Assembly: GCA_951406725.2 (NCBI GenBank) | Contig: OX597834.1 | Coordinates: 7,316,001-7,380,000 of the forward strand | DNA length: 64,000 nucleotides | Reading direction: 5' to 3' | Origin: Octopus vulgaris | Taxonomy: Eukaryota | Part shown: positions 1 through 64,000 of the stretch, piece by piece | Layout: every line of letters starts with the position of its first letter | Position numbering within the stretch: position 1 is the first letter of the stretch | The notes under the pieces: model-generated | The model's database searches: none | Seen by the model: the letters and a program-made list of their open reading frames with translations, nothing else | Told to the model about the DNA's origin: nothing | Position numbers and translations under genes: made by a program

Positions 1-749
1 GTTCGTTATTGAAGAAACTAATATGTCGACCAATGGAATTGCAGTTGATTAGATGAGAGACAATTAGCAGCTCGTTTAAAATAAAATATGGTGGATTGTT
101 ATTGAGGGCCTGGTGTGATAGATTAAATAAGTAATTGAAACAACAGCTCCTTTCATATGGTTTTGCAGGGTGTTGTTGGGTAATACAGTTTAGCGGATAA
201 TCTCATGGAATATCAGCTTATTTGGTGTAGGGTATTGAGTGGGTGGCCAGAGCTTTGCAACATGAGACTTTTCCATTCCTCATAACTTAACTCGTTGACA
301 TGCTACATTATTTTGGATTGAAATCATAGAATTTAAACAGAAGGTCTCATTCTGTAAATCCAAATATATTACATGGTATTGCAACGAGAAACAACTGGAT
401 GGAAGAGACACAACTTGTATCAGGCTTTATATTTGTAAGATATTCGTGTTTTTACAAAACCAACAAATGCGTTATCAAGGAAAAGGATAAACAATAAAAG
501 ATTAAGATGAGAGAGAGAGTGGGGTAAAAGGGCAGAGGGGAATGGGCAGAGAAAGAGTAACAGACTGTGGTGGAGAAAGATGTAGTATGGAAGAAGAGCA
601 GGGATGTGCAATGTATAGTTCTATGACTGTTATTTTAATTTTGACAGTCAATGGATTCCAGTAAATTGGATACATTTGAAATACATATGTCAATATTTTA
701 TAAAGGTTTGGAAATTTGGATGCTTGGTTATATGCTTGTGACTCTCTTT

Positions 750-1149
750 ACTCTTTTACTCTTTTACTTGTGTCAGTCATTTGACTGCAGCCATGCTGGA
801 GCACCGCCTTTAGTCGAGCAACTCGATCCCGGGACTTATTCTTTTGTAAGCCCAGTACTTATTCTATCGGTCTCTTTTGCCGAACCGCTAAGTAACGGGG
901 ACATAAACACAACAGCATCGGTTGTCAAGCAATGCTAGGGGGACAAACACAGATGCACAAACATATATATATATATCCATATATACGACGGGCTTCTTTC
1001 AGTTTCCGTCTACCAAATCCACTTACAAGGCATTGGTCGGCCCGGGGCTATAGCAGAAGACACTTTCCCAAGGTGCCACGCAGTGGGACTGAACCTGGAA
1101 CCATGTGGTTGGTAAGCAAGCTACTTACCACACAGCCACTCCTGCGCCT
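750..1149 (-). mobile_element. tRNA-derived SINE family A (CORE-like)
   Basis: A box tggctgtgtgg, B box ggttcagtccc, ccttgggNaagtgtctt, internal microsatellite, (gagtaaaa)n tail. Confidence 0.9.
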
Positions 1150-1371
1150 ATATTGTGGAAGGAATCTGTGGAAGTGATAGACCCAGACTTGGGATGAAGT
1201 GGTGAGAAACGATCTTTGGATGCTGAGCTTCAAAGAAAATATGGTAAGTGACTGAGATATCTGGTGATCTTCTGTGCTTGAGAAGACACATCAAGCTATG
1301 TAGAATTGTGGCCTTCCACTTATGCATGCATGTCCATTTTGGCCATGCCATCCCACCTCATACACATCTTT

Positions 1372-1701
1372 GTTCTCTTTCCCTGTCCTACTGGGGTAGC
1401 CAAGTATCTCCTCCATTGTGAGATGACTATCTGTCCCTCCTCCCTGGCACATAGCCACTTCCCTCAGTTCCACTCAATTCTCTGAACTAAGAAGTCTTTG
1501 TTTTTCAATTTACTTGGCAACCCTGTTAGTATGCACCTTAGTTCTCTTCCCTGTCCTCCTGGGGTAGCCAAGTATCTCCTCCATGGTAAGATGACTATCT
1601 GTCCCTCCTCCCTGGCACACAGCCACTTCCCTCAGTTCCTCTCAATTCCCTGAACTAAGAAGAAGTCTTTGTCTTTCACTTTACTTTGGCGACCCTGTTA
1701 G
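1372..1701. repeat. Tandem duplication, ~170-bp unit
   Basis: ttctct.tccctgtcct.ctggggtagccaagtatctcctccat...accctgttag twice. Confidence 0.85.
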
Positions 1702-1980
1702 CGCTGGGGCCATGTAAAGAGCACCTGTGCCAGTACCACATAATAGGTACATGTGCTGGTGCCATGTAGAAAGCTACCAGTGCCACTCTGTGAGATAGTT
1801 GGCATAAGAAGGGCATCTAGCTGTAGAAACCTACTCAAAACCGATGACTACTGGAGCCTAGGGCAGCTCTCCGGCTCACCAGCTCCAGTCAAACCATCCA
1901 ACCCATGCCAACATGGAACGCAGACGTTAAATGATGATGACGATGATGATGATGATGATTATGATTTATGTGTCTAATGT

Positions 1981-2834
1981 TTAACCCTTTCGTTACCAAC
2001 CTGGCTGAAACCGCCTCTGGCTCTGAGTACAAAAGTCTTGTTTTCATAAGTTTTGAATTAAAATCTTCCACCAAACCTTACTCACAGTTTATGTTCCTAA
2101 CACTAGCTTAATGATAACTAAGCTATTTCAGTAAATTATTTGTTATATTTAGAATTAATTGAAAGAAACACAGAGCATCTCAACAGAAATATGGTAACAA
2201 AAGGATTAAAATATATAATAGAGAAACCATTCTTAATGCTTTTAATACCAACCTGCTTGAAGCTAACTCTGGCTCTAAGTACAAATGTCTTGTTTCCAAA
2301 CATTCTGAATTAAAATCTTCTACCAAACCTTAGTCACAATTTATGTTCCTAACACTAGCTGAATTATAACCAAGTTATTTCACAAAATTTTTGTTATATT
2401 TAAACTTAATTGAAAGAAACACAGAGCATCTCAAGAGAAATATGGTAACGAAAGGGTTAAGTCATGGCTAAAATTGAAACAGACCAAATTAGGTCTGAAG
2501 AAGTAATCAAATTCTTAGAACTCCATATACAGAATTATGTAAAACCTTTAGTATTAATATAACTCAACTAACAAATAAGATCAGTTGATTATCTTAAGGT
2601 ATATCTCATCCTCTTAATCCTTTCGATACCAACCCGGCTAAAACCACCTCTGGCTCTGTAGTACAAATGTCTTGCTTTCATAAGTTCTGAATTAAAATCT
2701 TCCTTAGTCACAATTTATGTTCCTTACATTAGCTTAATGATAACTAAGTTATTTTATAAAATCCTTTGTTATATTTAAAGTAATTGAGAGAAACACAGAG
2801 CATCTCAAGAGAAATACGGTAACAAAAGGGTTAA
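1981..2834. mobile_element. Three piggyBac-like MITE copies (1981-2209, 2233-2460, 2614-2834)
   Basis: TTAA CCCTTTCGTTACC ... GGTAACGAAAGGG TTAA termini (consensus of copies) and a shared ~225-bp body. Confidence 0.8.
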
Positions 2835-2918
2835 TGTGATGCAGGAAACTAAAGGATGACCAGTCCATTCTTCAATAAGAATAGATTTTCTTATGTTAAT
2901 AAATGCAAGCTAAGCATA

Positions 2919-3350
2919 GGCGCAGGAGTGGCTGTGTGGTAAGTAGCTTGCTTACAAACCACATGGTTCTGGGTTCAGTCCCATTGCGTGGCACCTTGTG
3001 CAAGTGTCTTCTACTATAGCCTCGGGCCAAACAAAGCCTTGTGAGTGGATTTGGTAGACGGAAACTGAAAGAAGCCCGTCATATATATGTATATATATGT
3101 ATGAATGTGTGTATATATGTTTGTGTGTCTGTGTTTGTCCCCACTAACATTGCTTGACAACTGATGCTTGTGCGTTTACATACCTGTAACTTAGCGGTTC
3201 AGCAAAAGAGACAGATAGAATAAGTACTAGGCTTACAAAGAATAAGTCCCGGGGTCGATTTGCACGACAAAAGGCGGTGCTCCAGCATGGCTGCAGTCAA
3301 ATGACTGAAACAAGTAAAAGAGTAAAAGAGTAAAAGAGAGAGAGTAAGAG
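2919..3350 (+). mobile_element. SINE family A, full length
   Basis: ggcgcaggagtggctgtgtggtaag...gactgaaacaagtaaaagagt. Confidence 0.9.
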
Positions 3351-3636
3351 TATACCTCAAGCTATACATACATAGCTAGGGTAACATAGAACTCCTTGTT
3401 CGTATGTGTATGGTCAAGAGGGCCAGACCAGAGTGGTTTGGTAGTTTTTAACTGGTGTCATCCTTGTATAAATCTATACACAAGCAGCGCAAAAGTGTTC
3501 AATACTTGCATTGGAGATGTTGTATTCGATAGCAGCTGATAATTCACTTTCTTGCCTGAATGAATTCAGAGAAGAGAATAACAAGGAGACAAGGTGTAGC
3601 ATCAGATTGAAGCATCAGCTTTTGTCCTGTGTGTGA

Positions 3637-3670
<34 letters not shown>

Positions 3671-3861
3671 CTGTGTGTCTGTGTGTGTTTGTGTGTGCAT
3701 ATACAGCTGTATATGCCTACATATCTATATCCAAAAGTCTCTCTCTCTCTCTCTCTCTATTATATATTTATATCTATATCTATCAATCTATCTATATACA
3801 TACATACGCACACACACATATAATATATATTATATATATATACACACACACATATATATAC

Positions 3862-3916
<55 letters not shown>

Positions 3917-4430
3917 CATATATATACATATATACATATATATATATGTATGCATATATATACATATATATACATATATATATATACACATACATATATA
4001 TATATATATACATGCATATATATATATGTGTGTGTGTGTATACTTACATGTTTTTGTGTATGTATATATATATGTGCATCAGTGAATATATACATATATA
4101 TTTATATTTATATAGGTATAATACACACACATATACACACATATACACACACATATACACACATGAACACACACGCATATTCTCACGTACTCATATAGGT
4201 AAACGCCTGCATAGACACATACACATATAAATGCATATAAGTAAGCATAAATTTATATGTAGTTGTACATGTGAGTATGCACACAGACACACACATATGC
4301 ACACAGACACACAGACACACACACACACACACACACATTTAAATCTAAGATTTCTATATGTTTTATGATTTTATATATACACAGTATAAGCGCATACACA
4401 TTTTATAAATATGAAAGAATAGCAATATGC

Positions 4431-4472
<42 letters not shown>

Positions 4473-4720
4473 ACATATAGTCATATACATACATACATAC
4501 ATATATTCATATATATATACTATATATATAAATATAAATGTGCATATGTATATATATATATATATATATATGAATATAAATGTATGTAGGGACATTTATA
4601 TATATATATACAAACGTACACCTCTCCACTTATGTATATATATTATATATATATACATATATATATATATGGTTACGTATATGATTATGTATGTATATGT
4701 GTATATATATATATATATAT

Positions 4721-4788
<68 letters not shown>

Positions 4789-5504
4789 ATTACGTAAATG
4801 CTTATGTATATATATATATATAGATAGGTAGATAGAGAGATATCTCCAGTGTACCCAAGACACTTCATATATTCTTTTGAAGTATCAAACCAAAACTCAA
4901 CATAAAAGACAGATAATACCAGCGAACGACTGAAGTATTATTGGTAACTCAAAGAGATAAGCATACAAGAGAAGAATGAAAGAATGGTTGCAGAGAAGAA
5001 GACTGACTCACAACACGATACTTTAATTTGTAAAATTATTACAATATGTCCGTAAAATTTATTGTTTATACATATCTATATTCTATGATGTATTCGAGAC
5101 TCTTCTATTCTCTTCTGTTTTATAAACGTAGACAATACCATCATAGGTTGAATTTAATTAATTTCAAATTTCTTATTAGGCCTGCTCTGAAAGAAATTTT
5201 ACAGCTTCATAGCAATTGAGGTTTTTGTTGTGAAGTATATATGATTCTGTTATGTGTATGTATATATACAGATCCAGTGTTGGTTTGAAATTTGAAAAAG
5301 TTTTTTTTTTTCTATTATAAATTTATGTCTTAGACTGTTAAAAGCATTTCTTTCTGTCTTCTGGCATCGTCGGAGATTTTAGTATTGGAAGATGAAAAGA
5401 ATTTTAGCTTGCATCCATGGATATATTGTTATCCTTCTATCATCTCATTTCCTTCAGTTTGTTTTATGTTGACCCATGCTGACTTCGTGTGTGCAGTTTA
5501 TATA

Positions 5505-5569
<65 letters not shown>

Positions 5570-6077
5570 TGACATACATACTTACACAGACATAAATATA
5601 TATGCATATACATACATACATATATACATATTTATATACACACAGATATATATTAAACATATATATACATATTTGTATATACATATGTGTGTGTGTGTAT
5701 GCATATATGTATATGTACATATATGTGTGTGTGTTTATATTTATGTACATATATATGTGTACAATTATATATACATACCTGTGTGCACATATATATATAT
5801 TTATTTATTTATATATATATATATACACATAAATATACATATTTGTATATATATATAAACACGTGTGTGCGTGTATGTATATATGTATATGTATATATGT
5901 GTGTGTGTGTTTATATTTATGTACATGTATATGTGTACATATATGTATACATACATGTGTGCATATATATATATATGTATTTATTTAATTAATTATTTAT
6001 TTATATATATATACACACACATATATACATAAATATATATACATATTTGTATATACATATATATATGTGTGCATGTA

Positions 6078-6133
<56 letters not shown>

Positions 6134-6559
6134 TATTTATATATATACATACATACATGTAGGAACGCAGTTTTGATACCAAGACTGGGTTTTGTGAGTG
6201 TTTATTGAGCAAAAGTACCTGAAGTGCCATGAGGTTCCGGCAGGGGCTTATGGTGAACCCTGCTTTTTTTTTTCACTACAACTTTCTCTCACTCTTTCTT
6301 CCTGTTTCTGTTGTACCTGCATTTCAAAGGGGCCAGCCTTGTCACATTCTGTGCCATGCTGACTCTCCCCAAGAACTACGTTAAGGATACATGTGTCTGT
6401 GGAGTTCTCAGTCATGTGCACATTAATTACATGAGCAGGGCATTCCATTAATCAGATCAACTAGAACCCTCATTGTCATAACTGAGAGAGTGCCACGATT
6501 ATATATATATATATATATAACCCATGCTAGCATGGAAAACGGATGCTAAACGATGATGA

Positions 6560-6594
<35 letters not shown>

Positions 6595-6774
6595 AATGTT
6601 GACTTATTTATTCATTTAGCAAAAATGAGTACCTTAATATTATAACTCAATACATATAAGGTAAGAATACAATTATAAAAATCACAATATAAATGATTGA
6701 AATCATTAAAATCACTCCTTACAGCTGTTTCAGCATATGGATAAAAGTAATTTTTCTTTATCTTATATGTATTG

Positions 6775-6849
<75 letters not shown>

Positions 6850-6850
<1 letters not shown>

Positions 6851-7315
6851 CAAATTCGATGACTGGCATCCATACTAATGGAGTGTTAAGAGCACTATCT
6901 GAGTGTGATTGTTGCCAGAGCAGCTAACTGGCTTCCATGCTGGTGGCACGTAAAAAGCACCATTCAAGCGTGATCGTTACCAGCGTCACCTTAGTGCCAC
7001 TTGCGCTGGTGGCACGTGAAAAAACATTTGAGCGAGGTCGTTGCCGGTGCCTCTGGACTGGCCCCTGTGCAAGTGGCACGTAAAAACACAATTTGAGTGT
7101 GGCCGTTGCCAATACCACCTGATTGGCCCTTGTGCCGGTAGCATGTAAAAGCACCCACTAAACTCTCGGATTGGTTGGCGTTAGGAAGGGCGTCTCTCTG
7201 TAGAAACTCTGCTAGATCAAGATTGAAGCCTGGTGCAGCCGTCTAGTTCGCCAGTCCTCAGTCAAATAATCCAATCCATGCTAGCATGGAAAGCAGACAT
7301 TAAACGATGATGATG

Positions 7316-7316
<1 letters not shown>
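6850..7316 (+). mobile_element. SINE family D 3' part with internal tggcacgtaaaaa repeats and (GAT)n tail
   Basis: Four ~60-bp internal units; tail ccatgctagcatggaa..gac.ttaaacgatgatgat also at ~1700-1960 and 6520-6562. Confidence 0.75.
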
Positions 7317-7366
<50 letters not shown>

Positions 7367-7367
<1 letters not shown>

Positions 7368-8003
7368 CGTAAGATACATATATAGGGTAGCGAATAATTG
7401 TTATAAATATCACCACCAGTGGCCTAGCATGTCAATAGACAACATATTCATATTTTAAAATATTGTACATTTAAACACAAAAGAAAACTACCCTTTAACA
7501 GGTAATTTTTACATGCTAGAAAAAGCAGCCAACAAGGCCAAAATCACTATTTAATAGCAATTTTCGAAGGAAATGAAAAATAAAAACTCTTACCTTGTTA
7601 TTTTTATTTGCGGTTATACCAATGGTTTCAAATTTCTTTAACAAATAAGATTATCTGCTACCCTTTAATAGGTAATTTAGCAAACAATATTATCCACCAG
7701 GCGAATTCTCATCAGTAACCGGCATCAGTTACTAACTTATAATTCAGAGACAAGATAACACGTGTCCCATCATTATATGTTATAACTTTTCAAAATTCCG
7801 CGCGCAGGTGCAGTTTCAGTCTGCAGTAAATATAATGCGGAGCTGAATCTTCGAGTATGGTAAGAACACATTCACAAGTTACATCTATAGGGTAGCGAAT
7901 ATTCGTTATAAATATCACCACCAGTGGCCTAAGATGTATAAACAGTCATTAGACAACATATTCATATTTTAAAATAGTGTTTAAATGTACACTATTTTAA
8001 AAT
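7367..8003 (-). mobile_element. Non-autonomous HHR element in (TA)n with ~95-bp terminal direct repeat
   Basis: tatagggtagcgaata...atcaccaccagtggccta...agacaacatattcatattttaaaata occurs at 7381 and 7886 (offset 505); HHR between. Confidence 0.7.
7611..7721 (-). ncRNA. Type I hammerhead ribozyme with extended stem II
   Basis: Minus: cggtta CTGATGA gaatt...aattt GAAAC CATTG GTA taaccg. Perfect 6-bp stem I. Confidence 0.8.
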
Positions 8004-8109
8004 ATATATATATATATATGTGTGTGTGTGCGTGTATATATGTATATATATATATATGTATGTATCTATGTATATATATGTATGTATCTATGTATATATA
8101 TATATATAT

Positions 8110-8278
8110 AACTCTGAGTTTTGGATGCCAATGTGGAAATCCACAACACCATCTCTTCGGTTATCTGGCCATCTGAAAAACGGTATGAAAACGCTTTTTA
8201 CATAGCGTTTTTCAGATGACCATCTAGCCGAAGAGATGGTGTTGTGGATTTCCACTTCGACATCCGAAACTCAGAGTT
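8110..8278. repeat. Inverted repeat (fold-back) next to (TA)n
   Basis: aactctgagttttggatg...ccacaacaccatctcttcgg vs ccgaagagatggtgttgtgg...catccgaaactcagagtt. Confidence 0.85.
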
Positions 8279-8284
8279 TTATCT
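8221..8284 (+). ncRNA. Degenerate hammerhead (CCGAAGA core) in hairpin element, homolog of 15112-15174
   Basis: CCGAAGA gatg...catc c GAAAC TCAGA GTT ttatct. Downstream tail (attgtcacatatt...gataaatttcctctatttacataa) is shared with 15040-15110 minus. Confidence 0.5.
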
Positions 8285-8408
8285 TGGCTATTGCATAATT
8301 GTCACATATTAATTTACAGATAAATTTCCTCTATTTACATAATATTGAGGTCTCTTTCTTTCTTTTGTTATCTTACCGTTTTTACCAATATGCATATATA
8401 TATATATG

Positions 8409-8484
<76 letters not shown>

Positions 8485-8485
8485 G

Positions 8486-8522
<37 letters not shown>

Positions 8523-8523
8523 G

Positions 8524-8574
<51 letters not shown>

Positions 8575-8604
8575 TACATACATATATATATATGTATGTA
8601 TCTA

Positions 8605-8661
<57 letters not shown>

Positions 8662-9190
8662 ATACACACACACATCTATTGGTGTCATAAAAATTTTGAG
8701 ACTTCGGGGGAATGTGATATATTTCATTTCAACTGTTGAATTTAAAGTATGAAACCACTTACTCATGGGATAACATCTGAATTTTTGTATTCAAAGTAAT
8801 TTTTTTTTTACACCGAAATTACACGCAATCTTATTATAACTTTTCTCCTTCAAATTCACTCATGGAAAACGAATTATATGGAAAATGGACGTTAATCGAC
8901 AAAGACAACAAGGACGACGACGATGATGATGATGATGACGCCGCCATCGTCGATAATGATATCTATACACACACACATACACACACACATGTTGTGTGAG
9001 ATGTTCCATATTCTTCCAGTTTATTCTATTTTATTGACACAGGCATTGTTGTCATAAATATAAATAATTTAAGTTTGAATAATTCATTAAAGCAATCTCA
9101 CCGAGAAAGTGTTGCTTTTTATATGAATTCATGTAATTATTGTGACGTGCAAGTGTATCTATTATTTACTTTATATGTGTGTGAGTGTGA

Positions 9191-9230
<40 letters not shown>

Positions 9231-9981
9231 TTGCGTTTGTGCATGTGAAGATCGGGTGTTCTGAGAAGTGAGTTAAAATATATCGTGGCTAAGAAAGCCA
9301 TGTACTGAGACAGACACTGAGAGAGAGACAAACATTGAGAGAGACAGACAGAGGGAGACAAAGAGACAGAGAGACAGACAGAAGAGAGACAGACAGAGAA
9401 CCCAATAGATAAATTGGTAGACAGATAGACAGACAAACATATAGACAGATATACATATAATGAGGTGTTGAAAAGTTCTTGGCTTTGAGTTAAAAAAAAA
9501 TACTGGAGGATCAGTTAATTATGATATATCAATAAAAAAACTGTGTGGAGGCACGTGGCTTAGTGCTGAGAGTGTCAGCATCACGATCGTAAGATTGTGG
9601 GTTTCGATTCTTGGACCGGGCGACGAGTTGTGTTCTTGAGCAAAACACTTCATTTCACGTTGCTTCAGTTCACTCAGCTGACAAAAATGAGTAACACTGT
9701 GATGGACTGGTGTCCTGTCCAGCTGGGGAACTCATACGCCATAGAAACCAGGAAACCGGACCCATGAGCCTGGCTAGGCTTTAAAAAGGGCACAAAAATA
9801 AGAAAAAAAAAAACTGAACTACTTTATAAAGTTTATCTGATGAGGAGGCTGGGCAAGAATGAGATGCTCTTATATATGAAGATATGGTTAATATATTTGA
9901 TATCTATCAGTAAGTCCATCCCTTAGATCCTGAAGTATGTAGATGGCAAAATATGTTGCATCACTGAAAATATTTTTATGC

Positions 9982-10199
9982 TGGTTGGCAGAACCGTTAG
10001 CACGCCGGACAAAATGCTTCACGGTATTTCGTCCGCCGTTACGTTCTGAGTTCAAATTCCGCCGAGGTCGACTTTGCCTTTAGTCCTTTAGGGGTCGATA
10101 AATTAAGCACCAGTTACGCACTGGGGTCGATGTAATCGACTTGAACCGTTTGTTTGTCCCCTCTGTGTTTAGCCCCTTGTGGGTAGTTAAGAAATAGGT
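9982..10199 (+). mobile_element. SINE family B
   Basis: ggcagaaNcgttagcacgccgg...gagttcaaattcc (B box)...ggggtcgataaattaag. Confidence 0.88.
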
Positions 10200-10480
10200 A
10201 TATAGTGAGTGCAAAACCATGAGCTGGCGGAATTGTTAGCACACCAGGCATATAATAACATGAAATATTATAAATCTTTAAAGTTGTTCTAGAATATTCT
10301 TTTTATTTGATCAAATTGGTAACTGGAATCTTCTAAGATAAGTTCCTTCCATGGAAAAGATGAAATCATGACTCTCAGTTTAACATATCAAAAAGAAGCC
10401 GAACTACTTCATAAAGTTTACTTGATGAGGAGGCTATGCAGGAATGAGAGGCTATTATATATAAAGATACGTTGTTGATA

Positions 10481-11031
10481 CTTTGTCCGGAAAGTTCATG
10501 CCGATTTATAGTAGCTTACCTTTCAACTTGGTTGAGTCCATAAAATAGGATTTGACTACACCTCAATTTAGAGTAAAATTTAAGGTATCCTTTCATGGAA
10601 GAAGGTTTATGTTCCTATAACCTGTGTTAATTCTGTAACCCTTTAAAAGGGAAGATAAGAAAGTTCATTTTCGGCACTTGATGCTTTGGGAACCAGACAA
10701 AAATTGCTGCAGCTCGGCTGGGATGTGTTACCCTACCCTCCATATTCACCAGATATTGCTCCTTCAGATTTCCCTTTATTCAGGTCTCTGCAGAATATTC
10801 GTAATGGTAAAAATTTCAATTCCTTGGATGACGTAAAAAGATACCTTGATGAATTCTTTGCCACGAAACCACCTCAATTCTGGGAAGTGAGTATTTTCAA
10901 GTTAAAGGAAAGATGGAGACGCATTGTGCAACAAAATGGCACGTATTTGGTTGATTAAAAATGTAATGGCAAGTATTTATCGACCTTTTTCTTTCCTTTA
11001 AAAATCGGCACAAACTTTCCGGACAAACCAA
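10481..11031 (+). mobile_element. Internally deleted mariner element
   Basis: TIRs tttgtccggaaagtt..tgccgattt / aaatcggcacaaactttccggacaaa. N-terminal EDKKVHFRHLMLWE joined to C-terminal LGWDVLPYPPYSPDIAPSDF.LFRSLQN...KLKERWRRIVQQNGTY. Confidence 0.9.
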
Positions 11032-11702
11032 TATTTGACAACTATCAGTGAATCCATCCTTTAGATCCGAAAGTATGTAGATGACAAAATATATAGCATC
11101 ACTGGAAATATTTCTATGTTAATAAATAGTGAATGTAAATCATTGTAAAAATATATTCAGATAGAAAGCTGGAAGATTTTTTCCATTCAGTGGAGAAGAC
11201 ATTAGCACGGAGCACCACATTTTGGCAAAACATTTCCGAATGACAGGACAGAGACCACCATTGTTGCAACGCAATGAGATATGGAAATTAGAGAAGTCAG
11301 ATTCTGATTTTATTATACCTAGAGATTGATACAGCAATATTTTCAGAGTACCTATAATGGATATCATATTTTATGGATGACATTCTACGCAACAGTATAT
11401 ATAGTTTTACACATATACATGTACCAACAGCTACAGATACACACACGTGTGTGTGTGTGTGTGCATTCTTATTCTGTTATTCTTTTACTTGTTTCGGCTG
11501 TTTGACTGCAGCCATTCTGTAGTACCACCTCGAAGGGTGTAAGTCAAATGAATTGACCCTTCTATTTATTTTCTTATACTATTGATATCTTTTGCCAAAC
11601 TGCTAAGTTACAGGGATGTAAACAAACCATCTGTTTGTCAAATGATAGTGGCGGATAAATGCGAATACAAAAACTAGCATACTCACTTAACCCCAACATA
11701 TG

Positions 11703-11754
<52 letters not shown>

Positions 11755-11759
<5 letters not shown>

Positions 11760-11974
11760 CTTTACTACCCACAAGGGACTAAACATAGAGTGGACAAACA
11801 AGGACAGACAAAGGGATTAAGTCGATTACATCAACCCCAGTGCGTAACTGGTACTTAATTTATCGACCCCGAAAGGATGAAAGGCAAAGTCGACATCGGC
11901 GGAATTTGAACTCAGAACGAAACGGCAGACGAAATACGGCTACGCATTTCGCCCGGCGAGCTAACGTTTCTGCC

Positions 11975-11978
<4 letters not shown>
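11755..11978 (-). mobile_element. SINE family B
   Basis: Reverse homology to 16433-16668. Confidence 0.88.
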
Positions 11979-12035
<57 letters not shown>

Positions 12036-12044
12036 TCTCTCTCT

Positions 12045-12078
<34 letters not shown>

Positions 12079-12091
12079 CCACCATCACCAC

Positions 12092-12385
12092 CATGACCGA
12101 CCAGGCTATTAGATGTTGCTACACATCACTTGTCACAATGCGGTTTGCATTGTTTCAGCCTTCAAATGACGCCTACCCGCTGGCTAAGCGAGCAGGCCAA
12201 CAGAAGAAAGAGTGAGAGGAAGTTGTGGTGAAAGAGTACAGCAGGGATTGCCACCCCGCTACCGGAGCCAGGTGGAGCTTTAGGTGTTTTCACTCCATAA
12301 ACACTCGCAATTTCCGGTCTGGGTACCAAAACCGCAATCCTACAGCCGCAAGTCCGCTGCCCTAACCACTGGGTCATTGCGCTTC

Positions 12386-12387
<2 letters not shown>
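12092..12387 (-). mobile_element. SINE family C, tail type 2
   Basis: Head tgga.gcgcaatg.cccagtggttagggcagcg; tail shared with 60430-60705. Confidence 0.85.
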
Positions 12388-12476
<89 letters not shown>

Positions 12477-12559
12477 CGGGTATATATGCTGTAGGCACCT
12501 TGGGCAAGCGTGTGGTAAATAGCATGTTTACCAACCACTTGGTTCCGGGTTCAGGCCCA

Positions 12560-12601
<42 letters not shown>

Positions 12602-12612
12602 ATATATATATG

Positions 12613-12678
<66 letters not shown>

Positions 12679-13554
12679 TTGTGGGCCTATGTTTGTCCCC
12701 CCAACTTGTGTGTTTACATCACAGTAACTTAGCGGTACAGCAAAAGAGACCAATAGGATAAATACTAGGCTTACAAAGAATAAGTCCTGGGGTCGAGTTG
12801 CTCGATTAAAAGCGGTGCTCCAGCATGGCTGCAGTCAAATGACTGAAACAAGTAAAAGATTAAAGAGTAAAGAGTAAAGAGTAAAGAGAGTAAAACAAAC
12901 AACAAAGGCAGGGGATGCAATGGTGGGGATGATGGTGGCATCGATGAGGTGGAAGAGCAGGAGGAAGAGATGCGAAACTGAAGAGGAAGGCTCACAAGAG
13001 AAATATAAACTTTTAAAGAACTTACAAGAGCCAATATATTTAAATACAAATTTGAATTAATTTTCATATGTTATTTTTAATAAATTGATAAATGAAAATG
13101 TCATCTACGACAATAAAAATAGAAAAATAGATAAAGATAAGTATATAAATGATAGAATAGAAGAAGAAATAAAAGAAAACAAAAGGCAAATATATATCAA
13201 TAATAATGTAATTTGTTCCACATATGTAACGCTTTCAGTATGAACCAAAATGAAAGACAATCTATTATACACCCAACAATTATATTAGTTGTATAACAAT
13301 TAACTGACAAGCTATGGAACAAAATTGAAGACACAATCTATTATCGATGCAATGTTTGCATTATTTATATTATTTGCAAGACAATGGACTAACAAACACT
13401 ATTTTAAATTAACTTCTGTATATAAAGGTGTGCATGCGTGTGTATGTGTGTATGTGTGTATGTGCGTATCTATATGTTTGTACATTCTCTCTCGGCCTCT
13501 CTATCTCTCTTTCTCTGTCTCTCTCTCTCACACACGCACACACACACTTTGTGT

Positions 13555-13940
13555 CTTTTACTTGTTTCAGTCATTAGACTGCGACCATGCTGGGGCACTG
13601 CCTTGAAAAATTTTCAGTTGAATGAATTGATCCCAGGACATTTTTTTTTATGTTCTACATGTTCTGTTGAACTCTGTTGTTGAACGACTAAGTTATGGGG
13701 ACGCAAACACACCAACACCACTTGTCAAGTGATGGTGGGGGGTAAACACAGATACAAAGACATACATACACACATATATATGAAGAGCTTCTTTCAGTTT
13801 CCATCTACTAAATTCACTCACATGGATTTGCTCAGCCCGAGGCTATAGTACAAGACACTTGCCCAAGGTGTCACACAGTAGGATTGAACACACATTCATG
13901 GGACTGGGAAAGAACTTCTTACCACACAGCCCAGCCTGTG
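13555..13940 (-). mobile_element. SINE family A, diverged
   Basis: Homology to 2919-3350. Confidence 0.8.
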
Positions 13941-13968
13941 CATATACATACATGCATACATACATACA

Positions 13969-14041
<73 letters not shown>

Positions 14042-14047
<6 letters not shown>

Positions 14048-14298
14048 TGGTCGTATACTGTCAACTCAATGTGACAGTCCCGTAAGGGAATTACACCACC
14101 GCCATTTAGCTCTAGGAAACATCGACGTCTCCTGTCGGCTTTGACACATTTTCTGTGTCCTTATATTTGGAAAGGGGAGGCAATCACCCCCCTGCAAACC
14201 GGGACAAGGAGACATCGATGTTTCCTAGGGCTAAATGGCGGTGGTGTAATTACCTTACGGGACTGTCACATTGAGTTGACAGTATACGACCACTATAT
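14042..14298. repeat. Inverted repeat, ~90-bp arms, in (TA)n
   Basis: gtggtcgtatactgtcaactcaatgtgacagtcccgtaagg... (14042-14133) vs reverse complement at 14207-14298. Confidence 0.9.
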
Positions 14299-14385
14299 CG
14301 CTCCGCCACCGCTCATGTCTCTCTAATATTTCTAATATATATATATATATATATAATTTATATATATATATATATATATATAAAT

Positions 14386-14785
14386 TGTGTGGTAAGTAGC
14401 TTGTTTACCAACCACATGGTTCCGGGTTCAGTCCCACTGCATGGCACCTTGGGTAAGTGTCTTCTACTATAGCCTCGGGCCAACCAAAGCCTTGTGAGTG
14501 GATTTGGTAGGCGGAAACTGAAAGAAGCCCATCGTATATATGTATATATATATGTGTGTACGTGTATGTCTGTGTGTCTGTGTTTGTCCCCCTAGCATTG
14601 CTTGACAACCGATGCTGATGTGTTTATGTCCCCGTTACATAGCGGTTCGGCAAAAGGGACCGATAGAATAAGTACTGGGCTTACAAAGAATAAGTCCCGG
14701 GGTCGAGTTGCTCGACTAAAGGCGGTGCTCCAGCATGGCCGCAGTCAAATGACTGAAACAAGTAAAAGAGTAAAGAGTAAAAGAA
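14386..14785 (+). mobile_element. SINE family A
   Basis: Homology to 2919-3350. Confidence 0.9.
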
Positions 14786-15111
14786 TATATATGTTTATAT
14801 AAATAAGGATAAGATTGTTAATTTAAAATAAGATAACGAACTTATCAAGTGGTCAGCATGGAAAAAGTAACCTTCAAAGATAATAATTATTAAAATTATA
14901 AATTAGGGTATCTACGAGATACCACCATGCTGAAAATAGCAGCCATTAACCGACTCTAAAACCACCTTAAGTTTTCATATAGCAAAACGGAGAAAAGACA
15001 AAGAGACAAGATGAAAATAATATTACAACAAAAGAATGAACGAGACCATGATTTTATGTAAATAGAGGAATTTATCTATAAATATAATATGTGACAATGA
15101 GTTGGTTGTCA

Positions 15112-15174
15112 TAATAAAACTCAGAGTTTCAGATGGTGAGGCTGAAGTCTGCTCCAGCATCTCATCAGTTATTA
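15112..15174 (-). ncRNA. Type I hammerhead ribozyme
   Basis: Minus: taataa CTGATGA gatg...catc t GAAAC TCTGA GTT ttatta. 6-bp stem I, near-palindromic stem III. Confidence 0.72.
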
Positions 15175-15277
15175 AGACAAACAAACATGCTATGAAAAAA
15201 TCCGTTGAATAAAGAATAAAGGGAAATTGCTCCAATAGGTGTGGGGAAAGTAAAATTTCATTCACCCCCGCTCCATA

Positions 15278-15325
<48 letters not shown>

Positions 15326-15403
15326 CATACATACATACATTCATACATACATACATACATACATACATTCATACATACATACATACATACATACATACAT
15401 ACA

Positions 15404-15439
<36 letters not shown>

Positions 15440-15539
15440 TGCTCAACAGTTGTAAGGGAATATGTTGGATTTTTGCAGATAATGAATTTTCTATTGAATG
15501 CTATATCTCCATTTTCTTAATTTTCTTTTATGTACACAA

Positions 15540-15571
<32 letters not shown>

Positions 15572-16329
15572 ACACGGACATACAGAAACACACACAAACA
15601 CACACACACACGGACACACACACAAACTCTCTCTCACACACACATACTTACACTTATACATATATATATCAGGATTATCATGATCGTCATCATCATTTAA
15701 AATACATGTTCTACGCTGGCATGGATTGGATGCTTTAACAGGATCTGATGGATCCAAATACTTCATCCTCCTCCGAAGTCTGCTTCTATATGTTTTCGAA
15801 GGTGAATAAGTATCGACAGCTAGCAAGCCGTGACACTGCAGACAGATGAGGACCAATGACTCTGAAACCAGTCCCTGGATGCTGGCTTTGCAGGGTGGAT
15901 GTGCTTATCTCCCCTCTTTGAAAACCACAGGACACAGAACGCATGTGTCACATGGCTAACGGGAAACAGAGTTTCCTGAGGCTAAATAGTAGTACCATTT
16001 CCTCCTTTCCTGGGACTGCCATATTAAGTTGGCAACAAACCATCACTGTATATATATATATATAGGGATGGCATTATTAAAATACCATCACAAGTGGTAA
16101 GCGAATTATCAACCGTACAGGCAAATTAATAAAATATAAACATACAATATTAGATATGTACATATCTAATATTGTATTCATATATTTTATTACCACTTGT
16201 GATAGTATTTTAATAATACCATCCCTATATTTATATATAAATAATTTTACACATGTCGTTTGTTCCATTTCAAACGAACTTTTGCAGGCATGATGGTAGG
16301 GAATGTTAGTAGTAATTTATCTGGCGAAC

Positions 16330-16388
16330 TTTGCCTGATGAGAAATCAGGCACCTATTTGGCGCTAAATTTCGAAACCGGTACCAGGT
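16330..16388 (+). ncRNA. Type I hammerhead ribozyme (first stem I pair mismatched)
   Basis: tttgc CTGATGA gaaat...atttc GAAAC CG GTA ccagg. Perfect stem II base, palindromic ACCGGT stem III. Confidence 0.7.
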
Positions 16389-16431
16389 TGGCTAGCATTT
16401 ACTTATTCTGACCCATTTGAGGCAAGACATT

Positions 16432-16668
16432 TAAGGCGGCGAGCTGGCAGAAACGTGAGCACGCCGGGCGAAATACGTAGCCGTATTTCGTCTGCCGTTA
16501 CATTCTGAGTTCAAATTCCGCCGAGGTCGACTTTGCCTTTCATCCTTTCGGGGTCGATAAATTAAGTACCAGTTACGCACTGGGGTCGATGTAAACGACT
16601 TAATCCGTTTGTCTGTCCTTGTTTGTCCCCTCTGTGTTTGGCCCCTTGTGGGTGGTAAAGAAATAGGT
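16432..16668 (+). mobile_element. SINE family B, full length, TSD aagacatt
   Basis: TSD at 16424 and 16669. Confidence 0.92.
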
Positions 16669-16814
16669 AAGACATTATTGTTCACTGATATTTTTTCCTG
16701 TCTTGTCTGTAATAGATTTGTGACTATTCGGTGGTACAGAAGTATTTTTTACTTCTATCATTAGCGATATAGGTACTCGTGTAGCACCCTAGTGTATCTA
16801 TGTACGTATCTAAT

Positions 16815-16881
<67 letters not shown>

Positions 16882-17617
16882 ATGTATGTATACACATGCA
16901 TATACATATTTAGCATTTTACAGTCATTGGAAACTTGTGGTACTTTGTTCGATGCATTTTCTTTGTCATGACTATAAGAAGGATTTTCAGTTTATTTAAT
17001 TTCATGAAAGATTTGCGAATGGTTTCGTAGCATAACAGAACAATATTGTAACTGGATTATGTTCTACAACATTGTTTATTTTTATGATATATAAGTAACC
17101 ATAATAGATAAAAATTCTCAAAGTAGAAACGGTATGTATTTCTTCCTTTATACCTTTGCTGATATTCCAACTTCTCAAGAATCAAATTCTTTCAGTCAGA
17201 AAAGAGACAACTTCAAAAGAAATTATGCATTTCATAATTATATATACACTTTTAACAATGGTGTTATTTCCCAAATAACTAAAATTTCAACTATAAATAA
17301 ATTCTACCAGAAATAAACAGATGAATACATAAAGGAAAAGTGCATAAAATTTATAGGAATATAGGTGCTGGCATGTGTGGTAAGACGCTTGGTTCCCAAA
17401 CACATGGTTTGGGGTTCAGTCCTACTGTGTGGCATCTTGGGCAAGTGCCTTCTGCTATACCCACAGGTTGACCAAAGCCTTGTGAATAATAGGCAGAGAC
17501 TCAAAGGAACCAGTCATTTATATATACATACATATATATGTGTGTGTGTGTGTGTATGTATATATATAAATACATATATATATATGTATATATATATATA
17601 TTATACACACACACACA

Positions 17618-17677
<60 letters not shown>

Positions 17678-17864
17678 GCTCGTTGCTTAGTTTTTTCTTG
17701 GAGGGCTGGCCGTGATCTAGTAATCTCAAGATTAATCAGCCGAAATTACTACGATGATCCGGTTCTTGACTGAAGACTGAGGGTTTCGAATGTCCTGTCC
17801 GTGTTTATTGTATCGTCTTCTAAGAGTTATACGTTCTTGTCCATGTTGTATTTTTCTACATACC

Positions 17865-17915
<51 letters not shown>

Positions 17916-18108
17916 TTTACTCTTTTACTTGTTTCAGTCATTTGACTGTGGCCATGCTGGAACACCGCCTTTAGTCGAGCAAATCGACCCGAGGACTTAT
18001 TCTATTATATCGGTCTCTTTTGCCGAACCGCTAAGTTACGGAGACGCAAACACACCACCATCGGTTGTCAAGCGAAGTTGGGGGGACAAACACTGACACA
18101 CAAACATG

Positions 18109-18141
<33 letters not shown>

Positions 18142-18413
18142 TATATATGCTAATAATATTAGGGAGTATAACTCCGAAATTACATGGAAAAATTCAGTTT
18201 AGTATTAAATCACAGCATCTTAACAAGTACTGCTGTAAAGAGCGGAAGTGAAGTAGAACATTAAAACATAGTGCGCATACACAGCAGAGTTGAGAGACAG
18301 GTTTGAACAAATGGCTTCACTCTGCGTGCTTTGGCTTCGTTACCATGGCTACCATGATCAAACTTCGTACACACACACATATATGCATACGTACGTACAC
18401 ACACACATATATA

Positions 18414-18483
<70 letters not shown>

Positions 18484-18673
18484 TACATAAAAGTAAATAA
18501 ATGATACAACGAAGTATCGATATTTACTGGAAAATAGCGAACGTAATAAATACGACGCTAATGTATAGCTTCACTGCGTATGTACTAGTAAAGATGCGTG
18601 TGTGCAACAAACATGAAACATTGTCTTAACTCTAGGAAGAACATCTGAAAAATTAAAAACCTAGATAAGGATA

Positions 18674-18746
18674 ATGCAGGACCGGTTTCGGATTTTTCAA
18701 AATACGAATGCCAATCGTATAATTGATTTATCTTCATCAGCCACAT
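18674..18746 (-). ncRNA. Type I hammerhead ribozyme
   Basis: Minus: atgtgg CTGATGA agat...atcc GAAAC CG GTC ctgcat. 6-bp stem I with G-U pairs, GUC site. Confidence 0.78.
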
Positions 18747-18788
18747 ATACCATATATATATATATATCTATATATATGTATATATAAA

Positions 18789-18953
18789 CAAAATAAGCAA
18801 CAAGGATATTCAAGGTAGAGTAGTGCAATTGTTTCATGCTAAGATTGCTCGACATTTTAATAAAACTGATGTAATACTTACAGTGTTTAATAAAATGAAG
18901 TAGCATGAAACGATTGTACTACTCTACCTTGGATATCCTTATTGCTTATTTTG
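18789..18953. repeat. Inverted repeat, ~53-bp arms, next to (TA)n
   Basis: caaaataagcaacaaggatattcaaggtagagtagt...catgcta vs tagcatg...actactctaccttggatatccttattgcttattttg. Confidence 0.85.
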
Positions 18954-19244
18954 ATTATAATCACCCCATTTGATTTACATGGATAATACCATACAAAATT
19001 CTGGTACCTTTAACTTAAGTACCATATTCATCTGAATCTAAATTTTTCTGAACTTATATATATATATATATTTATGCATACGCGCGCGCGCGCGCACACA
19101 CACATATGTGGTGTATCTTCTTCTTCTTCTTCTGTTGTTCAAGGTTGAATATGTAGCCGTAAAAATAACTCTGAGGGGAGTGAACGCCAAAGGGAGTCGA
19201 TCACTCTGGAGGTGGTGAGAGTGGAGAACGTCATGGCGGCTAGC

Positions 19245-20354
19245 GAATTTTTTTTTCCCACGAGAGTTCCGGAAACCCGCCGTTATGAACTCATTTGCAT
19301 ACAGCCAATCAAAGCTCAACTATCAAACTAGTGTTCACCCAGTCACGAAAATAGTCTGATTTAGTGCAGTGAAAAATATGCGTTACAGCAAAATCTAACT
19401 GTTCTAAACGGGTTAATACGGGTGACAACAAATGTGAAATTTAGTTTATAAAGGGAATGGAGAACTGCTTACCGACGATGCCATAAGTATTGCCAATTTG
19501 CGTAATTTACCAGAAAATATAAATGAGTGAAGTTTCCTAAAATTTTGACTGATTTTGTACATTCCTAATTTAACATGTTGGTGTTGATCTGGGAACATCG
19601 TAATCAATATGGCGTTGTGTCGTATTGCGCCCTCCTTGCGTATATTAATAGGTACATGCAATATCACTAATCTCAGTCTGAGCATATGTACCGAATATTA
19701 GCTCCATATAGAGATGGTACTCAATAGATCTATGAGGATGATAAGGCGAATGTAGTGCTCATGTGAGACCTGCTATGCTGTATTCACAGAGTGATATACA
19801 CCATTCTATGCTGGGCTGGCTGTACTATAGTAGTACAGTCGAACCAATTCTACTATATGGCTCAGAAACCTGGACGTTATCAAAGAAGCTTGAGAGGCGG
19901 TTGGATGGAACTTACCCTCGCCTCCTTATGAGAGCTCAACATCTCTCGTAGAAGCGTCATCCAACCAAAATGCAAATATATGGGAAATTACCACCTGTAT
20001 CATCTCTTGTGAAAGGTAGAAGAGTCTTGTTTGCAGGACATTGTTGTAGAGCTGAAAATGAGGTAATTTCTACTCTTCTCCTCTGGAAGCCATCTGCTCG
20101 CGATACAAGAGGGTGCACACTCTACTACCCTGTTGTAATCTTCAGGGATACAGGCATCCAGCAACAGGACCTCCGTAATGCTATGATGGACCGTGAAGTC
20201 TGGCGTAACAGTAAATTCCATTGTCTCGACCACGGTCGAACAACGATGATGATGATAGTAGTACACAGTATGCGGATTTTCAAGGTGAGCTCTGATTGGC
20301 TGTATGCAAATGAGTTCATTACTGGGGTCCGGAACTCTCGTCGGAAAAAAATTC
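19245..20354. mobile_element. Element bounded by ~75-bp inverted repeats (19245-19320 / 20283-20354) hosting the RTE insertion
   Basis: cgagagttccgga..ccc..atgaactcatttgcatacagccaatca vs tgattggctgtatgcaaatgagttcat..ccggaactctcg. Confidence 0.6.
19838..20254 (+). mobile_element. 5'-truncated RTE-clade LINE 3' end
   Basis: VEPILLYGSETWTL...RR..FAGHCCR...LLLWKP...AMMDREVWR, (GAT)n tail, 11-bp TSD atagtagtaca at 19827 and 20255. Confidence 0.9.
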
Positions 20355-21036
20355 ACTGGCAGCTCTGATGTCTACAACACGCTGCGAAATTGGCGGCAAA
20401 TTTTACTATATTTATGGACGGTATTCACGGAAAGTGTAGACGAGACACTGAACTATCATGTGAACAACAATCATTGATTAGATAATAGTTGGGTTTTGCG
20501 CGCATGATCGGAATGTGGTTTCTTTGTGTCGAAACGTGAAATCGAATCCAATTGTTGTATGCGTAAGGCTTTGATCAACTTGTGTCTGTTCTAGAAACCA
20601 CTTCCTCAGCCGTTGCGCAGCGGCATCAACCTCAAAGTCACGTAGCTGTGAAGTGTACTTGTTAATAAAGCAAAGCTTGTGATATAGATACTTTCTGAAG
20701 ATGTCAAAAGAGTGAGATTGGGTGACGAATGTTAATGTTGAGGTTGAATTATTAACTGACTTTTGGCGAATGTAAAGGAAGCCAAAGTGTGCTGAGTTTG
20801 GAACGGTGAGCTTATTGTATATTTAAACATGAAAAGGTTCCCAGGGACAAAAACATCAAAATATTACGTAAATGAGATATTAGCGAATCTATGAAGGTGG
20901 ATAAAGCTAAAAGGGCTATTCTGATGTGGTCGTTTGATCTGCTAGAAATAAAGGCCAAATCTTTCTTAAATTATACTCTGCTCTCTTAAAAGCGAAAGGA
21001 TACAGTGGATAATGTAGTCCACTGAATGAAAAAGAG

Positions 21037-21101
<65 letters not shown>

Positions 21102-21256
21102 AAAAAAAGACAGGATGATCACAGCTGGAATGTCTTTGATCATTGGTCTGTCTAATCAGGACAGCAACAACAACAATTTTATCATCACCATTATCATTAT
21201 CATCATCGTCGTCGTCGTTGTCATCACCATCAACAACAACAGCAACAACAGCAGCT

Positions 21257-21288
<32 letters not shown>

Positions 21289-21539
21289 AGCAGCAACAAT
21301 GAGAGTGAGTAATATCGATGATGAAAGAAGAATATAAAAATCAATCAGAACACAATCAGCAGAGGAGAAAAATATTATAATTCTAAATGAACAATATCTA
21401 AGGGAAATGATGGAAGAAGCGAGCTGGAAGAAATCAAAAGATAAACTTCCAAGAAGTGAGAAAAACCGAACATTTAATTATTATATTGGCAGCAGAAGAA
21501 AAGCTGATTAGACGAAACTAAATTGAGTCTAGTTATGAA

Positions 21540-21680
21540 TAGATGGAATGCATGCTTGAACGTGGTAAATGTGGAAATATGGGTAGATAGAGACGAAGCG
21601 ATTAACCATTCGATTAGTGAATAGGGTAGACTGGCTGACAGAGATTATGAAAGAACAGAGGATTCGAGGGTGAACAATGT
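21540..21680 (+). pseudogene. Very degenerate R4/Dong-like LINE zinc-knuckle relic
   Basis: KCG...DEAINHSISE*GRLADRDYER resembles C..C...ET..HI.SEC..LA..EY..R. Confidence 0.4.
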
Positions 21681-22127
21681 AAGAAATATAATATCAATGT
21701 AGAGACAAAAGTATGAAGATTGGCCAGGAATAATAACAAAGAGTACCGAAACTATAAATTTCAACAGATCTTTCTGTTATTGATTTCTTTTATATCTTTT
21801 TATACTGTTTTTACTGTTTTTGAGTCACTGGACTTGCGGTCATAGCGGAGGTGGGGGTGGGTGGGGGTGGGGGTTTGGGTGGGTTGGGACGGCCACTGTC
21901 TTTAAGAATCTTTGGTTTGAATTGATCGACTTCCATTTCTGGTTCATTCTGGTACTTAGTTTATTGACCTTTAATTTATTGAAACGCTAAGTTTATAGAC
22001 AGGAAGGGGACCAGGAAAAAAATGACGTAAGCTCAACGCTTCTTTTTAAACGGGTGTAAAATTAGTTAGGGGCACTTACTTTGCTCCCTCAAAAATACAT
22101 ATACAGCTATAAAGGTAAGCATATAAA

Positions 22128-22357
22128 GGGCGGCGAGCTGGCAGAATCGTTAGCACGCCGGGCGAAATGCTCAGTAGTATTTCATCTGTCGCTACGTTCT
22201 GAGTTCAAATTCCGCCGAGGTCGACTTTGCCTTTCATCCTTCCGGGGTCGATAAAGAAAGTACCAGTTACGCACTTGGGTCGATTTAATCGACTCAATCC
22301 CTTTGTCTGTCTTTGTTTGTCCCCTCTATGTTTAGGCTCTTGTGGGCAATAAAGAAA
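22128..22357 (+). mobile_element. SINE family B
   Basis: Homology to 16433-16668. Confidence 0.9.
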
Positions 22358-22648
22358 TATATAAGTGTGTGTGTGTGAGTGCGAGCCTCTGTGTGAGTGT
22401 GTATGTATGTATGTGTGTGTGTGTGTGTGTGTGTGCGTGCGCGCGTATGTTGATGTTCTTGTGTGTGTAATCTTGTGGTTTCATCTCTTGATATAGGATT
22501 TGGGGCGCTGAATGACATACAGCACGTGTAGGGCATTTTTGAGCCTCGCAAGGTCATCCCTCTGCTAGTCTGATCACAGCTGATTTCTTCCAGAAATAGA
22601 GAAAGAAACAGTCTGGCAGATACATAGATAGATGGACAGACAGAAATA

Positions 22649-22691
<43 letters not shown>

Positions 22692-23292
22692 TGGCTACCC
22701 CAGGACAGGATTGGGGTTTGTCGGTACTGGAAGAAGGAAGGGCGAAATTGACGTCAGCATTATTTAACCGAGGGAGTATAGAGCTGGAAGGAATAATGCC
22801 AAGCAATCTATTCGACGTTCAGCTATCTCGGTTAACTTGCCATCTCAATCTATGTATTCAAGACTCTGCCTCTAAGCATATATTGAATTGCATGCCTGCG
22901 TTATTTTGCCTGTCTCTTACTATTAGAATCCCTACATCGGTTTGTAAGAGACGAACATTAATGCAGGCATGCATTAATGCTTGTCTCTTCCTATTAGAAT
23001 CCCTTCATCGGTTTTATGGGAGCCTACCAATAACTTGAAATGATATTGTTGAGCAAATTCAACAGGATGGTCGGGCTCAATTTGACGATTTATAAGTCTC
23101 CTTTTTCCAGAAACAGCTTGATGACTTGGTGAACAGTCAACAGCGTTGGAGAGCATGGAGAATGAAGTAGTTATTGTTATCACGATAATTGGCGCTGGGT
23201 TTCAAAATGCCGACATCCATGACTGCCGTAAAGGGTGTAGCATGTGACATGGACTTCACGGAAGCCAAATAACCCCATTACCCCAAATTTTG

Positions 23293-23740
23293 ATGGTCTT
23301 TGGGTGTGTCCCCAGTGAGGGTGATGTTATGCCACCTCACATCTTTGAACAGGGCCTTATGCTCATTTCAGAGAGCTATGTGAAGCTGCTGGAGGCTGTA
23401 ATCAAACCCTGACTGGAGAGAGTTGCTGCTGGATGGCCATATGCGCAACAGCAGGATTCATCTTCCTTGTCATACATCTGAAAAGAGTCAGAAGTGGTTG
23501 TCGGAGAATTTCTACGACTTCGTCAGCCCAATTTCTGACCTCCAAATTCTTCTCGATTGCAGTACCATGGATTACTGTGAAATTCAGGGCGCAATTAAGA
23601 AAGACAGTAACTTTTCTTCCTGCAACACCAAGGCCGAGTAGGCGGCCAAGATAGGAGGTATTCGAAGATCTTCCCAGGAACACAATGAGGAACGCATGCC
23701 TCAGGTTCCCGAGGCCGTGGTGGCAACGAAAGGTAATTGC
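23293..23740 (+). pseudogene. Tc1/mariner-superfamily (maT/DD37D-like) transposase relic
   Basis: MVFGCV.SEGDVMPPHIFEQGL...YVKLL...QQDS..CHTS..SQKWL.ENF...PPNS.DC..MDY, with frameshifts and stops. Confidence 0.8.
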
Positions 23741-23752
23741 TGTTGCTGTTAC

Positions 23753-23870
23753 TCTTCTTCTTCTTCTTCTTCTTCTTCTTCTTCTTCTTCTTCTTCTTCT
23801 TCTTCTTCTTCTTCTTCTTCTTCTTCTTCACCTTCTCCTCCTTCTTCTTCACCTTCTTCTTCTTCTTCTT
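23753..23870. repeat. (CTT)n microsatellite
   Basis: Direct reading. Confidence 0.95.
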
Positions 23871-23894
23871 TGAGTAAACTGTTACCTACAACTT

Positions 23895-24138
23895 GTTCAA
23901 CGAAACGCGGGCCTATGGACCCTTTGATTCTTATTTTACTCGGATGGACTCTCTTAGCAATTTGACGTTTCAAAAATCCTATATTTTTAGAATTGAATAT
24001 TGTCAGGAATTGTATCATAAAATTGCTAAAAAATTTTGTACATTGTAGAAGTATAACCAAATTATTGCAGATAAATTTTAACAATAAAATCTCATATGGA
24101 TCCGCAAGTGTCACGTGGACTCCGGTTGGGAACCACTG
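23895..24138. mobile_element. Possible hAT-like MITE relic
   Basis: Ends in ggttgggaaccactg (CAGTGGTTCCCAACC-type terminus); left end degenerate. Confidence 0.35.
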
Positions 24139-25527
24139 ATCTTGTTGATATTTAAAAAATTTTATTTTTGGCTGAGATATTGGGTTTTCTTTTTCTTTCA
24201 TCATGCACACTGTCCAATTTAGCCTGAACACCCAGGAGAGACTTAATCCCCATTCAGGGAGATTTACTAACTGTAATTATTGTAATGGCATCCTCCAAAT
24301 CTGTACTTAACGTAACGATCTCAATCTAAATTTAAACCGTTAATCACCTAAGCTGACCAGATTATCAAACTGGTAACCACGCTCAAACTGATATAAGGAC
24401 ATACGAATCAATAAGTCGTAAAAAGTGTAGAGTTTGTGGTAGTTGCATTAGGTGGCATCACTTAGCATCCATATGATTAGATGGAACCGTGTCTCACTAA
24501 TTGGTAAAACTGCTTCATCTCCCTTGAACGGCATCGATGTATTCTTCATCCCCCGATGACGAAAATATTAATAAAATTAACATATACTTTAGTATTTTAA
24601 TGCAGCTTCATAATTACTGGCCATTATCTGATTAATCTGATTAACAATGCATTATCTGATTAGGGGAGTTCAACTTTTGGAAGGAGCTACTTAAAAGGCT
24701 TAGCATTCATCATTATGCAGGCCATTTGATACGAATTTAAGAATTTCTTGCTACGGTTCTGCTATCAATACATGTTCGTTATTGTAAAATTCTCCCTATT
24801 TAGTTCTTCCCCATTGTAATACACCCCCTTTTTGTAGCTTTTGAGACAATAAAATACAAATTTAACAAGGATCAACTTTACCGTTCATTCCTCCGAGGCC
24901 TATAAAATTGTGCTCCAATCAAGCACTAAAGTCCATTTTATCGTGTTTCGATGTTTATGCCCTCCTTCTGCCCAATGTCGAACCTGTTATTATTATTCAG
25001 TCAGCATTGACAGGTGACAGAGGAGTTTTTGTGTTCACGTGAATTAATTTTGAAAATTACCAGATTATTTCCCGATTGAGCTTAAAGTTCTTATTTCAAA
25101 ATTTATCGTAGTCGACATTAGGCATGGTTGTGGTTAAGAAACTTGCTTGCGAACCATGTGGACTCGGGTTCAGTCCCACCGTGTGACCCTTTGGACAAGT
25201 ATTTTCTATTATGTCTGTGAATTAATTGACAGGTGACAGAGTTTTTGTGTTCACGTGAATTAATTTTGAAAATTACCAGGTTATTTCCCGATTGAGCTTA
25301 AAGTTCTTATTTCAAAATTTATTGTACTCCACATTAGGCATGGTTGTGGTTAAGAAACTTGCTTGCCAAACCATGTGGACTCGGGTTCAGTTCCACCGTG
25401 TGACCCTTTGGACAAGTGATTTCTATTATAGTCCCTGGTCGACCCAAACCCTGGTGAGTGGCTTTGGTAGACAAAAATGAAAGAAGCTTGACGTATACAT
25501 ACACATTTATATCCTTTTTATTTTATT

Positions 25528-25976
25528 CCTTTACTTGTTTCAGTCATTTGACTGGGACCATGCTGGAGCACCGCCTTTTAGTCGAAGAAATCGACCTCTG
25601 GACGTATTCTTCGTAAGCCTGCTAGGTATTCTATCATTCTCTTCTGCTAGTTTACGGGGACGTAACCACACCAACATCGATTATCAAGTGATGGTGGTGG
25701 TGGGGACTTACACAGACTCAAAGACACATAAATGCATACATATATATAAATATATACTCTTTTACTCTTTTACTTGTTTCAGTCATTTGACTGCGGCCAT
25801 GCTGGAGCACCGCCTTTAATCGAGCAACTCGACCTCGGGACTTATTCTTTTTGTAAGCCCAGTACTTTTTCTATCGGTCCCTTTTGCCGAACCGCTAAGT
25901 AACGGGGACATAAACACACCAGCATCGGTTGTCAAGCAATGCTAGGGGGACAAACACAGACACACAAACACACATG

Positions 25977-26043
<67 letters not shown>

Positions 26044-26130
26044 ATATACACATATATACGATGGGCTTCTTTTCAGTTTCCGTCAACCAAATCCACTCAC
26101 AAGGCTGTGGTCGGCCTGAGGCTATAGTAG
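25528..26130 (-). mobile_element. Two partial SINE family A copies
   Basis: Two ttttacttgtttcagtcatttgactg starts (~25530, ~25768). Confidence 0.85.
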
Positions 26131-26969
26131 ACTTTTGACCAGGTGCGCGTGTGCGCGTGCTTGTGTGTGTGTGTGTGTGTGGGCGTGTGTGTATGACGTG
26201 ATCGACCAGACTATCGGATGCTGTTATACATCGCCGGTCACAATGCGCTTCGCATTGTTTTAACCATACGAATGACTCTACACAACTGGTTAAGCGATCA
26301 ACCCAGCATTTCCCTTTGTAGGAAGACTATTTCATTGCAGTTTTACCCACGGGAAGTGAAATGTTTTGCTTAAGAGCACAACGTGGCTATCGTGACTGCA
26401 ACACAATGTGAGATACAGCGTGACACAGAATGTGACAATGCGGCTGACCCTTTGAGATACAGGTACTGCTCATTTTCACCAGCTGAGTGAAATGAAGCAA
26501 CGTGAAATAAAATGTCTTGCTCAAGGACAGATTGTGCCGTAGGGAATCGAACTCACGACCATATGGTCGTGAGCCAAATACGCTAACCACTAAGCTATGC
26601 GTCCTCACGTCGTGAAATATAGCATACAGATTTAGGATTTAACTTTTATCAAATCACTTATACAAAATCATGAAACGAATACTAATTTTCGAAAGAAAAA
26701 TGTTTATTGTCTGAAATCAAAATTAAATGAGACAAATTCCTTATTTGTTTATTTGCATTAAATATGTACTAATGATTTTTGTCAACAGAATCACGAATTC
26801 TATTCAATCTAAAATTTATCTCTGCAAAATTTCGTAAAAAGTTATGAATTTTTCAGAAAGTTATGAGAATCCAAACAGGTAGCGGAACACCACTTGTTAA
26901 GCCGGTGTCTCTGTGTTTGTCTCTCTCTTTCTTTCTCTGTTTTACTACCTCTCTTTCTTTATCTGTCTG

Positions 26970-27016
<47 letters not shown>

Positions 27017-27023
27017 GTTGCTG

Positions 27024-27082
<59 letters not shown>

Positions 27083-27133
27083 AATTTGTTTCGTATGATT
27101 CTTGGACAAAGGATAACCAGCCTCTAGTCTAAC

Positions 27134-27174
<41 letters not shown>

Positions 27175-27276
27175 GTGTGTGCGTGCGCGTGCGTGTGTGT
27201 GTGTGTAACTAAGTGAAGTTGTAAGGTACCGCACGAGTGAAAGAAGGTTTGAAAATGCAATTTTAAAAGATGTTTA

Positions 27277-27324
27277 TTCACTTGACTGGTTTCACTTTTT
27301 TAGAAAACGATTGTCAAAAGTAAA
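27277..27324 (-). ncRNA. Hammerhead variant with U3-A8 core (UUGACAA)
   Basis: Minus: tttactt TTGACAA tcgtttt..aaaaagt GAAAC CA GTC aagtgaa. 7-bp stem I, weak stem II. Confidence 0.55.
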
Positions 27325-27477
27325 ATGTAAAAGCTTTGTTGTGTTAAGTATTGGTTGTCACAAAATATTACAATACATATATACATTCTTTTATAATAAT
27401 AAGAAAATGTTAAAAACAGTTTACAAGGAAAAATCTTGAGAAAATATTAAAAAGTTCATTAAAAATATTAAGATTTC

Positions 27478-27800
27478 ATTATCGACTCCGAAAGGATGAA
27501 ACGCAAAGTCGACTTCGGTGGAAATTGAACTCAGAATCTAAAGATGGTCGAAATACCGCTAAGCATTTCGTCCGGCATGCTAACGATTCTGCCAGCTTAT
27601 CGCCTTAATTCCGCTAACAATATTAGGGGCAACGAAGGTAGCGAGCTGGCAAAATAGTTAGCTAGCTGGACAAAATATTTAGCAGCCTTTCGTCCGTCAT
27701 TACGTCCTGAGTTCAATTTCCACCGAGGTCAACTTTGCATTTCATCCTTTCGGGGTCAATAAAATAAGTACCAGCTGAGTACTGGGAGAGATGTAATTGA
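27478..27800. mobile_element. Head-to-head pair of SINE B copies
   Basis: - copy 27478-27607, + copy 27636-27800. Confidence 0.75.
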
Positions 27801-28119
27801 TTTACACTCACTCCCGAACTTACTGACCTCGTGACACAATTCGAAGTCACTATTACGTGCTATGTGAGGGCGGGGGCTTGGCGGTCTTGTTTGAATATCA
27901 GACAACAATGCTTTCAGGTATCTAGATAGGTCTCTTTACAATACCAGTTCAAATCTCTGTGAGGTCAAGTTATCGCTTCTGTTTATTCGGAGGTTAATAA
28001 ATTAAAGTTCTGGGGTTGCTATAATCGATTATAATTATCCGCTAAAATTCTTGTTCCTCTGTAGGAATTGAATACGAAACATTAAGTAACTTGGCCACAG
28101 AGACAAGATATTGTTCAGG

Positions 28120-28512
28120 GGTGGCTCTGTGGTAAGTATCTTGCTTACCAATCACATGGTTCTGGGTTCAGTCCCACTGCATGGCACTTTGGGCAAGTGT
28201 CTTTGACTACAGCCTCGAGCTGACCAAATCCTTGTGAGTGGATTTGGTAGACAGAAACTGAAAGAAGCCCGTCGTATATATGTATATATATATGTGTGTG
28301 TGTATATATTTGTGTATCTGTGTTTGTCCCCCAACATCGCTTGACGACCAATGCTGGTGTGTTTACGTCCCTGTAATTTGGTGGTTCGGCAAAAGAGACC
28401 GATAGAATAAGTACTAGACTTACAAAGAATAAGTTCTGGGGTCGATTTGCTCGAGTAAAGGCTGTGCTCCAGCATGGCCGCAGTCAAATGACTGAAACAA
28501 GTTAGTAAAGAG
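28120..28512 (+). mobile_element. SINE family A
   Basis: Homology to 2919-3350. Confidence 0.9.
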
Positions 28513-29037
28513 AGCAACACTGTTCGTTAATCTGTTGTTCCGCCCATCACATGCTTACAGATACATCAAACTGCGACTCGAGTCCAAAGAAGATTTTAAT
28601 TTATGAACCTGATATCTTTGGTGGATGTTTTGGTATCGTCTCGGATAAAATATTATCAAACTATCAGTATTAGATTTCCTGCTAAATAGAATCTTCTGAC
28701 GACCAGAAAAAGCTTTGAAGAAACCAAATGACTTTGAGAGGGGAAAAGAAGACAGCGTGAATATATTTTTACAATCATCGACTACAAAGAGAGACATAAC
28801 AATGGGAACAACAACAACAAAAACGAAAAACAGCCAATGGAACGGTATCGAAAGTAATAATAATAATAATAATAATAATACATTAGCAATAGTTTCTTAC
28901 ACAGGAATAAAGATTACTTTTAAAGTGAAGAGAAAAAGGTGATCATGCTTTTCTCACGGATATTGTTGCTTAATGCCAACTGACGTCAACAAGGATGTAT
29001 AAAATTGGATCAGCAACGTTTACAATATAAGGAAGTG

Positions 29038-29076
<39 letters not shown>

Positions 29077-29114
29077 CGTTGATGGCAACGAAAGGTAATT
29101 GCTGTTGCTGTTGC

Positions 29115-29250
29115 TCTTCTTCTTCTTCTTCTTCTTCTTCTTCTGCTTCTTCTCCTTCTTCTTCTTCTTCTTCTTCTTCTTCTTCTTCTTCTTCTTCTTC
29201 TTCTTCTTCTTCTTCTTCTTCTTCTTCTTCTTCTTCTTCTTCTGCTCTTC

Positions 29251-29281
<31 letters not shown>

Positions 29282-29356
29282 GCTTCTGCTTCTTCTCCTT
29301 CTTCTTCTTCTTCTTCTTCTTCTCCTTCTTCTTCTTCTTCTTCTTCTCCTTCTTCT

Positions 29357-29387
<31 letters not shown>

Positions 29388-30166
29388 TTTCTTCTTCTCC
29401 CTCTCTTCTTTTTCTTCTTCTTCTCCTTCTTCTTCTTCTTCTTCTTCTTCTTTTCTTCTTCTCCTCTTCTTTTTCTTCTTCCTCTTCTTTTTCTTTTTCT
29501 TCTTCTCCCTCTTATTTTTCTTCTTCTTCTTCTTCTTCTCCTTCTTCTTCTTCTTCTTCTTCTTTTTCTTCTTCTCCTTCTTCTTCTTCTTCTTCCTCTT
29601 CTTTTTCTTCTTCTTCTTCTTTTTCTTCTTCTTCTTTTTCTCCTTCATCATTATCATCATCATCATCATCATCATCTTCTATTTCTTCTTCATCATCATC
29701 ATCATCATCATCATCTTCTTCTCCTTCATCATCATTATCATCATCACCATCATCATCATCATCATCATCTTCTGCTTCTTCTTCTTCATCATCATCATCA
29801 TCATCATCTTCTTCTTCTTCTGTTCCGCCTCCTCCTCCTCTTCCCTTCCTGCTCCCCATCCACAACTCCTCTTCATGCTCTTCCTTCCTCTCCTCCATCT
29901 TCCTCTCCGTCCGCTTCTCCTTTCCTGCACCTCCTTTTCGTCCTTTTCCCCTCTCCTGTACCTCCTTCTCGTCCTCTTATCCTCTCCCTCCTCTCCCCTC
30001 CTCTCCCCTCCTCACCCTCCTCATCCTCCCCTCTTCTTCTTCTTCTTCTTCTTCTTCTTCTTCTTCTAACTTCTTCTAACTTCTATGTTATTGATGGTGT
30101 TGTTGTTGTTGTTGTTATTAATATTATTATTATTATTATCACCATCATCACCATCATCATCATCAT

Positions 30167-30198
<32 letters not shown>

Positions 30199-30200
30199 GG
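29115..30200. repeat. ~1-kb (CTT)n/(CAT)n/polypyrimidine tract
   Basis: Direct reading; explains the poly-S/L/F/H ORFs. Confidence 0.95.
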
Positions 30201-30479
30201 GCAGCAGAATCGTTAGCGCGTCGGGCGAAATACTTAGCGGCATGTCTTTATGTTCGGGGTTCAAAGGCCGCCTAAATCGACTCTGCCTTTCCCCGCTTTC
30301 CGGGGGTCGATAAAATAAGCAATATTAGCCAAGCAGCACTGGGTTCAATGTAATCGACAAGTCCCCCACCCCACCCCTCCCTTAAAATTTCAGAACTTAT
30401 GTCTTTAGTAGAAAGAATTGTAATTGTTGCTGTTATTGCTATTATCAAACAAATACCATTGCATCCAAATTCAGTTAAT

Positions 30480-31340
30480 TTTGTTCATGGGGTTTGGCGA
30501 CAAGTCTCCTCAAAATCCCAAGAATCTTTCTTACGATTCTTGTAGAATTTCCTGTTGCTCGACAATACATGAATCGAATCCAATAACTTTCAGCCTCTTT
30601 CCTTGCAATTTGGGCGAAGTACTTAATGCATCAATCACCATTGTGTTTCACAATCTCTCGCATCTCTCTGCTAAGATCCTGATATTTCTCAATCTTCCCG
30701 GTTTCTTTGATATCCACTCTTACAATTATAGGGGATTGATTGCAAAATAAATGATCATACACTGTTCTTTGTGATCCCACGATCATAACTGGTCTCTTTG
30801 CTTCAATTGTACGATATGTTTCTATGGAGAAATCCTATAAAAATCCATTCATTATAAATCACCATGACAGCTTCTGGATTGCATTCACACCACTTTTCAT
30901 TCACTTAAAACACAGATTTGGCCAACACATTTCGTGTATTTTACTCTCTGATTGAGATTTATCAATCTTTGTCTCTATCGAATTCGTTCTAATGGCTTGT
31001 TTCTGAGCGATTTTAATTAGCGATTCGGTTTCTCGTTTGATGTTTCCATCTCTCATTCACAACCAACGTTCTTCGTTTCTGAAATCCTCGGTTTGCTGCA
31101 TGAAGTGGGCATATATTTCTTTCTCTTTTCCAGCTATTTGTTCCTACCGTTCTTCTTTCTCTTCTAGACATTTTTTTCACTATTTCAGTGACTTTGATAT
31201 ATCTAGTCACAAATAAATAGTCTTTCATCACCATGCAAAATATATAAGTTTTCAAACCCCAAACCGTAGCATAGATAGTGTTTTCTGCTTTTAACAAACT
31301 TCTGTCACTTTCCCCTTCTTAATAAGTAAAATCTGTTAAT
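30480..31340 (-). pseudogene. R4/Dong-like non-LTR retrotransposon relic (restriction-like endonuclease domain)
   Basis: Minus: KWCE.NPEAV...DFSIETYRTIEAKRP...KETGKIEKYQDL resembles KWYEH.PE.V, WDF.IQTDR.I.A.RPD, KE.EKI.KYQDL. Confidence 0.65.
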
Positions 31341-32534
31341 AGAAATGTTAAGGGTTGACGATGTGTGTTATCCCTTGCGAACAACTTGCAGGTTCTTTCA
31401 CTCATTTTCTACAATGCGTTTTTGGGGGAAATCTTCAGAGGCTCGACTCTACTTTGGTTCCTTGAATTAAGTTTCTGCTTCGACACGAGAGGTGATCTCT
31501 TCAAATATATTATTTCCAACATTTCTCCATTCATCTCTCTCTGCATAATATCATCGAATTCTCGTATACGTCGATACTTGTTTCCATTGTCTTTAAGTTC
31601 TTAAGTCCTGTTCTTTCAATAAAATATACTTTCATTTCTTCAGGGCAAAATGTTACATTTTGTTGTTCAAATTCTACCTCAGTATTTGGCACAAGGCCAG
31701 CAACTTCTGGGGAGGTGATAACTCAATTACATCCATCCCCAGTGTTCACTGATACTTATTTTATCGACCCCGAAAGGATGAAATGCAAAGTAGACATCGG
31801 CGGAATTTGAACTCAGAACGTTAAAGCAGACTACATGTCACTAATCATTTTATCCGGCGTGTTAAAGATTCTGCCAGCTCACCGCCTGTGATGTCATCAA
31901 CATATTCCCTGTACTTCAAGTTTGTAGTTGTTTGCGTGCTTTAGGAGCAGTTAGAATTTTTAGAGAGGTAAAGCGCAGAACCTCATGCTTTTATTTTAAT
32001 TATAGGGAATCAATAATTCCAGTGATAAACCTACATTGCAATATAGATAAAAAAACAACTCTCTCTCATTCATCAGCACTCCATCAACTTCGATGATATG
32101 CATGAATCAGTCATCTCTCTTACTAGCGACTTCTTAATAACGGTTGAGAGTTATAACAGCGAACATGTAGCATCCCATTATTTGGGATGCCACATGTTGT
32201 GTCACGTTCGTCAGTGGCTACCTGGTATGTTCGACTACCAGCCTCGGCTCCACTCTTCGTCAGACCGAAGAAGGCAAACTGCCAAAGTATCGGTCGCTCT
32301 CTGATAGGTTTATGGTCGAGCCTGTGACAATCGAAATCTCCGGCGTTCAAGGCACCTGGACTAAATCTCTGCTCATTGTTTGTTATAGGAGAAGAGATGG
32401 CTATTCGAAAGTGCGAGTCCTGTGAGCCGGAGTGGTTGTTCCAATGCGTATCTGTCGCCATCCTCCAGAGCAACGCTGGGACCATAATGTAAACTGACCA
32501 TTACCTTATAAATGCGTTTTAGTCTAATAGATTG

Positions 32535-32832
32535 TGGAGGCGCAATGGCCCAGTGGTTAGGGCAGCGCATTCGCGGTCGGAGGATCGCGGTTTCGATTCC
32601 CAGACCGGGCTATGTGTGTTTATTGAGCGAAAACACCCAAAGCTCAACGAGGCACTGGCAGGGGGTGGTGGCGACCCCTGTTGTACTCTTTCGCCCCAAC
32701 TTTCTCTCATTTTTTCTTCCTGTTTCTTGAGTAACGCTGTGATGGACTGGCATCCCGTCCAGCTGGGGGGAACACATACGCCACAGAAACCGGTAAACCG
32801 GGCCCATGAGCCTGGCTAGGCTTGAAAAGGGC
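32535..32832 (+). mobile_element. SINE family C, tail type 3
   Basis: Same head; tail gatggactgg..tcc.gtccagctgggg...cccatgagcctggctaggct shared with 9546-9792. Confidence 0.85.
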
Positions 32833-33233
32833 TTAAAATAGTCTAATAGATCGAACCACTGACGTCAAGGCTGTGAACCAGTGTTACAAGTTACTCTTTG
32901 CTTTGACAGATGAAGCATCTGCTTCAGTTGACTAGAGGTTATAGATTGTCGGCAATCCCTTAAGCAAACTGTATATTGCAAGACGGTTTGTTAGAGGTTC
33001 TGCGCTTCATCTCTCTAAATATTATAACTGCCCCTAAAGCACGCAAACAACTACAAACCTGAAGTACAAGGAATATGTTGATAACAACACAGGCGGTGAG
33101 CTGGCAGAATCTTTATCACGCCGGATAAAATGATTAGTGACATGTAGTCCGCTTTTACGTTCTGAGTTCAAATTCCGCCGATGTCTACTTTGCATTTCAT
33201 CCTTTCGGGGTCGATAAAATAAGAAACAGGGAA

Positions 33234-33463
33234 CATGGACAAGATAGTCATCAGATATGAGCCCTATTGAACATCTCTGGGACATAAAGGACAGGACACT
33301 TCATAAAAAGAATAAGAAAGCATCTTCAAAGCCGGATCATTTGCCATTACTGCATGGAACTGGACTAAGAATTCCGAAAGAGAATATTCGTAATCAGATC
33401 AGTAACGTGCCTAATAGGGTCCTTGCATTGAAAAATGTAAAGGGCATGTCTAATAAATATTAA
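33234..33463 (+). pseudogene. Tc1 (DD34E) transposase C-terminal relic
   Basis: W...SSDMSPIEHLW...IPKENIRNQISNVPNRV.A....KG...KY. Confidence 0.75.
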
Positions 33464-33544
33464 ATATTTCCATTATAACAATTTGAATGCATAATTTCAG
33501 ATTTAAATAATTTTTAATGATTATAAGTATGTCATGTCTTTGCA

Positions 33545-33626
33545 CATACATACATACATACATACATACATACATACATACATACATACATACATACATA
33601 CATACATACATACATACATACATACA

Positions 33627-33658
<32 letters not shown>

Positions 33659-34078
33659 ATACATACATACATACATACATACATACATACACATCATCAT
33701 ACATACATACATACATACATACATACATACATACATACATACATACATACATACATACATACATACATCATACATACATACATACATACATCATACATAC
33801 ATACATACATACATGATACATACATACATACATACATACATACATACATACATACATACATACATACATACATACATACATACATACATACATACATCAT
33901 ACATACATACATCATACATACATACATACATACATACATACATACATACATACATACATACATACATACATACATACATACATACATACATACATACATA
34001 CATACATACATCATCACATACATACATACATACAAACATACATACATACATACATACATACATACATACATACATACA

Positions 34079-34112
<34 letters not shown>

Positions 34113-34240
34113 CATATACATACATACATACATACATACATACATACATACATACATACATACATACATACATACATACATACATACATACATACATACA
34201 TACATACATACATACATACATACATACATACATACATACA
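33545..34240. repeat. (CATA)n microsatellite, ~700 bp
   Basis: Direct reading. Confidence 0.97.
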
Positions 34241-34464
34241 GAATATAAATATTTCTAAATGTAAGCATATATCTAAATACACACATGCACACACATATGC
34301 GTACATCTGCAAACATACATGCACACACATGCATATATGGACACACACACATGCACAAGCATGCACACACATACACACATATGCATATGCCTAGTATTGA
34401 TGGCAATTGCGTGTGCGTGTATATAGATGGAGAATGATTATTTTGGGGGGTGTCATTCTGTATG

Positions 34465-34522
<58 letters not shown>

Positions 34523-34789
34523 AGTATGTATAATTTCATTAATATCCATGTTTTGGGGTTGCATATTTAAGTATGCAATATACATTGATGAATATTCATA
34601 GATAAATAGGAATGCGTTCTTCATATCAATTGATATATACCTTTGTACATTATATATATATATTATTTATACACACACATATACACATGTAAGTACACAT
34701 TTACAATTTATATGCACTTAAATATATTCATATGTATAAATATTGCACACATGCAAGCAAATACATAGACTTACAGTTACATACATACA

Positions 34790-34850
<61 letters not shown>

Positions 34851-35059
34851 AAATGGAAAGATGAATTTTCTTGTTACAGATTATTCAAAAGTTTAACCGA
34901 TACCTGGGTAGCAAAAATCACAGCAGAAAAAAACACGGTTGGAGATAAGACCATTTGGTGTTGCAACCGTGCGTTGGTGCGGATAATTGAAGTTTAATAT
35001 AATTAGTGAATGGAAGAAATGGAGTTGAACGAAGATTGTACAGAATTCCTTTTATTACA

Positions 35060-35139
35060 TTCTACACATGTTTCAAAGGCCACAATTTTCCAAATTCAGA
35101 TTAAATAAGGATACCATATTGCAGCTTTCTCTTCAGGAA
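35060..35139 (-). ncRNA. Type I hammerhead ribozyme in left arm (sense to the GIY-YIG ORF)
   Basis: Minus strand: ttc CTGAAGA gaaagctgcaat...attgtggccttt GAAAC ATGT GTA gaa. Stem I ttc/gaa, long stem II, cleavage triplet GUA. Confidence 0.75.
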
Positions 35140-35790
35140 AAACCAGGAATTACGTTGTCAGAACAAAACAAAACAGAGGCGCAGCAAAGCAATTCGAACG
35201 AGGACGCTCCCTAAGAGCCCATTGGTTAACTGTTTATCAATGTACGTTGAAATCGGGGGGTTGGTGGGGGCCGACAAAAGGTCCGTTGGAATAATTACAG
35301 GTCAGGCCGCGGTCAAATCTAGTAGGTGAGGAATTAATGAGAACAAGGGGTGTGGAGATGTTCTGTGTGACCAAAACTAATGTTCTGAATATTTTAAGAA
35401 TACAGGGTGTATTTCTTAGGGGCGAGACAAAACCTACCTTAAAGCATGTATGTGTATACTAGCCTATGTGTGCGCGGCCGTATGTTGGCGAGGGGCGCTA
35501 GATAATGAGCACTGCTGAAAAAAGCCTGTCAGGCGGCTGAAAAAATTCTGTGTTCGTGTGTTCGTCTGTGGCCTGCTTGTCTAAAAATTAATATCGTCAA
35601 AGAATCATAAGGGTATATATAATTCCAGCGTTTGCTTCTAAAAAAAAAAAAAAAACCGACCAATCGCCTAATGGGAGTAATTTCCCCTTGCAAGAGTTAT
35701 TCATAGATTTTTTAAAAAGTTTTCTCAAAAATTATTTCCAAAAATTATTTTCATTTTAATAGGGTAACAAGGTGTTAACTGTCTTAGGTA

Positions 35791-36498
35791 TCATTTATAT
35801 GTAAGATAAGTATGGCGCCGCCAATGGTGACATCGAAAAGCCGTCTGTAAAAGCCCGTTTACCAAACGGCCTCTGGCGAACAATATGTGGAAAAGCTCAG
35901 AGTTACAAAGATTACACCTCCTTCTGCCCCTATCAAACGGGAGGGCCACCGACAAAATCGACCATTCCAGCCTAAACACTGAATTCGCGTTCTTCAAACG
36001 CCAGATAAGTTTGCTAAGTCCTGTAGCTTGGTATTTATTAACGTCGCGAAAAGTTGCGAAATGGTTCGATATTCTCAAGGCCAATTTTGATGATGAGGCC
36101 CCGACATACGAGTAGACATCTGAATCCGTGTAAACATTGCATTGGTAAATGGCATTTCTGATCTTGGAGTTACTAGACAAGAACCTTATTCTATTGGGAT
36201 TAGCTTCTGATATTAATACTGCGTTTCTGTTACTATATTGACTGTGAGAACTGCGGCCGCCTACTACATTATACTCCTCATTATCACTATTAATTAACGG
36301 ACTAACCCCTGTGTATTCCCTATCACTGAGAACGCTGTAATTGCTAGTATCCGTGGACCTGCTATTGCCGGAAACGATGCTAAAGTTGTTATTAGGACTC
36401 TCTACATTAATGACCCGAACTGCGCTCACCTCCCTATTACCATTACTAACGTTATTAACATCACCATTTCTTCCATCGCTAATCATTGGCGGCGTCAT
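35791..36498 (-). CDS. GIY-YIG endonuclease of Penelope-like type with N/S-rich N-terminal region, no RT
   Basis: NAIYQC...YSYVGASS..LALRISNHFATF...TGLSKLIWRLK...LEWSIL...CNLCNSEL...LVN...CHH matches the PLE C-terminal endonuclease pattern (GIY, YIG, R, H, CxxC-E, N, C-x-H). 235 codons open; the ATG lies inside the inverted arm. Confidence 0.85.
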   Translation of the reverse strand: MTPPMISDGRNGDVNNVSNGNREVSAVRVINVESPNNNFSIVSGNSRSTDTSNYSVLSDREYTGVSPLINSDNEEYNVVGGRSSHSQYSNRNAVLISEANPNRIRFLSSNSKIRNAIYQCNVYTDSDVYSYVGASSSKLALRISNHFATFRDVNKYQATGLSKLIWRLKNANSVFRLEWSILSVALPFDRGRRRCNLCNSELFHILFARGRLVNGLLQTAFRCHHWRRHTYLTYK

Positions 36499-37165
36499 AC
36501 TTATCTTACATATAAATGATACCTAAGACAGTTAACACCTTGTTACCCTATTAAAATGAAAATAATTTTTGGAAATAATTTTTGAGAAAACTTTTAAAAA
36601 ATCTATGAATAACTCTTGCAAGGGGAAATTACTCCCATTAGGCGATTGGTCGGTTTTTTTTTTTTAGAAGCAAACGCTGGAATTATATATACCCTTATGA
36701 TACTTTGACGATGTTAATTTTTAGACAAGCAGGCCACAGACGAATACACGAACACAGAATTTTTTCAGCCGCCTGACAGGCTTTTTTCAGCAGTGCTCAT
36801 TATCTAGCGCCCCTCGCCAACATACGGCCGCGCACACATAGGCTAGTATACACATACATGCTTTAAGGTAGGTTTTGTCTCGCCCCTAAAAAATACACCC
36901 TGTATTCTTAAAATATTCAGAACATTAGTTTTGGTCACACAGAACATCTCCACACCCCTTGTTCTCATTAATTCCTCACCTACTAGATTTGACCGCGGCC
37001 TGACCTGTAATTATTCCAACGGACCTTTTGTCGGCCCCCACCAACCCCCCAATTTCAACGTACATTGATAAACAGTTTACCCATGGGCTCTTAGGGAGCG
37101 TCCTCGTTCGAATTGCTTTGCTGCGCCTCTGTTTTGTTTTGTTCTGACAACGTAATTCCTGGTTT

Positions 37166-37245
37166 TTCCTGAAGAGAATGCTGCAATATGGTATCCTTAT
37201 TTAATCTGAATTTGGAAAATTGTGGCCTTTGAAACATGTGTAGAA
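37166..37245 (+). ncRNA. Type I hammerhead ribozyme in right arm
   Basis: ttc CTGAAGA gaatgctgcaat...attgtggccttt GAAAC ATGT GTA gaa. Confidence 0.75.
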
Positions 37246-37300
37246 TGTAATAAAAGGAATTCTGTACAATCTTCGTTCAACTCCATTTCTTCCATTCACC

Positions 37301-37342
<42 letters not shown>

Positions 37343-37856
37343 ATGGTGAATGGAAGAAATACATTTATAAATGTACATATATAAATATATATATATAAAT
37401 ATATATATAAATATATATACATTTATAAATGTATATATATAAATATATATGCATATATATATATATGCATATATGTATATGTATATATATGTATATATAT
37501 ATGTATATATATATAAATGTATGTATATATATATATAAAATAGAAAAGAGTGAAAAAACTACAGAAGGCTTGTTTTATAAGGCTATATATACATATATGC
37601 GGTGCTCCAGCATGGCCACAACCACTGAGCTGAAACATATTAAAGAATAAAAGAGTATAATATATATGTACACTCACACACACACGCATGCACACATACA
37701 TACACCAACATATGTAAATATTCACACATATGCATCTGTTTGATTATACAAACCAGCAAAAATACTCAGTAATGAAATGAAGAGTATTTAGTGATGAGTT
37801 TTCGCTCTGTTGTAACGTCGATCTTTCCGCATATTCGCTTACCATGCAGCAGAAAA

Positions 37857-37929
<73 letters not shown>

Positions 37930-37932
37930 CAT

Positions 37933-38107
37933 ACTCTTTTACTCTCCTTTACTTGTTTCAGTCATTTGACTGTGGTCATGCTGGAGCAGCGCCTTTTAAT
38001 CGAGCAAATTGACCCCAGGACTCATTCTTTGTAAGCCTAGAACCGCTAAGTAACGGGGACGTAAACGTACCAGCATCAGTTGTCAAGCGATGTTGGGGGG
38101 ACAAACA

Positions 38108-38154
<47 letters not shown>

Positions 38155-38338
38155 AAACATATATATATATATATATGCGACAGGCTTCTTTCAGTTTCCG
38201 TCTACCAAATCCACTCACAAGGCTTTGGTCGGCCCGAGGCTATAGTAGAAGACACTTTCCCAAGGTGCCATGCAGTGGGACTGAACCCGGAACCGTGTGG
38301 TTGGTAAGCAAGCTACTTACCACACAACCACTCCTGCG

Positions 38339-38341
<3 letters not shown>
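37933..38341 (-). mobile_element. SINE family A
   Basis: Homology to 2919-3350. Confidence 0.9.
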
Positions 38342-38377
<36 letters not shown>

Positions 38378-38440
38378 GTATATAAATATAGAAAGTAAAA
38401 GAGTCAAAAAGATAAGTAAGTACGGTTAGACAGCTTTTTA

Positions 38441-38558
38441 ATCTCTACAAATCTTTCGATACATACAGATCCTCGTATATACAGGATTTAAAGTTTAAAT
38501 TAAATTATGTAACGATTTACCTGTATCAGAAGATCTATAATGTATCTCTTCAGGCGAT
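38441..38558 (-). ncRNA. Type I hammerhead with ~90-nt stem II, stem III mutated
   Basis: Minus: atcgc CTGAAGA gatacat...atgtatc GAAA g attt GTA gagat. Perfect 7-bp stem II base continuing into further pairing (agatct/ggatct, tacagg/cctgta). Confidence 0.7.
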
Positions 38559-38860
38559 ACCCAGTCGCTGTCTCCGTAAGCAAACTTAGATTTCCATGCT
38601 GCAACATCCATGGCTTCTTCTTTGAAACTAACAAATGCTGACGGTTTCAGTTCGCTCGGTATGAGTGTGTTATCACGTTCGACATGAGCTGCAATGTGCA
38701 CGTTGTCTGTTTATTTATTCAGTTTTGACATGTTGTTCTGCACATGCCACACTGCATCATTACGTGGAATACATTTTACTCTTTACTTTTACTTTTCATT
38801 TTCACACACGAACAATACCTAAGACTAGAATTGGTAGCATACCATAAGAATACTACCGGC

Positions 38861-39435
38861 TAAGGCGGCGAGATAGCAGAATCGTTAGCACGCCGGGCGA
38901 CATGCTTAGCGGTATTTTCTCTGCCGTTACGTTCTGAGTAAAAAAATTCGACTTAATGTAATCGACTTAATCTGTTTGGCTGTTCTTGTTTGTCCCCTCT
39001 GTGTTTAGCCCCTTGTGGGTAGTAAAGAAATAGAATCGTTAGCACGTCGGGCGAAATGCGTAGCCGTATTTCGCCTGCCGTTACGTTGTGGGTTCAAATT
39101 CCGTCGAGGTTGACTTTGCCTTTCATCCTTTAGGGGTCGATTAAATAAGTACCAGTTACGCACGGGGGTCGATCTAATCGACTTAATCCTTTTGTCTGTC
39201 CTTCTTTGTCCTCTCTGTGTTTAGTCTCTTGTGGGTAGTAAAGAAATAGGTATTTCGTCTGCAGTTACGTTCTGATTTCAAATTCCGCCGAGGGCGACTT
39301 TGCCGTTCATCCTTTCGGGGTCGACAAATTAAGTGCCATTTACGCACTGCGGTCGATGTCATCGACTTAATCCATTTGTCTGTCTTTGTTTGTCCCCTCT
39401 ATGTTTAGTCCTTTGTGGGCAATAAAGAAATAAGA
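38861..39435 (+). mobile_element. Tandem SINE B array (3 units)
   Basis: Repeated ...ttgtggg..taaagaaata junctions. Confidence 0.85.
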
Positions 39436-39556
39436 ATACTCCCAGCGATTTGGGAATTCTAAAGATCAATATGCTCTATTTGTACTCTTATAAGTTCTTA
39501 ACAGAACACACCTCAACTGACTATATATAAGTATATGTATACATATGAATATATAC

Positions 39557-39591
<35 letters not shown>

Positions 39592-39622
39592 CGTATGTGC
39601 ATTTATGTATGTATGTATGTAT

Positions 39623-40170
39623 GTCAGGTCACTTTTGAGTGCTACTGGTAACATGTAACCCTGTACAACCTGTTGCATAGTCGGGTCGTCGGCGACTAAA
39701 CTGGCAACCCCACCAAGCTTGCTTGGTGAGGAGGGTGTTTATTGGACACCCTGCGGGATGAAAAACAAAACCCAAAGGGCGGAGGAACGCTTGAGAGTCA
39801 ACGGCCAACCAATAAATGTCTTAAGGCTGTATCATGCGCGGGGATATAGAAATAATTGGACTGAATACCCGATCGTGCGGTTAAACCATTGGGAGTGAAG
39901 GACTCCTAGCCTTTGTTAGGGCATTCTTCTAGGAGAAGGTAACTTAGGTAACTGGGATAACTCCGACATAAAACTTGCGGCTCAGTGGTTACCGATGATG
40001 TTGACTTGTTCTTCTTTTCGGATTATGGCTGCTGTTGCTTAGTGAGTGGGGTTGACTCTGTGTACAGCCTTTCCTCACTTTAAAAAATATCTTCTTGCAC
40101 AGGCATTGCACGATAACAACATTGATTCAGCTTCGTGCAATGGCCATACTCGATAACGAGGGGGCAGCCA
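39623..40170 (+). mobile_element. Non-coding RTE-derived bipartite element (5' UTR + 3' tail)
   Basis: RTE 5'UTR-like ctaggagaaggtaact motif. 3' hairpin ctcgataacgagggggcagcca resembles the tail cctcgaccttgagggattgcca of the RTE at 58623-58644. Confidence 0.5.
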
Positions 40171-40172
40171 CC

Positions 40173-40235
<63 letters not shown>

Positions 40236-40861
40236 TCTATGTATGTATGTATGCATGTATATATGCATGTGTGAGTATTAATCTCTGTTTGACATGTTAA
40301 TTTCCGAAAATCAATTTTGGAAATAGCAAACAAGAATTTGTAAACAAAACTAGACCTACACACTTGTGTGATTATGTATTCTTGTGTTTCTATACATATA
40401 CATATGATATAGAATATACATTTATATACATGTGTATCTGTGTGTGTGCGTGCGTGTATGCACGTGTGCATGTATGTAAAGAGAAAGGGGGAAAGGAAGA
40501 GTATGACAGTGTGTTCCACGTTCTATGCTCGACGTCACGTATTGCGTTCTTTTGCATCTACTTGTAATTGATATCCCATAATCGAGTTTGCACGAAACAC
40601 GCATCAATACCACCCGCATTCTCACACTTTTATAGAAAAAAAAATACTCAGTAGAATACAAGACATATTAATAATATTTTCTGGATTTTATATTTTTTAC
40701 TAGGAATAATAGCTATTCTAAACATTTTTAAAAATCACGATTCTTTAATCTCAAATTAAAATGCGTATCCATGTGTATATAGTATGCATGCGCACTTATT
40801 CCTGAACAGTCTTACATTTTAGGTGTGCGTGAATGACCGTTTAAACACATATATGTAAGCG

Positions 40862-40892
<31 letters not shown>

Positions 40893-40905
40893 GTATGTAT
40901 ATATG

Positions 40906-40948
<43 letters not shown>

Positions 40949-41024
40949 ATATATACATATATATATATACATATATATATACATATATATATATACATAT
41001 ACATATATATATATATACATATAC

Positions 41025-41111
<87 letters not shown>

Positions 41112-41205
41112 AATAATTCTTAGAGCGAGTTATACAAAACTTGGGCTACAAACTACAGTAGCATCCACCCTTAGGGATTAGCTATATTCTAATGGCAAAT
41201 ATACG

Positions 41206-41278
<73 letters not shown>

Positions 41279-41437
41279 AAATAAATGTATTTGCATTTTT
41301 TCAGTGTGTACAAACAACATGGAAAAACTAAATAAACAGTTACCAGGTTAGCAAAAAATTCCTATAAGTTCTAAGGATGTTACGATCTACTTATAAAGGT
41401 AGAAATTCCAGGGTTTATTGAAATGTTTTTGTATAAC

Positions 41438-41688
41438 AGATAAATAAAGAAATGGAGTTAAACGCAGGTGTTATTCGAATCTTTATACTCCCGACATTTG
41501 TTTCAAAGAAAACATTGGAATTACTCCAGAGAGAATAAAATGATGTAAAACAATGCAATTTCCTCATCAGGAAAAGAAAGAGAAACAAAATACACCAATT
41601 AGCCATTTTAACCAAATGTGATTACTGCGCGTCGGAAATATAAAGATTTGAATAACACCTGCGTTTAACTCCATTTCCTTATTCATCT
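41438..41688. repeat. Inverted repeat (41438-41495 / 41631-41688) flanking an HHR
   Basis: gaaatggagttaaacgcaggtgttattcgaatctttata..ccgac vs gtcgg..tataaagatttgaataacacctgcgtttaactccatttc. Confidence 0.88.
41488..41575 (-). ncRNA. Type I hammerhead ribozyme
   Basis: Minus: ttttc CTGATGA ggaaattgcattg...caatgttttcttt GAAAC AAAT GTC gggag. Confidence 0.7.
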
Positions 41689-42036
41689 TATATATACATA
41701 GCAAAATTCGACGAACAGTGGGGAAGCACTGCAAAGCAAAGATGCACCACGTGGTAGTAGGACGACACACGACGCCGCCGGTCGGCATAATGATACCTGA
41801 AGGTCGCATCAAGTGGTATCTATAAGCGGAAGACTGAACTGCAACGGGCTTGTCCCAGACAGAACAATTCCGTTTAGTTTTGGGTTCCCCCTCGTACTTT
41901 ACTTCTGAAGAAAACCCATATTGGATACAGCTTAAATTTTACAATTCCTCTCTGTACGATATGATTGTTTGTGTCCATGCTGCTTTTACTTCTCTCTCAC
42001 GTGTAGCGTCGAAGAACTTTACAGCCTTGACTTAAA

Positions 42037-42257
42037 TACTCTTTTACTCTTTTTATTCTTTTACTTGTTTCAGTCATTTGACTGTGACCATGCTGGAGCA
42101 CCGTCTTTAGTCGTGCAAATCGAACCCAAGACTTATTCTTTGTAAGCCTAGTACTTATTCTATCGGTCTGTTTTGCCGAACCGCTAAGTTACTGGGACGT
42201 AAACACACCACCATCGGTTGTCAAGCGATGGTGGGGGGACAAACACAGACACACACA

Positions 42258-42323
<66 letters not shown>

Positions 42324-42497
42324 AATTAAATTAGAGATAAAACCACTATTAGGCAAATCAAACAGTGAAAAACATAAACCCTAACATAGAAATAAAATTA
42401 ATTAATATAATATACAAAATATATAAAATATAAAATTCAAAGTTTAAATTATTTAAATTTAAATTTAAAAATTTGAAATTATTAATTTATATTTATA

Positions 42498-42548
<51 letters not shown>

Positions 42549-42786
42549 TTTATTTATTTATTTCATTAAATATATATAACTATCAAAAAGTATTAAAAAG
42601 TTTAATATATATATACATATATACGACGGGCTTCTTTCAGTTTCCGTCTACCAAATCCACACACAAGGCTTTGGTCGACCCGAGGCTATAGTAGAAGACA
42701 CTTGCCCAAGGTGTCACGCAGTGGGACTGAACACGGAACCATGTTGTTGGTAAGCAAGCTACTTACCACACAGCCTCTCCTACGCT
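42037..42786 (-). mobile_element. SINE family A split by an insertion into its internal (TA)n
   Basis: 3' half 42037-42250, 5' half 42620-42786; AT-rich insert shares taggcaaatcaaacagtgaaaaaca with 50338. Confidence 0.8.
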
Positions 42787-43478
42787 TATAGATGTAGTTG
42801 TATGATGAGAAACTGTTGCGTAGATTTGTTTATCTTCATTTCTAAATCATTATAGTATCTTCCACAGTATGTGTGGTATACTCCACTTACACTGTCGTTG
42901 ATTATTTGATAACATTCTCTGACTTTCCTATGCAACTCTACTTTGTTTATTGGGCTTTATCCGGAGAATTGCTGAGAGCGGATGAAACCATTTACGTGCA
43001 AAAAGTGTAGAAGCTATGATTTCATGAACTCTGAGCAGAATACACCTTCTAATCTGGGATATTATTTAATGGATTATTTTGTCACATGTCATGTCCATTA
43101 TTGAGCTGAAGTTTGCGTGTTCTGTCGCTTTATCGACATAAAAATTAAAGATTTCCAAATACCCAATGCTCTCAACTAATTACGTTTGAAAACAACTGCT
43201 TTGGAAACCATGTTTGTTTGCATCTCGGTAATAGGAACATTTACATTTGGTGTTAGCTTTTATCTTTTACTTGTTTCAGTCATTAGAATGCGACCATGCT
43301 GGGGCAACACCTTGAATATATTTTAGTCGAACGAAACGAACCCAGGGCTTTCATTAAAGCTTGGTACTTATTTTATCAGTCTTTATTGCCTAGGTTACGG
43401 GGTTACGGGGGCGTAAACATACCAACACCGGTTGTCAAGCGGTGATGGGACACATACCCGCACGCATATGCACACACA

Positions 43479-43521
<43 letters not shown>

Positions 43522-43550
43522 AGATACACACACACATATGTATATATATA

Positions 43551-43952
43551 GGTGCAGGAGTGGCTGTGTGGTAAGAAGCTTGTTTGCCAACCACATGGTC
43601 TCGGGTTCAGTCCCACTGCGTGGCACCTTGGACAAGTGTCTTCTACTATAGCCTCGGACCGACCAAAGCCTTGTGAGTGGATTTAGTAGACGGAAACTGT
43701 AAGAAGCCCGTCGTATATATGTATATGTATGCGCGTGTGTGTTTGTGTGTCTGTGTTTGTCCCCCTAGCATTGCATGACAACCGATGCTGGTGTGTTAAT
43801 GTTCCCGTTACCTAGCGGTTCGGCAAAAGAGATCGATAGAATAAGTACTGGGCTTACAAAAGAATAAGTCCCGGAGTCGAGTTGCTCGATTAAAGGCGGT
43901 GCTCCAGCATGGCCGCAGTCAAATGACTGAAACAAGTAAAAGAGAGAGTAAA
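43551..43952 (+). mobile_element. SINE family A
   Basis: Homology to 2919-3350. Confidence 0.9.
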
Positions 43953-43954
43953 GA

Positions 43955-44016
<62 letters not shown>

Positions 44017-44137
44017 CAATTTAGGAATGGCCTTAACAGGCCATTCGTCCACTAGACAGAGCAGCCATAACTCCAACCGCCAAGTAATGTAATTCGGAAA
44101 TAGGTGAAAAATTAAAAAAATTTACCCTAATTCATCT

Positions 44138-44232
44138 TTTACACGATGCATCGTTTCTGCGTTTTTAATGATAGACCAACTTAATTAAATTAAATTAAGC
44201 TAATCTACCATAGGTCACGCTTCGTCAGTAAA
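44138..44232 (-). ncRNA. Hammerhead motif, probably inactive (GUG triplet)
   Basis: Minus: ttta CTGACGA agcg...[atggtagattagcttaatt/aattaagttggtctatcat hairpin]...cgca GAAAC GATGCATC GTG taaa. Palindromic stem III. Confidence 0.68.
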
Positions 44233-45581
44233 GAAACCTTTGGTAGAGGCAAATACACGAGGCTACTGCATCGAAGCCTCTGGAATATCTGTCTTAAAAT
44301 TTTCGAAAACCAGCGCAATCGCGCCAACCTTATCAGCAGCATATATATATACGACGGGCTTCTTTCTGTTTTTGTCTACTAAAACTACTCACAAGGATTT
44401 GGAAGGCCCAAATCTATATGAGAAGACACTTGCCCAAGATGCCACGCAGTGGAATTGAACTGAGAACCATGTGGTTTGGAAGCAAGCGTCTTGCTACACT
44501 GCCACGGAAAATATTTTAAAGTGCGTTGATTCCATTTTGAGAATACCTAACACAGAGAAGCCTCTTGTCTTTGATACTTAAATTGGTATAGAGAGTTAAT
44601 TCTATCTAGTTTTGTATTTGAATATAACTGATTGTATGATCGGTTTTTTTTCCTTTTCCCCTTTTTACCCCTTTTTTCTTCTTTTTTTTCATTTCTCTTT
44701 TCTTTTGTTCTTTTTCCTTTTTTTCTTTCTTTTCCTTTTTTTTTATTTTTTGTTCTTTTTTCCCTTTTGATCGAAAACCTACGCCACCTTTTTTTGTTTC
44801 TTTTGTTTTTTGGTTTTTTTTCATCCTCCAAAAGAAAAGCTCTACCTTGTAACTTCTCCCATCTGTGTGCAGCCCTGTGTGGCCAATAAAGAAACTTATA
44901 ACTGATTGTAAAGACGGAAAGCAACAAGGCCGAAATCTGCTCGTTTGGCAGAAAATAAAACAAACTACAGAATAAACTGTAGCGCGCGCACACACACACA
45001 CACACACACACATACACTCATACACTCATACACACAAACATGTAAACACACAAACACGCACACACATACAAATACAAACACACACAAACATACAGACACA
45101 CACACAAATAAATAAACAGACATACACACGCAAGCCCACAAACACACACACACACACACGGTAGCACACACTCAATTGCACCAACATATACACACAAAAA
45201 CACGCACACACATGCACACAAACACACCATTACACAAACACACACACACACTAATACGCAAACACCCACACAAACACACAAACAGAGAAATACATATACA
45301 CATACAAACACACACAAACACAGAAACACACATGCACAAACACACACAGATACAAGCATACAAACACACATATTCATATGAACACACAAACACACACGGA
45401 CACACGCATACATACATATACAAACACGTACACACATACATGTACACATACATATACACACAAACTTGATTATAACCAATGGCATCTCAAAACTGGTTTT
45501 TCGAATTTTCCCGTTTCCAATCATAAGATTGTATATCTTGTTCATTAGAAGTCGATTCGTTATTCAGAAGATATGAACAAG

Positions 45582-46190
45582 AAGGTGGCGAGCTGGCAGA
45601 AACGTTAGCACGCCGGGCGAAATACTTAGCGGTATTTCGTATGCCGTTACGTTCTGAGTTCAAATTCCGCCGAGGTCGACTTTGCCTTTCATCCTTTCGG
45701 AGTCGATTAAATAAATATCAGTTACGCACTGGGGTTGATGTAATCGACTTAATCCGTTTGTCTGTCCTTGTTTGTCCACTCTATGTTTAGCCCCTTGTGG
45801 GTAATAAAGAAATAGGTATTTCGTGTGCCGTTACAATCTGAGTTCAAATTCGGCTGAGATCGACTTTGCTTTTCATCCTTTCGGGGTCGATTAAATAAAT
45901 ACCAGTTACGCACTGGGGTTGATGTAATCGACTTAATCCGTTTGTCTGTCCTTGTTTGTACCCTCTATGTTTAGCCCCTTGTGGGTAATAAAGAAATAGG
46001 TATTTCGTGTGCCGTTACAATCTGAGTTTAAATTCGGCTGAGATCGACTTTGCTTTTCATCCTTTCGGGGTCGATTAAATAAATACCAGTTACGCACTGG
46101 GGTTGATGTAATCGACTTAATCCGTTTGTCTGTCCTTGTTTGACCTCTCTGTGTTTATCCCCTTGTTGGTAGTAAAGCGATAGAAATAGG
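45582..46190 (+). mobile_element. Tandem SINE B array (3 units, ~185-bp period)
   Basis: ggtatttcgt..gccgttac restarts at ~45631, 45815, 45999. Confidence 0.9.
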
Positions 46191-46921
46191 CATACAGAAA
46201 TATTGTGAATGCAAAGAATATTTGTAAAATTACTACGTTTTTAAACTGTTATTCCAATTTCGTCAATATTTCGTGGTTATTAATTTTACTTAGCATTTGC
46301 ACCTGATCTAATGTATTCAGTATAAATGATGGTTTCGCATTTTGGCACGAGGCTGGCAATTTCAGGGGAGAAAAGGGGGTTAAAGCGATTACATGGATCA
46401 CACAGTTTATGTGGTGCTTATTTTATCGACCCCGAAAGTATGAAAAGCAACGTCGACCTTAATGGCATTTAAACTCAAAACGTAAAGACAAACGAAAGTC
46501 CGCTAAGCATTTTTCCTCAGTTTGCTTAAGATTCTTCCTGATGGTAACATTATCACTAATAGTAAATATTGTTTTCATATTTTGGATCAAGACCAGCAGT
46601 TTTGGGAAAGGGGCTATGTCAACTGTTACTTATTTTATCGACCCAGAAATGATGAAACGCAAAGTCAACCCCGACGGAATTCGAACTCAGCACATAGCGA
46701 TGGACGAAAAGCCGCTAAGCACTTTACCCAGCATGCTAACGATTCTGTCAGGTCGCGGTCTTTATGTGTGTATAAATACTATTTGTAGGTACAATATTTA
46801 AACAATTTATGTTTATATAAAATATTAATAAATTCGGGTATTTAAATTGTGTGTTTGTAAATATTATGAAAATATTTATTGGCATTTAAATACTGGGTTT
46901 ATGAAATATTGTGCGGTTATA

Positions 46922-47171
46922 CGGGTGTTCGGGCTAAATTCGATAGTTTCCATAAAAGGAAAAGAATGAACAATATTTTATCCAAAAGTAAAGGTACTTA
47001 AAAAAATCAATAAGTGAGTGGCTGTGTGGTAAGTAGCTTGTTTACCAACCACATGGTTCCGGGTTCAGTCGGACTGCGTGGCACCTTGGGCAAGTGTCTT
47101 CTACTATAGCCTCGGGCCGACCAAAGCCTTGTGAGTGGATTTGGTAGATGGAAACTAAAAGAAGCCCGTCG

Positions 47172-47203
<32 letters not shown>

Positions 47204-47908
47204 TGTGCGTGTTTGTGTGTCTGTGTTTGTCCCCCTAGCATTGCTTGACAACCGATGCTGGTGTGTTTATGTCCCCGTTACCTAGTGGTTCGGCAAAAGA
47301 GACCGATAGAATAAGTACTGGGCTTACAAAGAATAAGTCCTAGGGTCGATTTGCTCGATTAAAGGCGGTGCTCCAACATGGCCACAGTCAAATGACTGAA
47401 ACAAGTAAAAGAGTAAAGAGTAAGAGTAGATTATGGACAGGAGATAACAGTTTACTCGGAGTAGTCGCTGTCAGCTTCCACCATAGCCTCAAGACGGTTC
47501 CAGAACCTGTTGCATGCATTCTTCACTGTGTTCTTGGGAAGATCTTCGAACACTTCCTTGATGTTGGCCGTCTGCTCGACCTTGTCTTGTAGGCAGAGTG
47601 CTTAATCTCTTTTCAACCTCGCCTCACATATATTAATCCATGAAATTACTGTCAGGGGGAAATGAGAGGCCAGAAATTGGGGCTGCTGAAGTTATAGAAA
47701 TTCTCCTACAACCACTTCAGACAATTTCCGGACTTATGACGAAGACCCGAATCCTACTACAACTCATATGGCCTTCCAGCAGTACTCCTCTCCAGCCGGG
47801 ATTTGACCACAGTGTCTAGCAGCTTCATATAACCGTCTTGGTTGATCTTAAGAGCCTGTCCAAAGATGTCAGGCGGGATAACGTCAGCCTCATTGGAGAG
47901 ACTCCCAA

Positions 47909-47958
<50 letters not shown>

Positions 47959-48498
47959 TGTGAAAAGTCACCAGATATTTAAATGCCCCATTGGGTTAAT
48001 AGTAAATGTTTCATATTTTCTTTTTGTGGTATAGTTCAGATACTTCTTTATTTAGTTCACATTATTTAGTGTAATTCACTACACGAACTGCCCGGATTCC
48101 TTTGCCCGGATCTTTCATCATCTTTTGCTGCAGTTATTGAATGAATCCCTGCGTGCGGACGCAGTCAGAACGCTTGCTGTGACCCTTCCTGTTGGTCACG
48201 GCTTCGTAGTCTCCGTTGCAGCGTTCCATGTCACGTCTTACAGACTTTATAGCGTTCACAGAGCATTAAGCAGTACTTATCACCTCAGCGTATTTGTAGT
48301 CGCCGTCGCGAATCATCATGATACGGCTAACACATTTTCAATATTTAGGCGACTTCCTGTCTTCCATATCAGCAAACGTTGTTTCAATTACAACGTTAAT
48401 CTGTATGCTATCCAACACCTATGACAGTTCATAAATTCATCAAGGTATTCCTGAAAAGGGAAACAATAATTGTTGCCGAATTTAGCCAGAACATCCTG
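46922..48498 (-). mobile_element. Same maT/DD37D-like family with both TIRs, internally deleted, SINE nested
   Basis: TA-cgggtgttcgggctaaattcg ... cgaatttagccagaacatcctg-TA. N-terminal relic ~48100-48330 (CSVNAIKSVRRDM..RKGHSKRSDCVRT); catalytic relic 47455-47910 homologous to 23293-23740. Confidence 0.8.
47015..47425 (+). mobile_element. SINE family A nested in DNA transposon
   Basis: Homology to 2919-3350. Confidence 0.9.
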
Positions 48499-48575
48499 TA
48501 TGTGCGTATATATAAATAGGGTTTGCTTATAAAAAATACGAAATTCTATGCGACTATCTCAGTTTCACGTGAAAT

Positions 48576-48803
48576 GCGGCGAGCTGGCAGAAACGTTAGC
48601 AAGCCGGGCGAAATGCGTAGCCGTATTTCGTCTGCCGTTACGTTCTGAGTTCAAATTCAACCAAGGTCAACTTTACCTTTCATCCTTTCGGGGTCGATAA
48701 ATTAAGTACCAGTTACGCACTGGGGTCGATATAATCGAGTTAATCCCTTTGTCTGTCCTTGTTTGTCCCCTCTGTGTTTAGCCCCTTGTGGGCAGTAAAT
48801 AAA
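48576..48803 (+). mobile_element. SINE family B
   Basis: Homology to 16433-16668. Confidence 0.9.
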
Positions 48804-48904
48804 TATATCTAAGTTTCACGTGACTATATGTATGTATGTATGCGTGTGTGTGTGTGTGTATGTGTCTGCTTTTATGTATGTATATATATATCTGTATATG
48901 TATA

Positions 48905-49082
48905 TACGAAGGGGTACTAAAACATTTCCTGGTATTAAGGGTATTTTACAATGCTTAGAAAAACTGACAGACCGCTGCATTAAGAGTGTGATTTTGAAAG
49001 GGGAATATGTTGAACAAAATCATAATTAACTGACCCTGCGCTATTTTCTTCTACATATAACCAAGAACTTTTCAACACCTAT
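48905..49082 (+). mobile_element. Mariner-derived MITE-sized deletion derivative
   Basis: LEKLTDRCIKSVILKGEYVEQ C-terminus; degenerate TIRs gggg.actaaaacatttcctgg / ccaagaacttttcaacacc. A reverse copy of its 3' end is at 9463-9525. Confidence 0.65.
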
Positions 49083-49332
49083 ACATAAATCTGTTTATTT
49101 TTTCGCTGTTCGAAAAATGTTTGTTATCTACGCTTTTGTTTTTTATGTTCTCGTTTCTCATTCTGTCCACGCTTTTTTATGTCCTGTACCAATATATGCA
49201 TGTATATATACATATATATACTATATTTGTTCCACCTCCTCGCGTTGTTGTGCTTTTTTTTTGTGCTTTCTTGTTTGGATTAACTACATATATATGTAGG
49301 TATGTACATAATATGTATGTATATATGCATAT

Positions 49333-49630
49333 AGGGAATGAAAAATAAAAACATTCACTATCTCCTAGATCAGGATTTCTGACTTTATATTAGCAAATAA
49401 AATAATTTGCTAGGCGAAGTCTTCATCAACAGGTACGCCTAGATTAAACATATAAATACGAGGTAATCCAGCAGGTGCCTCGTGCTTATATATAATTTTT
49501 CAAAATTTGGGTTGCCTCGTATTTATATGTTAAATCTAGGCGTACCTAGCAAATTATTTTATTTGCTAATATAAAGTCAGAAACCATGGTCCAGGAGAGG
49601 GATGGCAAATGTTTTTATTTTTCATTCCCT
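49333..49630. repeat. Fold-back element (arms 49333-49470 / 49508-49630), family of 7367-8003
   Basis: Shares ggRaatgaaaaataaaaac tail and ttcgcct..tttgctaa stem II with the 7.6-kb element. Confidence 0.85.
49364..49433 (-). ncRNA. Degenerate hammerhead in left arm of fold-back 49333-49630
   Basis: Minus: cctg TTGATGA agactt...aagtca GAAA tcctga TC tagg. The right arm keeps GAAACCATGGTC cagg (49580-49595) but has lost the CTGANGA segment. Confidence 0.6.
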
Positions 49631-50378
49631 TCGAAATTTATCCCTAATAGTGGTTTGGAATTTGGCTATTCCTTCTAGCGTGCAAGGAATCCTATGATGG
49701 CTACCTCTTATGTGCTTGAAATTGTATTCGTGTGTTTAAATTGTGATTGTTAGACGAGCTTAAAAATTTGAAAATTTGTAAATCTGTATCATTTGAGTAA
49801 CACGGAAGCCGTTTTTGCGCGTGTTAATTGAGTTAATTAATGATGGAGTTACTTGACAGTAATAGTTACACAAGTATTGGGAATTGGGGAGGAAATAAAA
49901 GGTTTTATATCACTAGAAAGACGTTAGCTGCATGGAGAGAAGTAGGGAATTCGGAGGTTAAGGAATTCCAGAGGAAAGACAAAGAAAGATGGGAAATAAC
50001 TTGACAAAAGGGGTCAGAAGAAATTAAATTATTAGAAGTGAGTTCGATAGTACCAACTTAATGGGACGCCATAGTTAACTCTCAAGGCTGTTATCGTAAG
50101 AGCCGAATTAATTTAGCATAATTATTTGTAATTTTTCAGCAAGCAATTGCAGAGTAGTTCATTAACTGAGCTCAAACCGTTTTAATTTTCGAGACTAACG
50201 GCGACGTTCTTCGTTAATTTGGCAGCTAACATTAAATCTAATGCTCCCGTGTCTAAGAATGGGCGTTGAATCAAGTAAAGAATCTGGGATTCTTCGCACC
50301 CGGAAAATATTTTATATCGACATATATATATATATATTAGGCAAATCAAACAGTGAAAAACACAAGCCAATACATAAA

Positions 50379-50455
<77 letters not shown>

Positions 50456-50656
50456 CGCAACATGTATGGGTGTCAATAATTTATACGTCAATATGCATGT
50501 GCGTGCGTATATATGTTTCTTTCTGAGTTATTTATTAAGGTAGATGAATTCAAGTATATAAGAGCAAAAATAAAATAAAATAAGGTAAATAATACAGATT
50601 GTACGAAAGTGAAATAAATTGAAATAAATTTATGTTCAAATGTGTATAAGTGTGTG

Positions 50657-50740
<84 letters not shown>

Positions 50741-50742
50741 AA

Positions 50743-50904
50743 TAGGAGCAGGTGAGGCCGTGTGGTAAGAAGCTTGCTTCCCAAACACATAGTTCCGGGT
50801 TCAGTCCCACTGCGTGGCACTTTGGGCAAGTGTCTTCTACTAAAGTCTCAGGCCGACCATAGCTTTGCGAGTGGATTTGGTACACGGAAACCGAAAGAAG
50901 CGCA

Positions 50905-50975
<71 letters not shown>

Positions 50976-51233
50976 TGTGTGTATGTTTGTATGTCTGTGT
51001 TTGTGCCCCTAGCATTGCTTGACAACCGATGCTGGTGTGTTTATGTCCCCGTTACCTAGCGGTTCGGCAAAAGAGACCGATAGAATAAGTACTGGGCTTA
51101 CAAAAGAATAAGTCCCGAGGTCGAGTTGTTCGATTAAAGGTGGTGCTCCAGCATGGCCGTAGTCAAATGACTGAAACAAGTAAAAGAGTAAGAGTGTATA
51201 GTCAAATGACTGAAACAAGTAAAAGAGTATAGA

Positions 51234-51283
<50 letters not shown>

Positions 51284-51447
51284 TGCGCTTCTTTCGGTTT
51301 CCGTGTACCAAATCCACTCGCAAAGCTATGGTCGGCCTGAGACTTTAGAAGAAGACACTTGCCAAAAGTGCCACGCAGTGGGACTGAACCCGGAACTATG
51401 TGTTTGGAAAGCAAGCTTCTTACCACACGGCCTCACCTGCTCCTATT

Positions 51448-51501
<54 letters not shown>

Positions 51502-51660
51502 CGGGCTTCTTTCAGTTTCCGTCTACCAAATCCACTCACAAGGCTTTGGTCTACCCGAGGCTATAGATAAAGACACTTGCCCAAGATGCCTCGCAGTGGG
51601 ACTGAACCCGGAACCATGTTGTTGGTAAACAAGCTACTTACCACACAGCCACTCCTGCGC
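50743..51660. mobile_element. SINE A cluster: + copy 50743-51232, inverted duplicate of its head 51279-51448, another - head 51500-51660
   Basis: Homology, plus private variants shared between the first two. Confidence 0.85.
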
Positions 51661-51675
51661 TTATATATATATAAG

Positions 51676-51719
<44 letters not shown>

Positions 51720-51724
<5 letters not shown>

Positions 51725-52180
51725 TGATCAAAATAAAATAAAAACATGATGCGAAGGATTCAGCGGTACATATGATTAGACAGATTTATAACAATGTATA
51801 ATGTATGTCTGTGGCCTTCTTCAGCCGCGCACAACAGCTACAAACATGTGTTACATCAAAATTCTGGTTGGGATGAATCCTCTCATTCGCGGCAAGGATC
51901 CATCAATGTAGAATGTTTATCATTCTACATTGAGAGAAGAAGGAGATGGACGCTTCAATTCTATGCTGCTGCCGCATTATGTCGTACGCGAATGAGAGGA
52001 TTCGCATCCCCAACCAAGAATTTTTGATGTAACACATGTCCTTGTGGAAGCTGTTGTGCGCGGCTGAAGAAGGCCACAGACATACATTATGCATTGTTAT
52101 AAATCTGTCTAATAAAGGCCCGAAACATATGTACCGCTGAATCCTTCGCATCATGTTTTTATTTTATTTTGATCAATTTA
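51720..52180. repeat. Fold-back element (arms 51720-51891 / 51987-52180) with HHR
   Basis: aaattgatcaaaataaaataaaaacatgatgcgaaggattcagcggtacatatg vs reverse complement. The left arm lacks the aaaggcccgaaa segment. Confidence 0.9.
52060..52137 (+). ncRNA. Type I hammerhead ribozyme
   Basis: gcgg CTGAAGA aggcc acaga...tctgt...ggccc GAAAC ATAT GTA ccgc. Palindromic ACATATGT stem III. Confidence 0.82.
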
Positions 52181-52249
52181 CTCCACCACCTACACCACCA
52201 AACGGTATACACAGGTGCTTATAATTATCAAGTACTCACCCCGAATTTC

Positions 52250-52298
<49 letters not shown>

Positions 52299-53073
52299 CT
52301 TATCATCGCAGGCTTACAACGTTGTAAACGTCAACTAATATTCACCGCTTTGCTTAAGGTGGAAATCACCAATGATACACTACGATAAACTCTTAAAGTG
52401 TTATGAGAGTCACCGACGACTTTTAGTGCCGATGTTGTTTATAGTTTCATTTTGCTGTAGTTCGAACAACATTATTCGAATTTTATGTAATCTGCAGGAC
52501 ACTTTTCTTTGTATTTCTCTGATCGTTTTCAATTTGAATCAATATAAGCTGACTTAAGACCTGGCAAGACAATATGTCTTTGATAAATAAAGCAATGTCA
52601 TTATGTATACTTTATTGTTATGAAATTATTAGTGCAATATATCGTACAATTTCGATAAAAGTATGAAAAATAAAACTCCATAAACATTTGTGAAGTTAAC
52701 ATTATAAGCTCGAGGTTTTTCAAGAAAATTTGTAAAACCATTGGAGCGCTTACCCTCCACAAAATATTCTATGTGAACAGGAAGCCATTATGGCTTATAT
52801 CATAAAACTCTGAGGTATGATCTGTAATAAAAAGCATGGATAAATGTAAAAAACAATCATAAATGGAAGTATATTGGATATTTTAATGCTTTTTACATGT
52901 GAATCGTCGATGAGTCCTGCGTTACAGAAAAAATCTAATATTCGTTTTGTACCGTTGGTGTCGCCACTGGTACTCACGCCACAAAGCAATATGGCAGCTT
53001 GCGTCGTGTGATTAGATAGGACATATTTATTGTTACACAATTAAAAATGCGTTATTTATAACAAAATTAGACA

Positions 53074-53470
53074 AGTGGCTGTGTGGTACGTAGCTTGCAT
53101 ACCAACCACATGGTTCCGGGTTCGGTCCCACTGCGTGGCTCCTTCACCAAGTGTCTTCTGCTATAGCATCGGGCCGACCAAAGCCTTGTGAGTGGATTTG
53201 GTAGACGGAAAATGAAAGAAGCCCGTCGTATATATGTATATATATATGTGTGTGTGTGCGTGTATGTTTGTGTGTCTGTGTTTGTCCCCCTAGCATTGCT
53301 TGACAACCGATGCTAGTGTGTTTATGTCCCCGTAACTTAGCGGTTCGGCAAAAGAGACCGATAGAATAAGTACTAGACTTACAAAGAATAAGTGTCGGGA
53401 GATCGATTTGCTCGATTAAAGGCGGTGCTCCAGCATGGAGCAGTCAAATGACTGAAACAAGTAAAAAAAG
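53074..53470 (+). mobile_element. SINE family A
   Basis: Homology to 2919-3350. Confidence 0.9.
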
Positions 53471-54026
53471 AAAAAAAAAGAATAACTGGTACAAAAGATG
53501 TGGTGCAAAATGAGCTTGGTATGCAAACTTTATATTTTCTTTACTTTGGATTTTAATTAATAAATTTTAATTTCCTTCGATATACATTTTTATTATTCAA
53601 AGTAGTTTATGTAAACAAGAGTAGATTAACGTGAAAGTACACTATTTGTAATATTGACCCCTTCAAAAATGCGGCGAACTGCTAGGAGAACGCATGGAAT
53701 AAGGAGAGAAAGCTCTCTGTGTTGACTAGTAAAGAATAATGTTGTATAATACCGCAGCAGTGACAAGTCATAAGCGAAGGAGGAAAAGTTGTGATGTGCT
53801 TTTCTAGTGGCAGGCCATTATATATTTCCTAACTAAATTATGTGAAATTAAACAAAAGATGCTTTGCCTGTTATCTGCCTTGATACGGAAAGTTACAAGT
53901 TAACAGTTAGCTCTCATAAATTTTCTTGTGCATATGCCGAGATCAATAGGAAGAGAGTCATTGAAAATGCTATACTAGGATTTCGAGATTTAGATTTAGT
54001 CAAGAATATTAGAAGCTATTCGCTTC

Positions 54027-54088
<62 letters not shown>

Positions 54089-54578
54089 ATAATGGATAGA
54101 TTCATCGCCTGTGAGTATGAAATATCCCCTCATATCTCCGAAAATTACACCTACATTATTATGGATGGATTTACCTTTTCTGTGAAGCTAACAAGCTTTT
54201 TTAAAACCTGTTATAAGACTGTGCATCTTTAGAGAACTTTGGAAGTCTGCTTACAATCTAAATTTGCTTTTTATAGAACTATCTTCGATACTTCATGAGT
54301 GTAGCCTCACCCCCTAGGATGTTTAGAGAACTCATATGTGTTTTGGCTGATGAGTACGGGACACTTGTATTTGCTGCAATATTTGCAGCTTTTAATAAAG
54401 CTGTTCTTCGTATGAAAGAATTGTACTGAAAAACTAATCCATTCTTGTTGCTTTTTTCTTGTTTATAATCACCCCACATTATTTTATGGTTAATACCATG
54501 TAGTTTTCTGGTGCATCTAAGTTAAGTTCCGCATTCATGTGAATTCAATAGAACTCACTTGAATCTTAATTGCTTTTA

Positions 54579-54624
<46 letters not shown>

Positions 54625-54657
54625 GCATTTTTTCTCTCCTTGTTTCTTTTCTGTGTA

Positions 54658-54695
54658 TCTTTCTGTCGAAGAGCGTAGGCTCGAAACGTAAAAGA
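54658..54695 (+). ncRNA. Minimal hammerhead variant (CUGUCGA core)
   Basis: tcttt CTGTCGA A GAGC gtag GCTC GAAA CG TA aaaga. Loopless ACGT stem III; second copy at 62187. Confidence 0.62.
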
Positions 54696-55306
54696 CTTGT
54701 TTTATTTATATTCCTGAGCGCCATACTAATACAATTGTTCGTTTGTTCTCCACCTGCCTTCGTCTTTTGTTTATTTTTGTAAACCTGCCTTCGTCTTTTG
54801 TTTATTTTCGTAAACCCTCCCGTTATATATACACATATATATATATATGTGGAAATTTTAATCCTAATGAGAAAGTGTTGAAGATGCAGTGAAATAGATT
54901 TTAATATTTGAATTAAACAAGGTATTTTATTTGATTTCATACTAGACAAATATATTGTTATTACAGGCATGCATATACAAACCGACATTGGTATTATGGT
55001 TTAAATATACTCCAATAGAAAGTGAGAAGAGTAGTCAGTGTGATAATAGGTAAACAGTGAGAGGGAGAGAGAGAAAGAGAGAGAGTGGTGTTATTGTTTG
55101 CATTTATGTCCTCGGCATCTGCCTCATATATAATAGCCTTTCTTTTGCAGGATGCATTCATTGCATATGTGGTAATATTTGCGCACTTTAGTGCAACCTC
55201 CATGAAAAGATGGGCTTATGACAAATTTGAAAATTTTGACGTGATTTAAAAATTTCGCAAAGTGTGGCAGTAACATGGAATATCCTACAAAATTTGGATT
55301 TTGGAA

Positions 55307-55684
55307 GCACTTCGTCGGTTACGACGACGAGGGTTCCTGTTGATGCGAATCAACGGAACAGCCTGCTCGTGAAATTAACGTGTAAGTGGCTGAGCACTCC
55401 ACAGACACGTGTACCCTTAACGTAGTTCTCGGGGATATTCAGCGTGACACAGAGAGTGACAAGGCCGGCCCTTTGAAATACAGGTACAACAGAAACAGGA
55501 AGTAAGAGTGAGAGAAAGTTGTGGTGAAAGTGTACAGTAGGGATCACCACCATCTCCTGCTGGAGCCTCGTGGAGCTTTAGGTGTTTTCGCTCAATAAAC
55601 ACTCATAACGCCTGGTCTGGGAATCGAAACCGCGATCCTATGACCGCGATTCCGCTGCCCTAACCACTGGGCCATTGCGCCTCC
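55307..55684 (-). mobile_element. SINE family C, tail type 1
   Basis: Same head; tail shared with 6160-6495. Confidence 0.85.
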
Positions 55685-56499
55685 TCCTACAAAATTAGAG
55701 ACATACAGTTATAGATAGTGTGACACATACACATACACAAACAGTGTGACACATACAGAGTGACTCACACGCAAGCACGCACACACTGAAACACACACAC
55801 ACACGCACCTGCAGTTACAAACGTACACACAGGTAATCACGAGTTTAAAATGGCTTAGAGTAGACATACGTGTGTATATATGTACGTATGGCCATCTACT
55901 CCCTCTCTCCTTAAAGCTATGTATTCTTGACACCACCTTTCTTTCCTTTCCTCAGCGTTTTAAGAATTATTTAGGTGCATGTGCGTGTGTGTTTGTGCAT
56001 GTATCTATGTATTTACGAAAGTATGTATGCACCGTCGCGTGTATAAAGCAGCTGTATTGTCGTTACCATACCATTGTCACTCAATATTTGTCGCTTACAT
56101 AACACCGTTATCCCCTTCCCTGATATCAGTCACAATAACTATGCTATTACATTTCCCTCGCACTGCCACTTTTCGCACCCTTCTCATTTTTTCGTATAAT
56201 AGCCCAACTCCATTATGGGACCATTTTAAACATTTTTTATTGCAAGCTAATGATTTGAATATAATTGAACTGGATGTTAGCTTAACATGTATGCAGAGTT
56301 TCGTCAACATTGGTTCACTGGTGTATGCAGTAGAGTGACAGACAGAAATTGCTATTTATGTATTATATATAATATATATATATATATATTTAATAATTAT
56401 TTGAGGGGATATTAATCCTAACTTACAGGGAAAAAATTTAATTTAGAAATACTAAATCAAATTTCACACAATATGATATATATATATATATAAAACTTA

Positions 56500-56621
56500 G
56501 TAAAAAATACCTTTTATCAGTTCAAAATGAACAATTAAATTACACCACTTAATATTTCTATTATATGTAATTTTCTAGATGGTGTAATTTAATTGTTCAT
56601 TTTTAATTGATTAAAGGTGTT

Positions 56622-56627
<6 letters not shown>
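56500..56627. repeat. Short inverted repeat between (TA)n tracts
   Basis: aaaatgaacaattaaattacacca vs tggtgtaatttaattgttcatttt. Confidence 0.75.
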
Positions 56628-56666
<39 letters not shown>

Positions 56667-56966
56667 TCGTATCTATATATATAGGTATATATGTTATATA
56701 TTCACCTCTCTCTCCCTATATATATATACATACATGCTTTTAGATATGTACACACAACACACACACACACACATATTCACCTGTACACATGTACACGCGC
56801 GCAAGCTAGCACACAAGTGATTCCGTGTAAGCCTATATGTATACATACCTGCTTACCTACCAATAAAAAGTCATGTTTGAAGAATTAATCTGTCGTCGGA
56901 TGGAAATGAATGTCAGCAAGGTAGAGTACAAAATTTTACCTTCAATAACCTGCATAGTAACATCCG

Positions 56967-57398
56967 ATCTTTTCGGTTTGAACGGCAGTTTTTCTAGCGG
57001 TGTCATATGAAATTGTCATCCATAATTATGACCCTAGTATCGATCTATTGCATTTCGATCATTGTTCGAGTTAGGGTTAAAGTTAGGGTTACTTAGGGTT
57101 AGGGTGGGGGGAAGGGTATCTTTTTTTCTTCACAAATGTAAATAAACCCAATCTGTTTCTTAAACGAGGGACATATTCATACGGCACAGAATGTTTTCAC
57201 CACAATAGACGCTATTGATAGGTTGAAATTGCAGAAATTGAAGAAAAAAACAACAAATATCTTACAAACGATAGAATTTTCTCAATAAAGCCAAGAGAAA
57301 AAGATGTTTTATAAACACATTGTACCAGTATACGAAGTTTAAAAGTGTTTAGCTACGTGGAAATTATTTTTAAAAACTGCAGGTCAAACCGAAAAGAT
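56967..57398. mobile_element. MITE with TIRs and internal TTAGGG-like repeats
   Basis: atcttttcggtttgaacggcagttttt / aaaaactgcaggtcaaaccgaaaagat; gttaggg repeats at 57070-57105. Confidence 0.75.
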
Positions 57399-58340
57399 AC
57401 GAAATATCAAAATCAACATTGACAACAATAGCAAAATAACATTGAAATGAGTAATGCGATTATACAAAAGGAAGGCAATGCGAAGAATAAACACTCGTTA
57501 AAATATGTAACTTCAATACACACACACACACATACACACACACACACACACACAAACAAATACACACACACATACGCACATACATGCATATAAATCTTAA
57601 ATTTGTATTAATTACAATGTATATTTGTGCAGGGAGCGAGTCAAAAACTAAGGAGTATACAGACTTCGGGAGAATGAAAGAAAGAAAGAAAGAGAGCGGG
57701 AGGAAGGGAGAAGAGGAAGGAGAGTTGGGAAGAAGAGCAGAGAGCGAGAGTAGGGAGAGAAATGGGAGACAGAATGAGAGTGTGAAATAGCGAAATAGAT
57801 ATATAGACGTTTAGATAAAAATATCTCTATACCTTATATACTCACACACGCATGTGTACGCACATACATACATGCATACATACGTATCCACACACACACA
57901 TAAATACATACACAGACGGACAGGTACACACACACACATACACACATACACACATATATTTAAACACATAATACACACGCTCATATGTATATGCATGCGA
58001 GCGTGTGTGTGTGTGTGTGTGTGCATATATAATTATAGAAATATAGAATTTATTGAATGAGACTTCAGAAATTAACAAATCCCTTCCGGATTCGTAATAA
58101 TTTGTAGTCTCAGTTTTCGTTATGAATATATTTTAAGGGTGATTAATTAAAGCTGTGTATTTATCATTTTTGAATAGATCATTTTTTTTTTGTAGAGTTG
58201 TAGGAATGGTAAGATAAATGGACTCAGATCTAATTAATATGAGAGTCTGCTTTCTTTACATGCTTAAATTCATTTGAGTGAATAACAATTTTCGGATTGG
58301 TAGGAGAGGACTATATTAATTTTGTTACATTTATTTATGG

Positions 58341-58656
58341 AAATTCGCCGTTCCCTCATGGATGGTGATTTTCCAGAGTGGTCTGTTTTTTGACGTTTCC
58401 TCCCAGTTGGTGAAGTCAATGTCACACTTTTTGAGGTTCGATTTCAGGGAGTCCTTGTAGCGTGGAGGAGAAAAGACGACGACGGAAGGAGCGCCAACAA
58501 CAACCACGTGCGACTCTCCCTTCCGGCACTAGATGTCCGCACTGTGAACGATCTTTTCGAGCAAGAATTGGTCTTATCAGTCACCTGCGGACTCACCAAT
58601 AAATTTGCGCGAAGACCATCATCCTCGACCTTGAGGGATTGCCATAGTAGTAGTAG
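58341..58656 (+). mobile_element. RTE LINE 3' end with 5' inversion
   Basis: 58341-58462 minus: RYKDSLKSNLKKCDIDFTNWEETSKNRPLWK. 58463-58600 plus: EEKRRRRKER...CPHCERSFRARIGLISHLRTH*. (TAG)n tail; TSD tatttatgg at 58332 and 58657. Confidence 0.88.
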
Positions 58657-59925
58657 TATTTATGGGTTCTTCGTATTGAGGGAATCACTGGCACATTGTT
58701 CTGTAGCATTAGTTTAAATTAATTTTGGATGGCGAGCTAGCAGAACTTTTAGTGCATCGGGCAAAATGCTTAGCAGCATTTCTTCTGGAAATGTAATTTC
58801 TAGGTTCAAATACCACCGAGGTCGACTTTGCCATTCGTCCTTTGGGGTTCGATGAAATAAGTATTAATTAGTTGAACATTGGGGTCAATATAATATACTC
58901 GCTATTCTTCTAAAATTGATGGCCTTGTGCGAAAATTTTAAACCATCGTTTTAAATCTGTATCTTGACAGTCATTTTAAAACTAAAATATTGGTATCTTA
59001 GGAGACCGAAATACATCAGGAAATGTTACTGAACCTCTCAAATGTCAGACTCTATCATTATTGCTTCCTTTATTTGTCCTTTTACTTAACATTGATCTCG
59101 GTATCAAGCTAATGAAGATGAAGAATGTTCAAAGGTGTCAACAACATGTAAAAGAATTGATCGGCTGACGGCTCTTTGGGTCACTAAGACGGAGTGTCGT
59201 AAATGATTGAATCAGAGGTGAGTTTAGGTTAGACGAAGTAAAGTAAGTTTATAGAGATTCTTATATTACTGTTTTTAATAGCAACTAGAACAAAAATAAG
59301 TGGCAGGGAGTTGTCGATTATATCTATTACAATATATGGCTAATATTTTATATTATAACTTGGAAGGGCAAACGGTAAAGTGGACCATCTCAACTACACG
59401 TCATTTATACGCAAACCAGGAACCACGCGTCACGCAAGCAATCTAGTAATTCCATCACATTCTAGTAAATGTTTAAGGGCATGCATAGACGCTATTAATT
59501 TCAAGATAACGTCATTACACCCCCACATTGAATATGAGCAAACTTCAGCAAGGAAACTTACGATTACACCTTGTTTTAATCTTCAATGTCATCGAGGATT
59601 ATTTTCTGGCGAGAGATCTTTAACAATTCAAGAACCTCATCTCAAACTGTGGTCCATTACTTTTGTACGAGAAAACCATTCAGGCCCCTACAATTACGAC
59701 TCTACAAAGTTCATAGAGGTACATCATAAAGTATTGTTTCTTCGTCGGGTACGAAGCTGTTTCTCGGGAATTCACAGACATTTCAGACCTTTTTCAGAGT
59801 CCGAGGAAAGAAAACGTCAAATGACACCGTCCTTGTTTTCTTTGTATCGTCTATCAGGATGTTTTGTTGTCCCATTTTTGTATCACCTAACTGCCCGAAT
59901 GTTTTGCGTTCTTGTCCCAATTTTG

Positions 59926-60006
<81 letters not shown>

Positions 60007-60010
<4 letters not shown>

Positions 60011-60301
60011 GAAATGAAGAAAATGCTGACAAAATAATTGAAGTAAGGGAGAGTGTATTTAATTAGGTGAAAGTTCTTTTTACCGGTTGCGCATTTGTTA
60101 TGCTTATCAAAAGATATTTTGAGTTCCTTTCTGATTGATTTTTTTCTCTTATCTGATAAGAGAAAAAAATCAATCAGAAAGGAACTCAAAATATCTTTTG
60201 ATAAGCATAACAAATGCGCAACCGGTAAAAAGAACTTTCACCTAATTGAATACACTCTCCCTTACTTAAATTATTTTGTCAGCATTTTCTTCATTTCCTT
60301 T
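60007..60301. repeat. Near-perfect 295-bp palindrome (1-nt spacer at 60154) carrying a hammerhead-like motif
   Basis: 147-bp arms with 2 mismatches seen. 60195-60232: ctt TTGATAA GCAT aacaa ATGC GCAA CCGG TA aaaag, mirrored at 60076-60113. Flanked by (TA)n. Confidence 0.9.
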
Positions 60302-60339
60302 TTTTATATATCACAACTCGTGTTCCACATCTCTTTTTT

Positions 60340-60429
<90 letters not shown>

Positions 60430-60431
<2 letters not shown>

Positions 60432-60699
60432 GAGGCGCAATGGCCCAGTGGTTAGGGCAGTGGATCGCGGTTTCGATTCCCAGACCGGGTGTTGTGTGTG
60501 TTTATTTAGCGAAAACACCCAAAAGCTCCACGAGGCTCCGGCAGGGGGTGGTGATCCCCGCTGTACTCATTTACCACTCTTTCTCTCACTCTTTCTTCTG
60601 TTGCTCGCTTAGCCAGCGGGGTGGCGTCGTTCGAAGGCTAAAACAATGCGAACGCATTGTGACCAGCGATGTGTAGCAACATCTGATGGTCTGGTCGGT

Positions 60700-60705
<6 letters not shown>
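60430..60705 (+). mobile_element. SINE family C, tail type 2
   Basis: ggaggcgcaatggcccagtggttagggcag... Confidence 0.85.
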
Positions 60706-60750
<45 letters not shown>

Positions 60751-60984
60751 ACTTTATGTATGAATGTACGTGATGTGATACAGACTGCAAGATTGATGCA
60801 ACATAGTATGATGTACAGCAACCAGCATCCCATCAGACGCAGGATGAATTGAAACGATCGTCGTAAAATATACAGAATTATACTAATTCTATCTTCTATT
60901 CACTTAATCGATTATATATACATACACACGTACGTACATATGCAAACACATTCACACACATATAGATGCATACTCTTTTACTCT

Positions 60985-61193
60985 ATTTTTTTTACTTGTT
61001 TCAGTCATTTGACTGCGGCCATGCTGGGGCACCGCCTTTTGTCGAGCAAATCGACCCCGGGACTTATTCTTTGTAAACCCAGTACTTATTCTATCAGTCT
61101 CTTTTGCCGAACAGCTAAGTGACGGGGACGTAAACACACCAGCATCGGTTGTCAAGCAATGCTAGGGGGACAAACACACACACAGAAACACAT

Positions 61194-61251
<58 letters not shown>

Positions 61252-61413
61252 GACAGGCTTCTTTCAGTTTCCGTCTACCAAATCCATTGACAAGGCATTG
61301 GTCAGCCCGAGGCTATAGTAGAAGACACTTGCCCAAGATGCCAATCTGTGGGACTGAACCCGGAACCATGTGGTTGGTAAACAAGCTACTTACCACACAG
61401 CCACTCCTGCGCC
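60985..61413 (-). mobile_element. SINE family A
   Basis: Homology to 2919-3350. Confidence 0.9.
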
Positions 61414-62061
61414 TCCTGCTTTTATACTCTCTGCTCCTCCTTCTCTTCAATTATGCGTCTTCACTTTCCATTTTTATCATTAATCACTGTTTTCTCTCTA
61501 AAACTTCATTTAGTTACTGCAGTTCTCCATAATGCTTCCCTGTTGCTGTAACTTTTCTCCGTCTTTCTCTTATTCTTTGTCTCTTCCGCCGACACAACTG
61601 GGAAACAAATTGCATCTCTTTCCCTCTTCTCAAAGCGATAACATCATCTTCTCTCTCGTAGCGCAACAATTTATTCCATTTTCAGAATAATTCATGCTAA
61701 AATATGGTTGGTGACAGACTGTATCTTCCTCATGAAACAGTAATAATCTTGATGGTATTGTTGCTATATCAGAAATAATTACGAAGAAAATGTATTAATT
61801 AAGATGCAGTAAAGCTGGAATATTTAAACGATGTTATAAAGTCTCACCTGAATACTTAACAACATCAGTTTTTTTCAAACCATGAAAGTCAATTGCAATT
61901 AATTTTATTTTCATGTTTTGATATCCGGTTTGGTAGTAGGACAGTCACTGAGGGATATCCAAGATGTGATCTATACACATTACTATACAATATACACAGA
62001 CACGCACAAAATAAGATAGTGATGGTGATGATGTATATGCAGTTCTTTCTTTCTTCCTCTG

Positions 62062-62120
<59 letters not shown>

Positions 62121-62186
62121 ATACATGCATGCATGTATGTATATTTAATTTTTTTAAAATTTTCTCTCTCAGCTTATTTCTGTGTA

Positions 62187-62224
62187 TCTTTCTGTCGAAG
62201 AGCGTAGGCTCGAAACTTAAAAGA
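62187..62224 (+). ncRNA. Second copy of CUGUCGA minimal hammerhead (stem III G>T)
   Basis: tcttt CTGTCGA A GAGC gtag GCTC GAAA CT TA aaaga. Flanks 62161-62315 are homologous to 54628-54825. Confidence 0.55.
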
Positions 62225-62682
62225 CTTTTTCTATTCCTAAGCGTTACACTAATACATCTGTTTGTTTTGTACACCACCTCTCTTCGTCTTATGTCTTTTT
62301 CGTAAACTCTCCCCTATATATATATATATTTATATATATAAGCAAAACAGCTTGTAGTAAAATCTCAAGAAGTGATCGAGTAGAAGCTATACAAAACAGT
62401 AAAGCCAGTCGCCTCACCAAAGTGGCTGTTGAATGTTACTACTAGTTTAACCCCAAGCAGATTCTCCGCCAGCTGGTTATCGAGGAGATATTCGTTACCG
62501 TTTATATATAATACAATTTCCAGCAGGGGGACCGAACCCCTATCACCCTCTCGTAGATAACAGGATCGTGAGACTGACTTTGTTTCGAGCTGTTTGGCTC
62601 CTCCTCAGCCGCGAGCACCTGCATGCCAGAGCAATGGTCATTGTCCACTACTACTAACAATATATTGTAAACAAAGCGACCA

Positions 62683-63098
62683 AGGCGCAGGAGTGGCTGT
62701 GTGGTAAGTAGCTTGTTTACCAACCACATGGTTCCGGGTTCAGTCCCACTGCATGACATCTTGGGCAAGTGTCTTCTACTATAGCCTCGGGCCGACCAAA
62801 GCCTTGTGAGTAGATTTTGTAGACGGAAACTGAAAGAAGCCCGTCGTATATATGAATATATGTGTGTGTGTGTGTGTGTGTGTATTTGTGTGTCTGTGTT
62901 TGTCCCCCTAGCATTGCTTGACAACCGATGCTGGTGTGTTTATGTCCCCGTTACCTAGCGGTTCGACAAAAGAGACCGATAGAATAAGTACTGGGCTTAT
63001 AAAAGAATAAGTCCCCGGGTCGAGTTTCTCGACTTTAAAGGCGGTGCTCCAGCAAGGCCGCAGTCAAATGACTGAAACAAGTAAAAGAGCAAAAGAGT
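62683..63098 (+). mobile_element. SINE family A
   Basis: Homology to 2919-3350. Confidence 0.9.
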
Positions 63099-63479
63099 AT
63101 CAGTCACTGATCTGCAAGAAGTAAAATAACAAGTTGTAAAAACTGAAGAAGAGACACGAAAAAGATAGAATAAATACCAGAGTTAAAATATAGGTACTAG
63201 GATCGATTTGTGTGTGTGCTGTTGGCTGTTATTTTTTATGTGGCTGACCGTCTTTACGTTTGACGTCCGAAAAACGGTATTCATGTTTACGTCCCGTAAA
63301 ACATTAATGATATAAAGGTGAATAATATTCTCTGAAATATGTTTTGTACTGATGGCGATAGAAACGAGTAAAAAGCTTCGAGGCAGTGCCCCAGCTTGGT
63401 CGCACTCTTACTATTGAAACACAGAAGGGAGTACTAAGTATATACCGTATATGTCTCAAGTCATAGATATGTTTGTCAA

Positions 63480-63480
63480 A

Positions 63481-63549
<69 letters not shown>

Positions 63550-63642
63550 AATCTATCTATCTGCCAGTCTGTCTGTCTGTCTATCTCTCTCTTTCTATCT
63601 ATCTATCTATCTATCTGTCTGTCTGTCTGTCTGTCTACCTAC

Positions 63643-63697
<55 letters not shown>

Positions 63698-63830
63698 CCT
63701 ACCTATCTATCTATCTACCTACCTATCTATCTATCTATCTATCTATCTATTTATCTATCTGTCTGTCTGTCTATCTGTCTGTCTGTCTGTCTCTGTATGT
63801 ATGTATGTATGTATCTATCTATCTTTCCAT
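63480..63830. repeat. (CTAT)n/(CTGT)n compound microsatellite
   Basis: Direct reading. Confidence 0.95.
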
Positions 63831-63926
63831 CTCTCTCTATCTTTCTTCCCTTCTTTCTCTCTATCTCACTGTCGGTCTCCATAAATACATAAATATGTGC
63901 GCACGTGTGTGTCTGTGTGTGTTTTT

Positions 63927-63970
<44 letters not shown>

Positions 63971-64000
63971 TGTTTCTGTGTGTGTGCGTATATATATATA

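Follow-up and report, generated by a model that had tools for sequence, protein, structure and literature searches.

How fold-back inserts, each consisting of a stretch of DNA and its own inverted copy, come to recur beside (TA)n tracts is the question raised by this locus of Octopus vulgaris. The window analyzed here is a 64,000-nt stretch for which a sequence-only reading had listed eleven such inserts. All eleven intervals, which we call A to K in order of position, proved to be inverted repeats at the positions listed, the largest being F (34997-37308). We found one more such fold-back, the twelfth, at 7365-8005; it is absent from that list. After masking of microsatellites, the window contains 38 inverted pairs with short spacers, many of them SINE pairs, versus 0-1 per shuffle (10 shuffles). 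MITE-like elements are also present. The arms of the eleven inserts differ by 0.6-12.5% substitutions, large indels, and 0-7 gap events, which is not expected from simple fold-back of reads, and a junction from another F-family copy (35151 to 37224/5) was found in two studies. Sequencing or assembly artefacts are thus a hardly credible source of the hairpins, although in insert I (51720..52249, plus strand; hammerhead at 52064-52133 followed by a tail) the inverted tail-less arm at 51720-51891 has seven gaps and only one substitution, and several of these gaps are in homopolymers, so polishing errors could have affected one arm.

The inserts had been described as TA-flanked and independent. 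One outer end lies within 10 nt of (TA)≥4 in 10 of the 11 (background 2.4% per side), but both ends do so only in D (16064) and J (56500), and neither does in H (49333), where the distances are 37 and 691 nt. The families are mostly distinct, F (34997) and G (41438) being the only related pair, and those of B, C, and E are each represented in the window by a further copy that lacks the inverted arm. In the usual layout one arm stops at (TA)n and the other continues through a tail of 36-158 nt. This asymmetry was missing from the earlier picture. Nine inserts have such a one-sided extension, which D and J lack in clear form, and it was demonstrated to be element DNA for B, E, F, G, and H.

Individual inserts vary around this layout. 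A (6592..6781, minus strand) is a truncated copy with the 3' half of a hammerhead, a predicted cut after 6720, and a tail at 6592-6636; its inverted tail-less copy (6748-6781) ends in (TA)n. The twelfth fold-back (7365..8001, minus strand) has a hammerhead core at 7715-7617, a partial tandem (7370-7480 versus 7875-7985), and an inverted 25-nt copy at 7977-8001 that leads into (TA)n. Non-LTR retrozymes are defined by at least two units in tandem that each contain an entire hammerhead (10.64898/2026.07.22.740005); we rejected this identity, as the partial tandems at 7365-8001 contain one core only and no core-bearing tandem array was found. B (8110..8393, plus strand) is a near-symmetric hairpin with a 5-nt loop, a hammerhead in each arm, and a tail at 8279-8393; its arm-less relative is at 15168-14960. 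C (14042..14334, no strand assigned) joins a longer tail-less copy (14042-14200, minus strand) to a shorter one (14203-14298) with a 36-nt extension that is a candidate for element DNA only, and its arm-less relative (15860-16049) has a degenerate hammerhead upstream. D (16064..16225, no strand assigned) is a hairpin centered on a palindrome. Its center repeats 31 nt (16799-16829) at the end of an adjoining hammerhead insert with a core at 16335-16382 (z 5.7); a by-eye likeness of D to the 7365 insert was rejected (z 0.8). E (18789..19054, plus strand) combines a hairpin, a degenerate hammerhead with a predicted cut after 18918, and a tail, with an arm-less relative at 54347-54580. G (41280..41688, minus strand) has a hammerhead at 41570-41493, a tail, and an inverted copy of 58-64 nt. 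In H (49333..49720, plus strand) both arms carry a hammerhead, the right arm lacking 19 nt with the first core half, and the right extension is element DNA common to the tail at 7617. J (56492..56628, no strand assigned) is a hairpin between two (TA)n tracts for which no hammerhead, relative, or neighbor match was found in the window. K (60007..60342, plus strand) is a 146-bp hairpin with a 3-nt loop and a 41-nt extension; a degenerate minimal hammerhead was recognized by eye near 60199-60227, and no Rfam hammerhead was among 60 matches. Element assignment is weak or lacking for D, J, and K.

Most of the inserts had been said to overlap a hammerhead or its tail. Pattern searches found an outward-pointing type I core or 3' half in seven of the eleven: full or split cores in B, F, G, H, and I, a degenerate one in E, and the 3' half only in A. 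Three others have indirect ties (K through its by-eye core, D through an intact core 110 nt away, and C through a core in its relative only) and J has none. The window has 10 full cores versus 0.87 in 30 shuffles. The intervals make up 7.3% of the window and contain 10 of 19 half-sites (P 2e-7; 8 of 17 when counted as events, P 1e-5), while the half-site total is not above shuffles (19 observed versus a mean of 9.85 and a maximum of 19). The 3'-outward geometry fits all eight outward-pointing half-sites inside the intervals; two half-sites in C point inward. Among the Rfam matches listed (150 of 236 in one search) there was no hammerhead family except HH9 in C at E 3.8; the other listed matches were of microsatellites and hairpins to miRNA models, below threshold. 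At ten further hammerhead-like regions, local inverted repeats did not score above 26. The predicted cut site coincides with the left 3' end of B and with the inner, 5' end of the short copy of G, and three well-covered contig ends lie at -8, -6, and -3 from it. This gives a weak hint that the cut site is a preferred end; it stays weak because ends upstream of the cut are impossible from cleaved RNA and the palindrome of stem III explains them equally well.

The long copy of F (34845..36483, minus strand) is a 5'-truncated Hydra-type Penelope-like element with an ORF end, a 3' region of ~790 nt, a hammerhead at 35136-35063, and a tail at 34845-34996. Its inverted tail-less copy (36484..37303, plus strand) is 98.8% like the left arm, contains a hammerhead at 37169-37242, and ends in (TA)n. 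The open frame (35791..36483, minus strand), which continues into the inverted arm to 36522, is predicted to encode an Asn/Ser-rich linker and a GIY-YIG endonuclease. The endonuclease model (pLDDT 90.4) matched I-TevI with a Z of 10.6 and an rmsd of 2.4 over 89 aligned residues; Foldseek matched nothing at E 0.001, nor did a sequence search of the PDB return a relevant entry. The Pfam GIY-YIG model was matched by 6 of 61 aligned relatives and not by F. The ORF is 55% identical to the Octopus sinensis model P0003. The window itself lacks an RT; by eye, RT motifs were recognizable in P0003, P0094, and P0108, and the Pfam RT model matched none of them. A stand-alone endonuclease was rejected since RT motifs lie upstream in P0003; the frame of F is probably the C-terminal part of an RT-EN ORF.

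CxxC and CxH motifs surround the conserved E and N in F and are conserved across the alignment, with no CCHH. Together with the C-terminal GIY-YIG, the canonical hammerhead, and the (TA)n target, this resembles the Hydra clade as described in the available text of PMC8557442, which also links a CxCX5C linker before the endonuclease to TA targeting and already catalogs members of the clade inserted in Octopus (TA)n, Hydra-1_Obim of Octopus bimaculoides among them. The linker is present in P0010, P0029, P0094, and P0108 but absent in F, P0003, and P0004; we therefore call F a putative linker-less variant, Hydra-type by its protein motifs. Protein support for the Hydra clade comes from F only. 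The proposed link of the fold-backs to Penelope-like elements and hammerheads was borne out.

Contigs of public runs contained other copies of the F family. Eleven of the 15 listed joints were head-to-head junctions, at no fewer than 10 distinct points; no contig among the matches listed bridged F's own junction (36483/36484). Run X1 had five junctions that were asymmetric by 19-137 nt, and run X5 had four symmetric ones at a depth of 5.6-14.5. In X1 the summed contig depth, which is not copy number, was 316,043 at the F tail versus 1,720-4,020 at 36239-36484, and depth fell off from the tail in all four runs. The family therefore has a 5' truncation gradient. Because the junctions vary among copies, the mirror half is made at each insertion rather than inherited as in MITEs. 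Fold-back formation is routine, as the frequency of the inserts had suggested, although that frequency is no surprise given the literature.

What we observe directly are outward 3' ends, a one-sided tail, hammerhead motifs, variable junctions within a family, and one Hydra-type GIY-YIG ORF end. We consider it somewhat probable that most of the hairpins are dead-on-arrival Penelope-like insertions, composed of head-to-head copies and likely generated by cDNA priming at both cut strands. A (TA)n tract would be cut on both strands by the element endonuclease, and the two freed DNA ends would serve as primers for separate cDNAs. One cDNA would start at a distal site and carry the tail; the other would start proximally, often at an internal UAUA/AUAU that could base-pair with the (TA)n end. 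The two cDNAs would terminate early and be joined at their far ends, often via a short palindrome. The 5' reach of the tail-less copy in C exceeds that of the extended copy, which requires two cDNAs. An internal TATA/ATAT marks the tail-less end of 4 of 12 inserts under strict scoring (P 1e-3) and of 8 of 12 under lenient scoring (null 0.11, P 9e-6), in a post hoc test designed once the data had been seen. Poseidon PAc protein cuts and extends both strands in vitro, has two internal starts downstream of the hammerhead and an AT-rich target, and is predicted to form a dimer (PMC11167929, available text). According to that account, its start site and the cut DNA are not homologous, whereas the proximal end of the octopus inserts often overlaps TA; this counts against the pairing that we propose.

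Of the two mechanisms put forward by the sequence-only reading, we favor priming on both strands over snap-back of a single cDNA, which would fold at a short palindrome and copy itself, the hairpin then being opened at an internal TATA by an endonuclease cut or by annealing to the target. Snap-back is possible, if clearly less likely. The tight or palindromic centers of B, D, E, and K, whose loops measure 0-12 nt, fit it equally well. So does the nesting of the tail-less copy in the tailed one, seen in A, F, G, and the twelfth insert, which are four of the five asymmetric cases open to judgment. Self-priming at junction palindromes was also proposed in 2013 (PMC3846280, available text). C is not nested, however, and a palindrome could equally join two identical cDNAs. 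The symmetric junctions of X5 would suit snap-back, but they are of low depth and may be library chimeras, and those of X1 are asymmetric. DNA repair after insertion, in which a (TA)n break folds back or switches template, would invert any neighboring DNA. Two inverted duplications containing SINEs, with common private differences and flank, look like this (50741-50907 versus 51281-51447, 98.2% identical, compared with no more than 87% to 17 further copies; 31743-31984 versus 32994-33235, 93.8%), as does a 17-nt inverted copy opposite the end of F across the TA run (37285-37360). We regard repair as improbable for the inserts, where the arms end at element-specific points, host flank is not copied, and the geometry was counted as constantly 3'-outward. 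The same layout is also known from species in which target duplications of the element lie outside TA tracts (PMC3846280, available text).

Short hairpins could also be MITEs, DNA transposons that carry long inverted repeats at their termini and duplicate TA. Sizes of 128-460 nt, TA ends, and the MITE-like elements in the window would suit such an origin, with which J and, less so, D are compatible. It is very unlikely, since relatives of B, C, and E lack the second arm, fixed shared terminal repeats were not found, at least 10 different junctions occur in the F family, element DNA continues past one arm, and hammerheads and a Penelope-like endonuclease are present. For B, C, E, F, G, and H we ruled it out.

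The octopus hairpins are a further instance of the inverted pLTR plus tail architecture of EN+ Penelope-like elements, in whose literature the inverted arrangement is called frequent (PMC8557442; PMC3846280, available text of both). They share with it a 5'-truncated copy adjoined head to head by an inverted 5'-truncated copy, a tail at one end, junction palindromes, a pLTR hammerhead, and an Asn-rich stretch between RT and EN. They differ in that most are stumps of 130-640 nt without an ORF, their tails are longer than the 30-40 nt in those accounts, and the tail-less end is often at an internal TATA/ATAT. A literature search that mostly covered papers outside subscription returned nothing on fold-back inserts of octopus, nor on an overlap of the tail-less end with TA. 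The position of that end at an internal TATA/ATAT is the one new hint from these inserts.

The predicted helices of the inserts span 16-112 bp. Differences between arms gave no editing signal (A/G 26 versus C/T 16, P 0.16). Inverted Penelope copies give rise to siRNAs in Drosophila (PMC3681739, available text), and a lizard Penelope and a palindromic frog Harbinger are hyper-edited (PMC5625713, available text). In these cases self-complementary repeats are a source of dsRNA; by analogy, it is plausible that transcribed hairpins would be substrates of ADAR or Dicer, as had been proposed. The latter source also reports that the proportions of long dsRNA-forming loci and of hyper-editing are exceptionally high in Octopus. 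A broader rule for TA-targeting Penelope-like elements in octopus, which we put forward as doubtful as a whole, is that priming of the tailed copy would need no homology, whereas the mirror copy would be primed by pairing of the self-complementary (TA)n end with an internal UAUA/AUAU; about half of the insertions would become hairpins, even in a family that has lost the zinc linker associated with TA targeting; the same machinery may copy SINE read-through RNA into inverted duplications; and together these would account for a large part of the perfect dsRNA that underlies hyper-editing in octopus.

How tandem and inverted Penelope-like inserts form is a question that PMC8557442 (available text) lists as open. 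A genome with many young fold-backs from several families could separate two-strand priming from snap-back, and the bias to internal TATA is a testable handle on the insertion mechanism. For the octopus, these inserts are a candidate source of long dsRNA.

The fold-back inserts in this window are real. The sequence-only reading had placed inverted repeats at 6637-6785, 8110-8278, 14042-14298, 16064-16224, 18789-18953, 34997-37308, 41438-41688, 49333-49630, 51720-52180, 56500-56627 and 60007-60301, and all 11 were borne out; it overlooked a twelfth at 7365-8001. With microsatellites masked, the window contains 38 short-spacer inverted pairs, in many of which SINE copies are partners, compared with 0-1 in each of 10 shuffles. 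The arms of the 11 intervals differ from each other by 0.6-12.5% with 0-7 gap events. Thus, the inserts differ in age and are not simple read artefacts. Polishing errors may affect only the gap-rich left arm at 51720. This arm (51720-51891) is tail-less, the extension (tail) lying beyond the other arm, and it differs from that arm by seven gaps and one substitution, an excess of gaps that may reflect either inaccurate synthesis or faulty assembly. The loop of this insert contains its own 13-bp hairpin near 51903-51933. The description of the inserts as TA-flanked held for one side: an outer end lies within 10 nt of (TA)≥4 in 10 of 11, both ends do so in only two, and neither does at 49333.

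A pattern search for full type I hammerhead cores found 10 in the window (mean of 30 shuffles, 0.87), including four inside the intervals, one beside an interval, one in the twelfth fold-back (7715-7617) and one in a relative. Relaxing the search to the 3' half alone gave 19 matches, which is not beyond the shuffle range (mean 9.85, maximum 19). Ten of the 19 fall within the intervals, which make up 7.3% of the window (P = 2e-7); counted as events, 8 of 17 do so (P = 1e-5). Eight of these 10 halves point outward and the two inward ones, both at 14042, are parts of a local palindrome. The proposal that most inverted repeats overlap a hammerhead is clearly supported at 8110, 34997, 41438, 49333 and 51720, and by degenerate or half motifs at 18789 and 6637. 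The motif at 60007 was seen by eye only, that at 16064 is adjacent only, that of 14042 is in a relative only, and 56500 has none. Several of the predicted hammerheads have long stem II loops, and Rfam did not confirm the pattern-found hammerheads among the matches listed. Further cores resembling hammerheads, with no inverted arm close by, occur on the minus strand at 62608-62577 (compact, minimal), 18740-18680 and 44228-44153, and on the plus strand at 54347-54424.

Kinship links 34997 with 41438, 49333 with the hammerhead at 7617, 8110 with 15118, 18789 with 54347, and 14042 with 15860-16049. The last three relatives lack the inverted arm, and sequence common to relatives continues beyond the arm into the extension at 8110, 18789, 41438 and 49333. 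We therefore rejected the arms as fixed terminal repeats of a MITE. Short terminal inverted repeats at 1981-2460, 10482-11027 and 19256-20345 likely mark DNA-transposon MITEs, the TTAA ends of the 1981-2460 repeat being presumably those of piggyBac. Retrozyme identity was also rejected, the inserts falling outside the definition in an animal-retrozyme preprint (10.64898/2026.07.22.740005).

The long copy of the large insert at 34997 (34845-36483, minus strand) bears an open frame, the last 126 residues of which gave a structure model with a pLDDT of 90.4. Compared with 48,161 chains, this endonuclease model had I-TevI among its best matches (Z 10.6, rmsd 2.4, 89 aligned), alongside three further GIY-YIG enzymes at the head of the comparison. 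The sole near-length protein relative is from Octopus sinensis, and an O. sinensis model 55% identical to the frame carries, upstream, both RT motifs and a linker rich in Asn. The O. sinensis models P0002 and P0003, whose annotations read dyrk1 kinase and uncharacterised protein, are really pieces of this Penelope-like ORF. The endonuclease shares CxxC and CxH motifs with the Hydra clade but lacks the CxCX5C linker of that clade, as described in sections of PMC8557442. An inverted copy of 820 nt follows the long copy and ends in (TA)n without a tail. The frame is open across the inversion junction (35791-36522), where the ORF end, in its inverted form, provides an in-frame ATG; as read from the sequence, this frame could in principle encode an endonuclease-only product of 235 aa. 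A 17-nt copy of the tail-less end lies opposite across a TA run (37285-37360) with 3' ends inward, the reverse of the other fold-backs. By eye, the tail end (34845-34870) resembles the tail-less end (37280-37303): both carry a pyrimidine-rich motif with CAA at its end, which might be a start signal present twice.

Contigs of four runs from four studies were compared with 34845-37303. Depth, which is no copy number, peaked at the extension and fell steeply inward, resembling a 5'-truncating retroelement. Among 15 joints listed, 11 connect the left arm with the right and represent head-to-head junctions in other copies; these fall at 10 distinct points, and one is common to two studies. The other joints are one strand change and three internal skips. 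Sequencing run X1 gave five junctions (depth 20-52) asymmetric by 19-137 nt, and run X5 four symmetric ones (depth 5.6-14.5) that may be library chimeras. Depth at the endonuclease C-terminus (35829-35992) far exceeds its neighbours in three of four runs, which might stem from a related family of higher abundance.

The inserts are very probably for the most part fold-backs of Penelope-like elements (PLEs). Wherever direction was readable, 3' ends face outward and the tail is one-sided. Priming on both cut strands, each giving its own cDNA, would produce this layout, and we lean toward two-strand priming. According to parts of PMC11167929, a Poseidon protein, a predicted dimer, both cleaves and extends the two strands and starts at two internal sites that together bound the tail. 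At the tail-less end there is overlap with an internal TATA/ATAT in 4 of 12 cases under strict scoring (null 0.043, P = 1e-3) and, under lenient scoring, in 8 of 12 (null 0.113, P = 9e-6), in a test built post hoc. Snap-back of a single cDNA, suggested from junction palindromes in a passage of PMC3846280, is a rather doubtful origin of the mirror arm. It is consistent with four nested cases and with the tight centres of 8110, 16064, 18789 and 60007, but these centres are not decisive since a palindrome could also join two identical cDNAs. At 14042 the copy without a tail extends further 5' than its extended partner. Provided that the extension is element DNA, snap-back of one cDNA could not produce this arrangement.

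Two inverted duplications involve SINEs. At 50689-51499, between two long (TA)n tracts, half a SINE and its upstream (CA)n flank are duplicated, the duplicates being 98.2% identical to each other, while their identity to 17 other copies does not exceed 87%. The geometry is that of the PLE fold-backs if the template was antisense read-through RNA; DNA-level duplication or conversion fits too. At 31743-33235, 242 nt (part of a SINE and about 90 nt of flank) are duplicated at 93.8% identity, with 1 kb between the duplicates and no neighbouring TA tract.

Helices of 16-112 bp are predicted for the ten short hairpins, and no A/G excess was found among arm differences (A/G 26 vs C/T 16, P = 0.16). 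There are precedents for dsRNA from such repeats elsewhere. Inverted Penelope regions match siRNAs in transgenic flies (an excerpt of PMC3681739); a portion of PMC5625713 describes lizard Penelope as heavily edited and octopus as rich in dsRNA-forming loci.

The fold-backs are explained at the class level. Sections of PMC8557442 call an inverted 5'-truncated copy frequent, describe the tail as one-sided and (TA)n as the target of Hydra elements, and list Hydra-1_Obim of O. bimaculoides. Our results add a number of families from octopus, a Hydra-type family without the linker that is nevertheless found in (TA)n, a collection of junctions, and a hint of internal TATA use.

What the first reader, a model, noticed from the sequence alone, without database searches (positions are those of the whole stretch)
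34997..37308. 2.3-kb fold-back element encoding an RT-less GIY-YIG endonuclease between two ribozyme-bearing inverted arms
Seen: ~830-bp near-identical arms (about ten substitutions, so probably recent) and an uninterrupted 235-codon ORF keeping the expected catalytic positions (AIY, YVG, R, H, E, N) and a CxxC...CxH motif. The order on the minus strand is ORF, ~650-nt UTR, HHR, ~60-nt tail. The ~115 residues upstream of the nuclease are N/S-rich low complexity, not the RT thumb or Cys-rich linker expected in an autonomous PLE. Inference: either an endonuclease-only PLE lineage that could supply TA-nicking activity in trans to the small HHR elements, or a truncated and inverted copy of an unusual PLE.
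Basis: partly seen in the sequence, partly recalled or inferred. Interest (0 to 1): 0.82.

Follow-up and report, generated by a model that had tools for sequence, protein, structure and literature searches.

The report
Truncated fold-back Penelope-like retrotransposon copy
This 2.3-kb hairpin-shaped insert is likely two head-to-head, cut-short copies of a Penelope-like jumping gene whose octopus relatives still carry the reverse transcriptase in the same reading frame, so it is probably an ordinary insertion product and not a nuclease-only element; its one unusual trait is a nuclease linker without the cysteines seen in described relatives.

Summary
In detail: arms 34997-35826 and 36484-37308 (98.2%, 10 substitutions), a 235-codon ORF with a GIY-YIG fold (I-TevI, Z 9.8) and a hammerhead-like motif in each arm. 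The 'RT-less lineage' reading does not hold. An Octopus sinensis protein (P0002) is 81% identical over 68 nuclease residues and 51% over the N/S-rich region, and it continues upstream in frame through RT thumb and RT motifs 4-7. Two more O. sinensis models show the same thumb-to-linker join. The N/S-rich stretch is therefore the RT-nuclease linker, and the window's ATG comes from the antisense of the inverted arm. The nuclease is Hydra-clade type (no CCHH; CxxC..E..N..CxH; (TA)n neighbour). An inverted 5'-truncated copy is the published insertion pattern of Penelope-like elements, including one Hydra family. What is new is small. This octopus branch lacks the CxCX5C linker found in 9 of 9 Hydra families in the published alignment, and a ~20-nt match to the element's own 3' tail sits exactly at the inversion junction. 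No genome or reads could be examined.

The parts
34997..36483 (-). Copy A: 5'-truncated PLE copy (distal linker, endonuclease, 3' UTR, hammerhead, tail), 1487 nt
   Evidence: self-BLAST; ORF and alignment to RT-bearing relatives
36484..37308 (+). Copy B: shorter inverted 5'-truncated copy (last codons of the ORF, 3' UTR, hammerhead, tail), 825 nt
   Evidence: 98.2% to 34997-35826, 10 substitutions, 5 gap columns
35791..36498 (-). 235-codon ORF with stop; codons 1-5 come from the antisense of copy B
36154..36483 (-). Distal part of the RT-endonuclease linker, N/S-rich (37%), no cysteine
   Evidence: 51% identical over 93 aa to P0002 362-454; 66% over 35 aa to P0161
35794..36153 (-). Hydra-type GIY-YIG endonuclease (AIY, YVG, R, H, CxxC, E, N, CxH)
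   Evidence: 2091 representatives at E<=0.001; conserved columns; fold match to I-TevI, Z 9.8
35151..35790 (-). 3' UTR, about 640 nt
   Evidence: between the stop codon and hammerhead stem I
35044..35151 (-). Type I hammerhead-like motif of copy A; predicted cleavage after 35063
   Evidence: descriptor scan and constrained fold; not found by Rfam
37154..37261 (+). Type I hammerhead-like motif of copy B; predicted cleavage after 37242
36464..36483 (+). Junction segment matching the element's own 3'-terminal sequence (19 of 21 columns)
   Evidence: local alignment; 0 of 2000 resampled regions score as high with copy A's tail, 2 of 2000 with copy B's
37304..37335 (.). (TA)n run abutting the 3' end of copy B; likely target
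37340..37360 (-). Isolated ~21-nt piece of the element's 3' terminus beyond the (TA)n run

Best explanation
The fold-back is likely a single retrotransposition product of a Hydra-like Penelope-like element: two 5'-truncated copies (1487 and 825 nt) joined head to head, the longer one cut inside the linker that in close octopus relatives joins the reverse transcriptase to this GIY-YIG nuclease. Shown: the arms; the nuclease motifs and predicted fold; RT, thumb, linker and nuclease collinear in relatives; the ATG lying in the inverted arm. Inferred: a full-length donor elsewhere in the genome (ORF of about 900 aa, of which about 670 aa are missing here) supplied RT and nuclease. The nuclease nicked AT-rich/(TA)n DNA, RT copied the RNA from its 3' tail and stopped early, and the second arm was made either from a second priming event or by fold-back of the first cDNA. 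The tail-like 20 nt at the junction would fit a template switch via the tail. The copy would be dead on arrival: no RT, and a fortuitous start codon. Each hammerhead has a 1-2 bp, self-complementary stem III and would need a partner in the same orientation, which an inverted pair cannot supply in cis.
For: P0002 1-157 aligns to RT-bearing P0162 314-472 at 40%, E 5e-34. Its motifs match the columns labelled RT 4(B), 5(C) and 7(E) in the published Hydra alignment (compared by eye). P0002 vs window: 81% over 68 nuclease residues, 51% over 93 linker residues; sister rows in the nuclease tree, 96/84. P0161 and P0007 repeat the thumb-linker join on other contigs. Craig et al. 2021 (PMC8557442) describe the adjacent inverted 5'-truncated copy as frequent, define the Hydra nuclease as lacking CCHH with CxxC and CxH around E and N, and report (TA)n targets. 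Their supplement lists an octopus Hydra family and one Hydra family with a 5'-truncated inverted copy attached. Six other small fold-backs that I judged not to be SINE pairs lie in the window; 3 of 6 abut a (TA)n run and 2 of 6 contain a hammerhead core. At about 0.6% divergence per arm roughly four substitutions are expected in the ORF, so an open frame needs no selection (my estimate). Stem III self-pairing is -6.8 kcal/mol, as in the dimer model of Cervera and de la Pena 2014.
Against: The RT-bearing proteins are relatives (81% in the nuclease), not copies of this family, and are predicted gene models; P0002's C-terminus leaves the family sequence, so it is probably spliced or frameshifted. 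No Pfam or PDB-sequence hit names the RT. No RT remnant lies elsewhere in the window. The Hydra CxCX5C linker is absent. No genome was available and no reads were laid. How the second arm formed is not resolved.
Confidence: 0.85

Rival explanations
1. A subfamily lost its RT, gained a start codon from the inverted arm and now spreads as a fold-back unit with RT borrowed in trans, possibly supplying nuclease to small hammerhead elements.
For: Open 235-codon frame with an ATG and all predicted catalytic positions; no RT in the window; published non-autonomous PLE derivatives exist, though in the passages read none is said to encode an endonuclease.
Against: One copy in 64 kb. The break falls mid-linker and relatives continue into RT. 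Youth alone explains the open frame. A transcript through the arms would form an 825-bp hairpin. The small fold-backs share no BLAST-detectable similarity with this element.
Confidence: 0.06
2. An ordinary single truncated PLE copy was partly duplicated in inverted orientation after insertion by a replication template switch.
For: The junction has a segment complementary to the element's end, which could guide a switch.
Against: Both arms end at the element's 3' terminus and include no flanking host DNA. The same geometry is published as a PLE insertion pattern.
Confidence: 0.05
3. The inverted arms are an assembly artefact.
For: PLE tandem and inverted structures are reported to disturb assemblies; reads were not examined.
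Against: The arms differ by 10 substitutions and 5 gap columns, have different flanks, and similar but more diverged fold-backs occur nearby.
Confidence: 0.04

Closest known systems
Hydra clade of C-terminal EN+ Penelope-like elements (Craig et al. 2021, PMC8557442; includes Hydra-1_Obim from Octopus bimaculoides and Penelope-13_HM)
   Same: C-terminal GIY-YIG without CCHH, CxxC and CxH flanking E and N, hammerhead near the 3' end, (TA)n neighbour, RT motifs in relatives matching the Hydra alignment, inverted 5'-truncated copy (recorded for Penelope-13_HM).
   Different: No CxCX5C linker (present in 9 of 9 Hydra rows seen); linker about 165 aa in P0002 against 35-47 aa in 8 of the 11 other RT- or thumb-bearing relatives measured (the remaining three are 80, 201 and a misparsed row); about 640-nt 3' UTR; inferred length of at least 3.5 kb against under 3 kb for most Hydra families. 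Its hammerhead differs from that listed for Hydra-1_Obim.
Poseidon element PAc of Anolis carolinensis (Frangieh et al. 2024, PMC11167929)
   Same: Mechanistic model: GIY-YIG cleavage of AT-rich DNA on both strands, RT initiation at two nearby sites giving a short 'tail', a hammerhead inactive without protein.
   Different: Different PLE clade; there the hammerhead overlaps the ORF start of the next tandem unit, here it follows a long 3' UTR. Nothing was assayed for this element.
Minimal PLE hammerheads and non-LTR retrozymes (Cervera and de la Pena 2014, PMC4209133; bioRxiv 10.64898/2026.07.22.740005)
   Same: Type I core, extra nucleotide 5' of stem II, long stem II, tiny self-complementary stem III; pairs of motifs on opposite strands were attributed to truncated PLEs.
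   Different: Retrozymes are non-coding head-to-tail tandems; this is a head-to-head pair with a coding remnant.
Stand-alone GIY-YIG ORFs of bdelloid Terminons (as described in PMC8557442)
   Same: A nuclease ORF without RT in the same frame.
   Different: Those nucleases keep CX2-5CxxC and CCHH; this one has neither, and its relatives are fused to RT.

Membership tests
Penelope-like elements, EN+ | GIY-YIG endonuclease | tested here: met
   motifs; fold Z 9.8 to I-TevI, rmsd 2.4 over 89 residues
Penelope-like elements, EN+ | RT and endonuclease in one ORF | tested here: met
   met in close relative P0002; this copy itself has no RT
Penelope-like elements, EN+ | Tandem or inverted 5'-truncated copies, tail | tested here: met
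   against the description
Penelope-like elements, EN+ | Hammerhead motif near the 3' end | tested here: met
   own descriptor, 7 cores vs 0-1 in 20 shuffles; same layout with other letters at 41570(-); Rfam silent; cleavage not assayed
Hydra clade | No CCHH motif; CxxC and CxH either side of E and N | tested here: met
   one cysteine only near the GIY strand; C195/C198, E201, N214, C223/H225 (definition)
Hydra clade | CxCX5C linker before the nuclease | tested here: not met
   no cysteine in the 112 residues upstream; also absent in P0001, P0002, P0007, P0003, P0011
Hydra clade | RWK and DKT motifs of the RT N-terminus | not testable with these tools
   no recovered member of this branch extends upstream of RT motif 4; the motifs are seen only in more distant relatives P0155, P0162, P0165
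Hydra clade | Insertion into (TA)n | tested here: inconclusive
   right end abuts (TA)n, left end is 153 nt from one; 6.3% of the window lies in or within 5 nt of such runs; one insertion only
Hydra clade | Placement in the Hydra clade of an RT tree with all PLE clades | not tested
   my tree holds only 37 nuclease rows from the search hits, with no reference families or outgroup
Terminon-type stand-alone endonuclease | CX2-5CxxC and CCHH motifs; ORF separate from RT | tested here: not met
   motifs absent; relatives fused to RT; definition
Non-LTR retrozyme | Non-coding head-to-tail tandem of hammerhead units | tested here: not met
   head-to-head pair with a coding remnant; definition

The most novel reading that the evidence does not exclude
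A Hydra-like subfamily in octopus has lost its RT and spreads as this fold-back unit, with the inverted arm supplying a new start codon for a stand-alone nickase that helps mobilise small hammerhead elements; its cysteine-free linker would also show that (TA)n targeting does not need the zinc-finger linker.
Probability: 0.06. Interest if true: 0.65.

Novelty: new variant of a known kind. Interest (0 to 1): 0.25.

Why it matters
The locus itself looks ordinary. Two modest points remain. First, Craig et al. link the cysteine linker to (TA)n targeting; an octopus branch without it is a natural test of that idea if its insertions can be counted genome-wide. Second, the tail-like segment at the inversion junction may record how PLE inverted structures form, which the same paper names as an open question. 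It also shows an annotation trap: these remnants are named 'dyrk1 kinase', 'myb-like' or 'GATA zinc finger' in RefSeq because of their N-rich linker.

Tried and rejected
No genome was held, so copy number, dN/dS and upstream extension in this genome were not tested. The run search listed 24 runs, 20 holding part of the stretch and 2 holding half its words or more; no RNA holder was listed; I draw nothing from it. The word-index search for longer relatives of residues 100-230 found none among 127 candidates; this blank was misleading, since the 544-aa relative surfaced through cluster membership. Pfam named neither domain in any protein scanned, apart from a weak GIY-YIG hit on P0001 (E 0.031) and unrelated families on P0069; a profile search of PDB sequences found nothing. 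A metagenome scan found no relative. A structure prediction for P0002 had not finished at the last poll, so the RT fold is unconfirmed. Rfam: no hammerhead. No target-site duplication was evident by eye beyond TA. Linker census: of 149 representatives, 95 had at least 28 residues upstream of the first nuclease tyrosine; 55 had CxCx4-9C, 31 a partial set and 9 no cysteine; 3 of those 9 belong to this branch, and the other 6 look like out-of-frame starts (my judgement). One linker length (P0155) was misparsed and dropped. Paper searches (listings only, except the papers named) showed no report of an endonuclease-only PLE lineage or of a cysteine-free Hydra branch.

Full report
Observation. Self-BLAST gives one inverted pair, 34997-35826 against 37308-36484, 98.2% identical, and no other copy in the window. 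A global alignment shows 10 substitutions and 5 gap columns. The minus strand holds an ORF from 36498 to 35794 (235 codons) with a TGA at 35793-35791. The first five codons lie in the antisense of the right arm, so the start codon is a by-product of the inversion. The element is best read as copy A (36483 to 34997, minus strand) and copy B (36484 to 37308, plus strand), joined at their 5' ends with 3' ends pointing outward.

The nuclease. Pfam does not recognise it. A full HMMER scan finds 2091 representatives at E<=0.001, whose conserved columns include the Y, G, R, H, CxxC, E, N and CxH positions. The model of the last 140 residues (pLDDT 89) matches I-TevI best (Z 9.8, rmsd 2.4, 89 residues), then T4 EndoII (7.6), a 5hmC restriction nuclease (6.4) and UvrC (6.0). 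Foldseek ranks the same proteins first but not significantly. Craig et al. 2021 (PMC8557442; abstract, introduction, passages, sections 11, 12 and 15, and supplement rows and part 58 read) define the Hydra clade nuclease by the absence of CCHH and by CxxC and CxH either side of E and N, with hammerheads and (TA)n targets. This fits.

Is it RT-less by nature? No, on the evidence of relatives. The only near hit, P0001 (O. sinensis, 64% over 155 aa), has a cluster partner P0002 of 544 aa. P0002 begins with RT motif 4, continues through a YRDD motif, FLD and the thumb, then about 165 N/S-rich residues, then the same nuclease. Its first 157 residues are 40% identical to the RT of the full-length P0162 (E 5e-34), and its motifs match the columns labelled RT 4, 5 and 7 in the published Hydra alignment (by eye). 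Against the window it is 81% identical over 68 nuclease residues and 51% over 93 linker residues. P0161, on another contig, has the same thumb-linker join and aligns without gaps to window residues 3-37 after the junction (66%). P0007, on a third, joins a thumb-end motif to the same nuclease. In a tree of 37 nuclease rows the window and P0002 are sisters (96/84) and group with P0007 (100/97). From these registers about 670 residues are missing from copy A (inference). No RT remnant lies elsewhere in the window. Limits: these are predicted gene models of relatives, P0002's tail looks spliced or frameshifted, no library named the RT, the fold job on P0002 did not finish, and neither a genome nor reads were examined. 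The host is probably an octopus, judged from the closest named proteins.

The hammerhead. Each arm has CUGAAGA, a long stem II, GAAA, a tiny stem III, GUA and a stem I of 3 bp extended by further helices. My descriptor finds 7 cores in the window against 0-1 in 20 shuffles. A smaller fold-back at 41432-41694 has the same layout and a similar tail with other letters. Rfam misses all of them. The monomer prefers another fold by about 5-6 kcal/mol, while stem III is self-complementary (-6.8 kcal/mol). This matches the minimal PLE hammerheads proposed to work as dimers with low activity in vitro (PMC4209133, parts 1-2 of 4 read). In PAc the hammerhead needs protein and is dispensable for insertion in vitro (PMC11167929, parts 1-2 of 4 read). 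In an inverted pair only one sense ribozyme lies on each transcript, so cis dimers are not expected here (inference).

The fold-back. An inverted 5'-truncated copy adjoining the 5' end, and a 30-40-bp tail, are described as common in PLE insertions. The Hydra table lists Penelope-13_HM with such a copy and an octopus family, Hydra-1_Obim. Six other small fold-backs in the window that I judged not to be SINE pairs (8106, 16051, 18783, 41432, 49333, 51720) point the same way: 3 of 6 abut (TA)n and 2 of 6 hold a hammerhead core. Passages of an O. vulgaris repeat annotation list 31 recently active Penelope-like families (PMC13282606, passages only). Earlier AI notes on other genomes reached similar verdicts for short fold-backs; they are unchecked and not counted as support.

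Mechanism. Shown: anatomy, motifs, collinearity with RT-bearing relatives. Inferred from PLE biology: a full-length donor's protein nicked AT-rich DNA, reverse transcription began in the 3' tail and ended early, and a second shorter copy was laid in the opposite orientation, by second priming or by cDNA fold-back. One clue: 36464-36483 matches the element's own 3' end in 19 of 21 columns (0 of 2000 resampled regions score as high with copy A's tail, 2 of 2000 with copy B's), and a third tail piece lies at 37340-37360. Either the tail was captured by a template switch, or the native linker is complementary to the tail; P0161 aligns across this stretch, so I cannot decide. With about four substitutions expected since insertion (my estimate), the open frame needs no selection.

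What differs from the known clade. The CxCX5C linker is absent in the window and in P0001, P0002, P0007, P0003 and P0011, but present in 9 of 9 Hydra families in the published alignment block and in 55 of 95 assessable representatives. All seven rows I labelled cysteine-free fall in one 10-row branch (100/99, midpoint root only). I therefore file it as Hydra-like, working like a Hydra PLE, but not as a strict member. Since the linker was proposed to steer (TA)n targeting, the branch could test that idea; one insertion beside (TA)n, in a window where 6.3% of positions are so placed, does not. Four paper searches showed no report of this branch in their listings; the bioRxiv retrozyme preprint was read in part 1 of 5 only, and its supplements were not seen.

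Verdict. Observation confirmed; endonuclease-only reading unlikely (0.06); truncated, inverted Hydra-like PLE copy 0.85. New variant of a known kind, interest 0.25.

Noticed in passing
window 41432-41694: Small fold-back with a hammerhead core at 41570(-) and a 3' tail resembling this element's; likely the end of a related PLE family.
   Followed up: partly
window 51720-52180: Fold-back abutting (TA)n with a clean hammerhead core at 52064(+); the partner arm has lost the GAAA part.
   Followed up: partly
window 8106-8282, 16051-16239, 18783-18959, 49333-49630, 56471-56654, 59929-60397: Further short fold-backs, most beside TA runs; the last two BLAST spans include TA runs themselves.
   Followed up: partly
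window 15168(-), 18740(-), 54347(+), 16335(+): Other hammerhead-like cores outside fold-backs; the first three pass my descriptor, the last only a looser pattern.
   Followed up: no
window 34845-34996: About 150 nt between the left end and a (TA)n run; by eye its minus-strand end resembles a PLE 3' terminus, so copy A may sit in an older PLE remnant. Not tested.
   Followed up: no
window 37340-37360: Isolated ~21-nt piece of the element's 3' end, inverted, beyond the right (TA)n run.
   Followed up: partly
window, e.g. 741-1153, 37930-38345, 60970-61414 and 9986-10207, 39032-39438, 45582-46188: Two abundant dispersed repeat families of about 420 and 230 nt, some tandem (184-nt unit) or in inverted pairs; probably SINEs (my guess).
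   Followed up: no
P0001, P0002, P0007, P0161, P0163: RefSeq names these PLE remnants as kinase, myb-like or GATA proteins; the names likely follow the N-rich low complexity.
   Followed up: yes
P0029 (Argonauta hians), P0062, P0166: Hydra-type proteins with long N-rich linkers that keep the cysteine motif, so linker expansion and cysteine loss look like separate changes.
   Followed up: partly
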